Shown here piece after piece: positions 1 to 64,000 of a stretch of DNA of 64,000 nt (position 1 is its first letter; the number at the start of each line of letters is the position of its first letter). Made by a program: the position numbers and the translations under genes. Source of the stretch: Syntrophaceae bacterium (GTDB lineage: Bacteria; Desulfobacterota; Desulfomonilia; UBA1062); the NCBI GenBank assembly GCA_039680665.1, contig JBDKSM010000143.1, positions 31,050 through 95,049 of the forward strand. The letters are read 5' to 3'. Below the pieces are notes generated by a model. The model did not search any database, was not told the origin of the DNA, and saw only the letters and a program-made list of their open reading frames with translations.

Positions 1-932
1 CGGTTGACCGAGCATACGGGCGAGGCCTCGGTGATGCCATACCCCTGGCGGAGCTCCTGGTGGTATTTTTCCTTGAAATCGTTGTAGATCTGCGGCGGCA
101 GCGCCGATCCCCCCGCGATCAAGGTGCTGACCTTTGCATAATCCACGCCCTGGACATCCGGGTGATGGATGAGGCCGAAAAACAGCGTCGGTACGGCGCA
201 GATGGCCGTAATTCCGCCTTCGTTGACGGCGGCCGCAAATTCCTTGAAGTCCAGACGCTTCATCAGATAGATGGTGCCGCCATAGTTCAGCATCGAGAGC
301 ATGTTGACGCTGGCGCTGAAGGAGTGGAAGAGCGGTATGACGGTCATCGTCATATCCTGGTGCGTGCAATCCATCATGGTGCGCATAAGATCGGAGTTAT
401 GTTCCAGGTTGCCGTGCGTGAGCATGGCGCCCATGGGATACCCGGTAAGCCCCGAGGAATACACCATGGCGGCCACGGTATCGTGGGGGAAATCCTCTCC
501 CAGATTCATGGGAGCGGCGCTCAACCACTGTTTGAAGTTGCCCTCCTCGCCGGTGGTGATGACGATTCCCAAGGAACGCTCTTCCAGGACTTCACGGTAT
601 GATTCGGCGGCGCTTTTTTCCAAGATGACACCCTTGGAGTCGGAATCATCCAGGATATGCGCCAGCTCACGGGCGGTGTAGGCCGGATTCACCGGCACCA
701 CGGTGGCCCCCATGCCCGCGATGGCCATATAGGAGATAACGAACTCGGGGATATTGGGTAGGACCATAGAGACATGGTCGCCCGGTTTCAGGCCTGCGTC
801 CCTTAAGCCCCCAGCCAGACGACGGGTGGCATCCCGTATCTCCGCAAAGGTCATATCTTTTTCACGCGTCTTGATGCAGACCTTGTCCGGTCTTTCCTTG
901 CCATGTACCTCCAACCACGAATATAAGTTCAT
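1..932 (-). CDS. AMP-dependent acyl-CoA synthetase/ligase, N-terminal ~310 aa (3' end runs off the window)
   Basis: Absent from the ORF track because it is open at the window edge. My minus-strand translation from ATG (complement of 930-932) reads MNLYSWLEVHGKERPDKVCIKTREKDMTFAEIRD...AAMVYSSGLTGYPMGAMLTHGNL...GYGITEASPVCSVN. These are the AMP-binding and GYG.TE motifs of adenylate-forming ligases. The plus-strand ORFs 60..602 and 301..681 are shadow frames. Confidence 0.85.
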   Translation of the reverse strand, partial: MNLYSWLEVHGKERPDKVCIKTREKDMTFAEIRDATRRLAGGLRDAGLKPGDHVSMVLPNIPEFVISYMAIAGMGATVVPVNPAYTARELAHILDDSDSKGVILEKSAAESYREVLEERSLGIVITTGEEGNFKQWLSAAPMNLGEDFPHDTVAAMVYSSGLTGYPMGAMLTHGNLEHNSDLMRTMMDCTHQDMTMTVIPLFHSFSASVNMLSMLNYGGTIYLMKRLDFKEFAAAVNEGGITAICAVPTLFFGLIHHPDVQGVDYAKVSTLIAGGSALPPQIYNDFKEKYHQELRQGYGITEASPVCSVN

Positions 933-994
933 AAGCACCTCTTTTTTGTATAGTTACCCTCTGGCACGCCCAAGTCTGCACGCGGCCGATACAC

Positions 995-2299
995 TTATCG
1001 GCAAGAGTCCTTTCTGAATTCACAGCATTTTTGCGCTATGTCGCCGGGCTTAAAGACGCCGTCTTCGATGATGACACCCCGGATGTAGGAAGGCGGGATG
1101 CGCTCGAAAGTGCCGTTCTCTATCATGACCCCGGCCGGCGGGGTCTCCCATACCTCGGCGTTCATCCCCTGTTCCAGGGATGGAGCCTCATCGACGGGCA
1201 CGATCTTGCGGCTTTCGGCCAGGATATAGACCGGTATGCCCAGGGCGTGAGCGCAGCAGGCGATGGTCGAGGATCCCATCTTGTTGATCACGCCGCCGTC
1301 GGTAGTGATGGCATCCGCGCCCATGAGCACCATGTCCACCCTCTTGAGGGCCGCGAATACGGATGCATCGGTAATCAACTGCACGGGCAGTCCGGCTAAA
1401 GCGCACAAGGTGGCCGTATGGCGCCCTTCAAGGCCCGGCCGTGATTCGGTCACGATCACCCGACATCCTCGGAGTTTGAGCCCTGCAAGGGCTTTTGCGA
1501 TCGAGGAGCTGTAGGAATGGAGCAGCAGGCACTTACCCTCGGGAATGAGCTTGGTCAATTGAGCAATGGCTTGATGGGCGGCCTCTTCCAGCGCCTGCCG
1601 GTGCCGTTCGATGACGGCCGTCAGTCCCGCGCGAGCGGCATCGATGCTCGCTGACGTGGGGATATCGTCGAGAAACATTCGCAAAGTCCGATCGATAATA
1701 ACCATGGAGGGCCGTATCCGACGCAAGCGCTGGGCGGCGTCGGAGATATCGGTAATCAGGGTTTCCGAGGTAACGGCCGTGGAACTGCGGCAGAGCCGCA
1801 AAAGGAAATCAAGACAGGCGTTCGCCAGTTCATGAGCGCCATGGGTGGTATCCGCCGCCAGCTCAGCGGCGAAAGCCTCGACTTCCCGCATGAGGCCGAG
1901 TTCGGATACGCGCACATAAACCTCCCACAGACCGGGGACGGTTGGCAGGCCGGAGATATCCGTGGGTGCCACCCACTTCAGTTCGGTGTTTTCCCAATCC
2001 AGACGGATGTGCTCGGGATCATGCACCTCGCAGACAAAGGAGTATACGGCCCATTGCCGGCCCTGCGCGTCATCCGTAACCGCCACCGGTGGGGCTTTTC
2101 TCAAAAGGGTATAATCGTCATCAGCGAGTGAGGTCTCCTCGGCGAGCTCGACACGGAAGTGTCGGTCAGGGTCGCCTTCCAGATATCCGCTGATGCCTGA
2201 CCATAAGCCCTGGTAGGTGCCGACGCGCGCGCTGCGTTTGACCAGGGCCACCTTGCCGGCGGATATCAGAAAAACGGTGACGACCGCGATTGGGTTCAT
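995..2299 (-). CDS. NUDIX hydrolase domain fused to an eIF-2B alpha/beta/delta-family (ribose-1,5-bisphosphate / methylthioribose-1-P isomerase-like) domain
   Basis: ORF 995..2335. The N-terminus GLWSGISGYLEGDPDRHFRVELAEETSL resembles the Nudix box. The C-terminus (LLLHSYSSSIAKAL...VIVTESRPGLEGRHTA...VDMVLMGADAITTDGGVINKMGSSTIACCAHALGIPVYILAESRK) is the IF-2B family core. Start placed at MNPIAVV (2299), which forms an ATGA overlap with the upstream ORF. Confidence 0.75.
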   Translation of the reverse strand: MNPIAVVTVFLISAGKVALVKRSARVGTYQGLWSGISGYLEGDPDRHFRVELAEETSLADDDYTLLRKAPPVAVTDDAQGRQWAVYSFVCEVHDPEHIRLDWENTELKWVAPTDISGLPTVPGLWEVYVRVSELGLMREVEAFAAELAADTTHGAHELANACLDFLLRLCRSSTAVTSETLITDISDAAQRLRRIRPSMVIIDRTLRMFLDDIPTSASIDAARAGLTAVIERHRQALEEAAHQAIAQLTKLIPEGKCLLLHSYSSSIAKALAGLKLRGCRVIVTESRPGLEGRHTATLCALAGLPVQLITDASVFAALKRVDMVLMGADAITTDGGVINKMGSSTIACCAHALGIPVYILAESRKIVPVDEAPSLEQGMNAEVWETPPAGVMIENGTFERIPPSYIRGVIIEDGVFKPGDIAQKCCEFRKDSCR

Positions 2300-2556
2300 G
2301 CATTCTCCACGGCGCTCAGGCGGAATTGGTAACAATCGAAATCCTCGTCGCTGTCCTGTTGATAATAGCGGTTGCGCGTACAGAAAACCTTCAGCGTTTC
2401 ATCATCGCCATGCAGGCATACTGTGCAGAAGTCTTGAGAGGTAAGCGGCGCCTCATCCCCGGATGTATACTTCTTGAAGCGCGGACAGGCCCGACAGCCT
2501 TCCAAGGATTCGTCTCTTTTCGGGCACCAGCGGCAGAGGGATGCGCGGAAACTCAT
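2296..2556 (-). CDS. small cysteine-rich protein (86 aa, 8 Cys, acidic C-terminus), putative metal-binding; family not recognised
   Basis: ORF 2296..2556 with paired CxxC motifs (CRWCP...CRACP, CTVC). SD-like AAGGTGAAG lies upstream of the ATG. Its stop overlaps the NUDIX gene start as ATGA (2296-2299). Confidence 0.5.
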   Translation of the reverse strand: MSFRASLCRWCPKRDESLEGCRACPRFKKYTSGDEAPLTSQDFCTVCLHGDDETLKVFCTRNRYYQQDSDEDFDCYQFRLSAVENA

Positions 2557-2665
2557 GGCTCTTCACCTTAGTCCGCGGCCTCAAAAAGGGCAAGGACAAT
2601 TTCGGGAGCAAGGCCTGCCCATACACTGCGTTGACACCCCCGGATCAATACGATATAAACCCTTC

Positions 2666-3175
2666 ATGAAGGTTCTCTTCCGTGCCGATGAGATTGCTGA
2701 GAGGGTGAAGGTCTTGGGCCGTGAGATCTCATCGTGCTACCGAGGCGGGGATCTCATGGTCATCGGAATTTTGAAGGGAAGCTTTATGTTCCTATCGGAT
2801 CTGGTACGACAGATTGATGCGCCTGTACAACTCGATTTCGTACGTTTGTCAAGCTATATGAACGCCCGCGAACCTCAGGGGACGGTAAAGATAACCATGG
2901 ATATCGAGAACGATATCAAGGGCAGAGATGTGCTGATCGTCGATGATATCCTCGATACCGGGCAGAGCATGTTGGCCTTCAGGCGACATCTCGAAGATAA
3001 GTCCGCGCAATCGGTCAGGGTCTGCACCCTGCTTGACAAAACGTATCGGCGGCAAGCGCCGATACAACCAGACTTTTACGGCTTTCGTATTGATGATGGT
3101 TTCGTGGTGGGGTATGGACTCGACTATGCGGAGCAATACCGGGCCCTGCCCGATATCTATGTCCTCGACACTTAA
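2666..3175 (+). CDS. hpt: hypoxanthine(-guanine) phosphoribosyltransferase
   Basis: ORF 2474..3175. The conserved part begins at the internal ATG 2666 (MKVLFRADEIAERVKVLG...). PRPP-binding motif VLIVDDILDTGQS is present, and the C-terminus GYGLDYAEQYRALPDIYVL is typical of Hpt. Confidence 0.9.
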   Translation: MKVLFRADEIAERVKVLGREISSCYRGGDLMVIGILKGSFMFLSDLVRQIDAPVQLDFVRLSSYMNAREPQGTVKITMDIENDIKGRDVLIVDDILDTGQSMLAFRRHLEDKSAQSVRVCTLLDKTYRRQAPIQPDFYGFRIDDGFVVGYGLDYAEQYRALPDIYVLDT

Positions 3176-3197
3176 CGAATAGACGGAGGTAGCGCTC

Positions 3198-4115
3198 TTG
3201 AAGGTTATAGAGTGCCCGAATTGCCAGAGCAAGTTCAAGGTCGGCGACGCGGTCCTGGAAAGAGAACAGGTAAAGCTGCGCTGCAGTTACTGCGCGCATG
3301 TCTTTACCTATAAAACCAAGCAGGAGCTTTCTTTAGAGCAGGAATTCGAAAGCCTCTTATCCAGTGAAGGCAAGAAACCGCTGGCCGAAGATTTTGAGCT
3401 CGAAGAGACTGAAATCAAAGAGGTAGGTGAAGAACCTGAGGCCGAGGCCAATGTCGGCCCGCTGGGTGTGCCGTTCAAGGAGAGCGAGGCCCAGCCAGAT
3501 TCCGTAATCCGGGAGATCGACTCCATTCTGGGAGCATCGGAAGAGGTGGGAACCTATCGTGCGATCGAGCGTCCATCAGCGGCTGAAGAAGAAGCACCGA
3601 GAACCAGACGCTATTGGATCTGGGGTCTGCTGAGCCTAATCGTGATCGTGCTGGGAGTGGGCGGTTATTTCTTTAAGGATATCATGCAGGCCCTCAAAAG
3701 CACCTCTCAAGGGGTGCCTAATCTGGAACGCGGACCGTTTTTCGCCATTCCCGGCGACGACATCACCTATGAAATCATGATCAATCGTGTGGAAGGAACC
3801 ACCTTGGTGGTCAAGGGCTTGGCGCAGAAGCTGGTCAAACGACCGCTCAAGTCCCTGCTCGTCGAGGTCCGGATCTATGACCGGAATAAAGCCCTCCTGG
3901 CCACCAAAACGGCCTATGGCGGAATCCTGCCCGATCAGGAAGAATTCATCGCCAATAAGGAGGCCGACATCGATGCCCTGTTAACGGCCGAACCGCAGTC
4001 GCTGGGCGCCTTGAGTTCCGCCGATGAAATCCCGTTTGCTGTGGCATTCTTCGGCAAGGCCGCCCAAGAAGGGGTATCGTTCCAGGTTGAGGTAAAGGAA
4101 TTTCATTGGCAATAA
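3198..4115 (+). CDS. MJ0042-type zinc-ribbon protein with one TM segment and a DUF3426-like C-terminal domain
   Basis: The N-terminus IECPNCQSKFKV...LRCSYCAHVF is the MJ0042-family zinc finger. It is followed by an acidic linker and a TM helix (YWIWGLLSLIVIVLGVGGYFF). TTG start. Confidence 0.7.
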   Translation: MKVIECPNCQSKFKVGDAVLEREQVKLRCSYCAHVFTYKTKQELSLEQEFESLLSSEGKKPLAEDFELEETEIKEVGEEPEAEANVGPLGVPFKESEAQPDSVIREIDSILGASEEVGTYRAIERPSAAEEEAPRTRRYWIWGLLSLIVIVLGVGGYFFKDIMQALKSTSQGVPNLERGPFFAIPGDDITYEIMINRVEGTTLVVKGLAQKLVKRPLKSLLVEVRIYDRNKALLATKTAYGGILPDQEEFIANKEADIDALLTAEPQSLGALSSADEIPFAVAFFGKAAQEGVSFQVEVKEFHWQ

Positions 4116-4266
4116 AGGCAGTCCGCAGCGCTTCCCGGCGCAAACCCGCCGGCCCCCTGCCCTTCAAGCGGCCCGCCGATGACAAATATGCGTGCCGGGC
4201 AATGCCGGCGCGTGTGGGTGGAAAGTTCGGCGTGGCGGATGAAAAATCGGACGGCAGCGGGGTTTC

Positions 4267-4680
4267 ATGATCTGCATGGGTATCGACTACGGAACGCGTC
4301 GCATCGGGATCGCCATCAGCGACCCATCATCCTCGATGGCACTGCCTTTGGCGACTATCGAGGTCAAAGGTGATCAATCCCACCTCGATGCGATTAGAAA
4401 ACTGGCAGATGATTACCAGGTCGAGCGCGTGGTGATCGGTCTGCCCTATAATATGGATGGTACACTCTCCGAGACCGGCAACAAGGTCATGGAATGGGCC
4501 CGGTCCCTTCAGGGCATCCTGGGGCGGCCGGTCATCCTCTGGGATGAAAGGCTCACGACCTTTGAGGCCCATGGTGTGCTCGACACCCTCAGGATCAAGG
4601 GTGCCAAACGCCGCGCCAAGGTCGATCAAGTCGCCGCCAGCCTGATCCTCAAGGACTACCTCGATTCCCTCTCGCCATGA
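4267..4680 (+). CDS. ruvX: Holliday junction resolvase-like RNase RuvX/YqgF
   Basis: MGIDYGTRRIGIAISD...ERVVIGLPYNMDGT...DERLTT are the YqgF family signatures. Confidence 0.9.
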   Translation: MICMGIDYGTRRIGIAISDPSSSMALPLATIEVKGDQSHLDAIRKLADDYQVERVVIGLPYNMDGTLSETGNKVMEWARSLQGILGRPVILWDERLTTFEAHGVLDTLRIKGAKRRAKVDQVAASLILKDYLDSLSP

Positions 4681-5675
4681 GATCCATGATACATACCGGC
4701 GGTCTGGTTGTCGGCGCCGTCCTCATTATTCTGGTCATGCATGTTATGTGGTTCATCTATACCCCGATCTCGCCGGGCCGACCCATACGGATAGACATAA
4801 CCTTCGGTACCAGCGCCTGGCGGATATCCAAAACCCTGGCCAAGGAACATGTCATTACCGATGCCCCGGCCTTCATGACCATCGCGCTGCTTACCAGAAG
4901 GGCCCGCAACCTGCAGGCCGGAACCTATGTCTTCGAGGGCCGCCACTATCCTATCGAGGTCATGGACATCCTCTATCAGGGCAAGTCGCTGCGTTACAAG
5001 ATCACCATACCTGAAGGCTCCGACATCATAGCCATCGGCGATATCCTGACCACCACGGGTATGTTCTCGCGTAGGGAATTCATCAAAACCGCCCAAAAAC
5101 GCAGCACAGCCGAATTCTTCAGCCTGAACGCCCCCAGCATGGAAGGCTTCCTCTTCCCCGATACCTACTACCTGGGGCCCAATATGACCGCCATGGAAAT
5201 CATCAGCCGCATGGTAGCCCGTTATCGCAAAGTGTATACCTCGGACATGCAGGCGCGAGCAAGGCGTATCGGCTTAAGCGATCTTGAGGTCATCACCCTG
5301 GCGTCCATGATCGAGAAGGAGGCCCGCTCCACCGTGGAGAAGCCGATCATTTCATCCGTCTTCCATAACCGCTTGAAACTGCGCATGCCACTGCAGTCCG
5401 ACCCTACGGCCGTCTACGGCCTCGAGGGCTTCAGGCGCACGATCACCCCTGGAGACTTGCGACGCAAAAGCCCTTATAATACCTATCTCAACAAAGGCCT
5501 GCCTCCCGGTCCCATATGCAACCCCGGTAAAGATGCCATTCTGGCGGCTCTCTGGCCGGCTAAAACTTCACACCTCTACTTCGTATCCAAGGGCAACGGC
5601 TATCACTACTTTTCGTCCTCATTCAAAGAACACAATGCCGCCATAGCCCGAGCTCGGATCTCCTCGCGCAAATAG
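4677..5675 (+). CDS. mltG: endolytic murein transglycosylase MltG (YceG family)
   Basis: N-terminal TM helix. LASMIEKEA...SVFHNRL...LQSDPT..Y...YNTY...GLPPGPICNPG are YceG-like motifs. ATGA overlap with ruvX. Confidence 0.9.
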   Translation: MRSMIHTGGLVVGAVLIILVMHVMWFIYTPISPGRPIRIDITFGTSAWRISKTLAKEHVITDAPAFMTIALLTRRARNLQAGTYVFEGRHYPIEVMDILYQGKSLRYKITIPEGSDIIAIGDILTTTGMFSRREFIKTAQKRSTAEFFSLNAPSMEGFLFPDTYYLGPNMTAMEIISRMVARYRKVYTSDMQARARRIGLSDLEVITLASMIEKEARSTVEKPIISSVFHNRLKLRMPLQSDPTAVYGLEGFRRTITPGDLRRKSPYNTYLNKGLPPGPICNPGKDAILAALWPAKTSHLYFVSKGNGYHYFSSSFKEHNAAIARARISSRK

Positions 5676-5735
5676 CACCGCTACACATCTCCTTCAGCCT
5701 AAAGTAAATACCGCCAGGGTTCGATATGGTTATGG

Positions 5736-6350
5736 ATGAGGATAGCACGAGCGGCAGTGATCGACGACGAGGCTGAAGTCCTCGATCTCATTGAGCAGAT
5801 ACTCAGGGAAGAGGGTCTAAGCGTCAGGCGTTTCACGCGCGCCGAAGAGCTCCTGGATGATCTTCCTGAAGAGGCTTTCGACGTTATCATCAGCGATCTG
5901 ATCCTGCCCGGCTTGTCCGGGTTGGAGCTCTTAGATATGCTGCACTCCATGAACATTGACACCCCGTTTGTACTTATTACCGGCTATGCCTCACTGGATA
6001 CGGCCATTCAAGCCGTCAACCGCGGGGCGTTTCACTATATCAAAAAACCGTTTACGATCGATGAGATCCGCCTGGTCATCAGCCGCCTACGCCAGCGCCA
6101 GGACCTTCTGGAAGAGGTCTTGAACCTCAAGGAACAGATCGGCCGCTTGCAGGCCCTGCTGGACGGCAAGGCCGAGAGGGACGCACGCGAAATTCCGCTC
6201 GAGATACCGCGCATGGCCTCAAGCGGCGGGTACGATATCAACAAGCTCGCCGACACCATCAAGCACCTGGGATCATTGCGGGCCGAAGGGATCATCTCGG
6301 ACGAGGAATTCGGTGAATATAAGGGCCGGTTGTTAAAGAGGATCGTGTAA
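5736..6350 (+). CDS. response regulator: receiver domain plus coiled-coil and C-terminal SHOCT-like domain
   Basis: Receiver motifs VIDDE...VIISDLILPG...ITGY...YIKKPF. The C-terminus LGSLRAEGIISDEEFGEYKGRLLKRI matches the SHOCT short oligomerisation motif. Confidence 0.75.
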   Translation: MRIARAAVIDDEAEVLDLIEQILREEGLSVRRFTRAEELLDDLPEEAFDVIISDLILPGLSGLELLDMLHSMNIDTPFVLITGYASLDTAIQAVNRGAFHYIKKPFTIDEIRLVISRLRQRQDLLEEVLNLKEQIGRLQALLDGKAERDAREIPLEIPRMASSGGYDINKLADTIKHLGSLRAEGIISDEEFGEYKGRLLKRIV

Positions 6351-7810
6351 TGGGACAGCTGACCTGCACGCCCGAGAAAAACGGCACCTTGATGTCCGAC
6401 AAGGTCATGATCGTGGATGACGATCCAGGCATCCGCGAGACCCTCTCGGCCCTGATCGAAGACCTGGGGTATGCGACCATAACCGCCGAGGACGGCCTGC
6501 AAGCCTGCGATGTCTTCGAGCAAGGACCATTCCTGTGCGTGTTCACCGATATCATGATGCCCAATATGACCGGCATCGAGCTCATCAAGAAGATCAAAAG
6601 CCGTGACATCTCCACCCCGGTGATCGTCATCACCGGCCATGCCTCGATCGAGGTGGCCATCGACGCCATGCGGCACGGCGCATCGGACTTCATATCGAAG
6701 CCGTTCAAGACCAAACAGATCGAATTCATCATCAACAAGGTCAAGCGCGAAAAATCCATTCTGGAGGAAAACAAACGTTTTTCGGATGAGCTCCATCTGC
6801 ACCGCATGATCGATAACCTGGCCGGACAGCTCGAAGACAAGTCCCAGGAGATCACATCCCTACAGACCATCTCGGACCGGATTACGAGCCTCAAAGGCAT
6901 CCGAGACATCGTGAACGCCATCGTGGAGGTCAGCAAGGAGCTCTTCGATGAATCCCGGGTGACATTCTGTCCGGTGAACCGGCAGAACCTGCAGCTCATT
7001 ACCCCGGAGGGGGAAGAGATGGACCTCGATCAGCGTTTGATCAGAGGCAATATCGTACAGGAAGTGCTCTGTATCCATGGTATCAATGAGAACAAGACCA
7101 CCTTCCCGCTCTTAATCGAAGGACAGATCTTCGGGACCTTGTGCCTCATTACACGCCGGTTCCTATCACGGGACGAACAGAGCAAGATCCTCTACCTCCT
7201 CCAGCGCACCGGCGAACGCATGGAGAATGTGGCACTTTACGAGGGCCTCTACGAGAGCGTCCTAGCCACACTCTACAGCATGGCCAAAGTTCTGGATGCC
7301 CGTGACCCTTACACCTCACAGCATTCCACGCGCGTCACCGCCTTATCGATCGATCTGGCCAAGGCCATGCAACTGCCCGATGAAGACCGCGACGTACTCT
7401 ATATCGCCTCATCGCTGCACGATATCGGCAAGGTGGGCGTACCCGACAGCATCTTACGCAAACCGGACAAGCTCTCGGTGGAGGAGTTCGATATCATCAA
7501 GCGACACCCGGATATCGGGGCCGATATCTTGAAGGCCATCGCGGTCATGTACCGGGAAACCGAGGTCATCAGACACCATCATGAACGTTTTGATGGAGCC
7601 GGCTATCCTTCAGGGATGGTCGGCGTCGAGATCCCGCTGCTCTCCCGTGTCATCGCCCTAGCCGACACCTTTGACGCCATGACCACCGACCGGCCGTATC
7701 GCAAGGGGCTTTCGGCCGACCAGGCCATTCAGGAGATCATCCGCTGCAAGGGTACGCAGTTCGATCCCGACATTGCCGAGATCTTCATCGGTATCGCCAA
7801 GGAATTTTAA
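6350..7810 (+). CDS. response regulator with GAF-like middle region and HD-GYP domain (putative c-di-GMP phosphodiesterase)
   Basis: Receiver KVMIVDDDPGIRE...FTDIMMPNMTG...ISKPF. HD-GYP signatures are SLHDIGKVGVP and HHHERFDGAGYP. Start 6350 overlaps the upstream stop as TAATG; the alternative start is MSDKVMIVDDD at 6392. Confidence 0.85.
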   Translation: MGQLTCTPEKNGTLMSDKVMIVDDDPGIRETLSALIEDLGYATITAEDGLQACDVFEQGPFLCVFTDIMMPNMTGIELIKKIKSRDISTPVIVITGHASIEVAIDAMRHGASDFISKPFKTKQIEFIINKVKREKSILEENKRFSDELHLHRMIDNLAGQLEDKSQEITSLQTISDRITSLKGIRDIVNAIVEVSKELFDESRVTFCPVNRQNLQLITPEGEEMDLDQRLIRGNIVQEVLCIHGINENKTTFPLLIEGQIFGTLCLITRRFLSRDEQSKILYLLQRTGERMENVALYEGLYESVLATLYSMAKVLDARDPYTSQHSTRVTALSIDLAKAMQLPDEDRDVLYIASSLHDIGKVGVPDSILRKPDKLSVEEFDIIKRHPDIGADILKAIAVMYRETEVIRHHHERFDGAGYPSGMVGVEIPLLSRVIALADTFDAMTTDRPYRKGLSADQAIQEIIRCKGTQFDPDIAEIFIGIAKEF

Positions 7811-7840
7811 AAAGCCGTGCGTTCTTCTTGAAAAAAAGAA

Positions 7841-7869
7841 GAGACCGGGCCACGGTATGACCCGGTCTC
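7841..7869. terminator. GC-rich hairpin between convergent genes (candidate terminator)
   Basis: GAGACCGGG-11 nt-CCCGGTCTC. It is preceded by an A/T-rich TCTTCTT/AAGAAGA stem and lies between the stops at 7810 (+) and 7878 (-). Confidence 0.4.
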
Positions 7870-7877
7870 AGCGTGGA

Positions 7878-10800
7878 TCAGAATGGCGCCAGCGCGTCCT
7901 GCCAGCTTGTCACGGTCCAAGATCCCAGCCCGCCGGAAAAAGCGGCGGTTCCGCTGGTGAACGACGCGGTTTGGGTGGTGGTGGTGCCGCCGAGATTGCC
8001 GGTTACGCTCATCTGCCCGGCCTCCCAGATACCGGTATTGGTTGATCCGGTCCCCAGTTTATAGATGGTCTTGGTACCGACCGGATCGGTCGTGCTGTAG
8101 GGTGTGGCGATCGTCACTACCGAGGACATGCCGGGAACCCTGAGCGATCCAGCGATGCTGACCAGCAGGCGGGTAGTGGTTGTACTGTTGACCACATAAT
8201 TAATTTGTTGCTGCAGGTAGCGGAAGCCATCCGTAACGTAGTAGGTATTGCCGTTGATCTTGAAGCTGCCGCCCAACGTGTAATCACGGTTATCGACCTG
8301 TTCTCCGGAGTAAGCCCGCCTTTCTTCCGGGATCATGTACACATTGAGCGGAGAGGATGACCGGTACGTCGACGAAGGGTCGTAGGATCCGTGCGTCACC
8401 GTATAGGCTATGTTCCAATCATTGAAGGTGACGGCGGCACCGGAGTACTGTGCCGTGAAGGTGTTGGCCACGTTGATATCGACCGATCGGAAGATGGAAT
8501 CATAGGTGAAGAAAATAAGGCTGGTAGTCTTGGAATAGCCTTTGATCGTGGCGGTCACGTCCGTGACGCCGCTGGTACCGGTATACTTGCAGGTGCGATA
8601 GGTATAGCCGTTGGCATTAAAATCAAGGCTTACGGTGAGGGTGTACTCACGCCAACCGTCCACGAGGGCGCCCTTCACCATATAGACCGTGGATTTTAAG
8701 CCCGTGGTGTTGTAGGTGAAGGTCTGCGGCGTACCGAACCAGTAGTAGTTGTAGAGCTTGGTGTTCCTGCTGGAATCGTTCGCTACCGTGGCGTCCGCCA
8801 GCTCGGTTACCAGCGCATTGATATTGTCCACCATAATGTTGTGGAGCACCTCGTTATCGGTGAGCGTATCGCGTTTCATGTACCCGATGCCGGCATAGGC
8901 GGTAAAGATCGAGTCCTGGGCCATGTGGGTGGCGGAGCGCCCAACGGTCACAACACAGGTATCGCTGGCCTTGAGTCCGCCGCTGTCGGTTGTCGTCAGC
9001 TGGAAGGTCAGGGTGGCTGTCCCCGCCAAGCCGAGGCTGGGGGCCGTGAAGGTCGGGATCGCGGCCGCGGCGTTCGATAAGGTCACGGAAGTCCCTCCGG
9101 TCTGGGTCCAGGCATAGGTCAAGGTCTCGTTCTCAGGATCTGATCCCGAGCCTGACAGCGTGACGGTCGTGCCTTCCACCACGCTCTGGTCCGCGCCGGC
9201 ATTGGCCGTAGGCGGATCATTATCGCCGGTGACGGTGACCGTGCAGGTATCCGTGGCGGTCAATCCGCCAGTATCGGTCACGGTCAAGGTGAAGACCAGG
9301 GCTGTCGAACTGACGGTTATCTGTGGCGCCGTAAAGCTCGGAGTAGCAGTATTGCTGTTCAACAAGGTGACCGCTGTGCCGCTGGTCTGACTCCAACTGT
9401 AGGAAGCTATCCCGGCATCATCGGTGGAGGCACTGCCATTCAGAGTTACGCTGGTGCCTTCGGCCACGCTCTGGTCCGCGCCGGCATTGGCCGTGGGCGG
9501 ATTATTGGTGTTGATCGGGGTCACCGTGATCGTGCAGGTATCCGTAGCAGAGAGTCCTTCATTGTCCGTGACCGTAAGTCTGAAGGTAAATGAGGCAGCT
9601 GATGAGCCGGGGTCCGGGGCCGTGAAGCTACAGATGGCGTTGTTGGCGTTTGCCAGGGTGACCGTGGCGCCTGCGGTCTGCACCCAGGCATAATTGACGA
9701 TAGTGCCGCCGGTAACGTCCGAGGAGCTCGATCCATCGAGGGTCACCGTGGCGCCTTCCTCGACACTCTGGTCCGGACCCGCATTGGCCGTGGGTAGATT
9801 GCGGCTGGTTACATTGACAATGCAGGTGTCCGTGGCGCTTAAGTTGCCCGCATCGGTCACGGTCAGCTCAAAAACCAGAGCGGTCGAACCATACGCAGGG
9901 GCCGTGAAGGTCGGCTTGGCGGCCGTGGCGCTTGAAAGGGTAACCGATGGGCCACTGGTTTGGCACCAACTGTAGAGTGCGATCCCGTTGTCATCCGTGG
10001 AGGCACTGCCATTTAGGGTGACCGTGGCATATTCGGCCACGTTCTGGTCAACGCCGGCGTCGGCCGTGGGCGGATCATTGCTGACGGTGATGTTGACCGT
10101 GCAGGTATCCGTGCCGATAGACCCGTCGTCATCCGTGACCGTCAACTGGAAGGTAAGTGACAGGGTCGAGACGCCCGGGTCCGGGGCCGTGAAGGTGGGC
10201 GTAGCGGTGTTCGCATTTACTAGGGTGACCGTGGTGGAACCTCCGGTTTGGAGCCAGGCATAGGAGACGATGGAACCATCCGCATCTGTTGAGTTAGCAC
10301 CGTTGAGGTTCACCACGGCGCCTTCTACCACGGTCTGGTCCGTACCGGCATTGGCCGTGGGCGCCTGATTCGGATTAACGACACTGGTGACATTGACCAC
10401 GCAGGTGGCCGTGCTGGCCTGGCCGGCTTTATCCGTTACCGTCAATACGAACGTTAGGGCCGTGGCGCTGGATGGGGCAGTGAATGTCGGCTTGCTGGTG
10501 GTGGCGCCTGACAGGCTGACGCTGATCCCACCCGTCTGGCTCCAGGCATAGGATGCGATGCCGTCATCGGCATCCGAAGAATTGGAGCCATCCAAAGTCA
10601 CGATGCTGCCCGCAGTTACGGTCTGGGTCGGTCCGGTGACCGCCTTGGGCATCTGATTCACCTTGTTTACCGTGACCGAGCATTCCTGGGAAGACTGTTG
10701 GTTATCCATATCGGTAATAGTCAGCTTGAATACCAAGACTGTGCTGTTTGTCGCAAGCTGAGGAGCTATGAACGTAGGGCTGACCGCATTGGCATTCGAC

Positions 10801-11066
10801 AGGGTCACGCTTGGGTTTCCGCTGACCTGTGACCAGACATATGCCATAATGCCGGCATTGGCACCATTCGAATTAGATCCATCCAGAGTGACAAGTTCGC
10901 CTTCGTACACTGTCTGATTGGGACCGGCATCAGCCACCGGCAACTTGGTGTTCTCTTCAGGCGAAACCTTGTCGGCAGAATCACTACCGCCACCACCACC
11001 GCCACCGCCGCAACCGAACAGTACGATGATGATTACGATCATTGCCAAAACATTCATCGTCCGCAT
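7878..11066 (-). CDS. large surface lipoprotein: lipobox, poly-Gly linker, 7 tandem PKD/Ig-like repeats and a ~350-aa C-terminal domain of unknown family
   Basis: ORF 7878..11129. Start placed at MRTMNVLAMIVIIIVLFGC (ATG complement 11064-11066, SD GAGGTGGA). Lipobox LFGC followed by G8. There are seven ~95-aa repeats of the form P.A.AG.DQ.V.EG..VTL.GS.S.D...I..Y.W.Q..G..VTL......P.FTAP.....L.F.LTVTD..G....D.C.V.V. Confidence 0.8.
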   Translation of the reverse strand: MRTMNVLAMIVIIIVLFGCGGGGGGGGSDSADKVSPEENTKLPVADAGPNQTVYEGELVTLDGSNSNGANAGIMAYVWSQVSGNPSVTLSNANAVSPTFIAPQLATNSTVLVFKLTITDMDNQQSSQECSVTVNKVNQMPKAVTGPTQTVTAGSIVTLDGSNSSDADDGIASYAWSQTGGISVSLSGATTSKPTFTAPSSATALTFVLTVTDKAGQASTATCVVNVTSVVNPNQAPTANAGTDQTVVEGAVVNLNGANSTDADGSIVSYAWLQTGGSTTVTLVNANTATPTFTAPDPGVSTLSLTFQLTVTDDDGSIGTDTCTVNITVSNDPPTADAGVDQNVAEYATVTLNGSASTDDNGIALYSWCQTSGPSVTLSSATAAKPTFTAPAYGSTALVFELTVTDAGNLSATDTCIVNVTSRNLPTANAGPDQSVEEGATVTLDGSSSSDVTGGTIVNYAWVQTAGATVTLANANNAICSFTAPDPGSSAASFTFRLTVTDNEGLSATDTCTITVTPINTNNPPTANAGADQSVAEGTSVTLNGSASTDDAGIASYSWSQTSGTAVTLLNSNTATPSFTAPQITVSSTALVFTLTVTDTGGLTATDTCTVTVTGDNDPPTANAGADQSVVEGTTVTLSGSGSDPENETLTYAWTQTGGTSVTLSNAAAAIPTFTAPSLGLAGTATLTFQLTTTDSGGLKASDTCVVTVGRSATHMAQDSIFTAYAGIGYMKRDTLTDNEVLHNIMVDNINALVTELADATVANDSSRNTKLYNYYWFGTPQTFTYNTTGLKSTVYMVKGALVDGWREYTLTVSLDFNANGYTYRTCKYTGTSGVTDVTATIKGYSKTTSLIFFTYDSIFRSVDINVANTFTAQYSGAAVTFNDWNIAYTVTHGSYDPSSTYRSSSPLNVYMIPEERRAYSGEQVDNRDYTLGGSFKINGNTYYVTDGFRYLQQQINYVVNSTTTTRLLVSIAGSLRVPGMSSVVTIATPYSTTDPVGTKTIYKLGTGSTNTGIWEAGQMSVTGNLGGTTTTQTASFTSGTAAFSGGLGSWTVTSWQDALAPF
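8940..10940 (-). repeat. seven tandem ~285-bp coding repeats (PKD-like domains)
   Basis: The periodicity is visible in both protein and DNA (recurrent ...gccgtgggcgg.../...gtgaccgtg...ggtatccgt... blocks). It also generates the series of antisense shadow ORFs at 8391-10263. Confidence 0.8.
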
Positions 11067-11253
11067 GGATTCCACCTCGTTATTTTTTGGTTTTGTCATA
11101 ACAGATAGGTATGCAACGCATATGCCCACAACAACTCATTGATTACATTACTACATATGCTCGGAAAGCTCACAAATGAGCAACACCGCCCCCCATTTAA
11201 GGAAATATTTTTCCCTTTATCAGGCATGGCCTCACGGGCCTGCTGCAAACAAC

Positions 11254-11736
11254 CTAGCGTGGTGCCGGAGTTGTTGGCGGTGTTTCGGGTTGTGTCCGTT
11301 GGAGCGCGGCGCCCCCACCTTGAGGATTCATCTGCCCTTCTAGTACCTGCAAACGCCCACGCAGCTGGTAATTCTCCTGTAATAGGGCCTGATTCTGGCT
11401 CATGCTGGAACGCAGCGAGGCATTCTCGCGTTCGAGGGCCTCCAATCGCTCCTGTAAACTGACCGTCTGGGGTACGCCGGATTGAGCGCCTTCCTTCAAG
11501 GGTTCCCGCTGGGCGTCGAGTGATTTGAGTTTGGCGGAGAGCTCATTGCGATCCTTCTCCAGCGCGTCAATATAGGCGATCACCTCACGCAGGCTTTGTT
11601 TGTAATCCGTGCTTGATTTTTTATGGTAGCCGAAAACATAGAAACCCAAGCCGAATCCGATGGCAAAGATAATGATGGACATGATCAGGATGGCTTTGGT
11701 CTTATTCTTCTGTCCAATCTTCTTTTCCTCTTCCAT
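11254..11736 (-). CDS. membrane-anchored coiled-coil protein (hypothetical)
   Basis: Start at MEEEKKIGQK (ATG complement 11734-11736). One TM helix (AILIMSIIIFAIGFGLGFYVFGY), then heptad-like LEKDRNELSAKLKSL...LQERLEALERENASL and a Pro/Thr-rich tail. Confidence 0.55.
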   Translation of the reverse strand: MEEEKKIGQKNKTKAILIMSIIIFAIGFGLGFYVFGYHKKSSTDYKQSLREVIAYIDALEKDRNELSAKLKSLDAQREPLKEGAQSGVPQTVSLQERLEALERENASLRSSMSQNQALLQENYQLRGRLQVLEGQMNPQGGGAALQRTQPETPPTTPAPR

Positions 11737-11958
11737 ACACACCCCCAATCCACGATGTAGGGCATATCTCACCGCCAGTCAAGCGACTTTGACTCCCGGT
11801 TTTAAACTTGTCGCGCCGCAATCACGATCATAAAAAAAATCATCCCTAAGCACCATTCTAATAGCTCCATATTTGTATCGATATTTTTAATTTATTCGAT
11901 TATGTACCTCAATATGTATTTTTAACTATATTTATCAATAGGTTATCAACATGATCTC

Positions 11959-11973
11959 TGGCACCGTTATTGC
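11959..11973 (+). promoter_or_regulatory. sigma54 (-24/-12) promoter upstream of amtB
   Basis: TGGCACcgttaTTGC, with GG and GC separated by exactly 10 nt. It sits 47 nt upstream of the amtB ATG, is preceded by a very AT-rich stretch, and the downstream genes are nitrogen-regulated. Confidence 0.7.
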
Positions 11974-12019
11974 CCCATGAAAAGGCATAGGACGAATATC
12001 CACAAAGGAGGATAACACA

Positions 12020-16137
<4,118 letters not shown>

Positions 16138-16166
16138 ACTAGATGATGCGGAAAAGGTGAGAAGCT

Positions 16167-16946
16167 ATGCTGAGCAAGAGAATAATCGTCTGTCTGGATG
16201 TGCGCGACGGCAAGACCACCAAAGGGATCAAGTTTCTCGGCAACGTGGATATCGGCGATCCCGTCGAGATGGCACGCCAATACTATCTTGAGGGCGTGGA
16301 TGAATTGGTATTCTACGATATCACGGCCTCATCGGACAAACGCGATATCATGATCGACGTGGTCGACCAGGTGGCCCGCACCATCTTTATCCCCTTCAGC
16401 GTGGGCGGCGGCATCCGCAGTATCGACGACATGTACCGCGTCCTCAATGCCGGGGCGGAGAAGATCAGCATTAACAGCGCCGCGGTGCTGAACCCCGACC
16501 TCATCGCCCAGGGAGCGCGCATCTTCGGCAGCCAGTGCATCGTCTTAGGCATGGATGCCAAGTTTGTGGGGAAAAGCCCCCGCATACCCAGCGGCTACGA
16601 AGTAGTCATCGACGGCGGCCGTAAGCCCATGAACATGGATGCCCTCGTTTGGGCCCGGCGCGCCCAGGACCTCGGCGCGGGCGAAATCTGCCTGAACTCC
16701 ATCGATGCCGACGGCACCAACACCGGCTACGAGCTCACCATCACGGGCCTGATCGCGCGCGCGGTCCACATACCGGTTATCGCCTCGGGCGGGGCGGGGG
16801 AACCCGAGCATCTGCGGGACGTCTTTCTCAAGGCCGACGCCGACGCGGCCCTGATCGCCTCCATGGTTCATTACGGAAGGTATACCATAGCGCAGATCAA
16901 GGAATTCTTGAAAAACGCACATATCCCGGTACGGGACATGGTTTGA
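16167..16946 (+). CDS. hisF: imidazole glycerol phosphate synthase, cyclase subunit
   Basis: [38 protein letters not shown] and IASGGAG are HisF signatures. Confidence 0.95.
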
Positions 16947-16991
16947 AAAAGCTCAAGCCCCCTGACGTATCCAGGGGGCTTGAGCTTTTTT
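16946..16991. terminator. bidirectional intrinsic terminator
   Basis: A-run, then a perfect 15-bp stem AGCTCAAGCCCCCTG (16950-16964) pairing with CAGGGGGCTTGAGCT (16972-16986) around a 7-nt loop, then a T-run. It lies between convergent hisF and the aaRS-like gene. Confidence 0.8.
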
Positions 16992-18213
16992 AGAACAGAA
17001 AGATGGGCAGCGAATCAGGATTCTTGCCGAAGCAGGTGATGTCGTCGATCTTCTCGATCTTGCCACCCCTGAGGATGGCGTAGAGGAAACGCTCCACGCC
17101 GATGCCGCCGCCGAAGGTATCCGGGAACAGGGATTTGCCGTCCGCGCCCTTCATGGCCACGGTGGTCAGAAACGGCCCATAGCCGTCGAGCATCTCGATA
17201 TTGGAGATGTTGCCATCCTTGAAGACCGGGCGTTCGATCAGAATCTTGTTGTCGATCAAGCGCTCGATGATCGGCTCGTAGAGCCATTCCCGGATAGCTC
17301 CCGAAAGCACCTCCAGGGCGGGCGTGAACTTGCCGGTATCGCGCAGCTTGGTCTTGGCGCAGATATCGTAGTTGTAGATCATGTCCGAGGTAAAGGATGC
17401 GATCGGGGTCTTGCTGCCGTCCGGACGGATATAGGGGTAGATAAGGTCGTAGTTTTCGCGCATAAGGCCCGTAATCCAGAAGAACTGGACGGGAACTTCC
17501 TCGCCGGCCTTGGCGTCCAGATCGGCCTTACCATAGCGTTTGAGGATTTCATCATGTTTAAGACGCGGAAAAGGCTGTTTGGGAACCTCCAGCGCTACAC
17601 CCAGGACCTTGAGATCCTGCTCGTTTCTTTCCAAAATGGCACGCACGCCGGCTATCACCAAACGTTCGAAGAAATCCAGGGCCTTTTCCAAATCCTCTTT
17701 GAGGATCTTCTTCACCTTCTCGGGTTCGTTTTTATACGCATCGAAGGTGATGCCGCGGTTACGTCTGACCTCGATGTCGATCTGGGAGAAATCGATCAGG
17801 TACTTGCCGCGCTGCTTGCGTTGCGGGCTCTCGATCTCGAGCCGCAGATTGGGGGAATCCACGAAGACGCCCTTGAAGCGTGGGTGAAAACAGGACATGA
17901 ACTTGTGATAGATCATGGAGTGCGTGGTGACATAAGGCATGCCTTTGTAATGCACCGTGGGAACATGCTCCACATCGTGCGCCAGGGGGTCGGTGATCGG
18001 GCTGATCTGAATGCGTTCCAGGTTGAGGAGCCCCTCGTTCACCAGAAAATTATTGACGGCTGTCACAAAACTGGTGCGGATGGCCATGGCGGCATAAATG
18101 GAATCGCCGACCCATTTATTGACATAATTCTCCCGGATGAAATCCTCGAACGAGGACCCCGATTGGACCAGGGATGCCTGGAAATGAAACAGATCTTCGC
18201 CGATGAAAGCCAT
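16990..18213 (-). CDS. class II aminoacyl-tRNA-synthetase-like catalytic-core paralog (AsnRS/AspRS/AsnA-like; no anticodon-binding domain recognised)
   Basis: Motif-2-like region FVDSPNLRLE...GKYLIDFSQIDIE and motif-3-like GGGIGVERFLYAILRG. Start at MAFIGEDLF (ATG complement 18211-18213) with SD AGGAGG. Confidence 0.55.
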   Translation of the reverse strand: MAFIGEDLFHFQASLVQSGSSFEDFIRENYVNKWVGDSIYAAMAIRTSFVTAVNNFLVNEGLLNLERIQISPITDPLAHDVEHVPTVHYKGMPYVTTHSMIYHKFMSCFHPRFKGVFVDSPNLRLEIESPQRKQRGKYLIDFSQIDIEVRRNRGITFDAYKNEPEKVKKILKEDLEKALDFFERLVIAGVRAILERNEQDLKVLGVALEVPKQPFPRLKHDEILKRYGKADLDAKAGEEVPVQFFWITGLMRENYDLIYPYIRPDGSKTPIASFTSDMIYNYDICAKTKLRDTGKFTPALEVLSGAIREWLYEPIIERLIDNKILIERPVFKDGNISNIEMLDGYGPFLTTVAMKGADGKSLFPDTFGGGIGVERFLYAILRGGKIEKIDDITCFGKNPDSLPIFLF

Positions 18214-18763
18214 ATCGAACCTCCTGTAGAGAGCTGATTTCATCCCTTAGCAGCTCTGTGTTCATACAGCAAGCGCTATGCCAAGAATTCCTCTATTCTC
18301 CAATGGGGTCTAAATCACATTTCACGTATATTTTCAATATATTGTACGCATAGCAGGTGAATATGTAACGGCTCTATTCCATGACAATTTTGTCTTACTC
18401 ACGACCAAAAGAACATAATCGCACCGCCCGCATGGGTCGCTCGACCCCTGATTCAGCGGTTGACCGCTCCCTGTGACTCAGGGAAAATCCCACGCAAACG
18501 CCGGTCACGTAAGACAGTTACATCCCGGCCAGCTTCCCTCATTATCATACTCCATATCGATTCGCGACAAAAGAGGGGGAGCATATGAAACCACGCATCA
18601 TCAAGTTTCCAGCCCAGTACACCGGCCATCATGACCGGCCTTTCCGCTCTGAGACCCTGGAGGACCCGACAGATCCTCTGTTTCACTCTGTCACAGGTGC
18701 GCCTTGTCCATTATGGGCGTTCTCCCTGCTCCCGGTCATTCCTAATAGAAATCAAAATGGTTC

Positions 18764-18808
18764 TTGACAACCGGATACACCTATTATACTTGACCGACTA
18801 GTCGGTCA
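18764..18808 (+). promoter_or_regulatory. sigma70-like promoter plus perfect 18-bp palindrome (candidate TetR operator)
   Basis: TTGACA (18764-18769), 15-nt spacer, TATACT (18785-18790). It is immediately followed by TGACCGACTAGTCGGTCA (18791-18808), a perfect palindrome 26 nt upstream of the TetR gene ATG. Confidence 0.5.
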
Positions 18809-18833
18809 TTTTATTGCAGGGGGGGATGGATCA

Positions 18834-19841
18834 ATGCCCAAACAAAACACGCTCTACGAGAAAACCGGGGGGCGGCGCATTTCTCTGTACGCCGAACTGG
18901 GGAGGTATTTCACGGCCGACGGCGGTTTCGATGAAACAACTTTCCGGCAAATCATCCAGACCTCGCTGAAAGATTGTGTCCGGAGCCTTACTCCCCAGGA
19001 GAGCCCTATCGCTCAGGGAAAATGGCTCTCAGCCTATCTAAGCGAGGTCATGGATTATCTCTCTGAAAAGGGTATGCCGGATGCGGCCTCCAATCTCTGC
19101 AAAACGGCGGTTGAAGAAGCCACCAACGCTGGCATAGGCGAAGTGGCCATATCACCAAAACACCTGAAAGGGTTACTGCAGACCATACCCCCCTTAAGCG
19201 CCGGCAAAAAGAAGCGCCAACGCTCGCTGGACGAAAAGAGAAAAAAGATCTACCAGGCGGCACTCAAAGTATTCTCTGAAGACGGCTTTCACCAGGCGAC
19301 CATGAACAAAATCGCGACCCAATCCGGGGTGGCCAAGGGCACGGTCTATGAGTATTTCAAGAGCAAGGAAGAACTCCTCGACCAACTTTTGGAGGAACGC
19401 TATGAAGAGATCGTCGAGCGGATCAGCGCCATTTGCGACCGCGGCACCAATGTCCTGGAACAGACCCGCGAGATGATTGAATTCTGGGTGGGTTTCATCG
19501 AGGAGAATCCCCAGCTCTATCGCTTGATCCAGAGCGAGGCCATCTTTCAGCGCTCAGGCGATAAGGTTATGTTCTATGATTACATGATCTCGCACCTGCC
19601 CATGTTCAAGGAACGCATCGTGGCCTTGAACCGCGAAAAGAATCTTAAGACCACCAGTTTCTACACCACCTTCTATGGCATCCTCGGTTTCATCGACGGC
19701 GTGGCCCAAAAATGGTTCAGGTGCCAAATGGATTACCCCCTCAAGGACGAAATCCCGGTCATCCTGGAGGTGCTTTTCAACGGATTCGTCGGCGAACAGA
19801 TTACGCGCCGGCATTTTTTCTCACCAACCGCAGATGAATGA
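18834..19841 (+). CDS. TetR/AcrR-family transcriptional regulator with an unusual ~140-aa N-terminal extension
   Basis: The HTH region KKIYQAALKVFSEDGFHQATMNKIATQSGVAKGTVYEYFKSKEELL starts only at about residue 145. The preceding region has no motif I recognise. Confidence 0.8.
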   Translation: MPKQNTLYEKTGGRRISLYAELGRYFTADGGFDETTFRQIIQTSLKDCVRSLTPQESPIAQGKWLSAYLSEVMDYLSEKGMPDAASNLCKTAVEEATNAGIGEVAISPKHLKGLLQTIPPLSAGKKKRQRSLDEKRKKIYQAALKVFSEDGFHQATMNKIATQSGVAKGTVYEYFKSKEELLDQLLEERYEEIVERISAICDRGTNVLEQTREMIEFWVGFIEENPQLYRLIQSEAIFQRSGDKVMFYDYMISHLPMFKERIVALNREKNLKTTSFYTTFYGILGFIDGVAQKWFRCQMDYPLKDEIPVILEVLFNGFVGEQITRRHFFSPTADE

Positions 19842-20013
19842 AACCACGGGGAAAATGCTCATGGCTTAAAAGGATGCCCCCGTCAATGGGAGAACGCGTC
19901 GGGCTTAAGCCTGATCTTCCAGCACCGCCATGCTGGTATAGGTAATGAATCCGCTATCCGACCGCGTCCCACCCGTTGACGGTACGCATACACTACTTTT
20001 GGGAGGATACAAT

Positions 20014-21729
20014 ATGCTTGAGGAAAAAGGAACCGCTATTTTAGGCAATACCAGGGGACGCCGCATCGCTCCACATGGATCAGAAAGCGTGCATCCATCG
20101 CAATGGTACCCGGCCACACATCCAGGTCGTTCACAGGTGCCATACTTGCTGCGCCCCATATCCGTTTCACGCCTCATGAATGCAGAAATCCGCAAGATTT
20201 GGCGCTCCAGCGACTACCAGGGACATGACTTCAGCCCCTTCGACGTCTCGCTCATCCCCAACAAGTTTAGACTGGCCCGGGTGCTGGCCTGTGGCCTGAA
20301 GTCGAGCGTGGCCACCTATTCCCAGCATTGGCAGGGCATGTATTGCGACTGGACCTTCAATGCCCATGTCGCAAAAGCCTTATCCCTCTGCGGCTGCATG
20401 GCGGGCGGGGAACGGTTCGTCAAGAACGCCTTTGCCACGGTCATGCTCTTTAACACCGGGTATGGCGGGGTGTTCATGGATATGCTCAAGAATCGTCGCA
20501 GACGTCTGCCTCCCAGCATGGAAAGCCTTGAGAACCTGGACATGGGTACCTTTGAAAACAACCTGAGGAGCGCCATCGGTGCCGTACTGGGTGGCCAATA
20601 CGGGGTGAATATCATCCGGCGTTCGCTGTCAGAAAACTTGGTGGAGGGCGTGAATCAGAAAGGGTATCAGGCCTTGCACGAACTTGCCTTTGTAGAGGGC
20701 ATGGACCCTAAGGGCCGCATCACCTGTATCCTGCAGATCGGGCTCAAGCAGCCTCAGGATCAGACCTTTCTCGCGCCTGGGATCATGGACTTGGCCGGCG
20801 CCAAGATCATCGAGCGCAAGAGCGAACGCCGGGGCGCCGATTTCACCCGCGACGTACCCGTGGCGGTCATGTCACACTATTTCGCGGCCGTGAATCACGA
20901 ATTGAAAAAAACCGATCTGCACGATGCCATCCGGACTATTACGGTTGAAGGCGGCACACCCGGGGGCAATGTAAAACTCATGTCCATACGCAAGTATATC
21001 AATCAGGGTCTACGACAATGCTTTAACGATACCGTCGCCGCCTATAAAGCCAACGTGGATGATGGGACCACCACCCTGGATTTCGAAACCTACCGCGACA
21101 TCGCCCAATTTACGCGCGATCTCGGCCAGAAGGTTCTCAAACCACGCGAGGACGCCCACAAGATGCTCTTCATCTACATCGACCTTATGGCCCTCAAGGA
21201 ACGCGGCATTCCTATCGACATCGCCGAGCAGACCGCCGGTAACGCCATCCAGGCCGGACTCAACTCGGTACACCTGGAAGGCACTACGGATATCCCCGAA
21301 GGACAGGACCTCCTCTACGGTGCGTTCTGCATGACCGGCCCGATCCATTCGGCCGAACTCATGGATAACAATGCCCAACTAGAACGCGGATGGGGACAAG
21401 GTTTCTGGCATATCCTGGCGCCTGAACTGCCGCCGACCAATAAGATGCTTGCCGTGGTGGCCATCGCGGCCAAAAACGAGCAGGATGCCTTTATCGCCGA
21501 AATCCAGGCCATGGACGAACGCAAGTCAGTCAACGAGATTTTCTGGTACAAGACCTGGAATCACCCTCAAGGCAAACGCCTGGATGTCCCGCAATGGATC
21601 TCCTATGCCCACGTCCTGGAGGTCCTTCCGATTCCGGGGAATTCAATCGCCTTAATTGAGAAATCCCTGCCCGAGCACATGCCTGAGGAGCATCCCCTTT
21701 CGGAAGAATTCCGCCTGATGCTGGGATGA
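20014..21729 (+). CDS. hypothetical protein, 571 aa, no recognisable family
   Basis: ORF 19945..21729. Start placed at MLEEKGTAILG (ATG 20014), which has SD GGGAGGA 6 nt upstream. The long uninterrupted frame has ordinary amino-acid composition, and an intrinsic terminator follows. Confidence 0.6.
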   Translation: MLEEKGTAILGNTRGRRIAPHGSESVHPSQWYPATHPGRSQVPYLLRPISVSRLMNAEIRKIWRSSDYQGHDFSPFDVSLIPNKFRLARVLACGLKSSVATYSQHWQGMYCDWTFNAHVAKALSLCGCMAGGERFVKNAFATVMLFNTGYGGVFMDMLKNRRRRLPPSMESLENLDMGTFENNLRSAIGAVLGGQYGVNIIRRSLSENLVEGVNQKGYQALHELAFVEGMDPKGRITCILQIGLKQPQDQTFLAPGIMDLAGAKIIERKSERRGADFTRDVPVAVMSHYFAAVNHELKKTDLHDAIRTITVEGGTPGGNVKLMSIRKYINQGLRQCFNDTVAAYKANVDDGTTTLDFETYRDIAQFTRDLGQKVLKPREDAHKMLFIYIDLMALKERGIPIDIAEQTAGNAIQAGLNSVHLEGTTDIPEGQDLLYGAFCMTGPIHSAELMDNNAQLERGWGQGFWHILAPELPPTNKMLAVVAIAAKNEQDAFIAEIQAMDERKSVNEIFWYKTWNHPQGKRLDVPQWISYAHVLEVLPIPGNSIALIEKSLPEHMPEEHPLSEEFRLMLG

Positions 21730-21813
21730 TCAGCTCCTCTTAGCGAGCTGCCTGAATAGGGAATAGGCACCAATCCACCAGCATGCTACAACCTACTGCC
21801 TCTATTTAGATTC

Positions 21814-21846
21814 GCCCGGACCGCACAGGTCCGGGCATTTTTCTTT
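21814..21846 (+). terminator. intrinsic terminator
   Basis: GCCCGGACC-gcaca-GGTCCGGGC followed by ATTTTTCTTT. Confidence 0.7.
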
Positions 21847-22107
21847 CCCCTTGATCGGCTTAAAACAATGCCATACTCCCTGCAGACATCTCTTTACAGA
21901 TCCCCAATGAAATTGCCTTGGACAACAATCCGTGATCATGGTATATTCTGACGGGTGATATTTATTGAAATGTTCGTGATGAGTAGCGTGCTGGGTACGG
22001 ACAAATCGGACCATTGCCTGATCAAACACCGTAGTACTGCAATGTCGATAACTTTTTAATCCCCTGCCGGAAAATACCGTGCAGGAGATCTGATGATAGG
22101 AGGAAGC

Positions 22108-22731
22108 ATGAGCCTACCGGAAAAAACCCATACAGCGATCAAAGATCAGATAACCAATGCAACGTTGAGCTTATTATTGACCGAAGGGCTGGAGGCTACC
22201 AATCTTTCAAAAATTGCCAGCGAGGCGAATATCTCCGAGCAGGAACTGCTGAGCTACTTCAAAGACAGGCGGGAAATCTTGCTGGCTTCAATGGATTATA
22301 TCTGCAAGCGTCTCGTCGATTACATAAACTCCGCCGAAGAAGATATCGTCTTGTTTATCTTGCTGGTAAGAGCGGTTATGATCGACGCCGAAGAGGTTCA
22401 CCATGAAGATCCTTGGACTCAGTTTGAAGAGATCACAAATGCTACCAGCAAGAAGCTGCAGGAGGCTCTTCAGAAGAAATTCCTCATTGATCTGGATAAG
22501 ACAAATGGATTGTTGCAGCATAAGGGTGATGGAATTTCAAAGACACCTTCGAACGGGAGCCTTCCCGCATGGGAGATCTTTTCGATGGGATTTGCCCTCG
22601 TCTTTGCCAATATCTTGGGGTATGGAGATATCATAGCTCAAAAAAAATTGCGTGAAGCTATTGAAGGCATCATCAATGACAAGATACCTGCAAGGGACAT
22701 CAGACGCACTGGGATAGACCCGCCCACTTAA
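22108..22731 (+). CDS. TetR-like transcriptional regulator in a visibly AT-richer gene
   Basis: The N-terminus ITNATLSLLLTEGLEATNLSKIASEANISEQELLSYFKDRREIL resembles a TetR_N HTH. Start at MSLPEK (22108) with SD AGGAGGA. Codon usage is visibly A/T-richer than in neighbouring genes. Confidence 0.55.
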   Translation: MSLPEKTHTAIKDQITNATLSLLLTEGLEATNLSKIASEANISEQELLSYFKDRREILLASMDYICKRLVDYINSAEEDIVLFILLVRAVMIDAEEVHHEDPWTQFEEITNATSKKLQEALQKKFLIDLDKTNGLLQHKGDGISKTPSNGSLPAWEIFSMGFALVFANILGYGDIIAQKKLREAIEGIINDKIPARDIRRTGIDPPT

Positions 22732-22777
22732 AAGCGGTCGGTATTCCACGTAAGGCATCCCTCCGCAGAGGTATGCC

Positions 22778-23836
22778 TTACTCCTTCGGAATCCAAGAAA
22801 ACCACCGCATCGGTTCTTTGACGGCCTGCTTGAGCTTCGGATTTCTCCAGCAGTCGAAACGCGCCTTCACAATGGCAAGCCGGAGAAGCTGTTTATTGAA
22901 TGGCATGCGGTCCATCTTTTCTTTGCGGGCGAGCTTATTGGCAAAACCGCACGAGAATTTCTGGAAGTCTTGCTTGGCTTGCTCGGGATCGGTCACCGCC
23001 AGGCTGGCCACTTTGCCCGAGAGCAAGGCCCCTACGATGCCGTAGCCCCAGAAGGGCTCAATCATGCCGCTAAGCGTCCCGGCCAGAATCTTGTCGTTCC
23101 AGTAGAGCTTGGTTTCGCGGGGGAAGTATCCGAGGAAATTTCTCCAGCGCGGGAAATCCAGACCATAGCTGTCCTTAAGCACCTGTCTGAAACGTTCAAG
23201 ATCATGTTCATGAAGCGGCGTACGCGAGAAGAGCAAGGCGAACATCATGCCGTTGAGCGCGGCGGAGTAGCCATAGTCCACACTGAAGCGACCCATGTGA
23301 ATAGCCCCGTGCGAGCCGCCTTTATCCCAGGGAATCGTAGCGAGGTATCCATAGGTTGAACTGTATTTCACCCCAACGAGCTCGTAGACCTCCTTATAGA
23401 GTCCTGTGGCGATGATACTGCCGGCCGGAGCCGCTTGCAGCGCATCGGGGTCAAGCGCATGGCCGAAACGGAACTCGACGCCTGCCTCTTGGGCCAAAGC
23501 GAAGAGTCTGCGGTCGATCGAGGTTTCCCGCGGCCCCCGCTCCACATTGTAGGCCTTGGAATTGTGCACATAGGGCGGCAGCGTCAGGCGCTTGGAATCA
23601 TACCAGAACTCGGGATAGATATCGGTCGGAACGAAATACTCCGAGAGATCGATGCCGATATAGTCCCAGGTCTGCCGAGGCTGCAAGGGGGTGGTATGGA
23701 TGGAGGGATGGACATCAGGCGAGCCGCCGATAGCCGATTCACGGTCGTAAATTGTAACCTTGTGCCCCTGACGTGCCAAATCAATGCCCGCGACCATGCC
23801 GGCCAATCCGGCGCCGAAGATGGATACATGTTTCAT
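22778..23836 (-). CDS. FAD/NAD(P)-binding oxidoreductase, paralog 1 of an uncharacterised family
   Basis: Rossmann motif VSIFGAGLAGMVAGIDLARQGHKVTIYDR. Family motifs shared with 50215..51195 and 57431..58495 are GG.P..HPSIH.TP, ERGPRE.S, P.GSIIATGL and ILAGTLSG. The first ATG is at 23836; the ORF track's 23860 start is a TTG. Confidence 0.75.
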   Translation of the reverse strand: MKHVSIFGAGLAGMVAGIDLARQGHKVTIYDRESAIGGSPDVHPSIHTTPLQPRQTWDYIGIDLSEYFVPTDIYPEFWYDSKRLTLPPYVHNSKAYNVERGPRETSIDRRLFALAQEAGVEFRFGHALDPDALQAAPAGSIIATGLYKEVYELVGVKYSSTYGYLATIPWDKGGSHGAIHMGRFSVDYGYSAALNGMMFALLFSRTPLHEHDLERFRQVLKDSYGLDFPRWRNFLGYFPRETKLYWNDKILAGTLSGMIEPFWGYGIVGALLSGKVASLAVTDPEQAKQDFQKFSCGFANKLARKEKMDRMPFNKQLLRLAIVKARFDCWRNPKLKQAVKEPMRWFSWIPKE

Positions 23837-23935
23837 CAGTACATGGACCTCCTCTGCCAATATTCAGTTATCTCTCCACGAGACATTCAATGCCAAAAAC
23901 AAGCGATTCAATCCATGGCCGCCCAGGCAGCCCGA

Positions 23936-24583
23936 TCACGATCGCGATGCAACCTTCAATCCCTTGCTATCCGCCGGTGTCAGGCCCTTGATAATGACTT
24001 CCAGGATCTGATCCGTGGCATCCTTGATGGAGATCTCATTCAAGGCATTCCTTTGGGGACGAAAGACGTATTGCCTGATGGCCATCTCCACTGATCCATT
24101 GAGCATGTATGAGGCCATGATCGGGGTTATCTTCTTGCTGAACAAGCCCATTTCCTGGCCTTCCCGTACGATCTCGGCCGCACCCTCCAGCGAGAGCTCG
24201 TAGAGTTTCTGGTTCTCCTCATCATGAAATCTGTTCAGCATGGGGATGTCCATGATCATGACCTTCACCAGATCAGGGCTTTTCTGAAAATTATCAAAGA
24301 CATACTGTACCAAGCAACGCAGCTTATCGCGCGGATCGAAATAATCCCGGCTGATCTGTTCGATCTTCTTCAGATAGACCTGCGTGTTCTCCTGAAAGAT
24401 GGCGATCAGCAGATCATCCTTGCTGGGGAAGTACCGGTATATCAGGCCATACGCGATCCCGGCTTCCTCCGCAATATCAGCCACGCGGCATCCGGAATAC
24501 CCCTGCTGCGCAAAGACCTTAACGGCCGCCTTCAGTATTAAATTTCTCTTGGAAAGATTCAATTTCGGTTCCGCCATGGGCAT
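23936..24583 (-). CDS. TetR/AcrR-family transcriptional regulator
   Basis: LILKAAVKVFAQQGYSGCRVADIAEEAGIAYGLIYRYFPSKDDLL. Start at MPMAEPK (ATG complement 24581-24583) with SD AGGAG. Confidence 0.85.
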   Translation of the reverse strand: MPMAEPKLNLSKRNLILKAAVKVFAQQGYSGCRVADIAEEAGIAYGLIYRYFPSKDDLLIAIFQENTQVYLKKIEQISRDYFDPRDKLRCLVQYVFDNFQKSPDLVKVMIMDIPMLNRFHDEENQKLYELSLEGAAEIVREGQEMGLFSKKITPIMASYMLNGSVEMAIRQYVFRPQRNALNEISIKDATDQILEVIIKGLTPADSKGLKVASRS

Positions 24584-24761
24584 GCCTTCTCCTGCTTTTC
24601 CCGTCCTTTCACCATTAACGCGGCCTTTGCTTAAGGTCAAGACCCGATCACATTGAATCTATTCAACTTATGGAGCAGGCCAGGTACACCTTTTCCATGC
24701 CCGTCCACGCCGGTTGCCTGTACCGCCACGGTGATCGCAATATCCTCATTACATCCCCCGA

Positions 24762-25544
24762 TTATGCCGACGGCACCATCTCCCGGGCAATCAAGGCGGC
24801 GCCGATTGCCCCCACCATCTGCGGGTCCCAGCCGATCTTGTGGATCTTCACCCCCAGCGCTTCCTCAAGGGCGTTGAACATCCCCTCATTCTTCGCCACT
24901 CCGCCGGTCATGCCCACCTCCCCTTCCACGACGATCCCCTTGGCCAGGGCCGCCACCCGATGAGCCATGGCACGGTGCAGACCGCAAACAATATCCGGTA
25001 CGGGCTTGCCCGCGTTGATCAGCGACACGATCTCGGTTTCGGCAAATATCACGCACTGGTTCGAGACCTTGACCGGCGTTGTGGATTTCTGTGAGACCGA
25101 ACCCAGATCTTCCAGCCGCACGCCTAAAGGTTTGGCCATCACCTCTAGGAACCTGCCGGTACCAGCGGCGCACTTGTCGTTATAGGCATAGCGTATGACC
25201 TTCCCCTTTTCATCGAGCTTGATGGCCTTGGCGTCCTGGCCGCCGATATCGATGACCATGCGGATGGATGGTTCAAGCCACTGGGCCCCCCGGCCATGAC
25301 AGACGATCTCGGATTCAACGGCCTGGGCGAACGTGACCTGTTTCCTGCCATAACCGGTACCAACACAGCGCTCCACCTGATCCATGCGCATGCCTGCCTG
25401 GGCAAGGGCCTGCGCCATGACCTCGCGCGCCGATTCCTCGGGATCGGGTTTATCCCGCATGACGCAGGCAGCCAGGATGTTACTGTCCTCCATGATGACC
25501 GCCTTGGCGGTCCGCGATCCGATATCGCATCCGGCCACGATCAT
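24762..25544 (-). CDS. BcrAD/BadFG/HgdC-family ATPase (electron-activating subunit, copy 2)
   Basis: MIVAGCDIGSRTAKAV...DIGGQDAKAI...NDKCAAGTGRFLEVMA...SNQCVIFAETEIVS carries the ASKHA ATPase motifs and both Cys that ligate the bridging [4Fe-4S] cluster. ATGA overlap with the upstream ATPase gene (25541-25544). Confidence 0.85.
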   Translation of the reverse strand: MIVAGCDIGSRTAKAVIMEDSNILAACVMRDKPDPEESAREVMAQALAQAGMRMDQVERCVGTGYGRKQVTFAQAVESEIVCHGRGAQWLEPSIRMVIDIGGQDAKAIKLDEKGKVIRYAYNDKCAAGTGRFLEVMAKPLGVRLEDLGSVSQKSTTPVKVSNQCVIFAETEIVSLINAGKPVPDIVCGLHRAMAHRVAALAKGIVVEGEVGMTGGVAKNEGMFNALEEALGVKIHKIGWDPQMVGAIGAALIAREMVPSA

Positions 25545-26317
25545 AAACTCACCCCCCTGGCCAGCAGGGCCGCCCCGAGCGCGCCCACGATCTGGGGATC
25601 GACCGGCAAACGCCGCACGCGCATGCCGGTTATGGATTCCAATGACTTGACCACCCCCATGTTCTTGGCCACCCCGCCGGTCATGCACAGGTCGTTCTCG
25701 ATCCCGATGGTATTGATCAGCGTGGCCACGCGGCCGGCCATGGCATCATTGATGCCGGCGCAGATGTCAGGAAGCGGTGTGCGCTCACCCACCAGCCGGA
25801 TGATCTCGGCCTGGGCCCAGACCGTACAGGCGCTGGCAAGAACGGCCGGCTGTTTGGACTTCAGGGAAAGCTGGCCCAGATCCTCGAGCGTGATCCCCAT
25901 GAGATCGGCCATGACCTCCAGGAACCGGCCGGTGCCCGAGGCGCACTTGTCATTGGTGTAAAATTTGGCGATCTGGCCCTTGGCGTCGACCCGCATGGCC
26001 TTGCAGTCCTGGCCGCCGATATCGATGATGGTGCGCACCGCGGGCATGATCCAGTGGGCGCCTTTGGCATGGCAGACCAGTTCGGAAATGCACTGATCCG
26101 CAAACGGGATCTTTTCCCGGCCGTATCCCGTGCCCACGCAACGTTTAATATCCTGTTTGCCGATCTGTGACAACGCCAGCGCTTTGTGCAGCACCTCCTC
26201 AGCCGAGCGCGCGGGACTGGTATTGGCGTCGATCACGGCATAGCCCAGAATCCTGGTCTGGCCCAGCACGACCGCCTTGGCCGTTAGGGAACCGACATCG
26301 CATCCGGCCACGATCAT
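25541..26317 (-). CDS. BcrAD/BadFG/HgdC-family ATPase (electron-activating subunit, copy 1)
   Basis: MIVAGCDVGSLTAKAV...DIGGQDCKAM...NDKCASGTGRFLEVMA...ASACTVWAQAEII. ATGA overlap with the upstream gene (26314-26317). Confidence 0.85.
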   Translation of the reverse strand: MIVAGCDVGSLTAKAVVLGQTRILGYAVIDANTSPARSAEEVLHKALALSQIGKQDIKRCVGTGYGREKIPFADQCISELVCHAKGAHWIMPAVRTIIDIGGQDCKAMRVDAKGQIAKFYTNDKCASGTGRFLEVMADLMGITLEDLGQLSLKSKQPAVLASACTVWAQAEIIRLVGERTPLPDICAGINDAMAGRVATLINTIGIENDLCMTGGVAKNMGVVKSLESITGMRVRRLPVDPQIVGALGAALLARGVSL

Positions 26318-27708
26318 TGCAGTACCCCCCTGATTTTCAAAAATTCGCTGCACTTGCCGATCAGGTTGTCCACCGGGTCCACCCGGTTGTCAAAGGAATC
26401 GCCGTAGCTGACAAAGGTGGGGTAGCCCGCCTTCTCCAGATCCCTGACCATGAGCTTGACATTGCTCCAGGTGTTACGGCACCCCATGGTCCCGATATAG
26501 AATAAGACATCCGGTTTGACGATGCGGGCCATGGAGAGCGTGTCGTCCAGCCACATCATGGGGGCGTCATAAGGGCCCCTGATATTCTTGACCATGGGAA
26601 AGCGCGAGGTCTGGAGCGCCAGCGAATCGATGATTTTGTCATAGGATGAAAGATCCATTTCATAGCCCTCCTCCGGATGCTTGAGGAAGGGGTTGCCCTT
26701 GGGCCAGAAATCGTTCAAAAAGGCCGCGACATTCGAAATGCCCTGTTTGCGGTTCCATATGATCCATTTGATGTTGGGGCAGAAATGATCGATGTAGAAG
26801 AAAAAGGCCCGCACCTTTTCCTCGCCGACCCCGGCAATACCCTTGGCGGCATTGGCCTTGGCGATCCTGAGCATGGATTCCAGGAGCGTGGTATACTGCT
26901 TGGATCCCAGATAGATCATGCGGAAGGCGAAGTTCATCATGGCATACAGGGGGGGCATGGGGCAGGGGATGATCTGCTGCAGGTCCTGGAGTTCGTTGAA
27001 CATCTTGTCCTGGATCACGATCTCATCGGCCACTTCACGCAACCGGTCCATGTCCATCTTGCGGCCCGTCTGTTCCTCCAGGAAGGCCACCATGTTGCGA
27101 AAGTCCGCGCGGTGGTATTCGGCGGCCCTCTCGTCCGTCAGGGTGGGCGGATAATTGATGTTACACTGCGGGATGCCCAGATAGGACGAGGCAAAGGCAT
27201 AGGAAACGGCGTTGGAGTCGCACACCCCGGCCGTGGAGTACAGGATCATGTCGGGTTTTACGCCCAGTCCCGCCAGGATCGGACCCAGGGCGAGCCGCTG
27301 TCCGGTGCAGGAAGTCTCGGTGAAGCCTTTTTCGCAGCCGAAGTCCAGACAGTCGCTGATGCCCTGCTTCCATACGGCCGTGTAGAAGGTGGTCATGGCC
27401 TCGAGGCAGAACGGCACGATGTCGAAGGCATGCAGGATGGCGGGCGAGAAGTTGAAGGTGACCAGGGCCACCTTCTTGCCATGCGCATGCGCATTGACGA
27501 TTTCCTCAATGTAGTCTCTGATGAAGGTCACCATGAGCACGCCCGGCTCGCCGGTGCGGATGATCTCGTCCAAGGCGTCCCGATAGCTGGGGGCATAATT
27601 CAGTGAGTACTGATATTCCTTCTGCGTGGCGTTGGACAGGCCCAGCGCCTTGCGGGCCAGGCTTCCGAGACGCCAGTCAAAATCATATTCTTTAAACACT
27701 TCGCGCAT
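26314..27708 (-). CDS. 2-hydroxyacyl-CoA dehydratase / benzoyl-CoA reductase B (BzdO/BcrB/HgdA-like) subunit
   Basis: 464 aa. The HGD-D family look and size match BcrB/BzdO, and it is adjacent to two activator-type ATPases and a BcrC-like gene. Assignment rests on overall resemblance and context, not a computed alignment. Confidence 0.7.
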   Translation of the reverse strand: MREVFKEYDFDWRLGSLARKALGLSNATQKEYQYSLNYAPSYRDALDEIIRTGEPGVLMVTFIRDYIEEIVNAHAHGKKVALVTFNFSPAILHAFDIVPFCLEAMTTFYTAVWKQGISDCLDFGCEKGFTETSCTGQRLALGPILAGLGVKPDMILYSTAGVCDSNAVSYAFASSYLGIPQCNINYPPTLTDERAAEYHRADFRNMVAFLEEQTGRKMDMDRLREVADEIVIQDKMFNELQDLQQIIPCPMPPLYAMMNFAFRMIYLGSKQYTTLLESMLRIAKANAAKGIAGVGEEKVRAFFFYIDHFCPNIKWIIWNRKQGISNVAAFLNDFWPKGNPFLKHPEEGYEMDLSSYDKIIDSLALQTSRFPMVKNIRGPYDAPMMWLDDTLSMARIVKPDVLFYIGTMGCRNTWSNVKLMVRDLEKAGYPTFVSYGDSFDNRVDPVDNLIGKCSEFLKIRGVLQ

Positions 27709-27717
27709 AGGTCCCCC

Positions 27718-27963
27718 TTAGATACTCAGGCTCATGGAAGCCCCGCTCTTGAAGCGCTGTATATACAGCCGTGCCCGGTCCTTCAGAATGTCCATGGTGT
27801 TCTGTTTGGCAATATGGTTCAGGACCGGCAGGGCATGCTCGCGGAAAAGGGTCAGGGCATCGATGGCCCGCTGGCGTTCGGCCACCATACGCTCCTCATC
27901 CATGGCGATACTCAAAAGCGTCTCCATGGTTATCATCTGATGGTCCACACAATCTTGACACAT
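27718..27963 (-). CDS. small helical protein (81 aa) inserted between the two HGD-D-family subunit genes; unknown function
   Basis: MCQDCVDHQMITMETLLSIAMDEERMVAERQRAIDALTLFREHALPVLNHIAKQN.... ATG complement 27961-27963 with SD GGAGGTG. It fills the gap between 27987 and 27708 exactly. Confidence 0.5.
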   Translation of the reverse strand: MCQDCVDHQMITMETLLSIAMDEERMVAERQRAIDALTLFREHALPVLNHIAKQNTMDILKDRARLYIQRFKSGASMSLSI

Positions 27964-27986
27964 AGGCTCACCTCCATTTCCGTTTT

Positions 27987-29120
27987 TTACTGGATCCGCT
28001 CCAGAAAGGCATCCACCCGCATGCGCACGCGGCCGTCCTCGACCAGGGGACCATACTCCCGTTCGATGCGTATGCACGGGATGCCCATGGCCTCCAGATC
28101 GCGTTCGAAAAGGCCGTTTTCCGAGCCGTGCATGTCGCAGAAACGGACATTCTGCAGGATGACCCCGTCCACCTTGGCCTTGAGCGCCTTTTCCTTGAGG
28201 CTCTGATAGCGGGGCTGATAGTAGGCGAACATGCGCGGGCAGAAGCTGCGGTTCAGGTAGCGTTCGGACAGGGCTTTAACCGGGTCACCCTCGGTGCTTA
28301 CCAGATCGTCGAAGAGCTTGGAGCCGAAGCAGAGCGTGTCAGCCACGACCACGGCGCCGGCCTCCTCGATGACCCGCACCAGATCGGTATCATCGGTCAC
28401 GCTGCCGCCTAAGAGCACGCGCTTGCCTTTCATCCCATTGGGCTTGGCCTGTTCCAGCTCTCCCAAGGTTTCCTCCAGCAGGGGTACGTATTCGCTCCAC
28501 GGCAGGGCCGTGGAGGCCAGGATGATGGTGGTGGCATCGGTCCCGGAGATAACAATCTCATCGCGCATGCGCAGCTTTTCCAGACGCTGCAATAGCCGCC
28601 GACCCGTATTGTAGAGCTCGATCTGCTCCCGTAAGCGCTCGTCCGTGATCTTGACACCGAAATGGTTCTCCAGACTCTCAATGAGCAGGCGATTTTCCTC
28701 CTCGAACCACTTCAGGCTGTACGGCTCAACCTTATGCGGCGTGCCATAGTAGTGGTAGTAGGCCGGCAGGATACCCGGAATATCTTCATTGGCCTTGCGC
28801 CAGCACTCCTCCAGACGCCGCATGGTGTCACAGCCGTTGGTGATGATGGCGCCGTCGAGAAAGCGGTATGTGCCTTCCCCGGCCAATTGCAACAGGCATT
28901 TGGGATAACTGCAGACCACGGGCCCGTAATAGCTGTCGCCGATGTCCGTGGTGGCTGCCTCGATCCCCCGCAAGCGGTAGGGCAGCAGACCGGCCGCGCC
29001 GATGATCTCGGAAGGCACGTAGGTGCACGAATACCCCACCACCTTTTTGCCGGCGGCCTTCCAGGCCTGTACCGAGCCGTTATTGAGCTGATTTGCCGCT
29101 TCGCTGAGCTCTTTTCTCAC
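27987..29120 (-). CDS. 2-hydroxyacyl-CoA dehydratase / benzoyl-CoA reductase C (BzdN/BcrC/HgdB-like) subunit
   Basis: 377 aa. The N-terminus WKAAGKKVVGYSCTYVPSEIIGAAGLLPYRL is typical of the HGD-D family. GTG start at 29120 is preceded by AGGAGGTG. Confidence 0.7.
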   Translation of the reverse strand: MRKELSEAANQLNNGSVQAWKAAGKKVVGYSCTYVPSEIIGAAGLLPYRLRGIEAATTDIGDSYYGPVVCSYPKCLLQLAGEGTYRFLDGAIITNGCDTMRRLEECWRKANEDIPGILPAYYHYYGTPHKVEPYSLKWFEEENRLLIESLENHFGVKITDERLREQIELYNTGRRLLQRLEKLRMRDEIVISGTDATTIILASTALPWSEYVPLLEETLGELEQAKPNGMKGKRVLLGGSVTDDTDLVRVIEEAGAVVVADTLCFGSKLFDDLVSTEGDPVKALSERYLNRSFCPRMFAYYQPRYQSLKEKALKAKVDGVILQNVRFCDMHGSENGLFERDLEAMGIPCIRIEREYGPLVEDGRVRMRVDAFLERIQ

Positions 29121-30603
29121 CTTTCACCTCCTGCTCCGAAAATAAGACACTGCGTAAGGCTACCAGGGCCTCACCGTGTTCCGGGGAAGCATTATCCGGG
29201 GCCAGCAAGGCGGCCACACCTTTGACCAGGTTTGGAACCACCGCATCGGTAATCGGTTTGAGGGCTGTTAATCCATCCTGGATGAGCCATTCCGAACAGT
29301 TTTTCAGCTCATCCAGGTCCAGGCAGGTGGCCACGGAGGCGCACAGATTCGTAAGACGCTCGGGGTCATGGGCATGGATGGCATTGGCCAAGCGCAATAC
29401 CGCGCTTAAACCATCGCCCAGTTCCTGGGTATCAAGCCCGGCCATGCCATCGGAAATGGCCTGGAGCACCTCGGCACGAGGCAGCTCTTCCAGTACGCCC
29501 ACCTTCTTGCGCCAGGTGCGTATGGCCGGGTTCTTGAGTTTGGCATAGGCGCCCAGGAGTTCGTACACGAACTCCGGATGATCGCCCAATACCACGGCTT
29601 GGGCCTGGGCCATGAATTCCTTTTCCTCGGCCATGGCCACCTGGGCCTTACGCTTCAGCACCGGATCCATGGCCGCGTAGGCTTCCAGCAGCACGCGCCG
29701 CATATCTCTAGTAGTGAGCGATTCGCCCCCTTCCATGTAGAAGACGCTGCCCATATGCAGCTGCCTGATCACCTCGTTGAGCGAGTTCATGATGGCGCCG
29801 ATGGGCGCGCCTTCGATATCGCGCATCAAGGCAAATAAGAGTTCCGTGAGCAGTTCGGGTGCAATGGGGTTGAGCGAACCCACTACTTCCTGCAAGGCCT
29901 TCACGGCAATGTTGATGGCCCTGACCGCGCTGGCGGCCAGCATCAGCACCTTGGAGGGATATTCCCATAAGATTTCAACGACCTTGGTGACCATGGCCAC
30001 GAGCGGACCTTCACTTGCATCGAGAAGATCCTTGATCTCCGCGAAATCACTGTTTTTGAAAAATGTCTCCAACGGGGTTTGAGCCAGGTCGACCAGCAAG
30101 CCGGGTTCTTTTTCAAGCATGGCGCTCAGCCCCTGCAAACTCGACGTGAACAGCTTGCCGAGCTGCGCGTGGTCGATACCATGCACCATAGCCTTGATGG
30201 CATTGGCCTTCTCTTGTGGTGATAGGGCTTGCATGGCATCCCCCATTCGCGTCAATGCGGCCAAGATGATGTTCACGACCTCCGGCACTGCGCCAAAGAT
30301 ATCGATTATGTTGTGCGGATCGGACCAAAAGACCTCAAGGGCATGACCGTTGTCGCGGGCCGATCGCGGATCGATGAACCCGTAGGCCGCCTTCAGGATG
30401 ACATGCTCGGTCAATTTCTTCTTGACCCGGCTCTGGCCCGACCAAGCATAGAACAGATCGGCGATAACATTTTTAACCACCTCCTTGCCGCCCTGGGTCC
30501 TGATCACGCCGGAGACGATCTTGCTCAAGAGCTCAGCGCCATTGCCGCCCTGCGTCACGCCGTGCTTGTGTTTGAACCATTCTTCCATATCGCTGCCGCT
30601 CAT
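29080..30603 (-). CDS. hypothetical all-helical protein (507 aa) with three copies of a W-x-[DE]...P..(N)..AL motif
   Basis: Start at MSGSDMEEWF (ATG complement 30601-30603) with SD GAGGAGG. ATGA overlap with the upstream gene, and a 41-nt overlap with the downstream BcrC-like gene. No family recognised. Confidence 0.6.
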   Translation of the reverse strand: MSGSDMEEWFKHKHGVTQGGNGAELLSKIVSGVIRTQGGKEVVKNVIADLFYAWSGQSRVKKKLTEHVILKAAYGFIDPRSARDNGHALEVFWSDPHNIIDIFGAVPEVVNIILAALTRMGDAMQALSPQEKANAIKAMVHGIDHAQLGKLFTSSLQGLSAMLEKEPGLLVDLAQTPLETFFKNSDFAEIKDLLDASEGPLVAMVTKVVEILWEYPSKVLMLAASAVRAINIAVKALQEVVGSLNPIAPELLTELLFALMRDIEGAPIGAIMNSLNEVIRQLHMGSVFYMEGGESLTTRDMRRVLLEAYAAMDPVLKRKAQVAMAEEKEFMAQAQAVVLGDHPEFVYELLGAYAKLKNPAIRTWRKKVGVLEELPRAEVLQAISDGMAGLDTQELGDGLSAVLRLANAIHAHDPERLTNLCASVATCLDLDELKNCSEWLIQDGLTALKPITDAVVPNLVKGVAALLAPDNASPEHGEALVALRSVLFSEQEVKGEKRAQRSGKSAQ

Positions 30604-31247
30604 AGCGTTTGCCTCCTCTTCTTCCACGTAGTGAAGCGTTCCCGAACACGGCCGGCCAGCATCTGCGCCGCCCAAGAGAAGAGCTTCGGCCGCTGATCAA
30701 GCACGGCATTGAGGATGGTACCGGTCATCCGGGAAAGTTCATGGGCATCGATATTGGCCATAATACCTTTCGCCAAGGCGGATATCTGGGTGGGATCCTG
30801 GCTGTGGAGGTCATTGACGTTGCGAGCCACCACAGTAATCGCTTTGCCGACGGCTTTGGGCGTGTCCGTACCCGAGGCCCGGATCAGACCCTGGGTGAGC
30901 CGTATGGCAGCCGACCCCGCTTTGTGCAAGGGTTCGGTATCCAGGTCCTCCCTCAGGGCCTGAATAACGGCCAACAACATTGGGGGTGGAAATTTCTCCT
31001 CAGCCTGAATGATCACCTCGCTCAAGGCCCCGATGAGGTAATTGATGATGGCCGGCAGGCCATCGACCAGGGCAAGGGCGACGCCCACATCCTCCCAGAG
31101 GAGCGTGCGCACGAGCTCGGCACCGTTCTTGGGGTTGATGTTAACCAGAGAATTCCAAAGCATCTCTTTGATAAACGGGGTATCAAGGATCTCCTTGAGA
31201 ACACTGCCCGTATACGCGGATGGGATGGTTCCATCGATGCCGTTCAT
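30600..31247 (-). CDS. hypothetical helical protein (215 aa), paralog of 31244..31681
   Basis: Start at MNGIDGTIP (ATG complement 31245-31247) with SD AGGAGG and ATGA overlaps on both sides. It shares LVRTLLWEDVGVAL and FPP..L motifs with the 145-aa neighbour. The Arg/Gly-rich N-terminal 94 aa of the ORF-track version is rejected. Confidence 0.6.
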   Translation of the reverse strand: MNGIDGTIPSAYTGSVLKEILDTPFIKEMLWNSLVNINPKNGAELVRTLLWEDVGVALALVDGLPAIINYLIGALSEVIIQAEEKFPPPMLLAVIQALREDLDTEPLHKAGSAAIRLTQGLIRASGTDTPKAVGKAITVVARNVNDLHSQDPTQISALAKGIMANIDAHELSRMTGTILNAVLDQRPKLFSWAAQMLAGRVRERFTTWKKRRQTL

Positions 31248-31681
31248 ACCCCACCTCCTTCGTCGGACAGGGTCTGAACGCCCGCGTCGGGTGCGTTTTG
31301 GGAAAAGAGCGGTGCAATTTCGGCCAGGATGCGGGATAATCCCGTTGTGACATTCCCCACCGCCACCAAATCTATGTCGGCCAAGATGATCCTGACCACC
31401 TCGCGTAAAAACTCCGGTGGAAAATGGTCGTTGATCTGCGTTACCGTTTCTTCGGCCGCCTTGATGCAGGCATTGGCCACCTTTGGGATGGCATCCGCGA
31501 CTGACAGTGCCACCCCCACATCCTCCCAAATCAAGGTACGCACGAGATCCGGGACGGAACCCGGATCGATGTGATTCAGAAGTGTAGCCAGATTGGCCTT
31601 GAACCCCGGCTTATTGAGCAGGGCCTTGGCGATGCGGTTGCCCAGCTCGAAGATCCCTTTAGTTTTTGCGTTTTCATCCAT
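31244..31681 (-). CDS. hypothetical helical protein (145 aa)
   Basis: MDENAKTKGIFELGNRIAKALLNKPGF...LVRTLIWEDVGVALSVADAIPKVANACIKA. SD GAGGTG lies 6 nt upstream, 13 nt after the ACAD stop. Confidence 0.6.
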   Translation of the reverse strand: MDENAKTKGIFELGNRIAKALLNKPGFKANLATLLNHIDPGSVPDLVRTLIWEDVGVALSVADAIPKVANACIKAAEETVTQINDHFPPEFLREVVRIILADIDLVAVGNVTTGLSRILAEIAPLFSQNAPDAGVQTLSDEGGGV

Positions 31682-31694
31682 GACGCACCTCGCT

Positions 31695-32951
31695 TCACAG
31701 GGTCTTGCAATCGTAGAAATAGCGGGCGCCTTCCATGAGGGCCAGCTGTTTCCCGCCCAGCCAGAGCTGCACCATTTTCATGTCGCGCCAGTGCTTTTCG
31801 ATATCCCACTGCCTGTCCGCGCCGTATTCCTGCAGGATATTCATGGCCCGGCCGGCGTCCTGATAGGTGCGGTCGGCTACAAACATCTTGGTGAGCCGGG
31901 CCTTGGCCACGTTCTGATGGGACCAGCGCGGCCCATACAGGTCGGGCCGATCGAGCACGGCCGCCAGGCCGTACACGGCGCTGCGGCAGGCCTCGATGCC
32001 GCCCGCGATCTCCGCCAGTTCGGCGGCCACGGCCTCGTGTTCATTGAGCGGACGGCCGTGCAGGGTTTTCCGGGCGCAGAAATCACAGAGCTTTTCATAG
32101 ATATCCAGCAAAGGGCCAACGTTGAAAATGGCGGTCAGCATGCCTAAGCACATGACTTCCTTGTAGCGCAGGGCATCCTTGCCCGGCCCCAGTGCCCGGT
32201 AATAGGCCGGCACGCGCACGTCTTCGTACCAGACGTCGCTGTTCTTGTCCGAGGCCACACCGGCCTTTTCATACGGTTTGCCCTGGGTCACGCCGGGCAG
32301 ATCGTCGGGCACGAAGATAAAGGCGATGTCGTCGTCGTTCGAGGAGCCGGGATTGGTGGTGCAGACCACGCCGTGAACATTGGCCACTCCGCCGGAGTTC
32401 GAGGGCCAGAGCTTATGCCCGTTGATTACCCATTCGTCGCCGTCGAGTCTGGCCGTGGTCCGGATGGTACTGCCGTGGATCAGGTCCACGTTCTCGATAT
32501 CCGACCCACCCTGCGGCTCGGTCATGAACAGGCCCCCGAAAAAGAGTTTGTCCTTGGACTGGGCCAGGGGCGCCAGGTCGGCCAGGAGTCTCATATTGTA
32601 TTCAGGCTTCATGGCGATCATGAGCAGCGACCAGTAGCCCGAGGCAAAGGCGATGTTCATGCCCAGGTCGCCGCGCGACATCTCCTCGAAGACCACGGTA
32701 CAGAACGATGCGATGTTGGAGACATTGCCCGCGCCCCACCCGCCCAGCTCCGGCGGCATGAAGGCCTTCTGCCAGCCGATATCGATCATGAGCACCTTGA
32801 GGGCCTCGTCGAAGATCGCATGCGAGTCCCAGTGTTCGTCAAATTCGCGGCGGCGCGGACGCACATAGGTATCCACCCAGTTGCGCATCATGGTGCGCAG
32901 CGTGGAAGCCGGCATGGTGCGGTAGGTCGAGAAATTATACGATTTTTTCAT
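31695..32951 (-). CDS. acyl-CoA dehydrogenase-family protein (418 aa), non-canonical active-site motif
   Basis: ACAD fold motifs (FMTEPQGGSD, INGHKLWPSNSG, EKHWRDMKM). At the position of the canonical I-Y-E-G-T it reads LWLGG. SD AGGAGG; ATGA overlap with the upstream ACAD. Confidence 0.85.
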   Translation of the reverse strand: MKKSYNFSTYRTMPASTLRTMMRNWVDTYVRPRRREFDEHWDSHAIFDEALKVLMIDIGWQKAFMPPELGGWGAGNVSNIASFCTVVFEEMSRGDLGMNIAFASGYWSLLMIAMKPEYNMRLLADLAPLAQSKDKLFFGGLFMTEPQGGSDIENVDLIHGSTIRTTARLDGDEWVINGHKLWPSNSGGVANVHGVVCTTNPGSSNDDDIAFIFVPDDLPGVTQGKPYEKAGVASDKNSDVWYEDVRVPAYYRALGPGKDALRYKEVMCLGMLTAIFNVGPLLDIYEKLCDFCARKTLHGRPLNEHEAVAAELAEIAGGIEACRSAVYGLAAVLDRPDLYGPRWSHQNVAKARLTKMFVADRTYQDAGRAMNILQEYGADRQWDIEKHWRDMKMVQLWLGGKQLALMEGARYFYDCKTL

Positions 32952-34201
32952 GCGTTACCTCCTGATCCGAAAAAGGCCCGGGCGATATCCATCTGCGCGG
33001 GAATGCCGCCCCCCAGATAGGCCTGCATGGTTTTGATATCGCGCCAGTGCTTTTCAAGGTTCCACTCCTTGGAATACCCGGCCGAGGCCATCAGCTCCAT
33101 GCCCCGGTCCATGCCGTGCCAGCACTCGGCAATGGCCTTGAGCGAGGCGGACTGGGCCAGTACGAAACAATCCTCCACGTTCCTGATCCCGAAGACCTCG
33201 GGCTGCGCCATGGCGCGCGCCAGGGAATGCACCAGGAGCCGGGAATTCATGATCGACATGGCCAGGTTTGCCAAAACAGCGGCGCACATGGGGTTGTCGC
33301 GAAAGGGCATGCCGCCCTTGATGACCCGGTTATCGGCCCAGTTTTTCAGGATGACGTAGGCGTCCATGGCCGAACCTACGGCCACGGCCCCGCACAAGAG
33401 GTCGATCCAGGTGATGAAGCGCTTGTAGGTCGCCAGGTTGATGGGGATGCCGTATTGGAGCGGCACTTCCACAGTATCGAAATCGACCGAACAATTTCTG
33501 CTCGCCAGCAGGCCCGTGGTCTTGAGCGGCGCCGAGGCCTTTTTAACCCCCTGGGCGTCCGCGGGCACCAGCACCAGCACGATCTCATTTTGCGCGGCGG
33601 CGATCACGGCATACATATGCGCGTCAAAACCGGAATTCATGGGTCGCGCCTGTCTGGCCCGCACGACCCAGGTGTCGCCCCTGCGTTCTGCCGTGGCTTG
33701 GGCCTCCTTGCCGCTGATCATGGCCCGGGCCGCTTGTCCTGCATCTCCGAGACCGGGCAGGATGATCGATACCAGCTTCATATCCCCGGCATAGAAGGCG
33801 GAGAATACCGCGCGCTTTATCTCTTCCGTCACATGCGGCCCGATAATGCCTTCCGTGAGGAAACAGGCCAGGGCCATCTTCATGGCCGACACATAGGCGA
33901 TTCCCGGATCAGCCCGGCCCATCTCTTCATAGCCGCGCACCAAGGTGGTGGCGACCGTGGGGGCCAGCAGACCCGACCCGCCGGATTCGACCGACCATAC
34001 CATTTCATCGAGGCCCAATTCGCGCGAAAGAATATCCAGGGCCTTCATCTGATGCGCATATACCTCTCTGAACTCCAGGCGTTTGGTGATCAGCTCCTGA
34101 TTGGCCCAGCGCGCCACCGTCTGGGCCATGGAATGGGATTCTTCCGTCTCCCATTCTTTGGGATAGGGGAAATAATCCATAGCGGGGCTTAAGCTTACCA
34201 T
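32948..34201 (-). CDS. acyl-CoA dehydrogenase-family protein (417 aa), non-canonical; probable partner of 31695..32951
   Basis: ACAD-like C-terminus MELMASAGYSKEWNLEKHWRDIKTMQAYLGGG, with AYLGG replacing IYEGT. Start at MVSLSPAMDY (ATG complement 34199-34201) with SD AAGGAGGTGG; the ORF-track start at 34228 is a TTG. Confidence 0.8.
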   Translation of the reverse strand: MVSLSPAMDYFPYPKEWETEESHSMAQTVARWANQELITKRLEFREVYAHQMKALDILSRELGLDEMVWSVESGGSGLLAPTVATTLVRGYEEMGRADPGIAYVSAMKMALACFLTEGIIGPHVTEEIKRAVFSAFYAGDMKLVSIILPGLGDAGQAARAMISGKEAQATAERRGDTWVVRARQARPMNSGFDAHMYAVIAAAQNEIVLVLVPADAQGVKKASAPLKTTGLLASRNCSVDFDTVEVPLQYGIPINLATYKRFITWIDLLCGAVAVGSAMDAYVILKNWADNRVIKGGMPFRDNPMCAAVLANLAMSIMNSRLLVHSLARAMAQPEVFGIRNVEDCFVLAQSASLKAIAECWHGMDRGMELMASAGYSKEWNLEKHWRDIKTMQAYLGGGIPAQMDIARAFFGSGGNA

Positions 34202-34437
34202 AACCACCTCCTTTTGATCTTTATTCAACGTTCAGCGATAGCGCTGCAGTGCATGGAAAAATGACTAAACCGTTATATTGAAGCAATGAACCATGGCAGA
34301 TCACGCTGCAAAAACAGCGCAACAACAAATCACAGAACAACCTGTTCAATACGTTACATATTGTGCCGTCATTCAATCCAGCCCTTGGATATTGTTGCAT
34401 CGAGGCGCGACGCGAGACCGCCCAGCCCGTCGCACGG

Positions 34438-35139
34438 TTATTGCCGTGCATCCGCCGTCAGGTGTGTGGTTACAATGTTCCGAGCGCTCCGATACGGCTC
34501 TTTCCCGACCATCTTGCGCACATTCTTGATGGTATCGACGGCCAAGCTCTTCGTCAGCAGCTGCAGGACGGGCGTTGGAAGCGAGCCTCCGACATCGGCC
34601 AGGATCTGATAGGTCACCTCGGTTTTACCTTCGGCAATGGGCTTCATGATGCAGCAGACCTCGACCAGGGGCAATCGCATCCCTCCCCTCTCCTGGGCGG
34701 GAACAGCTGCGTCCTGGATGCCTTTTCCCCTCAGAGTCAATGTTCCGGTTGTTCTATCCAGGCTGAGTTCGTGTTTCATGATCGCATAGCGGTCGGAAAC
34801 CGGCCAGGGCAGCCCTTGCCTGAAGTAGCTGTAATAGCTGTCCGCGGAACTTGCCTTTTCGGGCGACTCGATCTTATACGCCTTGGAGCACATGAACATC
34901 CACTGCTTCTCAGCCGGGATATCGCGCACTACCGCTTCCAGCACCGCTACCGGTGCATCAACCACTCCGATCGCCTTGGTTTCGTTGACCGGGCTGCGCG
35001 GATTGCTGCGGGCATACCCCATGATGCCGTCACAGGAGCGGATTTGCCTCCATTCGCCGCACGCCTCCTGTCCAAAACCGGCCGAAGACAACAGAAAAAG
35101 TGTCACTGCCACAGCTGCCAAACCGAGCCCTTTCTTCAT
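34438..35139 (-). CDS. exported START/SRPBCC-like lipid-binding protein (tentative)
   Basis: Signal peptide MKKGLGLAAVAVTLFLLSSAGFG. The mature ~210 aa has START-like length and features (..QWMFMC...YYSYFRQGLPWPVSDRYAIM..). SD GGGAGGTG. The fold call is by eye only. Confidence 0.45.
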   Translation of the reverse strand: MKKGLGLAAVAVTLFLLSSAGFGQEACGEWRQIRSCDGIMGYARSNPRSPVNETKAIGVVDAPVAVLEAVVRDIPAEKQWMFMCSKAYKIESPEKASSADSYYSYFRQGLPWPVSDRYAIMKHELSLDRTTGTLTLRGKGIQDAAVPAQERGGMRLPLVEVCCIMKPIAEGKTEVTYQILADVGGSLPTPVLQLLTKSLAVDTIKNVRKMVGKEPYRSARNIVTTHLTADARQ

Positions 35140-35154
35140 GCGAACGCACCTCCC

Positions 35155-36414
35155 TCAAACAATTTCAATTGCACCGAAAACACCTTTATCTTTGAGTTCG
35201 CCGATCTCGTCCACCCTCAATCCAATCTCGGTCAGCACCGCAAGCGTATCCTGGCCGATACGGCACCCGATGCGTTTGTAGACAGGCGCATAGCCGGAAA
35301 ACTTGATCGGACAGGCGAGCTGTTCATAGGATTTGCCGTTCAGGCCCGGGACTTTCACGAGGAGTTCACGCGCGGCGGCGTGTTCGCTCCGGATAGCCTC
35401 GGCAAAGGTCAGCACCGGTTCAAAGCAGGCGTCCTTTTCCTTGAACAAAGCCACCCAATGCGCCAGCGGCTTGGTTCTGATGACCTCGGCCACCTGGCGC
35501 TTGGCCTCTTCAACCCGGCCGGGCTGCAGGACGCTCCCCGCGATGAGGTCCTCGAGCCCGATGGCCGTACAGAAGACCGTGAAGAATTGATGCTCAAGGC
35601 CGCCGAAAGAGATGTATCTCCCATCCGCGGTCTCATAGAAACCATAGAGCGACCCCCCATTGAGCACCTCGTTCTCATAGGTGCTTGGTGCATCGCCGCA
35701 TAATTCCTTTATGGCGGCGGCGGCATGAAAGGGGAACAGCCCATCGGTCATGGAAATATCGATATGCTGGCCCAAACCGGTGGCATGGCGATGAATGACG
35801 GCCGCCAGGATGCCGATTACGGTGTTGTTGGTGCCGGAACCGATATCGGCCAGCTGGGTGCCGAGCAGGGCCGGACCGGTGTCCTTGCGGCCGGAATAGC
35901 TCATGAGACCGGAAAGGGCCAGGTAATTGACATCATGGCCGGCTTTGTCCTTTAATGGCCCGCTCTGGCCGTAGCCGGTCAGGGAACAGTAGATCAAGCC
36001 CGGATTGATGGCACAAAGGCGCTCGAACGAAAGCCCCAAGCGCTCCATGACCCCGGGCCGGAACTGTTCCACCACGATATCGTAGGCCTTGATCATACGC
36101 TCGATAAGGGACACGCTCTCAGTTTTTTTCAGGTCCAGAGAGAGCGAACGTTTATTGCGGTTGAGGTAGGCATGCAGGCATGATATCGGGCCGTCATCCT
36201 CAACATAAGGGGGCGCCAGGCGCGCCAGATCAGGCCTGGTAGGGGATTCAATCCGCACCACATCGGCGCCCAGATCGGCCAGCATCAAAGTGGCCAGAGG
36301 TCCGGGCAGGAGCGTGGTGAAGTCCAGGACCTTGAGTCCGGACAGCAACGATCGTCCGAGATCCTTTGTATCTGCTGTTGATTTTCCCACGATGCCCCCT
36401 TTTCGATCACTCAA
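35155..36414 (-). CDS. family III CoA-transferase (CaiB/BaiF/BbsF-type)
   Basis: LSGLKVLDFTTLLPGPLATLMLADLGADVVRIE...RNKRSL.LDLK...GVMERLG are family III signatures. 36414 is a TTG; an alternative GTG at 36390 has SD AAGGGGG. Confidence 0.9.
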   Translation of the reverse strand: MSDRKGGIVGKSTADTKDLGRSLLSGLKVLDFTTLLPGPLATLMLADLGADVVRIESPTRPDLARLAPPYVEDDGPISCLHAYLNRNKRSLSLDLKKTESVSLIERMIKAYDIVVEQFRPGVMERLGLSFERLCAINPGLIYCSLTGYGQSGPLKDKAGHDVNYLALSGLMSYSGRKDTGPALLGTQLADIGSGTNNTVIGILAAVIHRHATGLGQHIDISMTDGLFPFHAAAAIKELCGDAPSTYENEVLNGGSLYGFYETADGRYISFGGLEHQFFTVFCTAIGLEDLIAGSVLQPGRVEEAKRQVAEVIRTKPLAHWVALFKEKDACFEPVLTFAEAIRSEHAAARELLVKVPGLNGKSYEQLACPIKFSGYAPVYKRIGCRIGQDTLAVLTEIGLRVDEIGELKDKGVFGAIEIV

Positions 36415-36455
36415 ACGTCAATCGTCTCTTTTAAAAACCACGCACCCCGAGAAGG

Positions 36456-36483
36456 GGGAGGGGCGAGCACACTCGCCCCTCCC
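36456..36483 (-). other. perfect 12-bp GC-rich stem-loop in the 228-nt spacer between the large ACAD gene and the CoA-transferase gene
   Basis: GGGAGGGGCGAG-caca-CTCGCCCCTCCC. On the minus-strand transcript a GGTTTTTAAAAG run follows about 20 nt later. This may be an attenuator, a partial terminator or an mRNA-stabilising element. Confidence 0.45.
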
Positions 36484-36642
36484 TATGTCGGAGCGGGCTC
36501 ATGACCCCTGCCCCTGGAGGGTTAAGGCGGGGCAAAGGTTGACAAGAAATGAAGGGAACGTTCTCGGCCGTTTTTCCATCCCGTTCATATTCTTCCGCTC
36601 TTCCGCAGCATGCCTCATTGTGATCGTGGCGCCTCCATGACT

Positions 36643-38508
36643 TTAGGCTGCAAAACTCTCTTGAGCGATCTCCGCTATGGAGAGGTCTTCGCTCTTGATG
36701 GCCTTGGCTGCGGCTTCCACCTCGGGCAGCACGTTCTTGATGAAATATTGCGCCCCGGAGAGTTTACCGGCATAATAGGCCGCATCCTGATTTTCCTTGA
36801 TAAAGCCCTTCCAGGCCTCCTGATCCTGCCTGCTTGCTCCTTTGGCTTGCGCCAAGGCGTCCAGCTGAGTGTGCGCGATGCCGGCCTGCCAAAGCAGGAG
36901 CCAGGCCGAAACCACCTTGCCCATCAGCATCAGGAACGGATAGGCCTGTGAGATAGGGATCAAAAATTTGCCTTCCTTGCCGCACTGGCCGAAGAAGAGC
37001 ACCAGATCGGTCAAGGTGTTCATGCTGCCCTGAAAATCCTCAGTCAAGTCCTTCAATACAGGGATGTCCTTGGTCTTGGAAATCATGGCCTGCATCTCGC
37101 CGATCAGCGTCATGAAATAGGCGCCTTTCTTCATCCCGAGCTTGCGGCCAATGAGATCCAGGGCCTGGATGCCGTTGGCGCCTTCGTAAATGGAGGCGAT
37201 CTTCACGTCGCGCAGGTACTGCTCGATGGGGTATTCGGCGCAAAAACCATAGCCTCCGTGCACCTGCATGGCGTTCTCGACCACCCGGAAGGCAATATCC
37301 GATCCATAGGCCTTGATGATCGGGGTGAGCACCTCCAGAAGCCCCTGCCATTTGTCCTTGCCGGCTTCATCTTGAGCGACATGCGCCTTATCGATGCAGT
37401 ACCCGATGAAGTAGGCCATGGCCCGCAGGCTCTCGACATTGGTCTTCATCCACAAGAGCATGCGGCGCACGTCCAGATGCTCGATGATCGGCACGCGCGG
37501 GGCATCGGCGTTCTTGAACTCCAGAATGGCGGCACCCTGCTGGCGCTCCTTGGCGTACTTGAGGGCATGCAGATAGGCGATGGAAGCGGCCGCCAGGCTC
37601 TGCAAACCGACCCCCAGCCTTGCCTCGTTCATCATCTGGAACATGACCTTCATGCCGTCGCGCTCCTGTCCAAGGAGTTCGCCGTAGCAATCACCGTTGT
37701 CGCCGAAATTCATCACGCAGGTGGCGCTGGCATGCAAGCCCATTTTCTCTTCGATCTTGGCGATCTCGTAATCATTGCGCCGGCCCAGGCTGCCGTCGGC
37801 GTTCACGATGTACTTGGGCACGAGAAAAATGGAAATGCCCTTGGTGCCGGCCGGGTCCCCTTCGATGCGGGCCAGCACCGGGTGGATGATGTTCTCGGTC
37901 AGGTCCTGGTCAGCCGAGGAGATGAACTGCTTGGTACCCTGGATACGATAGGTACCGTCCGGCAGGCGAAAGGCCTTGGTGGACAGATTGCCTACATCGC
38001 TGCCGGCATTGGGTTCCGTCAGACACATGGTGCCGCCCCACTCTCCGCTCACCATCTTGGGAAGGTATTTTTGCTTTTGCTCTTCGGTGCCGTACACCTC
38101 GATCAGGTGGGCGGCACCTTCCGCCAGTCCCGGGTTCACGACGAAGGCGAAGTTGTGCAAAAACCATTCATGCGCCGCCCCGCGGACAACGGCGGGAAGG
38201 CCCTGACCGCCGATCTCGGTCGGGAATCCCATGGCGTTCCAGCCGCCCTGACAGTAAAGCTTGTAAGGTCGCTGATAACACTTCGGCAAATACACCTGTC
38301 CATCGACCAGCCGGCAGCCCTCACGGTCGGCCTCGGCCATGATGGGGTACAGCTCCTCGCTTGCGAGCTTTTCGGCCTCGGTAAGGATCATGTCAAAGGT
38401 TCCCTTCGAAAAATCCACATATGGCATTTCCGTGCAGAGCTCTTCCACGTTCAGCATTTCATGCAGGATAAATCGCTGATCCCTTGCATCCACGATAAGA
38501 CTTGCCAT
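36643..38508 (-). CDS. large acyl-CoA dehydrogenase with N- and C-terminal extension domains (FadE5/DmdC-like architecture)
   Basis: The N-terminus LIVDARDQRFILHEML resembles the AcylCoA_DH_N domain. Core motifs LTEPNAGSD and the canonical ASIYEGANGIQ are present, followed by a ~150-aa C-terminal helical extension. Start at MASLIV (ATG complement 38506-38508) with SD AAGGAGGTG. Confidence 0.85.
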   Translation of the reverse strand: MASLIVDARDQRFILHEMLNVEELCTEMPYVDFSKGTFDMILTEAEKLASEELYPIMAEADREGCRLVDGQVYLPKCYQRPYKLYCQGGWNAMGFPTEIGGQGLPAVVRGAAHEWFLHNFAFVVNPGLAEGAAHLIEVYGTEEQKQKYLPKMVSGEWGGTMCLTEPNAGSDVGNLSTKAFRLPDGTYRIQGTKQFISSADQDLTENIIHPVLARIEGDPAGTKGISIFLVPKYIVNADGSLGRRNDYEIAKIEEKMGLHASATCVMNFGDNGDCYGELLGQERDGMKVMFQMMNEARLGVGLQSLAAASIAYLHALKYAKERQQGAAILEFKNADAPRVPIIEHLDVRRMLLWMKTNVESLRAMAYFIGYCIDKAHVAQDEAGKDKWQGLLEVLTPIIKAYGSDIAFRVVENAMQVHGGYGFCAEYPIEQYLRDVKIASIYEGANGIQALDLIGRKLGMKKGAYFMTLIGEMQAMISKTKDIPVLKDLTEDFQGSMNTLTDLVLFFGQCGKEGKFLIPISQAYPFLMLMGKVVSAWLLLWQAGIAHTQLDALAQAKGASRQDQEAWKGFIKENQDAAYYAGKLSGAQYFIKNVLPEVEAAAKAIKSEDLSIAEIAQESFAA

Positions 38509-38714
38509 GTACACCTCCTTACTACACATCAATTAGATTGACTACTCAATCATTATGATAATCTCGTCCGTGACCCCTGTCAAGCTTCAGTTGTTCTTTT
38601 TATTTCATAGGCAGACCATTTATTGATTATATCTATCTATTATTATTGTATTATTAATTATCTGATATTATACAGCCACGCCATTCATTATTTTATCGCG
38701 TTCTCTAATTGTGA

Positions 38715-38744
38715 TTGACGAATCATTTTTTGGTATGCTATAGA
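38715..38744 (+). promoter_or_regulatory. candidate sigma70 promoter with extended -10 for the plus-strand beta-oxidation operon
   Basis: TTGACG (38715-38720), 18-nt spacer, TGcTATAGA (38736-38744). The -35 element is embedded in the inverted repeat TGATT-gacg-AATCA (38712-38725). Confidence 0.4.
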
Positions 38745-38807
38745 GTTTTTATGATCTTTTAATCCGTTCAGCTTTAATGCGTTGATCACTGAGAAAGGGG
38801 GTATGAA

Positions 38808-39959
38808 ATGTCGTTGCTTGATGCGCACTATACACAAGAGCACAACATCTTTCGTGAATCGGCCAAGCGGTTTTTCGAGCGGGAGCTATCGCCCAATGTC
38901 GAGCAGTGGGAAAAAGACGGGATCGTACCGCGCGAGCTCTGGAAAAAGTTCGGGGGGCAAGGATTCCTCTGCCCCTGGTTGCCGGAGGATTACGGCGGGG
39001 TGGGAGCTGATTTTCTCTACAGCTGCATCTTGATGGAAGAGTGCGCCAAAACCCATTGCGGAGGCTTCTTCTTTGTCCTGCATACCGATGTGGTCGTTCC
39101 CTATATCTATCATTTTGGGAGCGAGGAACAAAAGAAGCGTTATCTGCCCGGTTGCGCCACGGGAGATATCATCACGGCCGTAGCCATGACCGAGCCCAAT
39201 GCCGGTTCAGACCTGGCCGCCATCCGCACCACGGCGGTCAAGGAGAACGGCCATTATATCCTGAACGGCCAGAAGACCTTCATATCCAACGGGTTCCTCT
39301 CCAACCTGGTGGTTGTGGCGGCTAAGACCGATACCAAGGCCAATCCCCCCTATACTGGCATCTCCCTATTCCTGGTCGAGGACGGCACGCCCGGCTTCGA
39401 GCGCGGCCGCAAGCTTGAAAAGGTGGGGCTGCATTCCCAGGACACCGGCGAAATGGCCTTCGTGGACTGCAAGATTCCGAAGGAGAATCTGCTGGGCGAG
39501 GAAGGCAAGGGCTTTCAATATCTGATGGACCGCCTGATGGATGAGCGCATCGTGGCCGCTATGGGTTCCCAGGTCGCGGCCGAAGAGGCCATGCGGCTCA
39601 CCGTCGACTTCACCAAGAACCGCGAAGTCTTCGGCCGACCCATCAGCCGCCATCAGTACATATCCTTTGAGCTGGCCAAGCTCGCCACCGAGGTCGCGGT
39701 GGGCCGCTCGTTCGTGGACGACCTGGTTCTGATGCACTTAAACGGCCAGAAAGACATCATGAAGGCCTCCATGGCCAAGTACTGGGTCACGGAAATGTTC
39801 AACCGTGTGGTGGCACAATGCCTCCAGTTCCACGGCGGGTACGGCTACATGGAAGAGTACCCCATTGCGCGCATGTTCCGGGATGCCCGGGTCCAGACCA
39901 TTTATGCCGGCAGTTCCGAAATCATGCTGCTGATCATCAGCCGCTGCATGGGTTTGTGA
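38808..39959 (+). CDS. acyl-CoA dehydrogenase (IVD/LCAD-type catalytic base placement)
   Basis: MTEPNAGSDLA and NGQKTFISNG are present. The C-terminus reads IYAGSSEIM (no Glu in the YEG position), but a Glu sits in DTGEMAFVDCKIP at the IVD/LCAD-type position. Confidence 0.9.
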   Translation: MSLLDAHYTQEHNIFRESAKRFFERELSPNVEQWEKDGIVPRELWKKFGGQGFLCPWLPEDYGGVGADFLYSCILMEECAKTHCGGFFFVLHTDVVVPYIYHFGSEEQKKRYLPGCATGDIITAVAMTEPNAGSDLAAIRTTAVKENGHYILNGQKTFISNGFLSNLVVVAAKTDTKANPPYTGISLFLVEDGTPGFERGRKLEKVGLHSQDTGEMAFVDCKIPKENLLGEEGKGFQYLMDRLMDERIVAAMGSQVAAEEAMRLTVDFTKNREVFGRPISRHQYISFELAKLATEVAVGRSFVDDLVLMHLNGQKDIMKASMAKYWVTEMFNRVVAQCLQFHGGYGYMEEYPIARMFRDARVQTIYAGSSEIMLLIISRCMGL

Positions 39960-40077
39960 AGGCGCAGGCGTCGCGCCCTCGGTCCCAGAGCCACAGGGCG
40001 CGCTGAATTGAACAAGCAGGCAAGACGCTCGGAAAGACAACGGGCTTAAAGTACATTACGAAAAAGGAGGTATTCAT

Positions 40078-41541
40078 ATGGTTGGTATCTGTTCGTATGG
40101 GGGATATATCCCCCGTTATCGGCTGAGTCGCATGACGATCGTCCAAAATATGGCCTGGTATTTCCCCGTCATTATGGCCGTTTCCCAGGGTGAAAAATCG
40201 GTCGCCAATTGGGATGAGGATGCCTTGAGCATGGCGGTCTCCGCAGCCTATGACTGTATGACCGGCAAGGATCGCAAGATCCTGGGGGGGGTATATCTCG
40301 CCTCCACCACCCTACCCTTTGCCGATCGCCTCAATGCCGGCATCCTGGCCACGGCGCTCAACGCCTCGGAACAAGATGTGATCAACGCCGACTTCAGTGC
40401 CTGTCTCAAGTCGGGCACCACGGCCACGATCGCCGCCGTGGAGGCGGTGAAATCCGGCGAGCGCGATAATATCCTGGTGGCGGCATCGGATCTGCGCACC
40501 ACCAAGATAGCAACGATGTATGAGATGTTCCTGGGTGATGGAGCGGCTGCCCTTCTGATCGGCAGTGAAGATGTGATTGCCGAATTCAAGGGCTCCTATT
40601 CCATCAATTGTGATTTCATCGATCATTATCGGGCCAGGGACAAAAATTTCGATTATGGCTGGGAGGAACGCTGGGTCCGTGATGAGGGCTATGGCAAGAT
40701 TATTCCCGATGCCATAGGCGGCTTCCTGAAAAAGAGCGGCATGGCTATCACGGATTTTGCCAAGATCATCTACCCCTGTTACTTCACCGGGACGCACCGG
40801 GATATCGCCAAAAAGCTCGGGATAGACCCGACCAAGGCCCAGGACAATATGCACACGGTTTGCGGCGATACGGGCAGTGCCCACCCCTTGATCATGTTGA
40901 TTGCCGCCCTGGAAAAGGCCCAGCCGGGTGATAAATTCCTGATGTGCAGTTTCGGGCAGGGTTGCGACGTCCTGTGTTTTGAGGCCACCGATAAGATCAA
41001 ATCCTTCAAGGGTCCCAAGGGCATCAGCGGCGCCTTGGCCAATAAGGAAGCCCTGGTTAATTATCAGAAATATACCAAATTCAGGGATCTGCTCGTCGCC
41101 GACCTAGGCATTCGGGGCGAGGCCAATCCCAATACCTCACTGACCGCGCTGTGGCGCAACCGGAACATGATTATGGGCATCAAAGGGGTGAAATGCAAGC
41201 AATGCGGTACGGTCCAGTTCCCGCCCACGGCCATGTGTGTCAATCCCGACTGTAATGCCATTCGTGAGTTCAATGATCATGAGTTTGCCGACAAACAGGC
41301 CGAAGTGCTGATGTTCACCGGTGACATGCTCTCGCCCTCGGTTGATCCACCCGCAGTCTATGGCCTGGTGGCCATGGAGGGCGGCGGCAGGATCCTGGTC
41401 GATTTTACGGACTGTGACCTGAACAAGGTCAAGGTGGGGCAGAAGGCCAATTTGTCGTTTAGAAAACGGCAGACCGACGATCTTAGGGGCTTTACCGGGT
41501 ATTTCTGGAAGGCGATTCCCGTGACGGAAGGAGGTGCGTAA
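40078..41541 (+). CDS. archaeal-type HMG-CoA-synthase-like condensing-enzyme domain fused to a C-terminal DUF35 (zinc-ribbon + OB-fold) domain
   Basis: The N-terminus MVGICSYGGYIPRYRL...WDEDALSMAVSAA...FSACLKSGTTA resembles the COG3425 HMGCS Glu/Cys signatures. The C-terminus GVKCKQCGTVQFPPTAMCVNPDC...VYGLVAMEGGGRILV is DUF35-like. SD AAGGAGG. Confidence 0.75.
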   Translation: MVGICSYGGYIPRYRLSRMTIVQNMAWYFPVIMAVSQGEKSVANWDEDALSMAVSAAYDCMTGKDRKILGGVYLASTTLPFADRLNAGILATALNASEQDVINADFSACLKSGTTATIAAVEAVKSGERDNILVAASDLRTTKIATMYEMFLGDGAAALLIGSEDVIAEFKGSYSINCDFIDHYRARDKNFDYGWEERWVRDEGYGKIIPDAIGGFLKKSGMAITDFAKIIYPCYFTGTHRDIAKKLGIDPTKAQDNMHTVCGDTGSAHPLIMLIAALEKAQPGDKFLMCSFGQGCDVLCFEATDKIKSFKGPKGISGALANKEALVNYQKYTKFRDLLVADLGIRGEANPNTSLTALWRNRNMIMGIKGVKCKQCGTVQFPPTAMCVNPDCNAIREFNDHEFADKQAEVLMFTGDMLSPSVDPPAVYGLVAMEGGGRILVDFTDCDLNKVKVGQKANLSFRKRQTDDLRGFTGYFWKAIPVTEGGA

Positions 41542-42762
41542 ATGGCAAGCGGTATTAAGGATAAGGTAGCGATCATCGGCATGGGCTGTACCAAATTCGG
41601 TGAACGCTGGGACAAGGGCGCGGATGATTTGATGCTGGATGCCTTTCAGGAGGCCCTGGCGGACGCCGGTATCGATAAAAATCAGATTCAGGCCGCCTGG
41701 TTCGGGAACTGCTTCGACGAGGTAGCGGTGGGCAAGAGCGCCCTGCCGGCCTCTTTGAGCCTGCGTCTGAATAATATCGCGGTCACCCGCGTGGAGAACT
41801 TCTGCGCCAGCGGCACCGAGGCCTTTCGCGGCGCGGTCTATGCCGTGGCCTCCGGGGCCTATGACATCGCCCTGGCCATCGGGGTCGAGAAGCTCAAGGA
41901 TATCGGCTACGGCGGCCTGCCCGAGTTCGGCTCGGCCATGGGGTCATTAACCGGTCAGTGGTTCCCCAATATGACCGCGCCGGGCGGTTTCGCCATGCTG
42001 GCCAGTGGATATTCCTCCAAATACAAAATTGATATATCGGAAATTAAGCGCGCCATGGCACATGTATCCGTCAAGAGTCATGCCAACGGCGTGAAGAGTC
42101 CCAAAGCTCACCTCAGGAAAGCGGTCACCGAAGAGCAGGTCCTGAATTCGCCCATGGTGGCCTACCCGCTGGGGCTGTTCGATTGCTGCGGCGTGAGCGA
42201 CGGCAGCGCCTGTGCCATCGTCACCACCCCCGAGATCGCCAGGTCACTGGGTAAAAAAGACCTGATCTCGGTCAAGGCCTTACAGCTCTCTTTGAGCAAC
42301 GGCCAGGAGTTCCAATACCACACCTGGGACGGCGCCCATTTCGTGACCACCTCCAAGGCCAGCAAGCAGGCCTACGAGGAGGCCGGGATCAAGAACCCGC
42401 GCAAGGAAATCAGCCTGATGGAGGTGCATGACTGCTTCTCCATCACCGAGCTGGTCACCATGGAGGACCTGCATATCTCAGAGCGCGGCAAGGCCCCCAA
42501 GGACATCATGGACGGCTTCTACGACGCGGACGGCAAGATCCCCTGCCAGATCGACGGCGGGCTCAAATGCTTCGGACACCCGATCGGCGCCTCGGGCCTG
42601 CGCATGCTCTATGAGATCTACAACCAGATTCTGGGACGCGCCGGTGAGCGGCAGCTCAAGGACCCGAAGCTGGGGTTGACCCATAACCTGGGCGGCTTCC
42701 CGCTCATGAACGTCTGCAGCGTCGCCATCGTGGGCCGCTATAACGGCGGCAAGGGGGTGTAA
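41542..42762 (+). CDS. SCP-x/nonspecific-lipid-transfer-type thiolase
   Basis: VAIIGMGCTKFGERW, nucleophile region ENFCASGTEAF, and GGLKCFGHPIGASGLRMLYE. The ATG directly follows the upstream TAA; SD GGAAGGAGGTG. Confidence 0.9.
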   Translation: MASGIKDKVAIIGMGCTKFGERWDKGADDLMLDAFQEALADAGIDKNQIQAAWFGNCFDEVAVGKSALPASLSLRLNNIAVTRVENFCASGTEAFRGAVYAVASGAYDIALAIGVEKLKDIGYGGLPEFGSAMGSLTGQWFPNMTAPGGFAMLASGYSSKYKIDISEIKRAMAHVSVKSHANGVKSPKAHLRKAVTEEQVLNSPMVAYPLGLFDCCGVSDGSACAIVTTPEIARSLGKKDLISVKALQLSLSNGQEFQYHTWDGAHFVTTSKASKQAYEEAGIKNPRKEISLMEVHDCFSITELVTMEDLHISERGKAPKDIMDGFYDADGKIPCQIDGGLKCFGHPIGASGLRMLYEIYNQILGRAGERQLKDPKLGLTHNLGGFPLMNVCSVAIVGRYNGGKGV

Positions 42763-42766
42763 AGGT

Positions 42767-43216
42767 ATGGCGGACATGAGCAAGATCGGCAAGGAGTACC
42801 CGGCCGTCATCTGGGAGGTGGAGCGGGGTAAGATCCGCGAGATGGCTACGGCCATCGGCGATAGCAACCTGATCTTCAGAGATAAGGCAGCGGCGGTCAA
42901 GGAAGGGTATAAGGACACCCCCATCACCCCGACCTATCTGACCGTGCCGGCCATGGGTGGCGGCAACATGCTCACCCTCGTGGGCGATCTGGGCATCAAC
43001 TTCGCCATGGTGTTGCACGGCGAGGAGGAATACGAGTTCTTGGGCGATATCTATCCCGGCGATGTGATCACCGGAAAATGTCGCATCGTGAATATCGAGG
43101 AAAAAACAACCAAGAAAGGTTCGAAAATGGACCTCGTCACCACCGAAGTCCTGTACAAGAACCAGCGCGGCGAAGACGTAGCCAGGGCCCGAACGGTCAT
43201 CGTCGAGCGCAAGTAG
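42767..43216 (+). CDS. MaoC-N/FAS1-like dehydratase half (hot-dog, non-catalytic-type subunit)
   Basis: WEVERGKIREMATAIGDSNLIF matches the ErGkIReFA.AiGD.NP signature of MaoC_dehydrat_N-type proteins. Confidence 0.75.
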   Translation: MADMSKIGKEYPAVIWEVERGKIREMATAIGDSNLIFRDKAAAVKEGYKDTPITPTYLTVPAMGGGNMLTLVGDLGINFAMVLHGEEEYEFLGDIYPGDVITGKCRIVNIEEKTTKKGSKMDLVTTEVLYKNQRGEDVARARTVIVERK

Positions 43217-43227
43217 GGAGGTGGAAG

Positions 43228-43659
43228 ATGGCACAAGATCTCTATTTCGAAGATGTTCAGGTCGGCCAGGCGATGCCGTCCTTGACCAAGGGCCCGGTAG
43301 CCAAGCTCCAGCTGGTCATGTATGCCGGGGCCTCCGGCGATTTCAACCCCCTGCACACGGACGATGATTTTGCCAAGGCCGTGGGCATGCCCGGGGTCAT
43401 CGCGCACGGGATGCTGATCATGGGCTTTGTGGGCCAGGCCATCACGGACTGGATCCCGCGCAAGAACCTCAAGAAACTGGGCGTGCGTTTCGCCGGCATG
43501 ACCTTTCCGGGCGAGACCATCACCGTTACCGGTGCGGTCACGGACAAACGCAAGGAGAACGGCAGCAACCTCATCACCTGTGAGGTCACGGCCGTGGATC
43601 AGAACGGCGGGGTCAAGGTATCGGGAAGCTTTGTTGCAGCCCTGCCCAGCCGAGGATAA
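43228..43659 (+). CDS. MaoC-like (R)-specific enoyl-CoA hydratase subunit
   Basis: Hydratase-2 motif YAGASGDFNPLHTDDDFAK..G.PGVIAHGML. Start at MAQDLYFEDV with SD GGGAGGTGG. Confidence 0.85.
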   Translation: MAQDLYFEDVQVGQAMPSLTKGPVAKLQLVMYAGASGDFNPLHTDDDFAKAVGMPGVIAHGMLIMGFVGQAITDWIPRKNLKKLGVRFAGMTFPGETITVTGAVTDKRKENGSNLITCEVTAVDQNGGVKVSGSFVAALPSRG

Positions 43660-43719
43660 TGCACCGTTTGTTCAGAAACTGCAGATACGCACATATTACG
43701 AAACGAAAGGAGAAAAACC

Positions 43720-44631
43720 ATGTCAGATAAAATCGATTTTACCAACCGCGTCGCTATTGTAACCGGAGCGGGCGCCGGTCTCGGACGTCAGCATGCCCTT
43801 GAGCTCGCCAAGCGCGGGGCCAAGGTGGTGGTCAACGACTTGGGCGGCAGCCGCGACGGTGTGGGCTCGGACGATGCGGCCGCCAAGAAGGTCGCGGAAG
43901 AGATCAAGGCCGCAGGCGGCATCGCGGTGCCCAATTATGACAGCGTATCCACCCCCGAAGGCGGCGAGAATATCGTCAAGGCCGCTGTTGAAAACTTCGG
44001 CAAGGTGGACATCCTCATCAACAACGCCGGGATCCTGCGCGACAAGTCCTTCACCAATATGGAGGAGTCCAACTGGGATGCGGTGGTGGGGGTCCATCTC
44101 AAGGGCGCCTACTGCGTGACCAAACCGGCCTTTATCAACATGAAGGCGGGCGGCTATGGCCGCATCGTCATGACCACCTCCGGGGCAGGGCTCTTCGGCA
44201 ACTTCGGTCAGGCCAACTATGCCGCGGCCAAGATGGGTATCGTGGGATTGACGAACGTGCTGAAAATCGAAGGGGCCAAATACAACATCAAGACCAACAT
44301 CCTGGCGCCGATTGCCGCCTCGCGCCTTACCGAGGATGTCATGCCGCCGGAGTTCTTCGCAAAGATGAAGCCCGACTACGTCACCGCGCTGGTGCTCTAC
44401 CTCTGCTCCGAACAGTGCCAGGACTCTGGGCTTATCCTTAATGCCGCACTGGGTTACTACAGCCGTACGGCCATTGTTACCGGCCCGGGCGCCATCCTGT
44501 CCAAGAACCACGAGGTCCCCAGCCCTGAGTGCATCATGGAGAAGTGGGGCGACATCACCAAACTGGAGAATGCCCGACCGTTCAATCAGCTCAACGATAT
44601 CTTCGGGGAGTTCGCCCCGCTGCTGCAGTAG
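43720..44631 (+). CDS. short-chain dehydrogenase/reductase of the MFE-2/Hsd4A type (3-hydroxyacyl-CoA dehydrogenase)
   Basis: VAIVTGAGAGLGRQHALELAKRGAKVVVNDLGG...NNAGILRD...YAAAKMG. The N-terminal pattern is that of peroxisomal multifunctional enzyme 2 dehydrogenase domains. Confidence 0.85.
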   Translation: MSDKIDFTNRVAIVTGAGAGLGRQHALELAKRGAKVVVNDLGGSRDGVGSDDAAAKKVAEEIKAAGGIAVPNYDSVSTPEGGENIVKAAVENFGKVDILINNAGILRDKSFTNMEESNWDAVVGVHLKGAYCVTKPAFINMKAGGYGRIVMTTSGAGLFGNFGQANYAAAKMGIVGLTNVLKIEGAKYNIKTNILAPIAASRLTEDVMPPEFFAKMKPDYVTALVLYLCSEQCQDSGLILNAALGYYSRTAIVTGPGAILSKNHEVPSPECIMEKWGDITKLENARPFNQLNDIFGEFAPLLQ

Positions 44632-44748
44632 CGGTGGAGATACAATGCCCTGGGCTGTCCAGGGCCGGCCTTAATGTAATTCAATCCATGGCCCTGCCTC
44701 ATGGCGGGGCCATGGGAAACTGTTCTCAATGAGAGAAGGGGGTGCATT

Positions 44749-46470
44749 ATGGAAAATACGTATCGTGCTTGGCCGCCACAGTGGCCCAAGACCCTTAACT
44801 ATCCGGATGTCCCGGTCTACGATATCCTGGACCAGACCGCGGCGCGTGTTCCCAATCGCATTGCCCTGATCTTCCGGGGCATGGAACTGACCTATAAAGA
44901 GTTCAAGGAGCTCTCAGAACGTTTCGCCACTGCCCTGCACCAACTCGGAATCAAGAAGGGCGATCGGGTGGCCGTGCATCTGCCCAACTGCCCGCAATTC
45001 GCTATCGCCTACTATGGCATCCTACGGATCGGGGCCATTTATTCCCCCATGAGTCCGCTGCTCCAGCCCGGGGAATTCACGCATCAGATTGAAGACTCGG
45101 GCGCCGAAACCCTTATTTCACTGGATCTCATCTTCCCCGGCATCAAGGACGCGATCCCGACCAAGCAGGTGAAGCACATTATCACCACCAGCCTGGCGGA
45201 CTGCATCGGCGCCTTGTCATCGCCCTTTCTGCTGTTCGGCAAGACCGCCATACCGGACACCCTGGACATGGTCGAACTCATCAAACAGCACGCCCCGAAC
45301 GTGCCCAAGGTTGAGATCAACCCCACGAAAGACCTGGCGCATCTCGCCTATACGGGCGGTACGACCGGCGTCTCCAAGGGCGTCATCGTCACCCACCGCA
45401 ATGTCGTTGCCAATGTCTTTCAATTCGACTCCTGGTTAAGCGGGTGTGATATCCGCTATGTCGACGGCAAAATATCGTTTATGTATCCTGACGGGGTCGA
45501 TCCGCACAAGGATCGCGTCGTGGCCGCTGATACCGAGACCGTCCTGGTGGTGGTGCCCTGGTTCCACGCCCTGGGCACCATCGGCATGCTCAATTGCATG
45601 ATCCTGGCCGGCCTGACTTTGGTAGTGTTCCCGAGCTTCGATGCGGATGAATACCTGAACGCCATTGTCAAATACCGGGCCACGTGCATAGCCGGCGCCC
45701 CGCAGCTCTATATCCCGCTGGTAAACCATCCCAACTTCAAGTCTTTCGACCTCTCGGGCGTCAAGTTCGCCGGCTCGGGCGCGGCGCCTTTATCCAAAAC
45801 CATTCTGGAGAGCATGCTCTCGGCCTTCTCGGGCGTGGTGAGCGAGTCCTTCGGCATGACCGAGTGCACCATGTGCGCCACCAGCAATCCTCCGACCCGT
45901 GACGGCTTAAGGCATGGCTCGGTCGGCATCCCCATCGCCGATACCGAGATCAAGATCATCGATGTGGTCAGCGGCAAGGAAGTCGCGCAAGGCGAAGAAG
46001 GCGAGATCTGCATCCGAGGGCCCCAGGTCATGCAGGGCTACTGGAACCAGCCGGAAGAGACCGCGCATGTGCTCAAGGACGGCTGGCTGTACAGCGGTGA
46101 CATCGGCAGGATGGACGCGGACGGCTACTTCTATATCACGGACCGTCTCAAGGACATGATCATCTACAAGGGCTACAACGTGTACCCGCGCGAGATCGAG
46201 GAGGTGATCTTCAAACACCCGGCCGTACAGCAGTGCGCCGTGGTGGGCAAGCCCGACCCTCAGGGCGGCGAGTCGCCGGTGGCCTTTGTCCAGCTCAAAC
46301 CGGGCATGCAGGCGAGCTTCGATGATATCCTGAACCACACCAATGGGCAGATCGCCCATTACAAGAAGGTGCGGGACGTGATCTTCCTGGATCAAATACC
46401 GACCAATGTGGCCGGCAAGGTGCTCAAACGGATACTCAAGAAGACCTTCACCCAGCAGGCAGGTGCGTGA
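44749..46470 (+). CDS. AMP-dependent acyl-CoA ligase
   Basis: YTGGTTGVSKGVIVTHRNV, GMTE, and GDIGRMDADGYFYITDRLKDMIIYKGYNVYPREIE. Start at MENTYRAWPPQWP (44749). Confidence 0.9.
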   Translation: MENTYRAWPPQWPKTLNYPDVPVYDILDQTAARVPNRIALIFRGMELTYKEFKELSERFATALHQLGIKKGDRVAVHLPNCPQFAIAYYGILRIGAIYSPMSPLLQPGEFTHQIEDSGAETLISLDLIFPGIKDAIPTKQVKHIITTSLADCIGALSSPFLLFGKTAIPDTLDMVELIKQHAPNVPKVEINPTKDLAHLAYTGGTTGVSKGVIVTHRNVVANVFQFDSWLSGCDIRYVDGKISFMYPDGVDPHKDRVVAADTETVLVVVPWFHALGTIGMLNCMILAGLTLVVFPSFDADEYLNAIVKYRATCIAGAPQLYIPLVNHPNFKSFDLSGVKFAGSGAAPLSKTILESMLSAFSGVVSESFGMTECTMCATSNPPTRDGLRHGSVGIPIADTEIKIIDVVSGKEVAQGEEGEICIRGPQVMQGYWNQPEETAHVLKDGWLYSGDIGRMDADGYFYITDRLKDMIIYKGYNVYPREIEEVIFKHPAVQQCAVVGKPDPQGGESPVAFVQLKPGMQASFDDILNHTNGQIAHYKKVRDVIFLDQIPTNVAGKVLKRILKKTFTQQAGA

Positions 46471-46919
46471 TGGAAGCGGATGTCAACACGTATCAGAAAG
46501 CCCTGACCGACATGATCCCCTGGGTCAAGGAGAGCGGACTCAAAGTGGAAGTCTTCGAAGAGCGCCATGTCCGCCTCAGTGTCCCCAAGGACAAGCACCT
46601 CAATCATGTGGGCATCATCTATGCGGGCACGCACTTCATGCTCATGGAGATCGCCGGCGCCGCCCTTTTTCTGGCGACCTACGGCGTGAAACCCTTCGTG
46701 CCTGTCAATAAAGGCATGAGCATCCGATATCTCAAACCGGCGGCCACGGACATCTCTTGCGACCTGACCATTACGCGCGATGAGGCGCGCGCCAAGATGG
46801 AGCCGATCGAGGCACGCGGCAAGGGTGAGTGGGTCCTCGATATGAGCGCCACGGATGAGAACGGCACCACGGTTTCCACGTCCACCTGCACCTATTACCT
46901 GCTGCCCATGCCAAAGTGA
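46470..46919 (+). CDS. hot-dog-fold protein (PaaI/DUF4442-like thioesterase, tentative)
   Basis: 149 aa with HLNHVGIIYAGTHFMLMEIAGAALF. The start overlaps the ligase stop (TGATG). Confidence 0.5.
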   Translation: MEADVNTYQKALTDMIPWVKESGLKVEVFEERHVRLSVPKDKHLNHVGIIYAGTHFMLMEIAGAALFLATYGVKPFVPVNKGMSIRYLKPAATDISCDLTITRDEARAKMEPIEARGKGEWVLDMSATDENGTTVSTSTCTYYLLPMPK

Positions 46920-46994
46920 GGGCAGGCACGCCAAGGGGCAGAATCATCCCGATCGCTACTATTGATTGCATACTATATTTCAAAGGAGCTTGCT

Positions 46995-48299
46995 ATGGAG
47001 ATAAAGAAGGAACCTGGAGCAACCTTGCCCAGGGGCATCCCCCTGATCGGGGGGATCTTGGGGAGCACCACCTGCGGCCTGTTGTTATACGCCTGGAGTG
47101 TCTTTATCAAGCCCTTGAGCGCTGAATTCGGCTGGACCAGGGCCGAGATCGCCATGGCCTTCGGGATCTGCGCCCTGGTGTTCGGTCTGACAACCTTTGT
47201 GGCCGGCAAGCTCAGCGACCGGTACGGCCCCCGCATCGTGGTGCTGGTCGGGTCCATAATCCTGGGTGTGGGCTTTGTCCTGTCCGGGTTCATCCAGACC
47301 AAGGTGCAGCTCTACCTCACATATGGACTCATCGCCGGTTTCGGCGGCGGGCTCGTGTATCTGCCGCCGATTGCCACGGCACCGAAGTGGTGGCCCGACC
47401 GCAAGGCCCTGGCCACGGGTTTCTCCGTGGTGGGCTTAGGCCTGGGGTCCTTCATCATGGCCCCTCTGGCGACGGCCATCATCACCAACCCGTCGCTCGG
47501 TTGGCGTTATGTATTCATCTACGTCGGCATCGCCATGGGGATCATGGGGGTCATCTCGGCCTTTTGTCTCAAAAACCCGCCGGCCGGCTGGAAGCCTCTG
47601 GGGTGGGAACCGCCGTCATTACCCCTGAACAACCAGGCAACTGATCAGCGTACCCACACGCTGCGGGATCATACCTTTGAAGAGACCATCCGGACCCCCC
47701 AGTTCTGGCTCTTGTACCTTGCCTACTTCTGTGGCTGTTTCGCCGGTCTCATGGTCATCGGCCATATCGCCGGACATGGACGCGATGCCGGCCTTGAACC
47801 CATGCAGGCCGCGTTCGCGGTCAGCACCCTGGCCATCTGCAATGCCGCCACCCGCATCCTGATCGGTGCCCTGGCCGATCGCATCGGGACCAAGATCTCC
47901 TTTGTCGGCATTTTCACCCTGCAGGTCGTGGCCATGTTCCTGCTCTTTCCGGCCGGTTCATCCGCTTTGTGGCTCGCGGTTGTCGCGGCCGTCATCGGAT
48001 GGAATTACGGGGCCATGTTCACCCTGTTCCCGGCCACCTGTCTCTCGTACTACGGACCAACCGCGCAGGGGTCAAACTATGGCCTGCTGTTCACGGCCTT
48101 CGGCCTGGCCGGTTTTCTTGGTCCCCTGGTAGGAGGGATGCTCAAGGATTCTACGGGATCGTATTCCGCGCCCTTTATCGTCGGCGGCATAACGGTCATC
48201 GTTTCGGTCATCATTACGGCCTTCATCAGGCCGCCGGAAAGAAAAACTGTCTATCAGAGCATGCATGAGGAGGAAAGGACCAATGTACCCGTCGTATAA
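46995..48299 (+). CDS. MFS transporter (oxalate/formate-antiporter-like family)
   Basis: About 12 predicted TM segments. The N-terminus [28 protein letters not shown] is typical of OFA-type MFS proteins. SD AAGGAG before ATG 46995. Confidence 0.8.
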
Positions 48300-50181
48300 C
48301 CAGGCTTATCAATGGGCTTGTGAAGACTCGGAGGATTTCTGGGCACAGGCGGCCGAGGCCATCATCTGGAATAAGAAATGGGCCAAGGTCCTGGATGACA
48401 CGAGGGTGCCGTTCTATCGCTGGTTTGCAGGTGCCCGGCTCAATACCTGCCACAACACCCTCGACTGCCATGTCGCCTCGGGCCGTGGCCGCCAGACAGC
48501 CATCATCTATGACAGCCCGATTACCGGAATCATCCACAAGATCACCTATGAACAACTCCTTACGGACGTATCCCTCTTTGCCGGGGCATTGCAGGTCTTG
48601 GGGGTAACCAAAGGTGACCGGGTGATCATCTACATGCCCATGATCCCTCAGACCGTGGTGGCCATGCTGGCCTGCGCGCGCATCGGGGCCGTGCACTCGG
48701 TGGTCTTCGGCGGCTTTGCGCCTCATGAGCTCGCGGTGAGGATCGATGACGCCAAGCCCAAAGTCATACTCTCCTCCTCCTGCGGCATCGAGCCCAAGGG
48801 CCCGATTGCCTATAAGCCCCTGCTGGATAAGGCCATCGACCTTGCCACGCATAAACCGGAGACGTGCGTCATCTTCCAAAGGCCGCAGGTCGAGGCCCAT
48901 CTCATCCCCGGCCGGGATGTCGACTGGCATCAGGTCCTCAAGGGCGCATCCCCGGCCGAATGCGTGACAGTCGGAGCCACCGACCCGCTCTACATCCTGT
49001 ACACATCCGGAACCACCGGGATACCCAAAGGCGTGGTGCGGGACAACGGCGGACATGCCGTGGCCCTGAAATGGAGCATGCGCCATATTTATAACGTAGC
49101 GCCCGGCGATGTGTTCTGGGCGGCCTCGGATGTGGGCTGGGTGGTGGGGCATTCCTACATCGTCTACGCCCCACTGCTCTTAGGCGCCACCACGGTCCTG
49201 TACGAAGGCAAGCCGGTGGGCACACCCGACCCCGGAGCCTTCTGGCGGGTGGTCTCGCAGCACAAGGTCAAGGTGCTTTTCACCGCGCCCACGGCGTTGC
49301 GCGCCATCAAGAAGGAAGACCCGTCCGGGGAATATCTCAAAAAGTATGACATCGCCTGTCTGAAGTATCTCTTCCTGGCCGGCGAACGACTCGACCCGGA
49401 CACCTACCACTGGGCCAGCGACCTCTTATCCATACCGGTCATCGACCACTGGTGGCAGACCGAGACCGGCTGGCCCATCGCGGCCAACTGCATGGGTATC
49501 GAGGAGCTGCCGGTCAAGGCCGGTTCGCCCACCAAGCCCGTGCCGGGGTTCGATGTGCGCATCCTGGACGAGGGCGCCAGAGAGCTCCCCAACGGCAAGG
49601 AAGGGGTGATCGGGATCAAGCTACCCCTGCCACCCGGCTGCCTGCCAACTCTGTGGCAGAAGGACGAGGGCTTTGTCGCCTCCTATCTGACCGAGTTTCC
49701 GGGATACTATGCCACGGGCGACGGCGGGTATAAAGATGCGGATGGCTATTTGTACATCATGGGCCGGGTGGATGACGTCATCAACGTGGCCGGCCACCGG
49801 CTCTCGACCGGCGGCATGGAGGAGGTCGTGGCCAAGCACCCTGATGTCGCCGAATGCGCGGTCATCGGCGTGAATGATATATTGAAGGGCCAGGTACCGA
49901 TCGGCTTTGTCGTTCTCAAGGCCGGCTCGATTAAGACGCCGGCCGAGATTCAGAAAGAGGTGGTGCAGATGGTACGCACCGAGATCGGGGCGCTGGCGTG
50001 CCTCAAGGATATAAACGTGGTGGCCCGCCTGCCCAAGACGCGCAGCGGCAAGATCCTCAGGTCCACCATGCGCAAGATAGCGGACAATGAGGAATACAAG
50101 GTGCCCTCGACCATCGAGGACCCGGCGGTGCTGAAGGAGATAACGGATGCCCTGCAGAGCTTCAGGGGTGTCTCAGCCTAG
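48283..50181 (+). CDS. acetyl/propionyl-CoA-synthetase-family ligase (PrpE/ACS-like)
   Basis: [65 protein letters not shown] and [25 protein letters not shown]. Overlaps the MFS gene end by 17 nt. Confidence 0.85.
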
Positions 50182-50214
50182 GAGAATCAAGACACTTTCA
50201 TTGCATAGGATGGA

Positions 50215-51195
50215 GTGATGACAAACAAGAAAGATATCAGGATCGTCGGAGCCGGGCCAGCCGGGCTGGTGGCGGCCATTGATTTGAACCGTGCGGGGTA
50301 TAATGTCATCGTTTACGACAAACAGGACAGCGTGGGCGGGGAACCCGGCTGGCACCCTTCCGTGCACTCCACCCCGGTTTCAAAAAAGCTCTTCGATTAT
50401 ATCGGGATCGACTGCCGGGAGGCCTTTGTGGAAAGCTCGCACTGTTTCAAGGCCTTTGTGTTCGGCGAGCAGGTCGACGTCAACCCGTATCAGGAAACCG
50501 GATTATTCAACACGGAACGAGGCCATAAACCAACATCGCTTGATAATGTCCTTTACCGTATTGCCGCACAGGAAGGGGTCAACTTCGAATTCCGATCCAC
50601 CTGGAAGGAAGATGATTTCAGGAAAGCCCCCAAAGGCACCATAATCGCCACCGGTTTATCGGGTGGGGTGTACGAATGGATGGAGATCCCCTGCTCCGTA
50701 TTTGCCGGCTATTGGGCCTATTCCGAGATCGAGAAGGACTACATCTCCACGGCCGGGTATTTCGGGTCCTACTCCAACGAGTACGGCTATGCCGGGTCCA
50801 TGAACGGCATCTGGTACGTGCTGCTCTTTGCCCGCAAGGAGGTCCCGCCTGAGAACCTGGAGGCCTTCAAGCAGGAACTGCTCAGGGTGGAAGGCCGAAC
50901 CTTCGACCGGTGGCGCCGCTTCAGCGGCCTGACGCCCAAGGGCCCACGGCTCTATCACAAGGACTTCATCCTGACCGGGACCTTCGGCGGGTTCGTCGAA
51001 CCGGCCTACGGTTTCGGCATCACCGGCTCGCTCCTCTCGGGCAAGATATCGGCCATGGCGGTCTACGACCCCCAAAAGGCCGAAAAGGAGTTCCACACCT
51101 ACACGGACGGCATTATCACGCACATCGCGCGCAAACGCCAACCCGGCTATGCCCCTTCCGCTCTCATGGGTGATGTCTGGTTCGATGTCCATTAA
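50215..51195 (+). CDS. FAD/NAD(P)-binding oxidoreductase, paralog 2 of the uncharacterised family
   Basis: IRIVGAGPAGLVAAIDLNRAGYNVIVYDK...GGEPGWHPSVHSTP...ERGHKPTS...PKGTIIATGL...ILTGTFGG. Confidence 0.75.
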   Translation: MMTNKKDIRIVGAGPAGLVAAIDLNRAGYNVIVYDKQDSVGGEPGWHPSVHSTPVSKKLFDYIGIDCREAFVESSHCFKAFVFGEQVDVNPYQETGLFNTERGHKPTSLDNVLYRIAAQEGVNFEFRSTWKEDDFRKAPKGTIIATGLSGGVYEWMEIPCSVFAGYWAYSEIEKDYISTAGYFGSYSNEYGYAGSMNGIWYVLLFARKEVPPENLEAFKQELLRVEGRTFDRWRRFSGLTPKGPRLYHKDFILTGTFGGFVEPAYGFGITGSLLSGKISAMAVYDPQKAEKEFHTYTDGIITHIARKRQPGYAPSALMGDVWFDVH

Positions 51196-52513
51196 TGAAG
51201 GGCGGCGTGTGCGCACGCATAAACACCAGGCTTTGAGCGGTCCAAGCACCAGGCTTCGCCCTCTCAGGCGGGAGAGAAATCTGCCGTTGAAGGTATGCCT
51301 GCTCTCGTACCGGGGGAATCCAACCAGCGGCGGCCAGGGCGTCTATATCAGGCGCATCAGTCGGGCGCTTTCCGATCTGGGGCATAGCGTGGATGTTCTC
51401 TCCGGGCCGCCGTACCCGCATCTCGACCCCGATATCACGCTGCATAAGCTGCCCGGCCTGGACCTGTACAATCCGGATGCCCTGTTCCGAAAACCCAGCA
51501 TCAAAGAGCTCACATCTCCCATCAACACCCTGGAATGGCTCAGCGCCGCTTCCGGCGGGTTTCCTGAACCGCTGGCCTTCAGCCTGCGCGCGCTTACGTT
51601 CATGCACAGGAACGGACATCGCTATGACGTCATCCACGACAACCAGTGCCTGGCCTATGGCCTCTTAGGCATTCAGTCCATGATCCCCACGGTAGCCACC
51701 ATCCATCACCCGATCACGAAAGACCGCGATATCTCGATCAGGGCCGCGTCCACGCTCTCCAAGAAGATCAACATCCGGCGCTGGTATCATTTCCTGGCCA
51801 TGCAGAAGCGCGTCTCGCGCCGGATCTCCAACCTGATCACGGTCTCCGAGGCCTCCCGAGCGGATATCAGCAAGGACTTCGCGATCGATAACAGACGCTT
51901 CCATGTGGTGGCCAACGGTATCAATACCGAGATATTCCACCCCGTACCCGGCGTGAAACGCCCGGAAAACCGGCTGATCGTGACCAACAGCGCCGATACC
52001 CCACTCAAGGGCCTGCGCTTCCTCATGCTGGCCATGGCGGAACTGCGTCGAAGCAGGGATGTGAATCTGACCGTGATCGGCAAACCCAAATCCGGGGGCG
52101 TAATCGAACGTCTGGTGGGAGAACTCGAGCTTACCAGCGCCGTAACCTTTACGGGCCGTATCGACGAGCGGGATTTTGCCCGCTACTATGCCACCAGCAC
52201 CCTAGCGGTGGTCCCTTCCCTCTATGAAGGCTTCGGCCTGCCGGCGGGCGAGGCCATGGCCTGCGGTGTGTCGGTGGTCAGCACCACCGGCGGGGCCCTG
52301 CCCGAGGTGGTCGGCAATGCCGGCGTGCTCGTACCACCGGGCGATGCGCATGCCCTGGCCGCGGCCATCGCTGATCTGCTCGAGAGTCCGGATAAACGCC
52401 AGGCCCTGGGCCAGGCCGGGTATGAGCGGGTCATCCGCAACTTCACCTGGTGCCGCTGCGCCGAGAAGACTGCGGAAGTCTATGGCAAGGCTATCGATGC
52501 CCATGCCCACTGA
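51185..52513 (+). CDS. GT-B fold glycosyltransferase (GT4 family)
   Basis: LKVCLLSYRGNPTSGGQGVYIRRISRALSDLGHSVDVLS, with the C-terminal EGFGLPAGEAMACGVSVVSTTGGALPEVV (E-x7-E region). The start is uncertain: candidates are ATG 51185, GTG 51209, or a TTG at about 51285 just before KVCLLSY. Confidence 0.8.
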   Translation: MSINEGRRVRTHKHQALSGPSTRLRPLRRERNLPLKVCLLSYRGNPTSGGQGVYIRRISRALSDLGHSVDVLSGPPYPHLDPDITLHKLPGLDLYNPDALFRKPSIKELTSPINTLEWLSAASGGFPEPLAFSLRALTFMHRNGHRYDVIHDNQCLAYGLLGIQSMIPTVATIHHPITKDRDISIRAASTLSKKINIRRWYHFLAMQKRVSRRISNLITVSEASRADISKDFAIDNRRFHVVANGINTEIFHPVPGVKRPENRLIVTNSADTPLKGLRFLMLAMAELRRSRDVNLTVIGKPKSGGVIERLVGELELTSAVTFTGRIDERDFARYYATSTLAVVPSLYEGFGLPAGEAMACGVSVVSTTGGALPEVVGNAGVLVPPGDAHALAAAIADLLESPDKRQALGQAGYERVIRNFTWCRCAEKTAEVYGKAIDAHAH

Positions 52514-52522
52514 GGAGTCGGC

Positions 52523-52729
52523 ATGCATAGCAACCACGCCATGACCATCTACGGCGCGGGCATGTCCGGCCTGATGGCCGCCATAAATCTGGCCTGCGAA
52601 GGCCATACCGTCACCATGTATGAACGCGAAAAGGGATATGGCGCGGGGATTCGATTGGGAAAAGGCGATTACTGTGATCGGACCACAGCGCCTGGCGACT
52701 ATACTGGCGGGCTTCATCAGAGAAGATAA
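52523..52729 (+). pseudogene. truncated remnant of a fourth FAD-oxidoreductase paralog (N-terminal Rossmann segment only)
   Basis: MTIYGAGMSGLMAAINLACEGHTVTMYERE aligns with the N-termini of the three full-length paralogs. The frame then diverges and stops after 68 codons. Confidence 0.4.
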
Positions 52730-52836
52730 CCACCTGCCCGTCTTAGCCATCCCGGGTTATGCGCATCTTGGCGTCAGCTTCAAGCGATGACACCAAAGTG
52801 GTCAAGCAGGCAATACATCGTTGCACGGAGGCCATG

Positions 52837-54516
<1,680 letters not shown>

Positions 54517-54620
54517 GAAACAAATATATCGGTCGCGCCCAGGAAAGACTTGTACCGAGGAGTTCGCGAATTATATTGTATGTATGCTATTGAAATACCT
54601 GTACATGAAAGGAGGGCGTC

Positions 54621-56294
54621 ATGGGTTTCGAGCGCATCTGGCACAAGTCCTATCAGGCCGGGGTCCCGGCCGAGATCGATGTTGAAAAGATCACCTTGTC
54701 GGAGGCGCTCTCCAGAAGCGCTCTGAGCCACCCGGAGGTTGATGCCCTGATCTACATGGGCAAACGCATCACCTACCGGGAATTAGATGCCCTGGTCAAC
54801 CGCTTTAGCCGGGCACTTACGACGCTGGGGGTGAAGAAGGGCAACAAGGTCGCCATGCTGCTGCCCAACATACCCCAGGCGGTGATCGCCAATTACGCGA
54901 CCTTTCGCATCGGGGCCGTGGCGGCCATGAACAACCCGCTCTATACCGAGCGCGAACTGGCCTACCAGCTAAACGACCAGGACGCCGAGGTCCTGGTGAC
55001 CCTCGATCTGCTCGTGCCCAGGATTCAGAAGATCAGGCAGCAGACCAAAATCCGCACCGTCATCGCCTGTCATATCAACGATTACCTGCCGTTTCCGATC
55101 AAACAGCTTTTCCCCCATCTCAAGAAAGAGATGTATCGCAAGCTGACACCTGGCGACGGAGTGCACGAATTTCTGCCGCTGATCGGCACCTGCTCCGATG
55201 CGCCCCTTCCCGACGAGGCAAACTGGGAAGACCTGGGCGCCCTGCTCTATACTGGCGGCACCACGGGGGTCACCAAGGGGGTGATGCTCACCCAGGCCAA
55301 CCTGTCCACCAACATGCAGCAACTTAGGTCATGGATGCCGGAGTTTGAGAACGGCAAGGAACGGCTGCTGGCCATCTTCCCCTTTTTCCACGCCGCCGGG
55401 TTCACGGGGCTGCAGAACCTCGGCCTCTTCAGCGCCTCCACCCTCATCCTCGTCCCGCGTCCCGACCCCGCCGCCATCATCGACCAGATCCGCAAATTCA
55501 AGCCCACCTTCGTCCCCGGCGTGCCGACCATCTTTGTAGGGCTGCTTAATAACGCGAAGTTCAGAGAGCTCGACCTGCGCTTCATCAAGCACTTCATCGC
55601 CGGGGCGGCCCCCCTGTCCATGCAAACGGTCAAGGAGCTCAAGGACATGACCGGAGCGATCATCGCCAATATCTACGGCCTGACCGAGACCTCCCCCATG
55701 GCCACGGTTACCCCGGCCATCGGCAAACAGAAACCCGAAACGGTTGGATTGCCGCTGCCCAATACCGATCTCAAGATCGTGGATGTGGAAACCGGGACCA
55801 AGGAGATGCCGTTGGGCGAAGCCGGAGAGGTCTGTTTCAAAGGTCCGCAGGTCATGCAGGGTTACTACAAGAAACCGGAGGAAACCGCGGCCGTGCTGAA
55901 GGACGGCTGGCTCCATACGGGCGATATCGGCGTGCTGGACCATGACGGCTTCCTTACCATTGTGGACCGCAAGAAGGACATGATCATCGCCAGCGGCTAC
56001 AATATCTATCCTAAGGAAATCGACGAGGTCCTCTTAGAGCACCCCAAGATTCTCGAGGCCTGCACCATCGGCATTCCGGACGAGTACCGGGGCGAGACGG
56101 TCAAGGCCTTCGTGGTGCGCAAACCCGGCGAATCCCTTGAGGCCGAAGAGGTCATCCTGTTCTGCAAGGAGCGCCTGGCCGCCTACAAAGTTCCCAAACA
56201 AATAAAATTTCTGGAAGAGCTGCCCAAGAGCGCGGTGGGCAAGGTCCTCAGACGCGAGCTCAGAGAACGCGAAATCGGGGCAGGAGAACGATAA
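54621..56294 (+). CDS. long-chain-fatty-acid--CoA ligase-like (FadD-type), tandem copy 2
   Basis: MGFERIWHKSYQAGVP..., YTGGTTGVTKGVMLTQANL, and GDIGVLDHDGFLTIVDRKKDMIIASGYNIYPKEIDE. Collinear with copy 1 over its whole length. SD AAGGAGG. Confidence 0.9.
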   Translation: MGFERIWHKSYQAGVPAEIDVEKITLSEALSRSALSHPEVDALIYMGKRITYRELDALVNRFSRALTTLGVKKGNKVAMLLPNIPQAVIANYATFRIGAVAAMNNPLYTERELAYQLNDQDAEVLVTLDLLVPRIQKIRQQTKIRTVIACHINDYLPFPIKQLFPHLKKEMYRKLTPGDGVHEFLPLIGTCSDAPLPDEANWEDLGALLYTGGTTGVTKGVMLTQANLSTNMQQLRSWMPEFENGKERLLAIFPFFHAAGFTGLQNLGLFSASTLILVPRPDPAAIIDQIRKFKPTFVPGVPTIFVGLLNNAKFRELDLRFIKHFIAGAAPLSMQTVKELKDMTGAIIANIYGLTETSPMATVTPAIGKQKPETVGLPLPNTDLKIVDVETGTKEMPLGEAGEVCFKGPQVMQGYYKKPEETAAVLKDGWLHTGDIGVLDHDGFLTIVDRKKDMIIASGYNIYPKEIDEVLLEHPKILEACTIGIPDEYRGETVKAFVVRKPGESLEAEEVILFCKERLAAYKVPKQIKFLEELPKSAVGKVLRRELREREIGAGER

Positions 56295-56295
56295 A

Positions 56296-57420
56296 ATGTC
56301 TGAACAGCTTTGGAACAAGGCTGCCACAACGGTTGTAAACGCCGGACAGATCCCCATACCCATCACCGCCACCCTGCTTGAACTCATGCAAACCATCATG
56401 AATGCAGAACAGGCCGAGTTCATTCAGATCTTCAACAAACCGCTGAGCTTCGATGAGATCAAAAAAAAGACTTCATGGGATGAAAACTCCATACTCAGCA
56501 TCTTGCATGAATTGATGCACAACGGCATCGTCACCGGGATTCCCAGCCGCACTACCGGCACCATGGTCTATAGACTCTTGCCTCCCATACCGGGCATCTT
56601 TGAATTCACCCTGATCCGGGGGCTCTCAGGCGTTAAGGAAAAGAAGATTGCGGGCCTGTTCGATGCCTTATCAGAGGAACTCACCGCGATCGTTCAAGGC
56701 AGCTACAACGACAGCGTGGAGATATTCAAGGCCATACCGCCCCTGACCAGGGTCGTGCCGGTGGAAAAGCAGATCGCCCAAGGGGCCGACACCATCCTTC
56801 CCTATGATGAAGTCAACCGGATTATCGACAAGTTCGATACCATCGCCGTCGTGCACTGCTACTGCCGCCACGAAAAAGACCTGCTGGGCAAACCCTGCAA
56901 GGTAACGCAGGAAAAAAGGAATTGCCTGGCCTTCGGTCAGATCGCCCGATTCATCATCGATTACCGCTTCGGCGAAGAGATCTCCAGGCAGGAAGCCAAA
57001 AGAATCCTTGATGAAACCGAAGAGGCCGGGCTTGTGCACAAGGCCTTTCACGACAAGGACGATATCCGGCGGGACGAGGTCGCCATCTGCAACTGCTGCA
57101 AATGCTGCTGTGGAACCTTTGAGCTGTATTACCGGGCAGCGGCCCCGATCAGCACCTATACTTCCTATCGGGCCACCGTGAAATCTGATGAATGCACTGC
57201 CTGCGCCATGTGTATCGAACGCTGTCCGATGGAGGCTATCCGTCTGACAGGTCTTGATGAGATATGCATCGATGAAGACAGGTGCATCGGCTGCGGCATC
57301 TGCGCGCACCATTGCCCCAGCGCCGCGATTAACCTGGAGCGAACCGGGATAAGGGAAGTCTTCGTGCCGCCTCCTAAAATCGCAGCTAGTGAAACGCGCC
57401 ACTCCGTGAAAATGACTTAA
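56296..57420 (+). CDS. Cys-rich iron-sulfur protein with C-terminal 2x[4Fe-4S] ferredoxin domain
   Basis: CTACAMCIERCP and CIGCGICAHHCP are ferredoxin motifs. Additional clusters HCYCRHE...C and CNCCKCCCG are present. The N-terminal ~190 aa is unrecognised. Confidence 0.8.
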   Translation: MSEQLWNKAATTVVNAGQIPIPITATLLELMQTIMNAEQAEFIQIFNKPLSFDEIKKKTSWDENSILSILHELMHNGIVTGIPSRTTGTMVYRLLPPIPGIFEFTLIRGLSGVKEKKIAGLFDALSEELTAIVQGSYNDSVEIFKAIPPLTRVVPVEKQIAQGADTILPYDEVNRIIDKFDTIAVVHCYCRHEKDLLGKPCKVTQEKRNCLAFGQIARFIIDYRFGEEISRQEAKRILDETEEAGLVHKAFHDKDDIRRDEVAICNCCKCCCGTFELYYRAAAPISTYTSYRATVKSDECTACAMCIERCPMEAIRLTGLDEICIDEDRCIGCGICAHHCPSAAINLERTGIREVFVPPPKIAASETRHSVKMT

Positions 57421-57430
57421 GGAGGTCTGT

Positions 57431-58495
57431 ATGCCGGAGGTGGTAATCGTTGGCGCCGGTCTGGCGGGACTTACCGCCGCCATCTCCTGCGCCCGCGTCG
57501 GGCATGAGGTTCGCGTACTGGAGAAGTATAAGCAGGTTGGAGGGGCGCCGGACCACCATCCGAGTATCGACATGACCCCCATGCTTCCTGATCGCATGGG
57601 AAAATTCCTCGGTCTGGACTTGAAACCGCCGCATGTCACGCCTACGGCTTCCGTACGCTTTATTGCCTACGGTAAGAACTACGAGGTTGCCGGCGCGCCC
57701 TTGTTTCTCCAATCGGTGGAGCGGGGCCCGCGTGAAAGTTCCCTGGAAACTCACCTGTTCAAGGTTGCCCGGGATTGCGGGGTGCGCTTCGAGTTCAATT
57801 GGAGCCTGCGCTCCCAGAAAGACGTCGTGGAATTACCGCCGGGCAGTATCATCGCCACCGGGTTGCATCACGAACCCTACCTGGCCTTGGGCATACCGCG
57901 CCAGGATATGTATGGTTTCGCGGGCAAAGGCCTCTGCGATGGTCCGCCCAGAGGTGCAGCCTGGTTTGATCCCATCATCGGCGAATACAGCTTTCTCACC
58001 AACAGCAACGGGGTTTCATTTGCCATGGCCTTTGACCGCCGGCCCATATCCCGGCAGTCCCAGGAGCGCTTCATCATGCTTCTGAAGCAGAACCTGGATG
58101 TGGAGCTGAAGGATTGGCATACCTTCGAGGCCGCGGTGGGGGTCAAACAGCTGGATAATCCGCGCTTGTTCTCCGGCAGATATATCCTCGCCGGCACCTT
58201 GTCCGGTATTCAGGACCCCTTTTTCTTCTTCGGCGTGCACGCTTCCCTGCTCTCGGGCACCATCGCGGCGCAGGCGGTGGACGATAAGGCCTCTGCCTGG
58301 GATCGATTCAATAGGTTGTCCTCGATCTACAAATATACCTATCTAGCCAGACGACTCTTTGACCCCTTGCCCCATGCGGTGCGCAAACCCCTGCTCCGCA
58401 CTTTTGTTATGTTGCAGACCAAATCACCCGAGCGTTACGGCCGCATGGTCACCAAGCTCATCCCTGGATTTGTCGACTTACAGAAGCGTGCCTGA
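57431..58495 (+). CDS. FAD/NAD(P)-binding oxidoreductase, paralog 3 of the uncharacterised family
   Basis: VVIVGAGLAGLTAAISCARVGHEVRVLEK...GGAPDHHPSIDMTP...ERGPRESS...PPGSIIATGL...ILAGTLSG. SD AAGGAGG, 10 nt after the Fe-S protein stop. Confidence 0.75.
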   Translation: MPEVVIVGAGLAGLTAAISCARVGHEVRVLEKYKQVGGAPDHHPSIDMTPMLPDRMGKFLGLDLKPPHVTPTASVRFIAYGKNYEVAGAPLFLQSVERGPRESSLETHLFKVARDCGVRFEFNWSLRSQKDVVELPPGSIIATGLHHEPYLALGIPRQDMYGFAGKGLCDGPPRGAAWFDPIIGEYSFLTNSNGVSFAMAFDRRPISRQSQERFIMLLKQNLDVELKDWHTFEAAVGVKQLDNPRLFSGRYILAGTLSGIQDPFFFFGVHASLLSGTIAAQAVDDKASAWDRFNRLSSIYKYTYLARRLFDPLPHAVRKPLLRTFVMLQTKSPERYGRMVTKLIPGFVDLQKRA

Positions 58496-58631
58496 AGGTG
58501 CCGCCCATCATTTAATACCCCGCGTTGGGGACAGCGGAGACTGGCGGTCCTTAACGGGAGAATTTCGTCGCTCCTTTCCTGGTATTGGTTAAACTCTTTG
58601 GCCCACATCCAGTTTAACTCCGATTATTTGG

Positions 58632-58659
58632 TTTACAATATTAAACTTATATGTATATT
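58632..58659 (+). promoter_or_regulatory. candidate sigma70 promoter for the abiE pair
   Basis: TTTACA, 16-nt spacer, TATATT (preceded by TG), in an AT-rich spacer about 30 nt upstream of the abiEii ATG. Confidence 0.35.
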
Positions 58660-58685
58660 AGCGTAATCAATCTTAGGAGTCATGC

Positions 58686-59549
58686 ATGTATCAAGAGAAA
58701 ATGGTCCGCAACGCCGAGATCCTCCAGATACACTTGCTTGACAACCTTTATGCCGCCAGCGGTTCCGAGTCGATTTATTTCCAGGGGGGCACGGCCCTGC
58801 GCTGGGTTTATGGCGGCATGCGTTTCTCGGAAGATCTGGATTTTGTCACACCGCTACCGCCTGAACAGATCCACCTGATCCTCAAAAAAGTATCTGCAAA
58901 AGCCGCCAATGCCTGTATCGCCCAATTCGGCCCGGGGGTCGCCGAGCAGACACCGAAAAAGACCAGGTCAGAGGCGGTCAAGGTTTTTTATACCTTCCGA
59001 CCGCAGGCACAGCGCGAGCGCATCGCCATAAAACTCGGCTTCGAGACGCTTAAACCCGACCGAACGCCGGAGGTACAGCGTGTCATTCTCCGTGACCTGC
59101 CGGCCGTCGCCGGTATGCTTTCGAGCGGAAAGCTGGTCATGCCGTATTCAAGCAGCATTGTCATGGTGGAGACAGCGGCGGAATTATTATCCGACAAGAT
59201 CAGGGCCCTCTTCGAGCGCTACTACCTCAAAGGCAGGGACATCTATGACATCTGGTGGCTCACCGAGCGCCTGCAGATCGTACCGTCCTGGGAACAGACA
59301 AAGGCAAAGCTCGATATGTACCGAAGCGCCTTTGTCCCGGCGCGATCAGCAGACTATTTCCAGCAGGAGTCGGCCTTGAAGGACATCATCGAGGCCATCG
59401 TGAGCGATCTACCACGCTTTGTACCCAAGGACATCTATGCGGTTTACCGGAATGAGCGGTTCAAGATACTGACCGACACGCTCCAAAAACTGACCGACAC
59501 GCTAAAGGCTCAAGGCATGGATGATCATTCCCTCGGGTATGATGGCTGA
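58686..59549 (+). CDS. nucleotidyltransferase AbiEii/AbiGii-family toxin (type IV TA)
   Basis: IYFQGGTALRWVYGGMRFSEDLDFV is the AbiEii GGTAL...R.S.DLDF signature. 287 aa. Confidence 0.8.
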   Translation: MYQEKMVRNAEILQIHLLDNLYAASGSESIYFQGGTALRWVYGGMRFSEDLDFVTPLPPEQIHLILKKVSAKAANACIAQFGPGVAEQTPKKTRSEAVKVFYTFRPQAQRERIAIKLGFETLKPDRTPEVQRVILRDLPAVAGMLSSGKLVMPYSSSIVMVETAAELLSDKIRALFERYYLKGRDIYDIWWLTERLQIVPSWEQTKAKLDMYRSAFVPARSADYFQQESALKDIIEAIVSDLPRFVPKDIYAVYRNERFKILTDTLQKLTDTLKAQGMDDHSLGYDG

Positions 59550-60120
59550 TAAGTCCACCATCCAAAGACTGAAGCAGTTGCCCCACCTGTTCCGTATCCA
59601 GGATGCTCAAAAAGTCGCCCCGCATACCAGCATCTTCTTATATCGCGCCGCGCAGGACGGGTTGATCCGGCGCCTGAATCGCGGCAACTATATCAATGCC
59701 TTTCTCCATGGTTTGCCGCCGGTTGAAATGGTGGCATGTTTTTTAAAGCCGCCGGCATACATCTCATGCGAGTGGGCCTTGAACTATCATGGCGTGCTGA
59801 TGCAATCCCCTCAGGTATGCAGCGTGGTGACGCTCCACACGGCGGTAGGCAAGGAGCGCAGCTTCGACTACCACGGCGTCACCATTGAATTCTCCCGCAT
59901 CGCCCCCAAGCTTTTTCATGGCTATACAACCGCCAAGGGGGTTTCCATGGCATCACCGGAAAAGGCCTTGCTCGATACGCTCTATCTTCACCACCACATC
60001 CCCACGGCTGATGAGCTGGAGATGGAGTATATCGATCAACGCAAGCTCAGAGCATTGTCCGCAAAGTATCCTGCCGCCCACAGGTTGCGAATCGAAAATC
60101 TCCTTAACGGCAGGGCTTAA
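59542..60120 (+). CDS. AbiEi-like antitoxin / wHTH transcriptional regulator
   Basis: The N-terminus FRIQDAQKVAPHTSIFLYRAAQDGLIRRLNRGNYI is AbiEi_4-like (G.l.R..RG.Y). It overlaps the toxin stop by 8-11 nt (ATG at 59539 or 59542). Confidence 0.6.
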   Translation: MADKSTIQRLKQLPHLFRIQDAQKVAPHTSIFLYRAAQDGLIRRLNRGNYINAFLHGLPPVEMVACFLKPPAYISCEWALNYHGVLMQSPQVCSVVTLHTAVGKERSFDYHGVTIEFSRIAPKLFHGYTTAKGVSMASPEKALLDTLYLHHHIPTADELEMEYIDQRKLRALSAKYPAAHRLRIENLLNGRA

Positions 60121-60136
60121 TAATGGTTGACGATAG

Positions 60137-60224
60137 TGGTGCCCGGGGCGGGATTTGAACCCGCATGCCCGCAAGGGGCGAGGGATTTTAAGTCCCTTGT
60201 GTCTACCAATTCCACCACCCGGGC
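60137..60224 (-). tRNA. tRNA-Leu (anticodon UAA), CCA encoded
   Basis: The reverse complement folds as a cloverleaf. Acceptor GCCCGGG/CCCGGGC; anticodon stem AGGGA/TCCCT with loop CTTAAAA; long variable arm CGCCCCTTGCGGGCAT; T-arm GCGGG-TTCAAAT-CCCGC; ACCA tail. 88 nt. Confidence 0.85.
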
Positions 60225-60337
60225 TTATGTGCTTTGCGGGAATCAATATCCATGATCGCCTGGAGACTGTCAAGCAGTTCCTCTTGGGGCATGAGGCCCT
60301 GGAAAACCGGGAGCCTTGAAACAAGGGGTGACTTTTC

Positions 60338-61105
60338 TTAATACGGGCGCATGAGCATGAGGTACCATGCGATCAGCGAAGGTCCCCAGAACAGATAGAT
60401 GAGGGCACCTATGGAAAGAAAGGGCCCGAAAGGTATGGCGGCCTTCATGTCCTTGCCCTGAACGGCGATCCAGGCCAACCCAACCACACTGCCGATCAGG
60501 GAGGCCGTAAAGATCGTGAAGGCCACGCCCTGCCAGCCGACGAACACGCCGATCATGCCCAGGAGCTTGACATCTCCGCCGCCCATGCCCTGGCGTTTGG
60601 TGAGGAAATAGTAACCATAGATGATGAGCAGCAAAGAGCCGGCACCCACGGCCAGGCCGATAAGCGCATCCTTGTAGGTTACGGGCAGCCAGTACACCAG
60701 CACCAGTCCGACCACGATCCCGCCCAAAGAGATGCGATCCGGGATGATCTGGAAATCCAGGTCGATAAAGGTGATGACGATCAGCGCGCACGCAAAGAGG
60801 TAATAGATGAGAAAGACCGCGCCCAGTCCGAAGCGCGCGTAAAGCGCCAGCGCCAGGAGAGCGCTTAGGGCCTCGACCAGGGGGTAGCGCGGCTTGATGC
60901 GCGCCGAGCACTGCCGGCATTTTCCCCTGAGGAAAAGGTAGCTTACAAGCGGGATGTTGTCCCAGGGCTTGATGGGCGTGCCGCAGGCCGTACACCGTGA
61001 TCCGGGCCATATAATGGACTCGGCGCGCGGTATGCGATAGATGCAGACATTGAGGAAGCTCCCGATAAAGAGGCCCAGGAGTATGACCGCCGCGGCAGCG
61101 ATCAC
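60338..61105 (-). CDS. pilD: prepilin peptidase / N-methyltransferase (A24 family)
   Basis: CIYRIP...CTACGTPIKPWDNIPLVSYLFLRGKCRQC (DiS-P-DiS) and GGGDVKLLGMIG. Confidence 0.9.
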   Translation of the reverse strand: MIAAAAVILLGLFIGSFLNVCIYRIPRAESIIWPGSRCTACGTPIKPWDNIPLVSYLFLRGKCRQCSARIKPRYPLVEALSALLALALYARFGLGAVFLIYYLFACALIVITFIDLDFQIIPDRISLGGIVVGLVLVYWLPVTYKDALIGLAVGAGSLLLIIYGYYFLTKRQGMGGGDVKLLGMIGVFVGWQGVAFTIFTASLIGSVVGLAWIAVQGKDMKAAIPFGPFLSIGALIYLFWGPSLIAWYLMLMRPY

Positions 61106-61527
61106 ATCAGCAGGTCTCCCCGCGAGAAGCGCAGCACCTCGGATTCGAGTGTGGCGCCGACATCCTTAAGGATGCCCTTGAGCGGATCGTCATCGGAGAG
61201 TGCACCCACGGTCTTATCCAACCCTTCCTTAAGGCCCGCGAGTTCATTGACGATCGGCTGAATGGATTTCAGGGTCACGTCCGGATCGGCCAGCGCCGAT
61301 GCATACCCGTCCAGAAGGTCGATGGCCTGCTCACCCATGCCCAGACCCTTGATCGTCATGGGGCTGATCGTGGAAACGGCCGTGGAAGGCATCGCTGGGA
61401 TCGTCTCCGGTATGGTCTTCTGCTCGATGCCGGAGAGCATGTCTTCAAAAGCGCCTTGTTTGCCCAAGGGTTTGGCTGTTTTCTGCGGCACTACACCGCC
61501 GATAGTCAGGTTCGGATCAATCTTCAT
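61102..61527 (-). CDS. hypothetical protein (141 aa) translationally coupled to pilD
   Basis: ORF with an ATGA overlap to pilD (61102-61105). No family recognised. Confidence 0.45.
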   Translation of the reverse strand: MKIDPNLTIGGVVPQKTAKPLGKQGAFEDMLSGIEQKTIPETIPAMPSTAVSTISPMTIKGLGMGEQAIDLLDGYASALADPDVTLKSIQPIVNELAGLKEGLDKTVGALSDDDPLKGILKDVGATLESEVLRFSRGDLLM

Positions 61528-61744
61528 GCCTCGTTATCCTCCTGGCGCTTATCATGCAAATCAAATGCCATGGCTATGTACCCCATCGGAAAGCCCGAGA
61601 CGTTACTTTAAGCAAGCAGAATTTGCCCTTCAACCGGGCAATTTTTAACCAATGCGATCCATCCATACCCCGGCCGGTCCTGAATCTTCATGAAATTCAT
61701 ACGTTTCGCACAACCGTGGCTGCCGCAACAAATGACACGCGCGA

Positions 61745-62701
61745 TCAGCCCCCCTTACGCTCCAGGGAGTCGGGCGGCCTGAGGTTCTCCACCCGCCTGC
61801 CCCGCGCCGTCATGAGATCCTCGATGGACAAGGCCTGCACCTCAAGCAGAAATTGCCGTATGGCCCGCCCGGTCTCATGGATGACCTTTTCCGGCTCGTT
61901 GTGCGCTCCGCCGACCGGTTCCCGGACGAGATAATCGACCAGACCCGCGAGATACAGGTCCCGGCCCGAGCCCTTGAGCGTATCCGCGGCATTCTCCTTG
62001 TTGGAGGCGTCGCCGGAGATGATGGAGGAAAAGCCTTCGGGCGATATAGCGCTGTAGAAGGCGTTCTCGAGCATGATGATCCGATCGCCGAACCCTAAGG
62101 CCAAAGCCCCGCCCGAACCGGCCTCGCCGATGATGCAGGCGATGACCGGCGTGCGTATGCCCTCTAAGGTTGAGATGCAGCGCGCGATGCTGAAGGCTTG
62201 TCCCCTTTCTTCGGCCTCCGGCATGGGGTATGCGCCGGGAGTATCCACAAAGGTCACGATAGGTTTGGCGAACTTTTCGGCCAATCGCATCAGCCGCATG
62301 GCCTTGTAGTGCCCGGATGGACTGGCCATGCCGTAATGGTGACCGATATAGCCCTTGGAGCCGCTGGAACGCTTCTTGTGGCCGATCACGACCACGGCAG
62401 AAGAGTCGATGGTCGCCAGACCGCCCATAACGGCCGGATCGTCCTCGTAAACCCTGTCGCCGTGCAGTTCCATGAAGTCGGTACAGATGGCGGCGATGTA
62501 ATCATCCACCCCCGGCCGCACGGCATGCCGTGCGATCTCGACGCTCTCCCAGCGGCTGATCCCATTGTAGAGCTCGCTCCTCAGGTCGTCCACCTTGCGC
62601 GTGAATTCGGAGGTATCCAGGCCGTCTAAGGAGGCGATGCTCTGCTTGAGCTCCTTGAGAGCCTGGTCGATGTCAACGAACCGATCGTCTTTCTTCATCA
62701 C
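61745..62701 (-). CDS. accA: acetyl-CoA carboxylase carboxyltransferase subunit alpha
   Basis: RHAVRPG..DYI...HGDR...FVDTPGAYP..EAEERGQAFSIA...IGEAGSGGALAL are AccA signatures. Confidence 0.9.
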   Translation of the reverse strand: MMKKDDRFVDIDQALKELKQSIASLDGLDTSEFTRKVDDLRSELYNGISRWESVEIARHAVRPGVDDYIAAICTDFMELHGDRVYEDDPAVMGGLATIDSSAVVVIGHKKRSSGSKGYIGHHYGMASPSGHYKAMRLMRLAEKFAKPIVTFVDTPGAYPMPEAEERGQAFSIARCISTLEGIRTPVIACIIGEAGSGGALALGFGDRIIMLENAFYSAISPEGFSSIISGDASNKENAADTLKGSGRDLYLAGLVDYLVREPVGGAHNEPEKVIHETGRAIRQFLLEVQALSIEDLMTARGRRVENLRPPDSLERKGG

Positions 62702-64000
62702 TGTATCTCTATGCGCGCCGGGCCCAGGATATCCTGCACCTGTTCGATCAAGGCCTTGCAGGGCGCGACCATGAATGTCTTGCCGGCCTCGATGTTGATG
62801 ATAGCCTCACTCGTGGCGATCTCGAAGCTCAAGGGGCAGGATCCCTTGAATCCGGCGATGCCGCCTTTGAGCGCCCGGATCTGATCCGCGGTATCGCCTT
62901 CCTTCAAACGCACCAGAATCCGGCTGGCGAATACGGCCTCGGCCTGCTCGATAGGATACACCTCTTCGGCCTGCAGGTCCACCTGAACGGTTTCATCATT
63001 CTCATTCTCGCTCAAATTCACGCGCGCCTTGATGATCACGGGGCCGTCACCGGAGATAGCGGCTTCATACGCACTGAAGCATTTGGGAAAGAAGATGACC
63101 GGGGCCGTGCCGTTGAGGTCCTCGAAGATGGCCCGCGCCATGGGATCGCCCTTCTTGGTGCGGGTTATATTGAGGTTGTGGATGATGCCGGCCAGGATCA
63201 CCTTGCCGGAGGTTTCGTTCAGGGTCAGCGTCGTGGCGGTGGAGAACTTCTCCATGACCCGGGCATACCCGTTCAAGGGGTGACCGGAGATGTAGAAGCC
63301 CAGGCCTTCCTTTTCCATCTTGAGGCGCTCGCTCTCGGGCCAGTCCGGGATATCGGGGAGCGTAAATGTCGGCGTAGTCTCCTCGAACTCCTCCAGGGCA
63401 AACAGCGTGGTCTGGGCGTCATCGCGGCTCTTCATGGCGCGTTGGGCATCATCGATCAGGATGTCCAGGGCCTCGAAGAGCGCGCGGCGGTTTTGATGCA
63501 GGCCGTCGAAGGCGCCGGCCTTGAGGAGCGCCTCGATGACGCGGCGGTTGACCTTGGTTAGATTGATGCGCCGTACGAAATCCCCCATATCGGTGAAGCG
63601 GCCCTGCTCGCCGCGTTCCTTCAGGATGATCTCCACCGCGCCCTTGCCCACGTTCTTGATGCCGCCTAAGCCAAAACGGATACCCTTGTCCGTGGTCACG
63701 AACTCCCAGTTGCTTTCGTTGATTTCCGGGGAAAGGATGGGAACATCGTTGGCCCGGCATTCGGCGATGTGCTGGACGACCTTGTCCATGTTGTTCAAAT
63801 CCAGAGTCAGGTTGGCGGCCATGAATTCCTTGAAATAGTGGCACTTGAGATAGGCCGTCTGATAGGCCACCAAGGCATAGGCCGCGGCATGGCTCTTGTT
63901 AAACCCGTATTCGGCGAACTTCTCCATCAGGGAGAACATCTCGGAAGCGATCTCCTTGGACACGCCCTGCTTCAACGCCCCTTCGACAAAAATGTCGCGG
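62698..64000 (-). CDS. dnaE: DNA polymerase III alpha subunit, C-terminal part (5' end outside the window)
   Basis: FNKSHAAAYALVAYQTAYLKCHYFKEFMAANLT, an HhH region and a C-terminal OB-fold. The frame stays open beyond the ORF-track Met at 63975 to the window edge. ATGA overlap with accA. Confidence 0.9.
   Translation of the reverse strand, partial: RDIFVEGALKQGVSKEIASEMFSLMEKFAEYGFNKSHAAAYALVAYQTAYLKCHYFKEFMAANLTLDLNNMDKVVQHIAECRANDVPILSPEINESNWEFVTTDKGIRFGLGGIKNVGKGAVEIILKERGEQGRFTDMGDFVRRINLTKVNRRVIEALLKAGAFDGLHQNRRALFEALDILIDDAQRAMKSRDDAQTTLFALEEFEETTPTFTLPDIPDWPESERLKMEKEGLGFYISGHPLNGYARVMEKFSTATTLTLNETSGKVILAGIIHNLNITRTKKGDPMARAIFEDLNGTAPVIFFPKCFSAYEAAISGDGPVIIKARVNLSENENDETVQVDLQAEEVYPIEQAEAVFASRILVRLKEGDTADQIRALKGGIAGFKGSCPLSFEIATSEAIINIEAGKTFMVAPCKALIEQVQDILGPARIEIQ

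Follow-up and report, generated by a model that had tools for sequence, protein, structure and literature searches.

The described systems with which the locus examined here can be compared fall on two sides. In the hadAIBC-acdB and fldAIBC operons, genes for a family III CoA-transferase and for ATPases of the activator type accompany those for a pair of HGD-D subunits and an acyl-CoA dehydrogenase (ACAD), while the Bzd-type class I benzoyl-CoA reductase (BCR) is built from the BzdNOPQ subunits, and its BzdN subunit binds an [8Fe-9S] cluster through Cys36/73/100/263/293/327. Among β-oxidation systems, ChsE4/E5 provides an example of a two-gene heteromeric ACAD, and DUF35 domains occur fused to MaoC in ChsH2 and stand alone in BbsA.

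The window considered here is a stretch of 64,000 nucleotides from a Syntrophaceae bacterium, of which positions 22778-58495 (about 36 kb) are the region of interest (Table 1). We consider it moderately probable that at least two cassettes, each conserved independently of the other, have been brought together here specifically in this lineage, around the divergent intergenic region 38533-38807: on the minus strand, cassette A, which would encode an as yet uncharacterised, ATP-driven iron-sulfur reductase akin to benzoyl-CoA reductase, and on the plus strand, cassette B, a common fatty-acid-type β-oxidation cassette.

Gene content of the region

HMM searches recovered every item in the gene inventory of the original prediction at or near the coordinates it implied, namely four AMP-forming ligases and a truncated fifth, the CoA-transferase, four ACADs including an overlapping atypical pair, the split MaoC, the MFE-2-type SDR, the exported START-like protein, the MFS transporter, three FAD paralogs and a Cys-rich Fe-S protein (the Fer4 protein). 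The SCP-x thiolase was likewise present, while its supposed DUF35 partner proved to be the C-terminal domain of a 487-aa fusion. The inventory had omitted the helical proteins at 29080-31681, the 81-aa protein, the DUF4442 thioesterase and the GT4 glycosyltransferase. The region had been described as punctuated by TetR genes, which overstates the pattern: one TetR gene lies inside it, those at 18834-19841 and 22093-22731 lie just to its left, and there is none in the right-hand 34 kb.

Table 1. Coordinates, strand and basis of assignment of the features in the window
Position	Strand	Feature	Basis
3-932	-	Truncated AMP-forming ligase	HMM search
22778-23836	-	FAD/NAD(P)-binding flavoprotein, paralog 1 of 3, 352 aa	Pfam, N-terminal Rossmann region only; gene call taken from L002
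23936-24583	-	TetR-family regulator, adjoins reductase cassette	TetR_N E=1.2e-18
24762-25544	-	BcrAD/BadFG-family ATPase subunit, BzdQ/P-like, 260 aa	PF01869 E=1.8e-56
25541-26317	-	Second, distinct BcrAD/BadFG-family ATPase subunit, 258 aa	PF01869 E=2.9e-55
26314-27708	-	O-like (catalytic) HGD-D subunit, 464 aa, very divergent	PF06050 116 bits
27718-27963	-	Conserved protein of 81 aa, its gene flanked by those for the HGD-D subunits; motif ERQRAIDALTLF	Alignment
27987-29120	-	N-like HGD-D subunit, 377 aa, predicted [8Fe-9S] double-cubane carrier	PF06050 289 bits
29080-30603	-	u507, family-specific all-helical protein	41-nt overlap with N-like gene, translationally coupled
30600-31247	-	u215, helical u507 paralog	Alignment, hhalign
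31244-31681	-	u145, helical paralog	N-terminal ~100 aa common with u215 (alignment, hhalign)
31695-32951	-	ACAD-like alpha subunit, 418 aa	Pfam ACAD domains
32948-34201	-	ACAD-like beta subunit, 417 aa	Weak ACAD Pfam matches; 4-nt overlap with alpha
34438-35139	-	START-domain lipid-binding protein	PF01852 E=5.5e-10
35155-36390	-	Family III CoA-transferase	PF02515 E=3.8e-95; first gene of tightly spaced operon down to 24762
36643-38532	-	Long ACAD with Acyl-CoA_dh_C domain, up to 629 aa	Pfam; adjoins divergent intergenic region
38808-39959	+	Canonical ACAD, IVD/LCAD type	Pfam E=1e-45; alignment
40078-41541	+	HMGS/PhlA-like domain fused to DUF35 domain (zinc ribbon + OB), 487 aa	Pfam
41542-42762	+	SCP-x-type thiolase	Pfam
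42767-43216	+	MaoC/hydratase-2 N-terminal-type subunit	PF13452 E=5e-26, PF22622
43228-43659	+	MaoC dehydratase subunit, start re-set to MAQDLYF	PF01575 E=2e-25
43720-44631	+	MFE-2-type SDR, 3-hydroxyacyl-CoA dehydrogenase-like	Pfam; GNFGQANY motif
44701-46470	+	FadD-type acyl-CoA ligase	Pfam; NCBIfam long-chain ligase models under cut-offs
46467-46919	+	DUF4442 thioesterase	Pfam; 4-nt overlap with ligase 44701-46470
46962-48299	+	MFS transporter	Pfam
48265-50181	+	ACS/PrpE-like ligase	Pfam; PrpE 757 bits, under cut-off of 955
50215-51195	+	FAD paralog 2	Pfam; paralogy by comparison
51149-52513	+	GT4 glycosyltransferase	Pfam
52759-54516	+	FadD-type ligase	Pfam, NCBIfam
54621-56294	+	FadD-type ligase	Pfam, NCBIfam
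56296-57420	+	374-aa protein, C-terminal 2x[4Fe-4S] ferredoxin (Fer4) domain	Pfam
57431-58495	+	FAD paralog 3	Pfam; paralogy by comparison

The reductase cassette

The minus-strand genes at 24762-36390 form a translationally coupled operon, in which neighbouring genes of cassette A overlap by 4-41 nt according to the gene calls. The core of this cassette (24762-29120) is predicted from its sequences to be a Bzd-type class I BCR-like enzyme of BzdNOPQ-like build, and to this extent the ATP-dependent reductase proposed in the original prediction appears genuine. With 252 bits, the first ATPase exceeds the cut-off of TIGR00241, and both ATPases score below the bzdQ equivalog cut-off of 380 (191 and 211 bits, respectively); the second overlaps its neighbours by 4 nt on either side. 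The closest PDB match of the N-like subunit is BzdN (E=2.5e-41), with which it aligns at all six [8Fe-9S] ligands, and these cysteines are invariant among 16 family members. The O-like subunit matches BzdO at E=5.7e-4 and retains exactly three invariant cysteines in its family (C134, C163 and C410); Cys95 and Cys128 of BzdO are the counterparts of two of them in the alignment, whereas His131 of BzdO is replaced by Asn.

The overlapping ACAD-like genes encode a two-gene pair comparable to ChsE4/E5, as had been proposed. The alpha subunit retains the FAD motifs TEPQGGSD and WPSNSGG and lacks the canonical catalytic Glu, the MCAD-Glu376 position being Leu and the IVD-type position non-acidic; in the beta subunit, whose closest PDB match has E=1.2e-10, the FAD motif TEPxxGSD has degenerated to ILPGLGDAG.

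These features also bear on a very improbable reading of cassette A as a Had/Fld/Lcd-type system for 2-hydroxyacyl-CoA dehydration, in which the CoA-transferase would form a 2-hydroxyacyl-CoA, the HGD-D pair would dehydrate it after one-electron activation by the ATPase(s), and the ACAD-like flavoprotein would reduce the resulting enoyl-CoA. The gene set indeed resembles hadAIBC-acdB and fldAIBC, the best NCBIfam match of the O-like subunit is HadB (E=7e-9, against 9e-6 for bzdO), and HadC is the second PDB match of the N-like subunit (E=1e-35). Yet cassette A has a pair of dissimilar ATPase genes in place of a single homodimeric activator, HadC lacks two of the six cluster cysteines that the N-like subunit retains in the same alignment, and the catalytic Glu that an ACAD or enoyl-CoA reductase should have is missing from the ACAD pair. 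Furthermore, the scores fall far below the Had equivalog cut-offs (35 versus 750 and 150 versus 700), and the CoA-transferase, an ortholog of the one in the β-oxidation cassette, belongs to the reductase cassette in no distant relative. Since the O-like subunit is so divergent, the choice of a reductase over a dehydratase or another radical enzyme leans on just two features, the double-cubane ligands of the N-like subunit and the two ATPase genes, from which we infer the reaction.

For the reductase, the observed domain families, cysteine ligands, gene coupling and cassette conservation suggest a scheme whose electron path and type of reaction are predictions, as is the assumption that the substrate is a CoA ester. 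The two BcrAD-type ATPases, as a heterodimer, would hydrolyse ATP to drive low-potential electrons into the double-cubane cluster of the N-like subunit. From there the electrons would reach the O-like subunit, whose three-Cys [4Fe-4S] site would reduce an acyl-CoA substrate. The ACAD-like flavoprotein, judging entirely from gene linkage, probably acts on the product or substrate of the reductase, by a non-standard dehydrogenation or isomerisation.

The cassette also contains the 81-aa protein and the three helical proteins. The motif of the 81-aa protein matches 10 of the cassette loci and none of loci L014-L093. In each of the contexts considered, the N-like gene is immediately preceded by a gene for a u507 homolog, and the u507 family comprises 298 representative clusters. 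HMM searches gave u507 no Pfam or NCBIfam match, and its confident, all-alpha AF2 model (pLDDT 84.6) matched no PDB fold. An alignment of u145 and u215 matches the u507 family by hhalign (98.4% probability, E=7e-15), so that the three are homologous paralogs, and none of them has a Pfam or PDB-fold match. Proteins of this undescribed fold probably serve as additional subunits, as a scaffold or in handling the substrate, again on the basis of gene linkage entirely.

Genes for a family III CoA-transferase and for an exported lipid-binding protein of the START type precede cassette A in this lineage alone, an arrangement which suggests that the substrate is a hydrophobic carboxylic acid. The START protein has a signal-peptide-like N-terminus, opening MKKGLGLAAVAVTLFLLSSAGFG, and its gene occurs in cassette A in the window and in the close relative L008 alone. 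The CoA-transferase is orthologous (62% identity) to one that heads the β-oxidation cassette in L028, and 11 loci carry its signature on the same strand, ~0.5 kb upstream. This transferase heads cassette B elsewhere, but the reductase operon here. Downstream of the cassette's TetR gene sits the first of three FAD proteins, which are true paralogs (31-34% identity; 34% between the first and third).

The β-oxidation cassette

The core of cassette B (40078-44631) consists of five genes and is a widespread R-specific β-oxidation/thiolase module, in agreement with the MFE-2-type set originally proposed. Its first product matches PhlA (1.8e-33), archaeal HMGCS (2.7e-25) and DUF35 (5e-13) structures in the PDB; it retains the Cys, while the catalytic Glu and His are replaced by Thr and Tyr, and it scores 194 with the HMGS model PRK04262, under the cut-off of 244. 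As DUF35 is here C-terminal to an HMGS-like domain, the suggested parallel with ChsH2 and BbsA does not apply in terms of architecture. Nor does the Bbs/Ltp-type parallel for the thiolase, which fails the BbsB model (162 versus a cut-off of 750) and the lipid-transfer-protein models and passes the acetyl-CoA acetyltransferase model NF004810 (688 bits versus 403). The HMGS-like/DUF35 protein probably serves as the scaffold of a DUF35-mediated multi-enzyme assembly.

In the window the cassette is extended by ACADs, ligases, a thioesterase and the MFS transporter. The ACAD at 38808-39959 has YAG at the MCAD position and a Glu within an MDER motif; near the long ACAD on the opposite strand there is a sigma-70-like site (minus strand, 38583->38555, 11/12 matches). 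A gap of 245 nt ahead of 52759 suggests, from the coordinates, a separate transcription unit.

Conservation of the cassettes and their association

Cassette A recurs in eight other genomic contexts from Thermodesulfobacteriota and Bacillota MAGs (L003/4, L005, L006/7, L009 from Bacillota, L010, L011, L012 and L013), which share a gene order of u~430-507, N-like, small protein, one to three O-like copies and two BcrAD genes. The ACAD pair and the two short helical paralogs accompany it in four of the eight. All eight have a CdhC-like/CooC-like gene pair after the ATPases, which is absent from the window's cassette; the latter may be incomplete or reliant on genes elsewhere.

Many relatives lie among housekeeping genes (SecA, ArgJ, Suf and His in L003/4, L005 and L006/7), and thus a non-catabolic role in these anaerobic Thermodesulfobacteriota and Bacillota, such as lipid or cofactor modification in housekeeping or biosynthetic reduction, with the β-oxidation neighbourhood incidental, fits too. 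Hundreds of homologs at 55-66% identity across lineages, and a carotenoid-synthase-like gene and GMC oxidoreductase as neighbours in L013 and L009, are in line with this role. We nevertheless hold it to be decidedly unlikely: a TetR gene, typical of substrate-responsive catabolic or lipid operons, usually adjoins the cassette (also in L006, L009, L010 and L012), the two- to three-fold O-like subunits of L006, L010 and L011 resemble substrate diversification, and the cassette has gained a CoA-transferase and an exported START protein in this lineage.

The five-gene order of cassette B recurs in ~40 unrelated metagenome loci, and the MFE-2 SDR motif stands at a fixed offset of ~+4.1 kb in ~40 of 80 loci with HMGS/DUF35 homologs. 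L028 has the same order at 72-74% identity (74% for the SDR), and its equivalent of the second MaoC subunit is 144 aa long.

The original prediction had treated the whole 36 kb as one pathway dedicated to a bulky acid of alicyclic, aromatic or isoprenoid type, by analogy with the thn operon of naphthalene degraders: uptake by START and MFS proteins, activation by the ligases and CoA-transferase, ATP-dependent reduction, and MFE-2-type β-oxidation. The two gene sets do adjoin divergently (38532 versus 38808), the usual cassette B transferase is, here as in L008, the first gene of the reductase operon, three paralogous FAD proteins are distributed over the two sides, and a FadL-type (Toluene_X) gene is near the cassette in L003. 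Such a single pathway is nonetheless unlikely, though less so than the other alternatives, as synteny fails it. β-Oxidation genes accompany cassette A in none of the eight other, more distant contexts, and the twin EKHWRD motif diagnostic for the ACAD pair occurs in one of the 80 HMGS/DUF35 loci (L014, a 92%-identical relative), although in many of these loci linkage could escape notice because of their short length (an upstream flank of 8.5 kb or more exists in only ~28). The β-oxidation core is moreover generic and very widespread, the right-hand GT4 and PrpE-like ligase are ill-suited to a single catabolic route, and there is no equivalog-level match to bbs, thn-type, steroid or cyclohexanecarboxylate enzymes. 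With linkage missing in the eight distant and 79 of the 80 contexts, the association appears recent and confined to the close relatives L014 and L008.

Conclusions

By these comparisons, cassettes A and B appear to adjoin in this lineage only. The region is rich in CoA-thioester enzymes, as predicted, and its relatives are anaerobic Thermodesulfobacteriota MAGs, in keeping with the anaerobic host that had been supposed. It corresponds to no characterised pathway, again as anticipated, and its proteins reach none of the equivalog cut-offs that NCBIfam sets for BCR, Had, BbsB, HMGS or specific ACADs. Local coupling of the two cassettes within this lineage is possible: a CoA-transferase heads the reductase operon, in a CoA-transferase/START/cassette A layout matched in L008, and the FAD paralogs extend across both halves. 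That the product of cassette A feeds cassette B in the source organism is plausible but unproven, and the part of interest in the region is the reductase cassette.

Gene content and layout of the region

The window was mapped by a six-frame ORF listing together with Pfam and NCBIfam scans, and gene starts were set by gene calls made independently on a public contig of identical sequence (Logan SRR6048342). Its flanks (1-22 kb and 58.6-64 kb) hold mainly housekeeping or unrelated genes, encoding RuvX, YceG, response regulators, a PKD-repeat protein, Amt/GlnD, a HisF-like protein, an AbiE toxin-antitoxin pair, a tRNA, a prepilin peptidase, AccA and DnaE. Between these flanks the scans recovered every element of the gene inventory given in the original prediction. 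The minus-strand genes running from the CoA-transferase through the second ATPase are closely spaced, with overlaps of 4-41 nt at six junctions, and 24762-36390 is therefore regarded as one translationally coupled operon, termed here cassette A. The plus-strand genes at 38808-52513, which include the putative β-oxidation core termed cassette B, are also closely packed, and are followed after a gap of 245 nt by a second block at 52759-58495. An Rfam scan detected no riboswitch, ncRNA or regulatory RNA in the region, and the promoter and terminator counts did not rise above shuffled expectation; one strong sigma-70-like site (38583->38555) stands out in the promoter scan.

The surroundings of the region have several features of their own. 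Just to its left, a 571-aa protein lies between two TetR regulators, a layout (18834-22731) which is the same on the identical public contig. At its right end, the AbiE pair and the tRNA gene (58686-60224) may represent the edge of a segment that is mobile or variable. The cut-off AMP-forming ligase at the start of the window adjoins an unusual NUDIX and IF-2B-family fusion protein, and is unlikely to be part of the main region because 20 kb of housekeeping genes intervene. In the second plus-strand block, a 374-aa Fe-S protein matches a 2x[4Fe-4S] ferredoxin domain only in its C-terminal ~60 residues, and its N-terminal ~280 residues match no family; its translational adjacency to the third of three FAD-protein paralogs suggests a two-component reductase.

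Positions of features in the window and in the comparison loci (L numbers)
Location	Feature	Position	Strand	Remark
Window	AMP-forming ligase, cut off	3-932	-	
Window	NUDIX/IF-2B-family fusion	995-2335		
Window	1083-aa protein	7878-11129	-	seven PKD/K319L-like repeats; housekeeping flank
Window	TetR	18834-19841		130-aa N-terminal extension
Window	571-aa protein	20014-21729		no Pfam match
Window	TetR	22093-22731		
Window	BcrAD/BadFG-family ATPase	24762-25544	-	PF01869, E about 1e-55; TIGR00241 above cut-off
Window	BcrAD/BadFG-family ATPase	25541-26317	-	PF01869, E about 1e-55; TIGR00241 above cut-off
Window	O-like HGD-D subunit	26314-27708	-	464 aa
Window	81-aa protein	27718-27963	-	
Window	N-like HGD-D subunit	27987-29120	-	377 aa
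Window	u507	29080-30603	-	no Pfam or NCBIfam match
Window	u215	30600-31247	-	
Window	u145	31244-31681	-	
Window	ACAD-like pair	31695-34201	-	
Window	Family III CoA-transferase	35155-36390	-	
Window	Cassette B	40078-44631	+	
Window	SDR of cassette B	43720-44631	+	
Window	374-aa Fe-S protein	56296-57420		
Window	AbiEii toxin	58686-59549		
Window	AbiEi-like antitoxin	59521-60120		weak match
Window	tRNA gene	60140-60224	-	
L028	CoA-transferase	8778-9974		
L003	CdhC-like/CooC-like pair	14419-15930		
L005	CdhC-like/CooC-like pair	9229-10726		
L006	CdhC-like/CooC-like pair	17249-18743		
L009	CdhC-like/CooC-like pair	12941-14461		
L010	CdhC-like/CooC-like pair	15810-17304		
L011	CdhC-like/CooC-like pair	6051-7426		
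L012	CdhC-like/CooC-like pair	14380-15872		
L013	CdhC-like/CooC-like pair	14256-15868		
L006	Two or three O-like paralogs	11175-15687		per N-like subunit and ATPase pair
L010	Two or three O-like paralogs	11393-14240		per N-like subunit and ATPase pair
L011	Two or three O-like paralogs	1281-4359		per N-like subunit and ATPase pair

The predicted reductase core of cassette A

Cassette A shares with BzdNOPQ (8S02, PMC11971306) a four-gene core of two BcrAD-type ATPases and two HGD-D subunits, termed here N-like and O-like. The two ATPase genes are distinct and translationally coupled, and both products score best against BzdQ (192 and 211), under the NCBIfam equivalog cut-off of 380. The top match of the N-like subunit is BzdN (E=2.5e-41), followed by HadC, MbdN and double-cubane proteins. 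According to the 2025 BzdNO structure paper (PMC11971306), the [8Fe-9S] cluster is held by BzdN Cys36/73/100/263/293/327 and the catalytic [4Fe-4S]-OH2 cluster by BzdO Cys95/128/380. In the HMMER alignments all six of these BzdN cysteines match cysteines of the N-like protein (C32, C70, C97, C264, C294 and C328, conserved without exception in 16 homologs that are 55-66% identical), whereas HadC has Pro and Ala at two of the six positions. Equivalents of BzdN Arg53, Arg290 and His330 are also shared. The O-like subunit is far more divergent: BzdO is barely recognisable in it (E=5.7e-4), yet BzdO Cys95 and Cys128 align nonetheless, and the family (12 orthologs and paralogs) has exactly three invariant cysteines, C134, C163 and C410, as many as BzdO employs for its open-site [4Fe-4S] cluster; C410 would be the counterpart of Cys380 by position only. 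BzdO His131 is replaced by Asn in the HMMER alignment, and the region around BzdO Trp46/Glu65 could not be aligned with the O-like subunit.

Judged from the alignments, the reductase is thus of the Bzd type in architecture and predicted cofactor ligands and differs in the surroundings of its active site. Its ligands and subunit set indicate that it probably works like BzdNOPQ, and it would carry out an ATP-driven two-electron reduction of an acyl-CoA, yet it appears to stand outside every characterised orthologous group. In contrast to BzdNOPQ, all four subunits fall far under the equivalog cut-offs, the two HGD-D subunits reaching 139 against 454 for bzdN and 25 against 449 for bzdO (NCBIfam). 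Furthermore, cassette A carries the additional proteins u507, u215 and u145, an 81-aa protein and an atypical ACAD pair, and its relatives also carry a CdhC-like/CooC-like pair. Neither small ferredoxin nor dienoyl-CoA hydratase/Oah-type genes occur among the annotated neighbours of cassette A.

The Had/Fld dehydratases (HadA/HadI/HadBC, FldAIBC) belong to the same superfamily, and the window operon likewise sets a family III CoA-transferase and an ACAD-family flavoprotein beside ATPases and a pair of HGD-D subunits. The dehydratase models, however, are not approached (HadC, 150 vs 700; HadB, 35 vs 750). The Had, Hgd, Fld and Lcd systems employ a single gene for a homodimeric activator ATPase that acts catalytically, whereas cassette A has two ATPase genes; its non-catalytic subunit bears double-cubane ligands where the β subunit of those systems has a single [4Fe-4S] site, and the transferase does not belong to the conserved part of the cassette. 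More broadly, no gene reached the NCBIfam equivalog cut-offs for BCR, Had, Bbs, HMGS, cyclohexanecarboxyl-CoA dehydrogenase or steroid enzymes.

Accessory proteins of cassette A

Between the reductase core and the ACAD-like pair lie the genes of three helical proteins, u507, u215 and u145. Word-indexed searches with u507, by single sequence and by profile, yielded 6 close matches each, and an exhaustive HMMER search was required to reveal its family, which comprises 298 representative clusters. A model of u507 built from a shallow 4-sequence alignment was unusable (pLDDT 34); the AlphaFold model from an alignment of 60 family representatives is confident and all-alpha (pLDDT 84.6), and its comparison with PDB folds returned no match better than E=2. 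The proteins u215 and u145 are paralogous to each other and share homology with portions of u507 (98.4% by hhalign). The constant position of the three genes and their overlapping stop and start codons suggest that they encode subunits or scaffolds.

The ACAD-like genes are adjacent, overlap by 4 nt and share a diagnostic EKHWRD motif. The 418-aa member keeps the FAD motifs TEPQGGSD/WPSNSGG, while the 417-aa member has lost them and reads ILPGLGDAG instead. Adjacent, overlapping ACAD genes with the FAD motifs preserved in a single subunit also characterise the α2β2 enzyme ChsE4-ChsE5 of steroid side-chain degradation (PDB 4X28). The similarity to that system is nevertheless very weak (E=9e-9 to 4X28_A), and a BCR-like enzyme, rather than steroid genes, accompanies the window pair. 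A further difference lies in the catalytic Glu: the FAD-binding member has Leu at the position of MCAD Glu376 (YEG reads WLG), which is L, M or E among orthologs, and the alignment places no acidic residue at its IVD-type position. Standard α,β-dehydrogenation by this pair is therefore doubtful.

Conservation of cassette A across genomes

Homologs of the N-like subunit with 55-66% identity number in the hundreds, in MAGs labelled Thermodesulfobacteriota, Smithella, Syntrophales, Desulfomonilia and Bacillota, and none of them bears a specific name; a scan of a genome collection with the same subunit gave one match only, a 3.4-kb MAG contig. In addition to the window and L008, its close relative, eight independent contexts were compared (L003/4, L005, L006/7, L009-L013). 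The gene order is the same in all eight: a helical protein of 427-497 aa (incomplete in L011, where the contig ends), the N-like subunit, one to three copies of the O-like subunit, the two ATPases, a CdhC-like protein of about 240 aa and a CooC/NifH-like ATPase. Six of the eight also encode a small protein of 52-91 aa inside the HGD-D block; in L009 and L013 the gene calls include none. Two ACAD-like genes and two short helical proteins lie upstream in four of the contexts, and a TetR gene adjoins the cassette in four of the eight.

The pair that follows the two ATPases in every distant context comprises a 211-244-aa protein with a CdhC (ACS β-subunit) domain and an invariant C-terminal motif, DCxxCxYxDVC, and then a CooC/NifH/CbiA-type ATPase. 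It could serve as a maturation factor or an electron-transfer pair. In the window and its close relative this pair is missing at that position, which is occupied instead by a TetR regulator and a FAD protein. Three of the loci encode several O-like paralogs with a single N-like subunit and ATPase pair, which suggests exchangeable substrate-specific subunits served by one electron-activation module.

The putative β-oxidation module of the plus strand

Cassette B opens with a 487-aa protein in which an HMGS/PhlA-like domain is fused to a DUF35 part, i.e., a zinc ribbon plus OB fold (PF12172 and PF01796, residues 369-462); its PDB matches are PhlA (1.8e-33), archaeal HMGCS (2.7e-25) and DUF35 (5e-13). 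It was rejected as a bona fide HMG-CoA synthase since the triad is incomplete: Cys is kept (SACLKSG), yet Glu is replaced by Thr (LASTT vs GSES) and His by Tyr (IIYP vs VFHQ). Its scores are also under the HMGS cut-offs (PRK04262, 194 vs 244; TIGR00748, 133 vs 353). The gene of an SCP-x thiolase begins 1 nt past the stop codon of the fusion gene; the thiolase passes the acetyl-CoA acetyltransferase model (688 vs 403) and falls short of those for BbsB and lipid-transfer proteins. A split MaoC hydratase follows, its two small genes matching PF22622/PF13452 and PF01575, and then an SDR with the MFE-2 motif GNFGQANY, which is under the NCBIfam PRK07791 cut-off (250 vs 373).

This SDR motif and the hydratase-2 fold, divided into an N-terminal-type and a MaoC-type half, recall R-specific β-oxidation of the peroxisomal MFE-2 and mycobacterial Hsd4A type, although the enzymes of cassette B are separate polypeptides. 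The two analogies initially proposed for the thiolase set, with the steroid system (ChsH2-DUF35 with Ltp2) and with BbsAB of the bbs operon, both fail on domain architecture. The Ltp2/ChsH2 reading was rejected, as was BbsAB identity, given a BbsB score of 162 vs 750 and a DUF35 domain that is fused to the HMGS-like domain rather than stand-alone. The closest characterised analogues of cassette B are the DUF35-mediated thiolase complexes (6ESQ, thiolase/HMGCS/DUF35; PhlACB), with which it shares the joint encoding of an SCP-x thiolase with a DUF35 domain and an HMGS/PhlA-like protein. The KT/DUF35/SDR/MaoC fatty acid synthase complex of S. acidocaldarius is an assembly of ketothiolase, SDR and MaoC dehydratase (bioRxiv 10.1101/2024.07.05.601840), and the same enzyme set occurs in cassette B, with the SDR and MaoC dehydratase directly after the thiolase set. 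In contrast to the archaeal complexes, cassette B has DUF35 and the HMGS-like domain in a single protein, an incomplete triad, a MaoC protein split over two genes and a bacterial host.

One system or two

A metagenome scan with the 487-aa fusion protein returned 80 loci (L014-L093) of 56-92% identity. The SDR motif recurs at a constant offset of ~+4.1 kb in ~40 of the 80, and in L028 (72% identity) five genes are identical in order to cassette B. This recurrence marks the five-gene core as an independent and very common module. L082 (58% identity) retains the fusion-thiolase pair only, among housekeeping genes. The GT4 glycosyltransferase of the window was rejected as an ortholog of the GT4 close to the L028 cassette, the two sharing 22% identity. 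The EKHWRD motif, expressed as a degenerate DNA pattern, matches every locus known to carry the ACAD-like pair; many comparison loci are short, and among the 80 fusion loci, ~28 of which have enough upstream flank for its detection, only L014 (92% identical) matches. A motif of the cassette A small protein gives the same result. Conversely, the flanks of the eight distant cassette A contexts consist of housekeeping (SecA, ArgJ, Suf, His) or unrelated genes, and the β-oxidation genes of the window are absent from all of them. The reading of 22778-58495 as one conserved supercluster, for which conserved synteny was to be the measure, is thus not borne out, the linkage of the two halves being limited to the close relatives of the window.

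The family III CoA-transferase appears to switch partner by lineage. The HMGS/DUF35-thiolase-MaoC-SDR cassette begins with it in many metagenome loci: its signature lies ~0.5 kb upstream of the fusion gene in 11 loci, and the transferase directly preceding the fusion gene in L028 is 62% identical to that of the window. In the window lineage (window, L014 and L008) the same transferase is on the opposite strand at the head of the reductase operon, with the START protein next. Both halves are also flanked by flavoproteins of an uncharacterised family, three paralogs with 31-34% identity. Together with the transferase switch, they hint at a possible local functional link between the halves.

An association of this kind has been described for the thn cluster of the naphthalene-degrading culture N47, which combines a THN-CoA reductase with β-oxidation-like genes, and in which ThnP is a family I transferase and ThnO a homotetrameric ACAD whose subunits bind one FAD each (PMC11659651). 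By that published description the window differs in that its transferase is of family III, its ACAD pair is heteromeric-looking and without the catalytic Glu, and its association of reductase and β-oxidation genes is not kept beyond close relatives.

Significance

Class I BCR/HAD enzymes perform some of the hardest reductions in biology, and to our knowledge few of their substrate classes have been recognised, i.e., benzoyl-CoA analogues, tetrahydronaphthoyl-CoA and 2-hydroxyacyl-CoAs. The accessory genes of cassette A have no described counterpart in the literature searched (BCR-like/ACAD/CdhC cassettes; Smithella, Syntrophales, Desulfomonilia). It is quite possible, if somewhat short of probable, that cassette A represents a multi-subunit class of ATP-driven double-cubane radical reductase that has yet to be described, in which a BzdNOPQ-like core is permanently joined by the new-fold helical u507 family, an 81-aa subunit and a base-less flavoprotein pair. 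Such a class would be widespread in syntrophic and sulfate-reducing Thermodesulfobacteriota and in some Bacillota; its substrate would be a non-benzoyl, probably hydrophobic or alicyclic acyl-CoA, with specificity set by exchangeable and multiplied O-type subunits.

The supercluster framing is weak, and the 36-kb region is unfit as an annotation model for a single pathway, as its halves travel separately in almost all genomes; the conserved reductase cassette, by contrast, is a worthwhile target. Its clade is conserved and abundant, the homolog clusters from anaerobic digesters and sediments numbering in the hundreds, and it offers a defined gene set for expression and testing. Its complete double-cubane ligands, its unrecognisable substrate subunit and the unknown fold of its three accessory proteins together suggest that anaerobic carbon cycling includes an ATP-dependent reduction not recognised so far.

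Follow-up and report, generated by a model that had tools for sequence, protein, structure and literature searches.

The 64,000-nucleotide stretch of DNA that was analyzed, referred to below as the window, carries on its minus strand (24762-29120) four genes for a deep and so far unstudied branch of the superfamily of ATP-driven benzoyl-CoA reductases and radical dehydratases, in which ATP drives very low-potential electrons into CoA-bound acids. The gene set is real, its enzyme lies outside every characterized clade as a separate, uncharacterized lineage, and the branch is widespread in uncultured anaerobic bacteria. We tentatively read it, with a little less than even confidence, as an ATP-driven reductase of Bzd-like architecture that would act on an acyl-CoA other than benzoyl-CoA.

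A four-gene core

The core encodes two different HGD-D subunits, here called N and O, with a small ORF between them, and two BcrAD-type ATPases.

27987..29120, minus strand: N-type subunit, 377 aa (Pfam HGD-D, E = 1e-85, 289 bits)
27718..27963, minus strand: helical protein, 81 aa, with a ERQRAIDALTLF motif (JGI-called gene between N and O)
26314..27708, minus strand: O-type, putative catalytic subunit, 464 aa (Pfam HGD-D, E = 3e-33, 116 bits)
25541..26317, minus strand: ATPase paralogue 1 ("archerase"), 258 aa (Pfam BcrAD_BadFG, E = 2e-55)
24762..25544, minus strand: ATPase paralogue 2, 260 aa (Pfam BcrAD_BadFG, E = 1e-56)

An independent JGI gene call on the same contig gives the identical four products. 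The sequence-only reading of this DNA, which had described two HGD-D subunits followed by two BcrAD ATPases, had their coordinates exactly right, and Pfam and JGI agree with it. Overall, its observation is confirmed and its interpretation partly supported. It had overlooked the 81-aa ORF, three upstream genes encoding 145-, 215-, and 507-aa proteins, and a 374-aa ferredoxin-domain protein elsewhere in the window. The core order is N-O-ATPase-ATPase, and the O/ATPase and ATPase/ATPase junctions each overlap by 4 nt, which implies a fixed stoichiometry.

Metal-cluster ligands and active site

Six cysteines of the N subunit (Cys32, Cys70, Cys97, Cys264, Cys294, and Cys328), the predicted ligands of an [8Fe-9S] cluster, all align to the cluster cysteines of BzdN and are invariant in 70/70 relatives. 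Equivalents of BzdN Arg53, Arg290, and His330 are present in the alignment to BzdN. Equivalents of the second-shell residues Arg53, Arg267, and His330 are likewise found, the Arg267 site being Lys in the window protein and Arg in 67/70 relatives. Among the references, the double-cubane cysteines are kept 6/6 in BzdN and DCCP, 4/6 in HadC, and 3/6 in MbdN; the only solved relatives with the complete set are the reductases BzdN and DCCP. As judged from its sequence, the 377-aa subunit is predicted to carry an [8Fe-9S] double cubane.

In the family alignment of the O subunit, the sole invariant cysteines are Cys134, Cys163, and Cys410, accompanied by invariant Glu103, Asp164, Asn166, Arg411, Asn412, and Trp414. 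The family cysteines align to BzdO Cys95 and Cys128, and the alignment to HadB covers Cys134, Cys163, and Glu103, the last matching HadB Glu55. A profile alignment of N against O indicates that O retains the three proximal ligands, the three ligands of the distal subcluster being gone. The 464-aa subunit is therefore predicted to bind a [4Fe-4S] cluster through Cys134, Cys163, and Cys410, leaving one coordination site open, with Glu103 as the putative catalytic residue. His131 of BzdO corresponds to an invariant Asn here, and two residues that contact benzoyl-CoA in BzdO are replaced as well, Gln274 by Ile and Tyr97 by Gly or a residue that varies. At its N terminus, the O subunit also carries a conserved helical extension of ∼78 aa; in DCCP, an extension of such kind closes the CoA channel (PMC7317905). 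Cluster complement has been used to tell BCR from HAD and DCCP (PMC11971306).

An old, asymmetric ATPase pair

Both ATPases harbor the motif NDKCA[SA]GTGRFLE (Cys125) and a downstream Cys164, which align to the cluster cysteines of HgdC, HadI, and MbdQ. As the sequence-only reading had noted, each ATPase keeps both cysteines of the bridging cluster; they are invariant in 69 (paralogue 1) and 63 (paralogue 2) orthologues. The paralogues align without gaps at 50% identity, and each orthologue clade is monophyletic in 100/100 bootstraps. Paralogue 1 alone has two fixed substitutions, Ala105 to Cys and Glu169 to Gln; at position 169, Gln occurs in 69/69 paralogue 1 orthologues and Glu in paralogue 2 and all five reference ATPases.

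An assignment of the pair as BzdP and BzdQ orthologues was rejected, since both proteins score higher against MbdQ (∼216 bits) than against MbdP (∼130 bits) and are sister paralogues in the tree. Their scores against the dehydratase activators HadI and HgdC are 184-209 bits. The ATPases are a lineage-specific duplication of one Q/HgdC-type activator, so that the earlier argument from two ATPases to a BCR-type enzyme is one of analogy, not orthology. The alternative it had raised, of recent duplicates, does not apply: at 50% identity and with orthologous pairs in >60 loci, the duplication is old. Retention of the pair across the family, together with its fixed asymmetric substitutions, is consistent with a stable complex that is asymmetric and built on a heterodimeric core.

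Placement outside characterized clades

The four core proteins score far under the cut-off of all NCBIfam equivalog models, which rejects a bona fide BzdNO or HadBC. This holds for the BzdN, BzdO, and BcrC models as well as for HadB (35 versus a cut-off of 750) and HadC (150 versus 700). The top NCBIfam match of N is the double-cubane reductase model NF040772 (180 bits versus a cut-off of 350) and its top PDB match is BzdN (145 bits); its identity to each of BzdN, HadC, MbdN, and DCCP is 26-31%. The AF2 model of O (pLDDT 88.7) is equidistant from HadB, BzdO, DCCP, and MbdO, with TM scores of 0.71-0.75 to HadB, BzdO, and DCCP. In profile searches of the PDB, O matches HadB best (65 bits; BzdO 39 bits), and HadB also gives the highest identity in fold alignments (20%; BzdO 16%), suggesting that the 464-aa subunit is, if anything, nearer in sequence to HadB than to BzdO. 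Nor is there a supported grouping with any of the solved references.

Putative helical partner proteins

Three genes directly upstream of the core are translationally coupled.

29080..30603, minus strand: all-helical protein, 507 aa, the constant fifth gene
30600..31247, minus strand: helical protein, 215 aa, paralogue of the 145-aa protein (conserved in 34 loci)
31244..31681, minus strand: helical protein, 145 aa

The 507-aa gene, which shares 41 nt with the beginning of the 377-aa gene, is found directly upstream of N in 58/60 related loci; its protein cluster covers 64 loci. The protein has no Pfam or PDB relative, its AF2 model is too poor for use (pLDDT 35), and its family counts 304 representatives among 1.84 billion proteins, with lengths of 265-529 aa in the best 150 of the 304. 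A Pfam scan gave no match for the 145-, 215-, and 81-aa proteins. A domain of ∼110 aa is common to the 507-, 145-, and 215-aa proteins, and hhalign relates the 215- and 145-aa families with a probability of 99.9% (E = 7e-35). The 81-aa protein occurs in 30 related loci (43-58% identity), its gene lying between or adjoining N and O; the window copy has an N-terminal CxxC that is unconserved.

Genomic context and distribution

Further genes surround the module in the window.

22778..23836, minus strand: FAD-binding protein, 352 aa, with weak similarity to geranylgeranyl reductases and CrtI
23936..24583, minus strand: TetR-family regulator, 215 aa, just downstream of the ATPase genes
31695..32951, minus strand: acyl-CoA dehydrogenase (ACAD), 418 aa, with all three ACAD domains (Pfam, NCBIfam)
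32948..34201, minus strand: divergent ACAD-like subunit, 417 aa, whose middle domain is weak
34438..35139, minus strand: START-domain (lipid-binding fold) protein, 233 aa (Pfam START, E = 5.5e-10)
35155..36390, minus strand: family III CoA-transferase, 411 aa (Pfam CoA_transf_3, 319 bits)
36643..38508, minus strand: long ACAD, 621 aa, with an Acyl-CoA_dh_C extension
38808-44631: set of MaoC, thiolase, SDR, ACAD, and CoA-transferase type
56296-57420: 2x[4Fe-4S] ferredoxin-domain protein, 374 aa, 27 kb from the core

A promoter-like site just upstream of the 621-aa ACAD (38583-38555, 11/12 positions matched) suggests that the transcription unit probably begins with this gene. The 417-aa and 418-aa ACAD genes share 4 nt, the stop of the former running into the start of the latter, which makes a heteromeric ACAD of the two proteins likely; the 418-aa protein scores ≤86 bits against solved ACADs. 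The CoA-transferase falls under all NCBIfam equivalog cut-offs and is shared among related loci only with L010, and the START protein is specific to the window locus, with none found in related loci. The TetR gene is placed likewise in a relative that is 92% identical (L008), and homologues of the FAD-binding protein (66-70% identity) adjoin closest relatives of the module, in L012 and L015. Long-chain-type acyl-CoA ligases and a bbs-like β-oxidation set are also among the window neighbors.

The ACAD, family III CoA-transferase, and MaoC/SDR/thiolase neighbors reported earlier are all present. The accompanying claim that dch/had/oah-type genes are absent holds among the window ORFs scanned or JGI-called, in which no crotonase-type family matched; on ferredoxin, reported as absent nearby, the distant 374-aa protein had been overlooked, and the operon itself has no ferredoxin gene.

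The family comprises 212 species-genome hits, mostly in uncultured Thermodesulfobacteriota, and its hosts, Smithella and further lineages of Syntrophales among them, are for the most part energy-limited, strict anaerobes. A MAG of Phox-21, which we take to be a phosphite-oxidizing autotroph, is also a carrier. In 25/46 loci the ACAD pair is found upstream of the module, which is often accompanied by this pair and by the two paralogous small helical proteins. Many genomes carry the module as a compact cassette without ligase or ring-cleavage genes, often without any CoA ligase or transferase, and the module has neither 2-hydroxyacid dehydrogenase nor etf genes. Most relatives carry a CdhC-like protein and a CooC-like maturation-type ATPase.

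Proposed function and alternatives

In the mechanism that we infer, the two ATPases would form an obligate heterodimer holding a bridging [4Fe-4S] cluster through Cys125 and Cys164 of each, which a cellular ferredoxin would reduce. ATP hydrolysis would send energized electrons to the 377-aa subunit, whose [8Fe-9S] double cubane can store two of them, and from there to the [4Fe-4S] cluster in the 464-aa subunit, where one open, water- or substrate-binding iron would sit beside Glu103. There a CoA thioester would be reduced by ketyl or hydrogen-atom-transfer chemistry, giving net reduction rather than redox-neutral catalysis. The substrate may be a conjugated acyl-CoA made or consumed by the co-transcribed heteromeric ACAD, and the 145-, 215-, 507-, and 81-aa proteins may be structural or substrate-handling partners. 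We favor such a reductase because N has the full double-cubane set seen in BzdN and DCCP, O keeps only the proximal ligands, like BzdO, and the core combines N-O-ATPase-ATPase order with paired asymmetric ATPases. That benzoyl-CoA is probably not the substrate, as proposed earlier, is reasonable given the replacement of His131, Tyr97, and Gln274, the low equivalog scores, the absence of dch/had/oah genes, and neighbors that include ACADs, long-chain-type ligases, a START protein, and a bbs-like β-oxidation set. Against a reductase count the missing operon ferredoxin and the cost of 2 ATP per reduction for strict, energy-limited anaerobes; class I BCRs are characteristically found in facultative anaerobes (PMC11971306). 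Moreover, MbdN, a genuine class I reductase subunit, has 3/6 cysteines, so the double cubane does not define reductases, and its retention in N may simply be ancestral.

A serious rival, although a less probable one, is a HAD-type radical (de)hydratase, in which the ATPase pair would supply a single electron recycled over many turnovers, and the 464-aa subunit would reversibly interconvert 2-hydroxyacyl-CoA and 2-enoyl-CoA via a ketyl radical. The ACAD pair and the CoA-transferase would then supply or remove enoyl-CoA and free acid; run toward hydration, the enzyme would perform oxygen-independent α-hydroxylation of fatty or branched acids. The closer match of O to HadB, with Cys134, Cys163, and Glu103 aligned and His131 missing in both, speaks for this and against a reductase. 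ATPases almost as near to HadI and HgdC as to MbdQ likewise speak for a (de)hydratase. Catalytic ATP use would also suit energy-limited syntrophs. ACADs together with a family III CoA-transferase, here in one transcription unit, are the signature of had and fld dehydratase operons, so that these neighbors do not count against a dehydratase. One relative, L087, also has in its favor a TPP enzyme (353 bits against 2-hydroxyacyl-CoA lyase) at a distance of 6 kb upstream, but this enzyme is seen in that locus only, and the CoA-transferase is unconserved in the family. The whole double-cubane ligand set lost in HadC, two fixed asymmetric ATPases instead of one homodimeric activator, the bzd-like order, the low HadB and HadC scores, and the lack of 2-hydroxyacid dehydrogenase and etf genes all argue against a (de)hydratase.

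Two further readings are unlikely, to much the same degree. A dearomatizing aryl-CoA reductase would act on a substituted or partly reduced aromatic acid (tetrahydronaphthoyl-CoA-like, alkylbenzoyl-CoA, or naphthenic-aromatic), filling the role of ThnBCDE or MbdONQP in Syntrophales that degrade hydrocarbons. Smithella and Syntrophaceae lineages, which are among the hosts, are known from hydrocarbon-degrading methanogenic consortia, and the architecture and cluster complement are BzdNO-like. The set at 38808-44631 resembles the thn operon, in which the reductase is embedded among MaoC, thiolase, SDR, ACAD, and CoA-transferase genes (PMC12016498). Yet the aromatic-ring and thioester contacts of BzdO are unconserved, BzdN, BzdO, and BcrC scores are low, ferredoxin, ring hydratase, and ring hydrolase are absent, the cassette often stands without ligase or ring-cleavage genes, and the Phox-21 MAG is among the carriers. 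A DCCP- or PlsAR-like reductase would act on a substrate other than a CoA ester, such as a small molecule or lipid (ester-to-ether or other membrane-lipid modification), with the helical proteins as lipid- or membrane-handling partners. The NF040772 match of N, the N-terminal extension of O, cassettes without CoA ligase or transferase, the START protein, and the CdhC- and CooC-like proteins are consistent with this; but NF040772 is far from its cut-off, a Pfam scan found no PlsA-type DUF2229 domain, O is equally like DCCP and the CoA-ester-binding HadB and BzdO, half of the loci have the ACAD pair in tight linkage, and in the window the module sits among CoA enzymes.

Comparison with known systems

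Taken together, the N-O-ATPase-ATPase order, comparable subunit sizes, and predicted cluster complement are shared with the Bzd enzyme, in agreement with the Bzd-type architecture proposed from the sequence, whereas the gene order is unlike that of had and hgd operons. As in the 464-aa subunit, the three distal ligands are gone from BzdO, which keeps only the proximal three. HadB, for its part, resembles the 464-aa subunit in missing the acid/base His131 of BzdO.

Organization of the module

The four minus-strand ORFs that the sequence-only reading had placed at 24762-29120 were borne out by ORF and Pfam analysis and by independent JGI gene calls, which give the same four products on a 235-kb metagenome contig containing the window (3300027536, Ga0209163_1000077). 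They encode two HGD-D proteins, the N subunit (377 aa) and the putative catalytic O subunit (464 aa), and two BcrAD_BadFG ATPases, paralogue 1 and paralogue 2. Subunit sizes are of the Bzd type, as had been stated (377 versus 379 aa for N, 464 versus 447 aa for O). That reading had overlooked an 81-aa ORF and three Pfam-less ORFs upstream (145, 215, and 507 aa). Together with an ACAD pair (418 and 417 aa), these genes constitute what we refer to as the module.

Genes of the module core and its helper proteins
24762-25544, minus strand, ATPase paralogue 2, 260 aa (Pfam BcrAD_BadFG, E = 1e-56)
25541-26317, minus strand, ATPase paralogue 1, 258 aa (Pfam BcrAD_BadFG, E = 2e-55)
26314-27708, minus strand, O subunit, 464 aa (Pfam HGD-D, E = 3e-33)
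27718-27963, minus strand, 81-aa ORF between both HGD-D genes (no Pfam match)
27987-29120, minus strand, N subunit, 377 aa (Pfam HGD-D, E = 1e-85)
29080-30603, minus strand, 507-aa ORF immediately upstream of N (no Pfam match)
30600-31247, minus strand, 215-aa ORF (no Pfam match)
31244-31681, minus strand, 145-aa ORF (no Pfam match)

All genes from the 417-aa ACAD through the 260-aa ATPase overlap their neighbors by 4-41 nt or lie no more than 23 nt apart, and therefore form one tightly coupled unit. Upstream of the module, in the same orientation, are genes for a 621-aa ACAD, a family III CoA-transferase, and a START-domain protein, with a strong promoter-like site at 38583-38555 upstream of the 621-aa ACAD.

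The enzyme is distant from all characterized relatives compared

All four core proteins score above the Pfam gathering scores, which places them in the BCR I/HAD/DCCP superfamily, and the AF2 model of the O subunit, which is confident (pLDDT 88.7), matches each of HadB, BzdO, DCCP, and MbdO with a Foldseek probability of 1.00. All NCBIfam equivalog scores of the module proteins are nevertheless far under cut-off: 180 bits versus 350 for double_cubane (NF040772), 149.8 versus 700 for HadC, 139 versus 453.8 for BzdN (TIGR03190), 128 versus 421 for BcrC, 34.7 versus 750 for HadB, 25 versus 448.6 for BzdO (TIGR03191), and, for the two ATPases, 210 and 192 versus 380.2 for BzdQ (TIGR03192). When compared with solved structures, the N subunit scores 145 bits against BzdN, 126 against HadC, 117 against MbdN, and 115 against DCCP, with 26-31% identity between its family and these four, and the O-family profile scores 65 bits against HadB, 49 against DCCP, 39 against BzdO, and 22 against MbdO. 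The O model fits O/alpha-type chains better than N/beta-type chains, and is equidistant from HadB (TM 0.72, 20% identity), BzdO (0.75, 16%), DCCP (0.72, 17%), and MbdO (0.71, 14%).

A phylogeny had been proposed as a check. A neighbor-joining tree of N-type subunits shows the family as monophyletic (100/100) and as sister (100/100) to a second, distant, uncharacterized clade (N'). It does not group with BzdN, HadC, MbdN, or DCCP, the best alternative grouping having 26% support. The family thus falls outside these four solved subunits, which were the only references covered. Judged from these sequence comparisons, the module enzyme is predicted to be no member of any characterized enzyme compared, but a separate, fourth, deep lineage. 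Membership in PlsAR (plasmalogen synthase) was considered and dropped, as the module has neither the DUF2229 domain nor the fused architecture. We found no literature on this enzyme family in the contexts of Smithella, Syntrophales, BCR/HAD, Phox-21, or double-cubane proteins.

Cluster ligands are BzdNO-like, and the active site differs

In BzdN, an [8Fe-9S] double cubane is held by Cys36, Cys73, Cys100, Cys263, Cys293, and Cys327, and in BzdO an aqua-[4Fe-4S] cluster is held by Cys95, Cys128, and Cys380, beside Glu65 and His131 (Fuchs et al. 2025, PMC11971306). Cluster complement divides the classes: DCCP has two double cubanes, BCR a double cubane and a [4Fe-4S] cluster, and HAD a [4Fe-5S] and a [4Fe-4S] cluster (PMC11971306). 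The six BzdN cluster Cys align with Cys32, Cys70, Cys97, Cys264, Cys294, and Cys328 of the N subunit, which also has equivalents of BzdN Arg53, Arg290, and His330. All 70 N-family members compared have these six Cys along with Arg49 and His331, and position 268 is Arg in 67/70. In the same alignment, double-cubane Cys are kept in BzdN (6/6), DCCP (6/6), HadC (4/6, without equivalents of N-subunit Cys32 and Cys264), and MbdN (3/6). As MbdN belongs to a solved 3-methylbenzoyl-CoA reductase (PDB 9g87_B), the [8Fe-9S] cluster is therefore not universal in class I aryl-CoA reductases.

The sole invariant cysteines of the O family are C134, C163, and C410. C134 and C163 align with BzdO Cys95 and Cys128, and likewise with HadB and DCCP ligands, while C410 corresponds to the third ligand position in N-type subunits. 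By N-versus-O profile-profile alignment, O keeps counterparts of N Cys97 and Cys328, has a Cys at or adjoining the counterpart of Cys70, and has lost the counterparts of Cys32, Cys264, and Cys294. The predicted cluster complement, given these two ligand sets, is therefore BzdNO-like. The catalytic Glu (the BzdO Glu65 counterpart) is probably kept in O as E103, which aligns with HadB Glu55 in the profile alignment (65 bits), there being no direct alignment to BzdO at this position.

As predicted from the alignments, the active site of O is not BzdO-like. His131 of BzdO is replaced by an Asn166 that is invariant in the O family, Tyr97 by Gly136 (variable across the family), and Gln274 by Ile306. 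Replacement of His131 and of the benzoyl/thioester contacts Tyr97 and Gln274 fits the earlier proposal that the substrate is probably not benzoyl-CoA itself. Family-specific invariant residues near the ligands are D164, N166, Y305, H308, R411, N412, and W414. Residues 1-78 of O (window:26314-27708, minus strand) form a conserved N-terminal helical extension of ∼78 aa ahead of the first strand, ∼48 residues longer than in HadB. Two of its residues, E7 and Y8, are invariant, and D11, W12, and W15 are almost so. The CoA channel of DCCP is closed by an extension of this kind (PMC7317905).

The two ATPases are sister paralogues

The two ATPases are 50% identical across 254 residues, gap-free. As had been read from the sequence, each has the NDKCA[SA]GTGRFLE motif (Cys125) and a downstream Cys164; these two Cys of the bridging [4Fe-4S] cluster and the nucleotide-binding motifs are invariant in both paralogues. 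Paralogue 1 and paralogue 2 score best against MbdQ (217 and 216 bits), followed by HadI (209 and 198) and HgdC (190 and 184), and poorly against MbdP (132 and 130). In a tree with MbdQ, MbdP, HadI, HgdC, and DCCP-R as references (sequences as given in the pairwise alignments), orthologues of each paralogue form their own clade (100/100 bootstraps), and the two clades are sisters to the exclusion of all five references (100/100 bootstraps). The pair therefore goes back to an old duplication of a Q/activator-type ATPase within this lineage.

The suggestion that the two ATPases correspond to the BzdP plus BzdQ-type pair of BCRs consequently fails, both being Q-like. Recent duplication of a homodimeric HgdC-type activator, which had been named as a possible refutation, does not apply: the duplication is lineage-specific and of Q/activator type, but it is old, considering the 50% identity and the family-wide retention of the pair. 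On this phylogenetic evidence, a heterodimeric archerase (as such ATPases are known) would have originated here a second time, independently of BCRs, and the pair would not be orthologous to BzdP/BzdQ. Gln169 and Cys105 are fixed in paralogue 1, whereas paralogue 2 has Glu169 and mostly Ala105, Glu169 being found in all five reference ATPases. These fixed asymmetric residues argue for an obligate, asymmetric ATPase heterodimer.

Distribution and conserved partners of the family

The O subunit has 293 cluster representatives at E ≤ 1e-5 and 212 matches in GTDB contigs, searched with one genome per species (185,579 species-representative genomes). The best 80 of the 212 genome matches are MAGs throughout, mostly from Thermodesulfobacteriota (Smithella, Syntrophaceae, Syntrophales, Desulfomonilia, and Desulfobacterales), with a few from Spirochaetota/Leptospirales, Bacillota, and Myxococcota. 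N47 and NaphS2, the hosts of ThnBCDE, have no record among these best 80. Smithella, Syntrophales, Desulfobacterales, and Desulfomonilia are prominent in methanogenic digesters, peat, sediments, and oil-degrading consortia. A complete module including the ACAD pair also occurs in 'Deltaproteobacteria bacterium Phox-21' (L024, MPOS01000025.1), a MAG that we take to be a phosphite-oxidizing autotroph.

Synteny was compared across 78 loci. Both ATPase paralogues follow O in constant order, the 507-aa protein is encoded directly upstream of N in 58/60 loci, the ACAD pair is encoded farther upstream, together with the 145-aa and 215-aa proteins, in 25/46, and the 81-aa protein was found in 30. The 145-, 215-, and 507-aa proteins have a common helical domain of ∼110 aa (hhalign probability 99.9% and 97%), for which no Pfam or PDB relative was found; for these three and the 81-aa protein, Pfam (to E = 5) and PDB profile searches gave chance-level matches only. 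The 507-aa family has 304 representatives in 1.84 billion proteins, the best 150 of which are 265-529 aa long, and the AF2 model of the 507-aa protein, made from six close homologues, is all-helical with a pLDDT of 35. One large subclade, including Smithella, has two tandem O paralogues behind a single N (L019-L048, L086:8531-11404, L089:8577-11419), which points to two substrates or to catalytic subunits that can be exchanged. A 329-aa 'conserved' ORF cluster in related loci was discarded, as it is the antisense strand of the ATPase genes. A 2-hydroxyacyl-CoA lyase was rejected as a family partner since the TPP enzyme occurs in one locus only, and so was the idea of a steroid-type (FadE26/27-like) ACAD pair, which scores ≤86 bits against any solved ACAD and does not favor 4X28.

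Downstream of the ATPases, two additional genes occur in at least 44 of the 57 loci whose sequence extends far enough. A gene for a 244-aa CdhC-like protein, which matches Pfam CdhC (acetyl-CoA-synthase middle domain) and has a C-x2-C-x5-C tail, comes first. It is followed by one for a CooC/MinD-like P-loop ATPase carrying a CxC motif, and the two proteins resemble a maturation or carrier pair for a metallocluster.

Examples of the CdhC-like (244 aa) and CooC-like gene pair
L086:12974-14468
L088:13004-14541
L089:13086-14577

As assessed by tblastn, both genes are absent from the window, and a 92% identical relative (L008) likewise has neither; in these two loci, a TetR gene and a gene for a 352-aa FAD protein stand in their place. 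A second, distant HGD-D pair is often directly downstream of the module (e.g. L088:14534-17909, L017, L046, L052). Its N' is 30% identical with all six double-cubane Cys, its O' is 23% identical, and it has only one ATPase (∼43% identity) and sometimes a Fer4 protein.

Genomic context in the window

The left 17 kb of the window consist of housekeeping genes, amid which a protein of ∼1,060-1,080 aa with many PKD/K319L-like repeats is encoded (window:7878-11129, minus strand). A divergent operon (38808-50181) encodes an ACAD, an HMG-CoA-synthase-like::DUF35 fusion, an SCP-x type thiolase, MaoC, an SDR, two acyl-CoA ligases, and an MFS transporter; farther to the right, another two ligases are encoded, along with GGR/CrtI-like FAD proteins and a ferredoxin-domain protein.

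Ligase, transporter, and redox genes
22778-23836, minus strand; 50215-51195, plus strand; and 57431-58495, plus strand: FAD-binding proteins of ∼330-354 aa, with weak geranylgeranyl-reductase or CrtI-like signatures
44701-46470, 48265-50181, 52759-54516, and 54621-56294, plus strand: four AMP-forming acyl-CoA ligases within 12 kb
46962-48299: MFS transporter, among the four-ligase region
56296-57420, plus strand: 374-aa protein with a C-terminal 2x[4Fe-4S] ferredoxin domain

The four ligases and the MFS transporter suggest a catabolic island for several carboxylic acids, and the one ligase scanned in NCBIfam scores highest with long-chain fatty-acid-CoA ligase models. Neither a crotonase-type hydratase nor a ring hydrolase was found among the window ORFs scanned or JGI-called, in line with the earlier remark that no dch/had/oah-type genes are nearby, and the operon has no ferredoxin, dienoyl-CoA hydratase, dehydrogenase, or ring-hydrolase genes. 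The companion remark that no ferredoxin is nearby thus holds for the operon, but a Fer4-domain protein is encoded 27 kb away. The window context is lipid- or branched-acid-like rather than benzoyl-CoA-like. ACADs and a family III CoA-transferase are a hallmark of 2-hydroxyacyl-CoA dehydratase pathways (had and fld operons).

Several neighbors deserve mention in their own right. The 487-aa fusion (window:40078-42762, plus strand) joins an archaeal-type HMG-CoA-synthase-like part to a DUF35/ChsH2 Zn-ribbon and OB domain, and scores 194 bits against NF003274 (cut-off 244). With the adjoining SCP-x type thiolase, it resembles the archaeal thiolase/HMGCS/DUF35 complex, or BbsAB/steroid side-chain aldolase systems. 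In the closest relatives of the module (L012, L014, L015, L087), homologues of the 352-aa FAD protein, the ferredoxin-domain protein, and the 557-aa ligase again occur next to it. An AbiEii-family nucleotidyltransferase toxin gene (type IV toxin-antitoxin; window:58686-59549, plus strand) is followed by a 199-aa ORF without Pfam match.

Possible functions

The reading that we prefer, tentatively and at a little under an even chance, is that the module is an ATP-driven reductase with a BzdNO-type electron path, whose substrate would be an acyl-CoA other than benzoyl-CoA that is linked to the ACAD pair. It is preferred because a complete, invariant double-cubane site has so far been seen only in reductases, and because both ATPases, as a fixed asymmetric pair, are coupled to the core at the level of translation. 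A HAD-type (de)hydratase, which we consider unlikely if still a serious contender, would agree with the slightly greater closeness of O to HadB, the missing BzdO His131, and an operon lacking a ferredoxin gene; moreover, a double cubane is not obligatory for reductases, as MbdN shows, and 2 ATP per turnover would be hardly affordable for strict syntrophs. However, the N subunit keeps the six double-cubane ligands rather than the HadC-type [4Fe-5S] set, two paralogues are conserved as a pair in place of a single homodimeric activator, and HadB/HadC equivalog scores fall far short of cut-off. A dearomatizing aryl-CoA reductase seems improbable, and a substrate other than a CoA ester slightly more so. 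The module in Phox-21, if binning is right, argues against a role limited to hydrocarbon/aromatic catabolism.

Quite doubtful, but worth stating, is a broader proposal in which the module would be a new multi-subunit radical enzyme class of strict anaerobes, converting aliphatic, branched, or isoprenoid acyl-CoA esters in a reaction without known oxygen-independent enzyme. Its parts would be a heteromeric ACAD, the three helical proteins with the new domain, the 81-aa protein, N/O, and the independently evolved heterodimeric ATPase, to which in most relatives the CdhC-like protein and the CooC-like ATPase would also belong. A candidate reaction would be alpha-hydration (anaerobic alpha-oxidation) past a beta-methyl block; another would be a step, reductive or skeletal, by which syntrophs degrade acids derived from hydrocarbons.

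To our knowledge, ATP-coupled archerase enzymes reach the lowest redox potentials in biology, and we know of only three characterized types: benzoyl-CoA reductases, 2-hydroxyacyl-CoA dehydratases, and DCCP, a protein of unassigned function. In the lineage described here, clusters of the BzdNO type would be joined to an active site that resembles neither BzdO nor HadB, and its constant companions include proteins built on an undescribed helical domain. Its hosts are uncultured, energy-limited syntrophic and sulfate-reducing lineages, where stoichiometric ATP-driven reduction is not expected. Knowledge of the substrate would extend anaerobic carbon cycling by a new reaction and test double-cubane use outside benzoyl-CoA reduction.

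Comparison with known systems

BzdNOPQ of Aromatoleum/Azoarcus (PDB 8S02; PMC11971306) shares with the module the gene order N-O-ATPase-ATPase, six [8Fe-9S] Cys with an Arg/His second shell in N, three [4Fe-4S] Cys and a conserved Glu in O, and two different ATPase subunits, each with both bridging-cluster Cys. However, identity is only 29% for N and ∼16% for O, neither module ATPase is a BzdP/MbdP orthologue, and the module has no linked ferredoxin or dch/had/oah genes, and adds the 507-, 215-, 145-, and 81-aa proteins and the ACAD pair.

For the (R)-2-hydroxyisocaproyl-CoA dehydratase HadBC/HadI (PDB 3O3M, 4EHT), HadB is the best sequence match of the O profile, with Cys and Glu55 positions kept, the module ATPases are 41% identical to HadI, and a family III CoA-transferase and ACADs occur in the window operon as in the had operon. 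In contrast, HadC binds [4Fe-5S] and, of the six double-cubane ligands, is missing two whereas module N keeps all six, one homodimeric activator stands against two paralogues kept as a pair, and the gene order is unlike that of the module. DCCP/DCCP-R (PDB 6ENO, 7YYL) has in common with the module the six-Cys double-cubane motif (N is 31% identical, the highest among references), an ASKHA archerase as electron donor, and a long N-terminal helical extension, found in module O. Unlike the N/O heterodimer-type module, in which O lacks half of the ligands, DCCP is a homodimer with a double cubane per subunit; in addition, the seventh motif Cys is absent from module N (position 52 is Gly), and DCCP has one ATPase versus two.

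MbdONQP (3-methylbenzoyl-CoA reductase; PDB 9G87, 9GAI) and ThnBCDE (tetrahydronaphthoyl-CoA reductase of N47 and NaphS2) are four-subunit, class I-type systems with non-benzoyl-CoA substrates. MbdN keeps 3/6 double-cubane Cys versus 6/6 in module N, MbdO is farther from module O than any other O-type reference (22 bits, 14% identity), and MbdP has no orthologue in the module. On the other hand, MbdQ is the best PDB match of both module ATPases (216-217 bits), and the thn operon has a similar beta-oxidation-like neighborhood.

Follow-up and report, generated by a model that had tools for sequence, protein, structure and literature searches.

Paralogous proteins of predicted helical-repeat type are encoded with an ACAD-like pair and a BCR/HAD-type enzyme in many anaerobic metagenomes

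Introduction

In a Syntrophaceae bacterium, three genes that we call A, B, and C lie between a pair of acyl-CoA dehydrogenase (ACAD)-like genes and the genes of an enzyme of the benzoyl-CoA reductase (BCR)/HAD type, raising the question of what their products contribute to either enzyme. Among the reductions and dehydrations of anaerobic metabolism, some of the most difficult are catalyzed by enzymes of the BCR/HAD type. To our knowledge, no helical-repeat subunit like A, B, or C has been described for any of these enzymes, nor has a member of this family with an obligatory ACAD-like pair in its operon. The locus is contained in a 64,000-nucleotide stretch of DNA (the window). An initial annotation of it could name no family for A, B, and C and regarded them as the strongest candidate for an undescribed accessory module, acting as a scaffold, a substrate-delivery factor, or an electron-transfer adaptor. 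Here we ask what kind of proteins these are, how widely they occur, and to which enzyme they are tied.

Results

Organization of the operon

The coordinates, lengths, and minus-strand orientation given for the three ORFs were confirmed (Table 1). The same is true of the Shine-Dalgarno (SD) sites GAGGTG, AGGAGG, and GAGGAGG before the starts of A, B, and C, respectively, the ATGA start/stop overlaps at both the A-B and B-C junctions, and a 41-nt overlap between the 3' end of C and the HGD-D gene that starts with GTG at 29120. The neighbors are also as first described, with two ACAD-like genes upstream and two PF06050 (HGD-D) and two PF01869 (BcrAD_BadFG) genes downstream. Tight packing or overlap of genes is seen in the window and is common at other loci. 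The 81-aa small helical protein had no match in a Pfam search; its gene is found at the equivalent position in loci L001, L004, and L005, and it has sequence relatives in several loci of the census described below. Many loci also have a TetR gene, which either lies upstream of the cluster or separates B from C, and the gene order CoA-transferase followed by START-domain protein is also found in L004 and L005. In the window, the START gene is surrounded by genes for a MaoC hydratase, an SDR, an SCP-x/DUF35-type thiolase, and four acyl-CoA ligases. The cluster in other lineages also contains a CooC/MinD-type maturation ATPase and a CdhC-like protein.

Table 1. Genes of the cluster in the window and their predicted products.
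Feature	Coordinates	Strand	Description
Family III CoA-transferase	35155-36414	-	upstream in same operon, this lineage
START-domain protein	34438-35139	-	upstream in same operon, this lineage
ACAD-like alpha subunit	32948..34201	-	417 aa from ATG at 34201, a start refined from SD and orthologue length; weak Pfam ACAD domain matches
ACAD-like beta subunit	31695..32951	-	418 aa; flavin-binding motifs kept
Protein A	31244..31681	-	145 aa; one copy of the helical module, signature W52-E-D...P66...N70, acidic tail
Protein B	30600..31247	-	215 aa; module, extension, and polybasic C-terminal tail
Protein C	29080..30603	-	507 aa; ~4 tandem A-type modules
BCR/HAD-family catalytic subunit 1	27987..29120	-	377 aa; PF06050, Pfam E = 9.7e-86
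Small helical protein, starts MCQDC...	27718..27963	-	81 aa; between the two catalytic subunit genes
BCR/HAD-family catalytic subunit 2	26314..27708	-	464 aa; PF06050, Pfam E = 2.6e-33
BcrAD/HgdC-type ATPase subunit 1	25541..26317	-	258 aa from ATG at 26317 (refined start); PF01869, TIGR00241
BcrAD/HgdC-type ATPase subunit 2	24762..25544	-	260 aa from ATG at 25544 (refined start); PF01869, TIGR00241
TetR-family regulator, YsiA-type C-terminal domain	23936..24640	-	cluster end

A, B, and C are related to each other

The five motif instances that had been quoted as evidence of kinship were all found in the translations, and BLASTP and profile comparisons agree that the mutual relatedness of A, B, and C is beyond chance. 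BLASTP gave E = 2e-20 for A versus B, 1e-6 for A versus C, and 4e-5 for B versus C, and the family profiles of A and B matched at E = 1e-41. The A profile matches C four times (residues 6-179, 151-282, 294-426, and 417-496). Self-comparison of C revealed internal repeats at shifts of ~135 and ~260 aa, and B has an internal repeat at a shift of ~65 aa. A and B are fused in another clade into one collinear protein of 360 aa (P0019-type), with ~30% identity to the window proteins. C is collinear with the fused A+B and is 29% identical (E = 6e-68) to a 468-aa protein at the equivalent position in L009. Judged by these comparisons of sequence, duplication of one module gave rise to all three proteins. 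The last 25 residues of B family members have a median net charge of +7, in a tail rich in W and F, and C is strongly acidic. Conserved acidic or amide residues are found in W-E-D, P...N, D-I-D, N-x-D-x-x-E, and N-A-V-L-D-Q, and these could equally mark a ligand or metal site.

Searches for known families, folds, and cofactors

The statement that these proteins belong to no recognizable family stands, since profile searches gave no match to a characterized one. A, B, and C had zero matches in Pfam-A and NCBIfam at E <= 0.01. Searches with 51 B-type and 47 C-type relatives yielded only scattered and mutually inconsistent sub-threshold matches, and no Pfam or NCBIfam model matched the signature W-[EQ]-D-x11-P-x3-N. 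Among PDB sequences, there was no credible match of natural origin to the B or C profile. The best PDB matches to the B profile were designed helical bundles (E = 3e-4 and 4e-3), which we put down to a composition effect, and the best match to the C profile was hemoglobin (E = 0.016), which is not significant. Two AlphaFold2 runs gave models that are all-helical by DSSP but unreliable (pLDDT 44 and 35, with shallow alignments), and Foldseek with the low-confidence model found nothing at E <= 0.001.

As had been noted, A, B, and C contain no Cys/His cluster; their cysteine counts are 1, 0, and 3, and the alignments have no Cys among invariant or nearly invariant columns. No Pfam match to an ETF, ferredoxin, or flavodoxin domain was found in these proteins, and no catalytic, ATPase, cluster-binding, flavin, or heme motif was recognized. 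The claim that they lack a transmembrane segment is only partly supported. The signature motif is their most hydrophobic stretch, with Kyte-Doolittle maxima of 1.5-2.0 over 19 residues, and on the Hessa scale it sums to +5 to +7 kcal/mol owing to the conserved D, P, and N. Because of these three residues and a Hessa value of about +5 kcal/mol, a buried helix pair is more likely than a membrane span, as far as hydropathy scales alone can tell.

The family is large and its synteny is conserved

The A/B/C family is large and not a local oddity: an exhaustive HMMER search found at least 411 clusters at 50% identity with the common signature. We took a census of the 108 metagenomic loci with module genes that a single DNA-motif scan yielded; the GC of their genomes ranges from 38 to 70%. 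Of the 78 loci that could be evaluated, 74 had an ACAD-like gene immediately upstream of their first module gene, and an HGD-D gene came directly after a module protein of at least 400 aa (C-type) in 44 of 46. The initial annotation had named recurrence of such gene sets beside HgdAB/BzdNOPQ-like genes, under purifying selection, as what would support an accessory module. Both were observed, whereas the outcomes named as refuting it, such as a profile match to a characterized family, a lack of synteny, or a dN/dS near 1, were not. Homologous sets recur in this position in many anaerobic metagenomes with conserved synteny, and dN/dS for A, B, and C is 0.14-0.32 overall (A, 0.14-0.19, with orthologues in L001, L004, and L005; B, 0.24-0.32; C, 0.15-0.23), compared with 0.06-0.13 for the enzyme genes. 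This selection is looser than that on the enzymes, a typical pattern for structural partners.

Two blocks, ACADαβ-A-B and C-HGDαβ, come apart in rearranged and partial loci. The order in L025 and L083 is C-HGD-HGD-ACAD-ACAD-A-B, and ACADαβ-A-B is found alone in L052, L056, L057, L090, L106, and the P0039 contig, among others. The latter loci show that A and B have some role independent of both C and the BCR-like enzyme. All three proteins had been thought to be tied to both enzymes; the adjacency is indeed conserved, but A and B are linked most closely to the two ACAD-like genes, and C alone is tied to the HGD-D genes.

The two enzymes are unusual members of their families

The ACAD-like beta subunit keeps the flavin-binding motifs, and the alpha subunit is degenerate and without the TEP..GSD flavin/substrate loop. 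Their closest solved ACADs are only distant (E = 1e-23 and 1e-10 for the two subunits). The canonical catalytic glutamate of ACADs (Y-E-G near the C-terminus) is absent from both window subunits, with W-L-G opposite Y-E-G in the beta subunit according to HMMER alignments to five solved ACADs, and Y-L-G in the alpha subunit. W-[ML]-G was found at this position in 70 of the 79 family members adjacent to module genes. An alternative base is not excluded, since there is a partly conserved Glu near residue 265, a position like that in isovaleryl-CoA dehydrogenase.

Two PF06050 and two PF01869 subunits are encoded in one operon in the window and in L001, L005, L009, and L010. We considered whether the window genes are equivalogs of BcrABCD or BzdNOPQ and rejected this, as all NCBIfam scores are below the curated cut-offs: 139 bits versus 454 for BzdN, 180 versus 350 for the double-cubane reductase, 211 and 192 versus 380 for BzdQ, and 25 versus 449 for BzdO. 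For subunit 1, the matches (double-cubane reductase, HadC, BzdN, and BcrC) are all far below their cut-offs. Because every equivalog model scores this low, we place the enzyme, on profile evidence, in a separate clade.

Discussion

A, B, and C are real, conserved, paralogous, and co-translated proteins that are positionally locked to two enzymes. Synteny and selection support the idea of an accessory module, but a scaffold or adaptor role is only an inference, and operon adjacency proves co-expression, not binding. The reading we favor, tentatively and with less than even confidence, is that A and B are partners of the ACAD-like pair and C is a partner of the BCR/HAD dimer, all of them non-catalytic and possibly docking to each other; the binding, docking, and channeling are inferred. 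A plus B, which are one polypeptide in some lineages, would be the dedicated partner of the ACAD-like αβ flavoprotein, and C, a diverged and expanded module array, would serve the αβ catalytic dimer of the ATP-dependent BCR/HAD-type radical enzyme in the same way. At loci that have both blocks, the paralogous modules may contact each other and so keep the two enzymes together; an encounter of B's polybasic tail with the strongly acidic C could add to docking. A reactive or poorly soluble CoA-thioester intermediate could pass between the active sites. Docking cannot be the sole function of A and B, because some loci have only ACADαβ-A-B. The favored reading is also weakened by the lack of a reliable structural model and by the conserved acidic and amide residues, which might instead belong to a ligand or metal site.

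A further proposal, which we regard as doubtful, is that new helical-repeat subunits physically join a base-less ACAD-fold flavoprotein to an ATP-driven BCR/HAD-type radical enzyme, forming a previously unrecognized machine for a coupled CoA-thioester transformation. If true, this transformation would be one that neither enzyme family is known to do alone, such as an internally redox-balanced or channeled ring or chain conversion, and an unrecognized multi-enzyme machine would be widespread in anoxic sediments.

The hydrophobic signature motif allows another explanation that we consider unlikely, in which A, B, and C carry or solubilize hydrophobic acyl-CoA as helical bundles that hand a bulky lipid-like or alicyclic chain to both enzymes, possibly at a membrane through the polybasic, aromatic-rich tail of B. 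Such a role would suit the strong hydrophobicity of the helix pair at the signature motif (Kyte-Doolittle up to 2.0), the charge and W/F content of this tail, and an operon with a START lipid-binding gene in a gene set typical of bulky-substrate beta-oxidation. However, conservation of the START and CoA-transferase genes does not extend to the wider family in the census of 108 loci, there is no ligand-binding evidence, and a generic carrier does not need separate paralogues locked to each enzyme. Faint sub-threshold matches to apolipophorin and apolipoprotein are not significant (E of at least 0.025) and are expected by chance from helical sequence rich in Ala, Leu, and Glu.

It is quite improbable, in our judgment, that A, B, and C serve as chaperones of assembly or maturation and are not part of the mature enzymes, with A and B guiding formation of the ACAD-like αβ heteromer and C guiding HGD-D αβ assembly or Fe-S loading. 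There is one set per heteromeric enzyme, A, B, and C evolve faster than the enzymes, the CooC/MinD-type ATPase and CdhC-like protein of other lineages indicate that maturation factors travel with the cluster, and ACAD9, an ACAD-fold protein in an assembly complex that is in the PDB list, is a precedent. Against this, the overlaps of start and stop codons and the strength of the SD sites suggest that these proteins and the enzymes are made in nearly equimolar amounts, which would not be usual for a catalytic chaperone, ~870 codons is much to invest in a chaperone, and no ATPase or cluster-binding motif is present. We give very little credence to the least likely option, electron transfer from the ACAD-like flavin to the BCR-like Fe-S clusters in place of ETF or ferredoxin, because A, B, and C have no conserved Cys/His cluster or other recognizable cofactor motif such as one for flavin or heme (B has no cysteine at all), A and B also accompany the ACAD-like pair at loci without BCR-like genes in the vicinity, and ACAD flavins and BcrAD-type clusters lie far apart in potential, even though no ferredoxin gene is in the window cluster, no ETF is among the scanned window ORFs or the scanned recurrent neighbor families, and the beta subunit, with flavin motifs but without the canonical glutamate, could be a redox module and not a normal dehydrogenase.

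Whatever their role, these proteins define a family locked to an ACAD-like pair without the usual catalytic glutamate and to an apparently separate BCR/HAD clade. The likely implication is that anoxic sediments, peat, digesters, and hydrocarbon-affected sites host a common, still unstudied conversion of a CoA thioester. With its signature motif as a marker, the system can be traced in metagenomes, and the full operon gene set, from ACADα to the second ATPase, is a defined biochemical target.

Our preferred reading, in which A, B, and C are non-catalytic partners, can be compared with known systems. No Pfam family or PDB chain of helical-repeat scaffolds gives a significant profile match to these proteins. 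Like HEAT/ARM/TPR solenoids and talin-type bundles, they are predicted to be all-helical with tandem repeats of ~65 and ~130 residues, and, like scaffolds of this kind, they are without catalytic motifs and likely have a protein-binding role, inferred from sequence alone. Heteromeric α2β2 acyl-CoA dehydrogenases are known from steroid catabolism as the ChsE/FadE pairs. As in these pairs, the window ACAD genes are adjacent and translationally coupled, and one subunit keeps flavin motifs while the other is degenerate. Unlike in these pairs, the flavin-binding subunit of the family has W-[ML]-G and not Y-E-G, and we know of no A/B-type partners in the steroid systems. The BCR/HAD radical enzyme family comprises class I benzoyl-CoA reductases (BcrABCD and BzdNOPQ) as well as 2-hydroxyacyl-CoA dehydratases with their activators, and the four BCR/HAD-type genes of the window match the two-dimer architecture of the class I reductases. 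Class I reductases are described as having two dimers and four subunits, with no accessory subunits mentioned (PMC11971306). For class I reductases of the BZD type, the prediction is that the ATPase dimer and the catalytic dimer come together only transiently (PMC11971306), and a tethering subunit would therefore have something to do.

Three coupled genes encode paralogous proteins of no known family

All three minus-strand ORFs described in the initial annotation, here called A, B, and C, were found in the window. A good Shine-Dalgarno site stands before the ATG of every one of them, and the proposed coupling is confirmed: A and B, like B and C, meet at an ATGA overlap, and C extends 41 nt beyond the GTG start of the next gene at 29120. 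The three genes lie within one long minus-strand operon that runs from a 629-aa acyl-CoA dehydrogenase (ACAD) to a FAD/NAD-binding protein.

Table. Features of the window, with the operon in transcription order followed by other genes
Feature	Position	Strand	Remark
629-aa ACAD	36643-38532	minus	operon gene
Family III CoA-transferase	35155-36414	minus	operon gene
START-domain protein	34438-35139	minus	operon gene
ACAD-like α	32948-34201	minus	operon gene
ACAD-like β	31695-32951	minus	operon gene
A, B, and C together	29080-31681	minus	operon genes under study
A	31244-31681	minus	145 aa
B	30600-31247	minus	215 aa
C	29080-30603	minus	507 aa
First PF06050 subunit	27987-29120	minus	operon gene
81-aa helical protein	27718-27963	minus	between the two PF06050 genes
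Second PF06050 subunit	26314-27708	minus	operon gene
PF01869 ATPase 1	25541-26317	minus	operon gene
PF01869 ATPase 2	24762-25544	minus	operon gene
TetR regulator	23936-24640	minus	operon gene
FAD/NAD-binding protein	22778-23860	minus	operon gene
594-aa ORF	19945-21729	plus	no Pfam match
amtB and glnD region	12020-16137		nitrogen regulation
PKD/Ig-like repeat protein	7878-11129	minus	1083 aa
AMP-binding CoA ligase	44701-46470		
AMP-binding CoA ligase	48265-50181		
AMP-binding CoA ligase	52759-54516		
AMP-binding CoA ligase	54621-56294		
AbiEii-type toxin gene	58686-59549		overlapping 199-aa ORF
tRNA gene	60140-60224		

The proteins had also been considered related to one another and without a recognizable family. 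A is 40% identical to B across 88 residues (E = 2e-20), and the likeness of A to C and of B to C is weak but repeated (E = 1e-6 and 4e-5). Judged from sequence comparison, the paralogy is real. The lack of a family was borne out, with no Pfam-A or NCBIfam model matching A, B, or C. Family profiles built from 51 B-type and 47 C-type proteins gave only chance-level matches to Pfam and PDB sequences, none of them credible. A has one cysteine, B none, and C three. The most hydrophobic segment of each protein is the signature motif W-[EQ]-D-x11-P-x3-N, where a membrane span is unlikely because the motif contains conserved Asp, Pro, and Asn. A reading of the conserved D/N/E motifs as terpene-synthase metal sites was dropped, without a formal test, because spacing and context do not fit.

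A, B, and C are built from one predicted helical module

With deep family profiles, A matched B at E = 1e-41. The A profile matched C four times (residues 6-179, 151-282, 294-426, and 417-496), C matched itself at shifts of approximately 135 and 260 residues and B at approximately 65 residues, and fused A+B was collinear with residues 76-282 of C. On the strength of these profile matches, self-matches, and collinearity, the three proteins are arrays of one predicted helical module with about one copy in A, 1.5-2 in B, and four in C. AlphaFold2 models were all-helical but unreliable (pLDDT 44 for a fused A+B relative with a 40-row alignment and 35 for C with a 6-row alignment). A Foldseek search of the PDB with the low-confidence A+B model found nothing at E ≤ 0.001, with all TM-scores under 0.25, and was disregarded. 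The C-terminal tail of B-type proteins is polybasic and aromatic-rich, with a median net charge of +7 in the last 25 residues; B is acidic outside its tail and C is strongly acidic.

Word-indexed searches initially returned close orthologues only (6 of C, 14 of B), and gene order in the orthologue contigs L001, L004, and L005/L006 is identical to that of the window. A distant match of 360 aa (P0019) is collinear with A then B and is therefore a gene fusion. Approximately 25 fused proteins of this type were found by profile search, and their contigs have the order ACADα-ACADβ-AB-TetR-468 aa-HGD-HGD-BcrAD-BcrAD, where HGD and BcrAD denote PF06050 catalytic subunits and PF01869 ATPases and the 468-aa protein is homologous to C (29% identity, E = 6e-68). 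A TetR gene lies between B-type and C-type genes in L009, L010, L022, L027, L059, and L114; this insertion is seen in the clade whose A+B is fused or closely related, and the window lineage has TetR at the cluster end.

When 1.84 billion cluster representatives were searched exhaustively by HMMER with an A+B profile, 411 clusters matched at E ≤ 1e-3 and 258 met the stricter threshold of E ≤ 1e-10. The lengths of these relatives cluster near 140, 210-250, 360-390, and 460-600 aa, and most contain the signature motif. A GTDB scan with a query taken from C, which was too specific, found one MAG only, labelled Deltaproteobacteria.

Selection was estimated by the Nei-Gojobori method among the window, L001, L004, and L005. 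Values of dN/dS were 0.14-0.19 for A, 0.24-0.32 for B, and 0.15-0.23 for C, compared with 0.06-0.10 for ACADβ and 0.07-0.13 for the first HGD gene. The frames of A, B, and C are maintained, a check that the initial annotation had proposed, under looser constraint than the enzymes.

The module genes accompany ACAD-like and PF06050 genes

Scanning with a degenerate DNA version of the signature motif yielded at least 120 metagenomic stretches, at least 108 of them with HMM-confirmed module ORFs (GC 38-70%). Among the loci listed, 78 had anything upstream of the first module gene, and in 74 of these an ACAD-like gene was immediately upstream; the gene immediately after a module protein of 400 aa or more was a PF06050 gene in 44 of 46 evaluable cases, and a PF01869 gene followed the two PF06050 genes in 19 of 24 evaluable cases. 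Two loci (L025 and L083) have the order C-HGD-HGD-ACAD-ACAD-A-B. Several others, two directly after ftsQAZ, and the contig of a related protein (P0039) have ACADαβ-A-B without nearby genes like those of the benzoyl-CoA-reductase/2-hydroxyacyl-CoA-dehydratase (BCR/HAD) radical enzyme family. Because of these rearranged and ACADαβ-A-B-only loci, we conclude that the unit splits into ACADαβ-A-B and C-HGDαβ.

The four-gene unit ACADα-ACADβ-A-B is immediately 3' of murC-murB-ftsQ-ftsA-ftsZ in L057 (698-14385) and L019; a PAS/LuxR regulator comes next in L057, a locus without BCR-like genes. In other lineages, such as that of L010 (17253-21098), the two ATPase genes are followed by an approximately 243-aa CdhC-domain (acetyl-CoA synthase β) protein, an approximately 255-aa CooC/MinD-type ATPase, and a second PF06050 pair. 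These elements also occur in L009, L026, L040, L059, L094, L095, L103, L111, L115, and L119, and the window cluster has none of the three. In L080 (2-7610), ACADβ-A-B is followed not by C and BCR-like genes but by an AMP-binding ligase, a 686-aa protein of the tungsten-type aldehyde:ferredoxin oxidoreductase family, a 4Fe-4S protein, and an SDR. In this single case, something class II-like may have taken the place of the ATP-driven enzyme.

When aligned to five solved ACADs, ACADβ has W-L-G at the place of the catalytic Y-E-G, and W-[ML]-G occupies this position in 70 of 79 relatives adjoining module genes. ACADα has Y-L-G where canonical ACADs have Y-E-G. The flavin-binding motifs TEP..G.D and K.W.TN are kept in ACADβ and not in ACADα. 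Dehydrogenase activity is not excluded because a Glu near residue 265, which is conserved in part, could replace the usual base.

The PF06050 and PF01869 proteins of the window score far under all NCBIfam equivalog cut-offs, including those for BzdNOPQ, BcrABCD, HadBC, and double-cubane reductase; they form a clade of their own within the BCR/HAD family. The 81-aa protein between the PF06050 genes starts MCQDC and has no Pfam match. An 81-aa gene is likewise placed in L001, L004, and L005, and the protein has sequence relatives in several census loci.

Other genes of the window

The remainder of the window encodes a MaoC hydratase, an SDR, a thiolase with an SCP-x/DUF35-type protein, and four acyl-CoA ligases, and these genes fit beta-oxidation of bulky substrates. 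No ETF gene was found among the window ORFs scanned. From 38808, an ACAD and the SCP-x/DUF35-type and thiolase genes are on the strand opposite to the operon; farther within 38808-58495 are the MaoC hydratase, the SDR, the four AMP-binding CoA ligases, an MFS transporter, FAD-binding proteins, and a protein with a ferredoxin domain. Such gene content suggests a catabolic island for bulky organic acids. The toxin gene and its overlapping ORF adjoin the tRNA gene, and 58686-60224 could be a short insertion, of mobile or defence type, at this tRNA. L005 has a 571-aa gene, also without a Pfam match, at the position matching the 594-aa ORF. The protein of many PKD/Ig-like repeats, which adjoins the amtB and glnD region, is probably a surface protein.

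Possible roles of A, B, and C and comparison with the thn operon

In the absence of interaction data, the inference that fits best is that A, B, and C are non-catalytic partner subunits, because of the fusion, synteny, coupling, repeat architecture, and lack of catalytic or cofactor motifs. A and B would be part of an ACAD-like heteromer and C part of a BCR/HAD-type catalytic dimer, and the two enzymes might possibly be docked together via the paralogous modules. Alternatively, the three proteins could be a carrier of hydrophobic acyl-CoA or an assembly chaperone. An electron adaptor is the least likely of the alternatives.

The searchable literature contained no relevant description of an ACAD and BCR/HAD cluster with such partners, and none was found there of the A, B, and C proteins or their gene arrangement. 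The cluster contains an unannotated protein family; the families of the surrounding enzymes are already known. We rejected the thn operon of anaerobic naphthalene degradation as the identity of the cluster on the basis of CoA-transferase family, ACAD type, and gene order. In the thn operon the CoA-transferase belongs to family I and the ACADs are homotetrameric, and in the published gene list no gene separates an ACAD pair from the reductase (PMC11659651; PMC6849830). By contrast, the window cluster has a family III CoA-transferase, and A, B, and C lie between the ACAD pair and the PF06050 genes.
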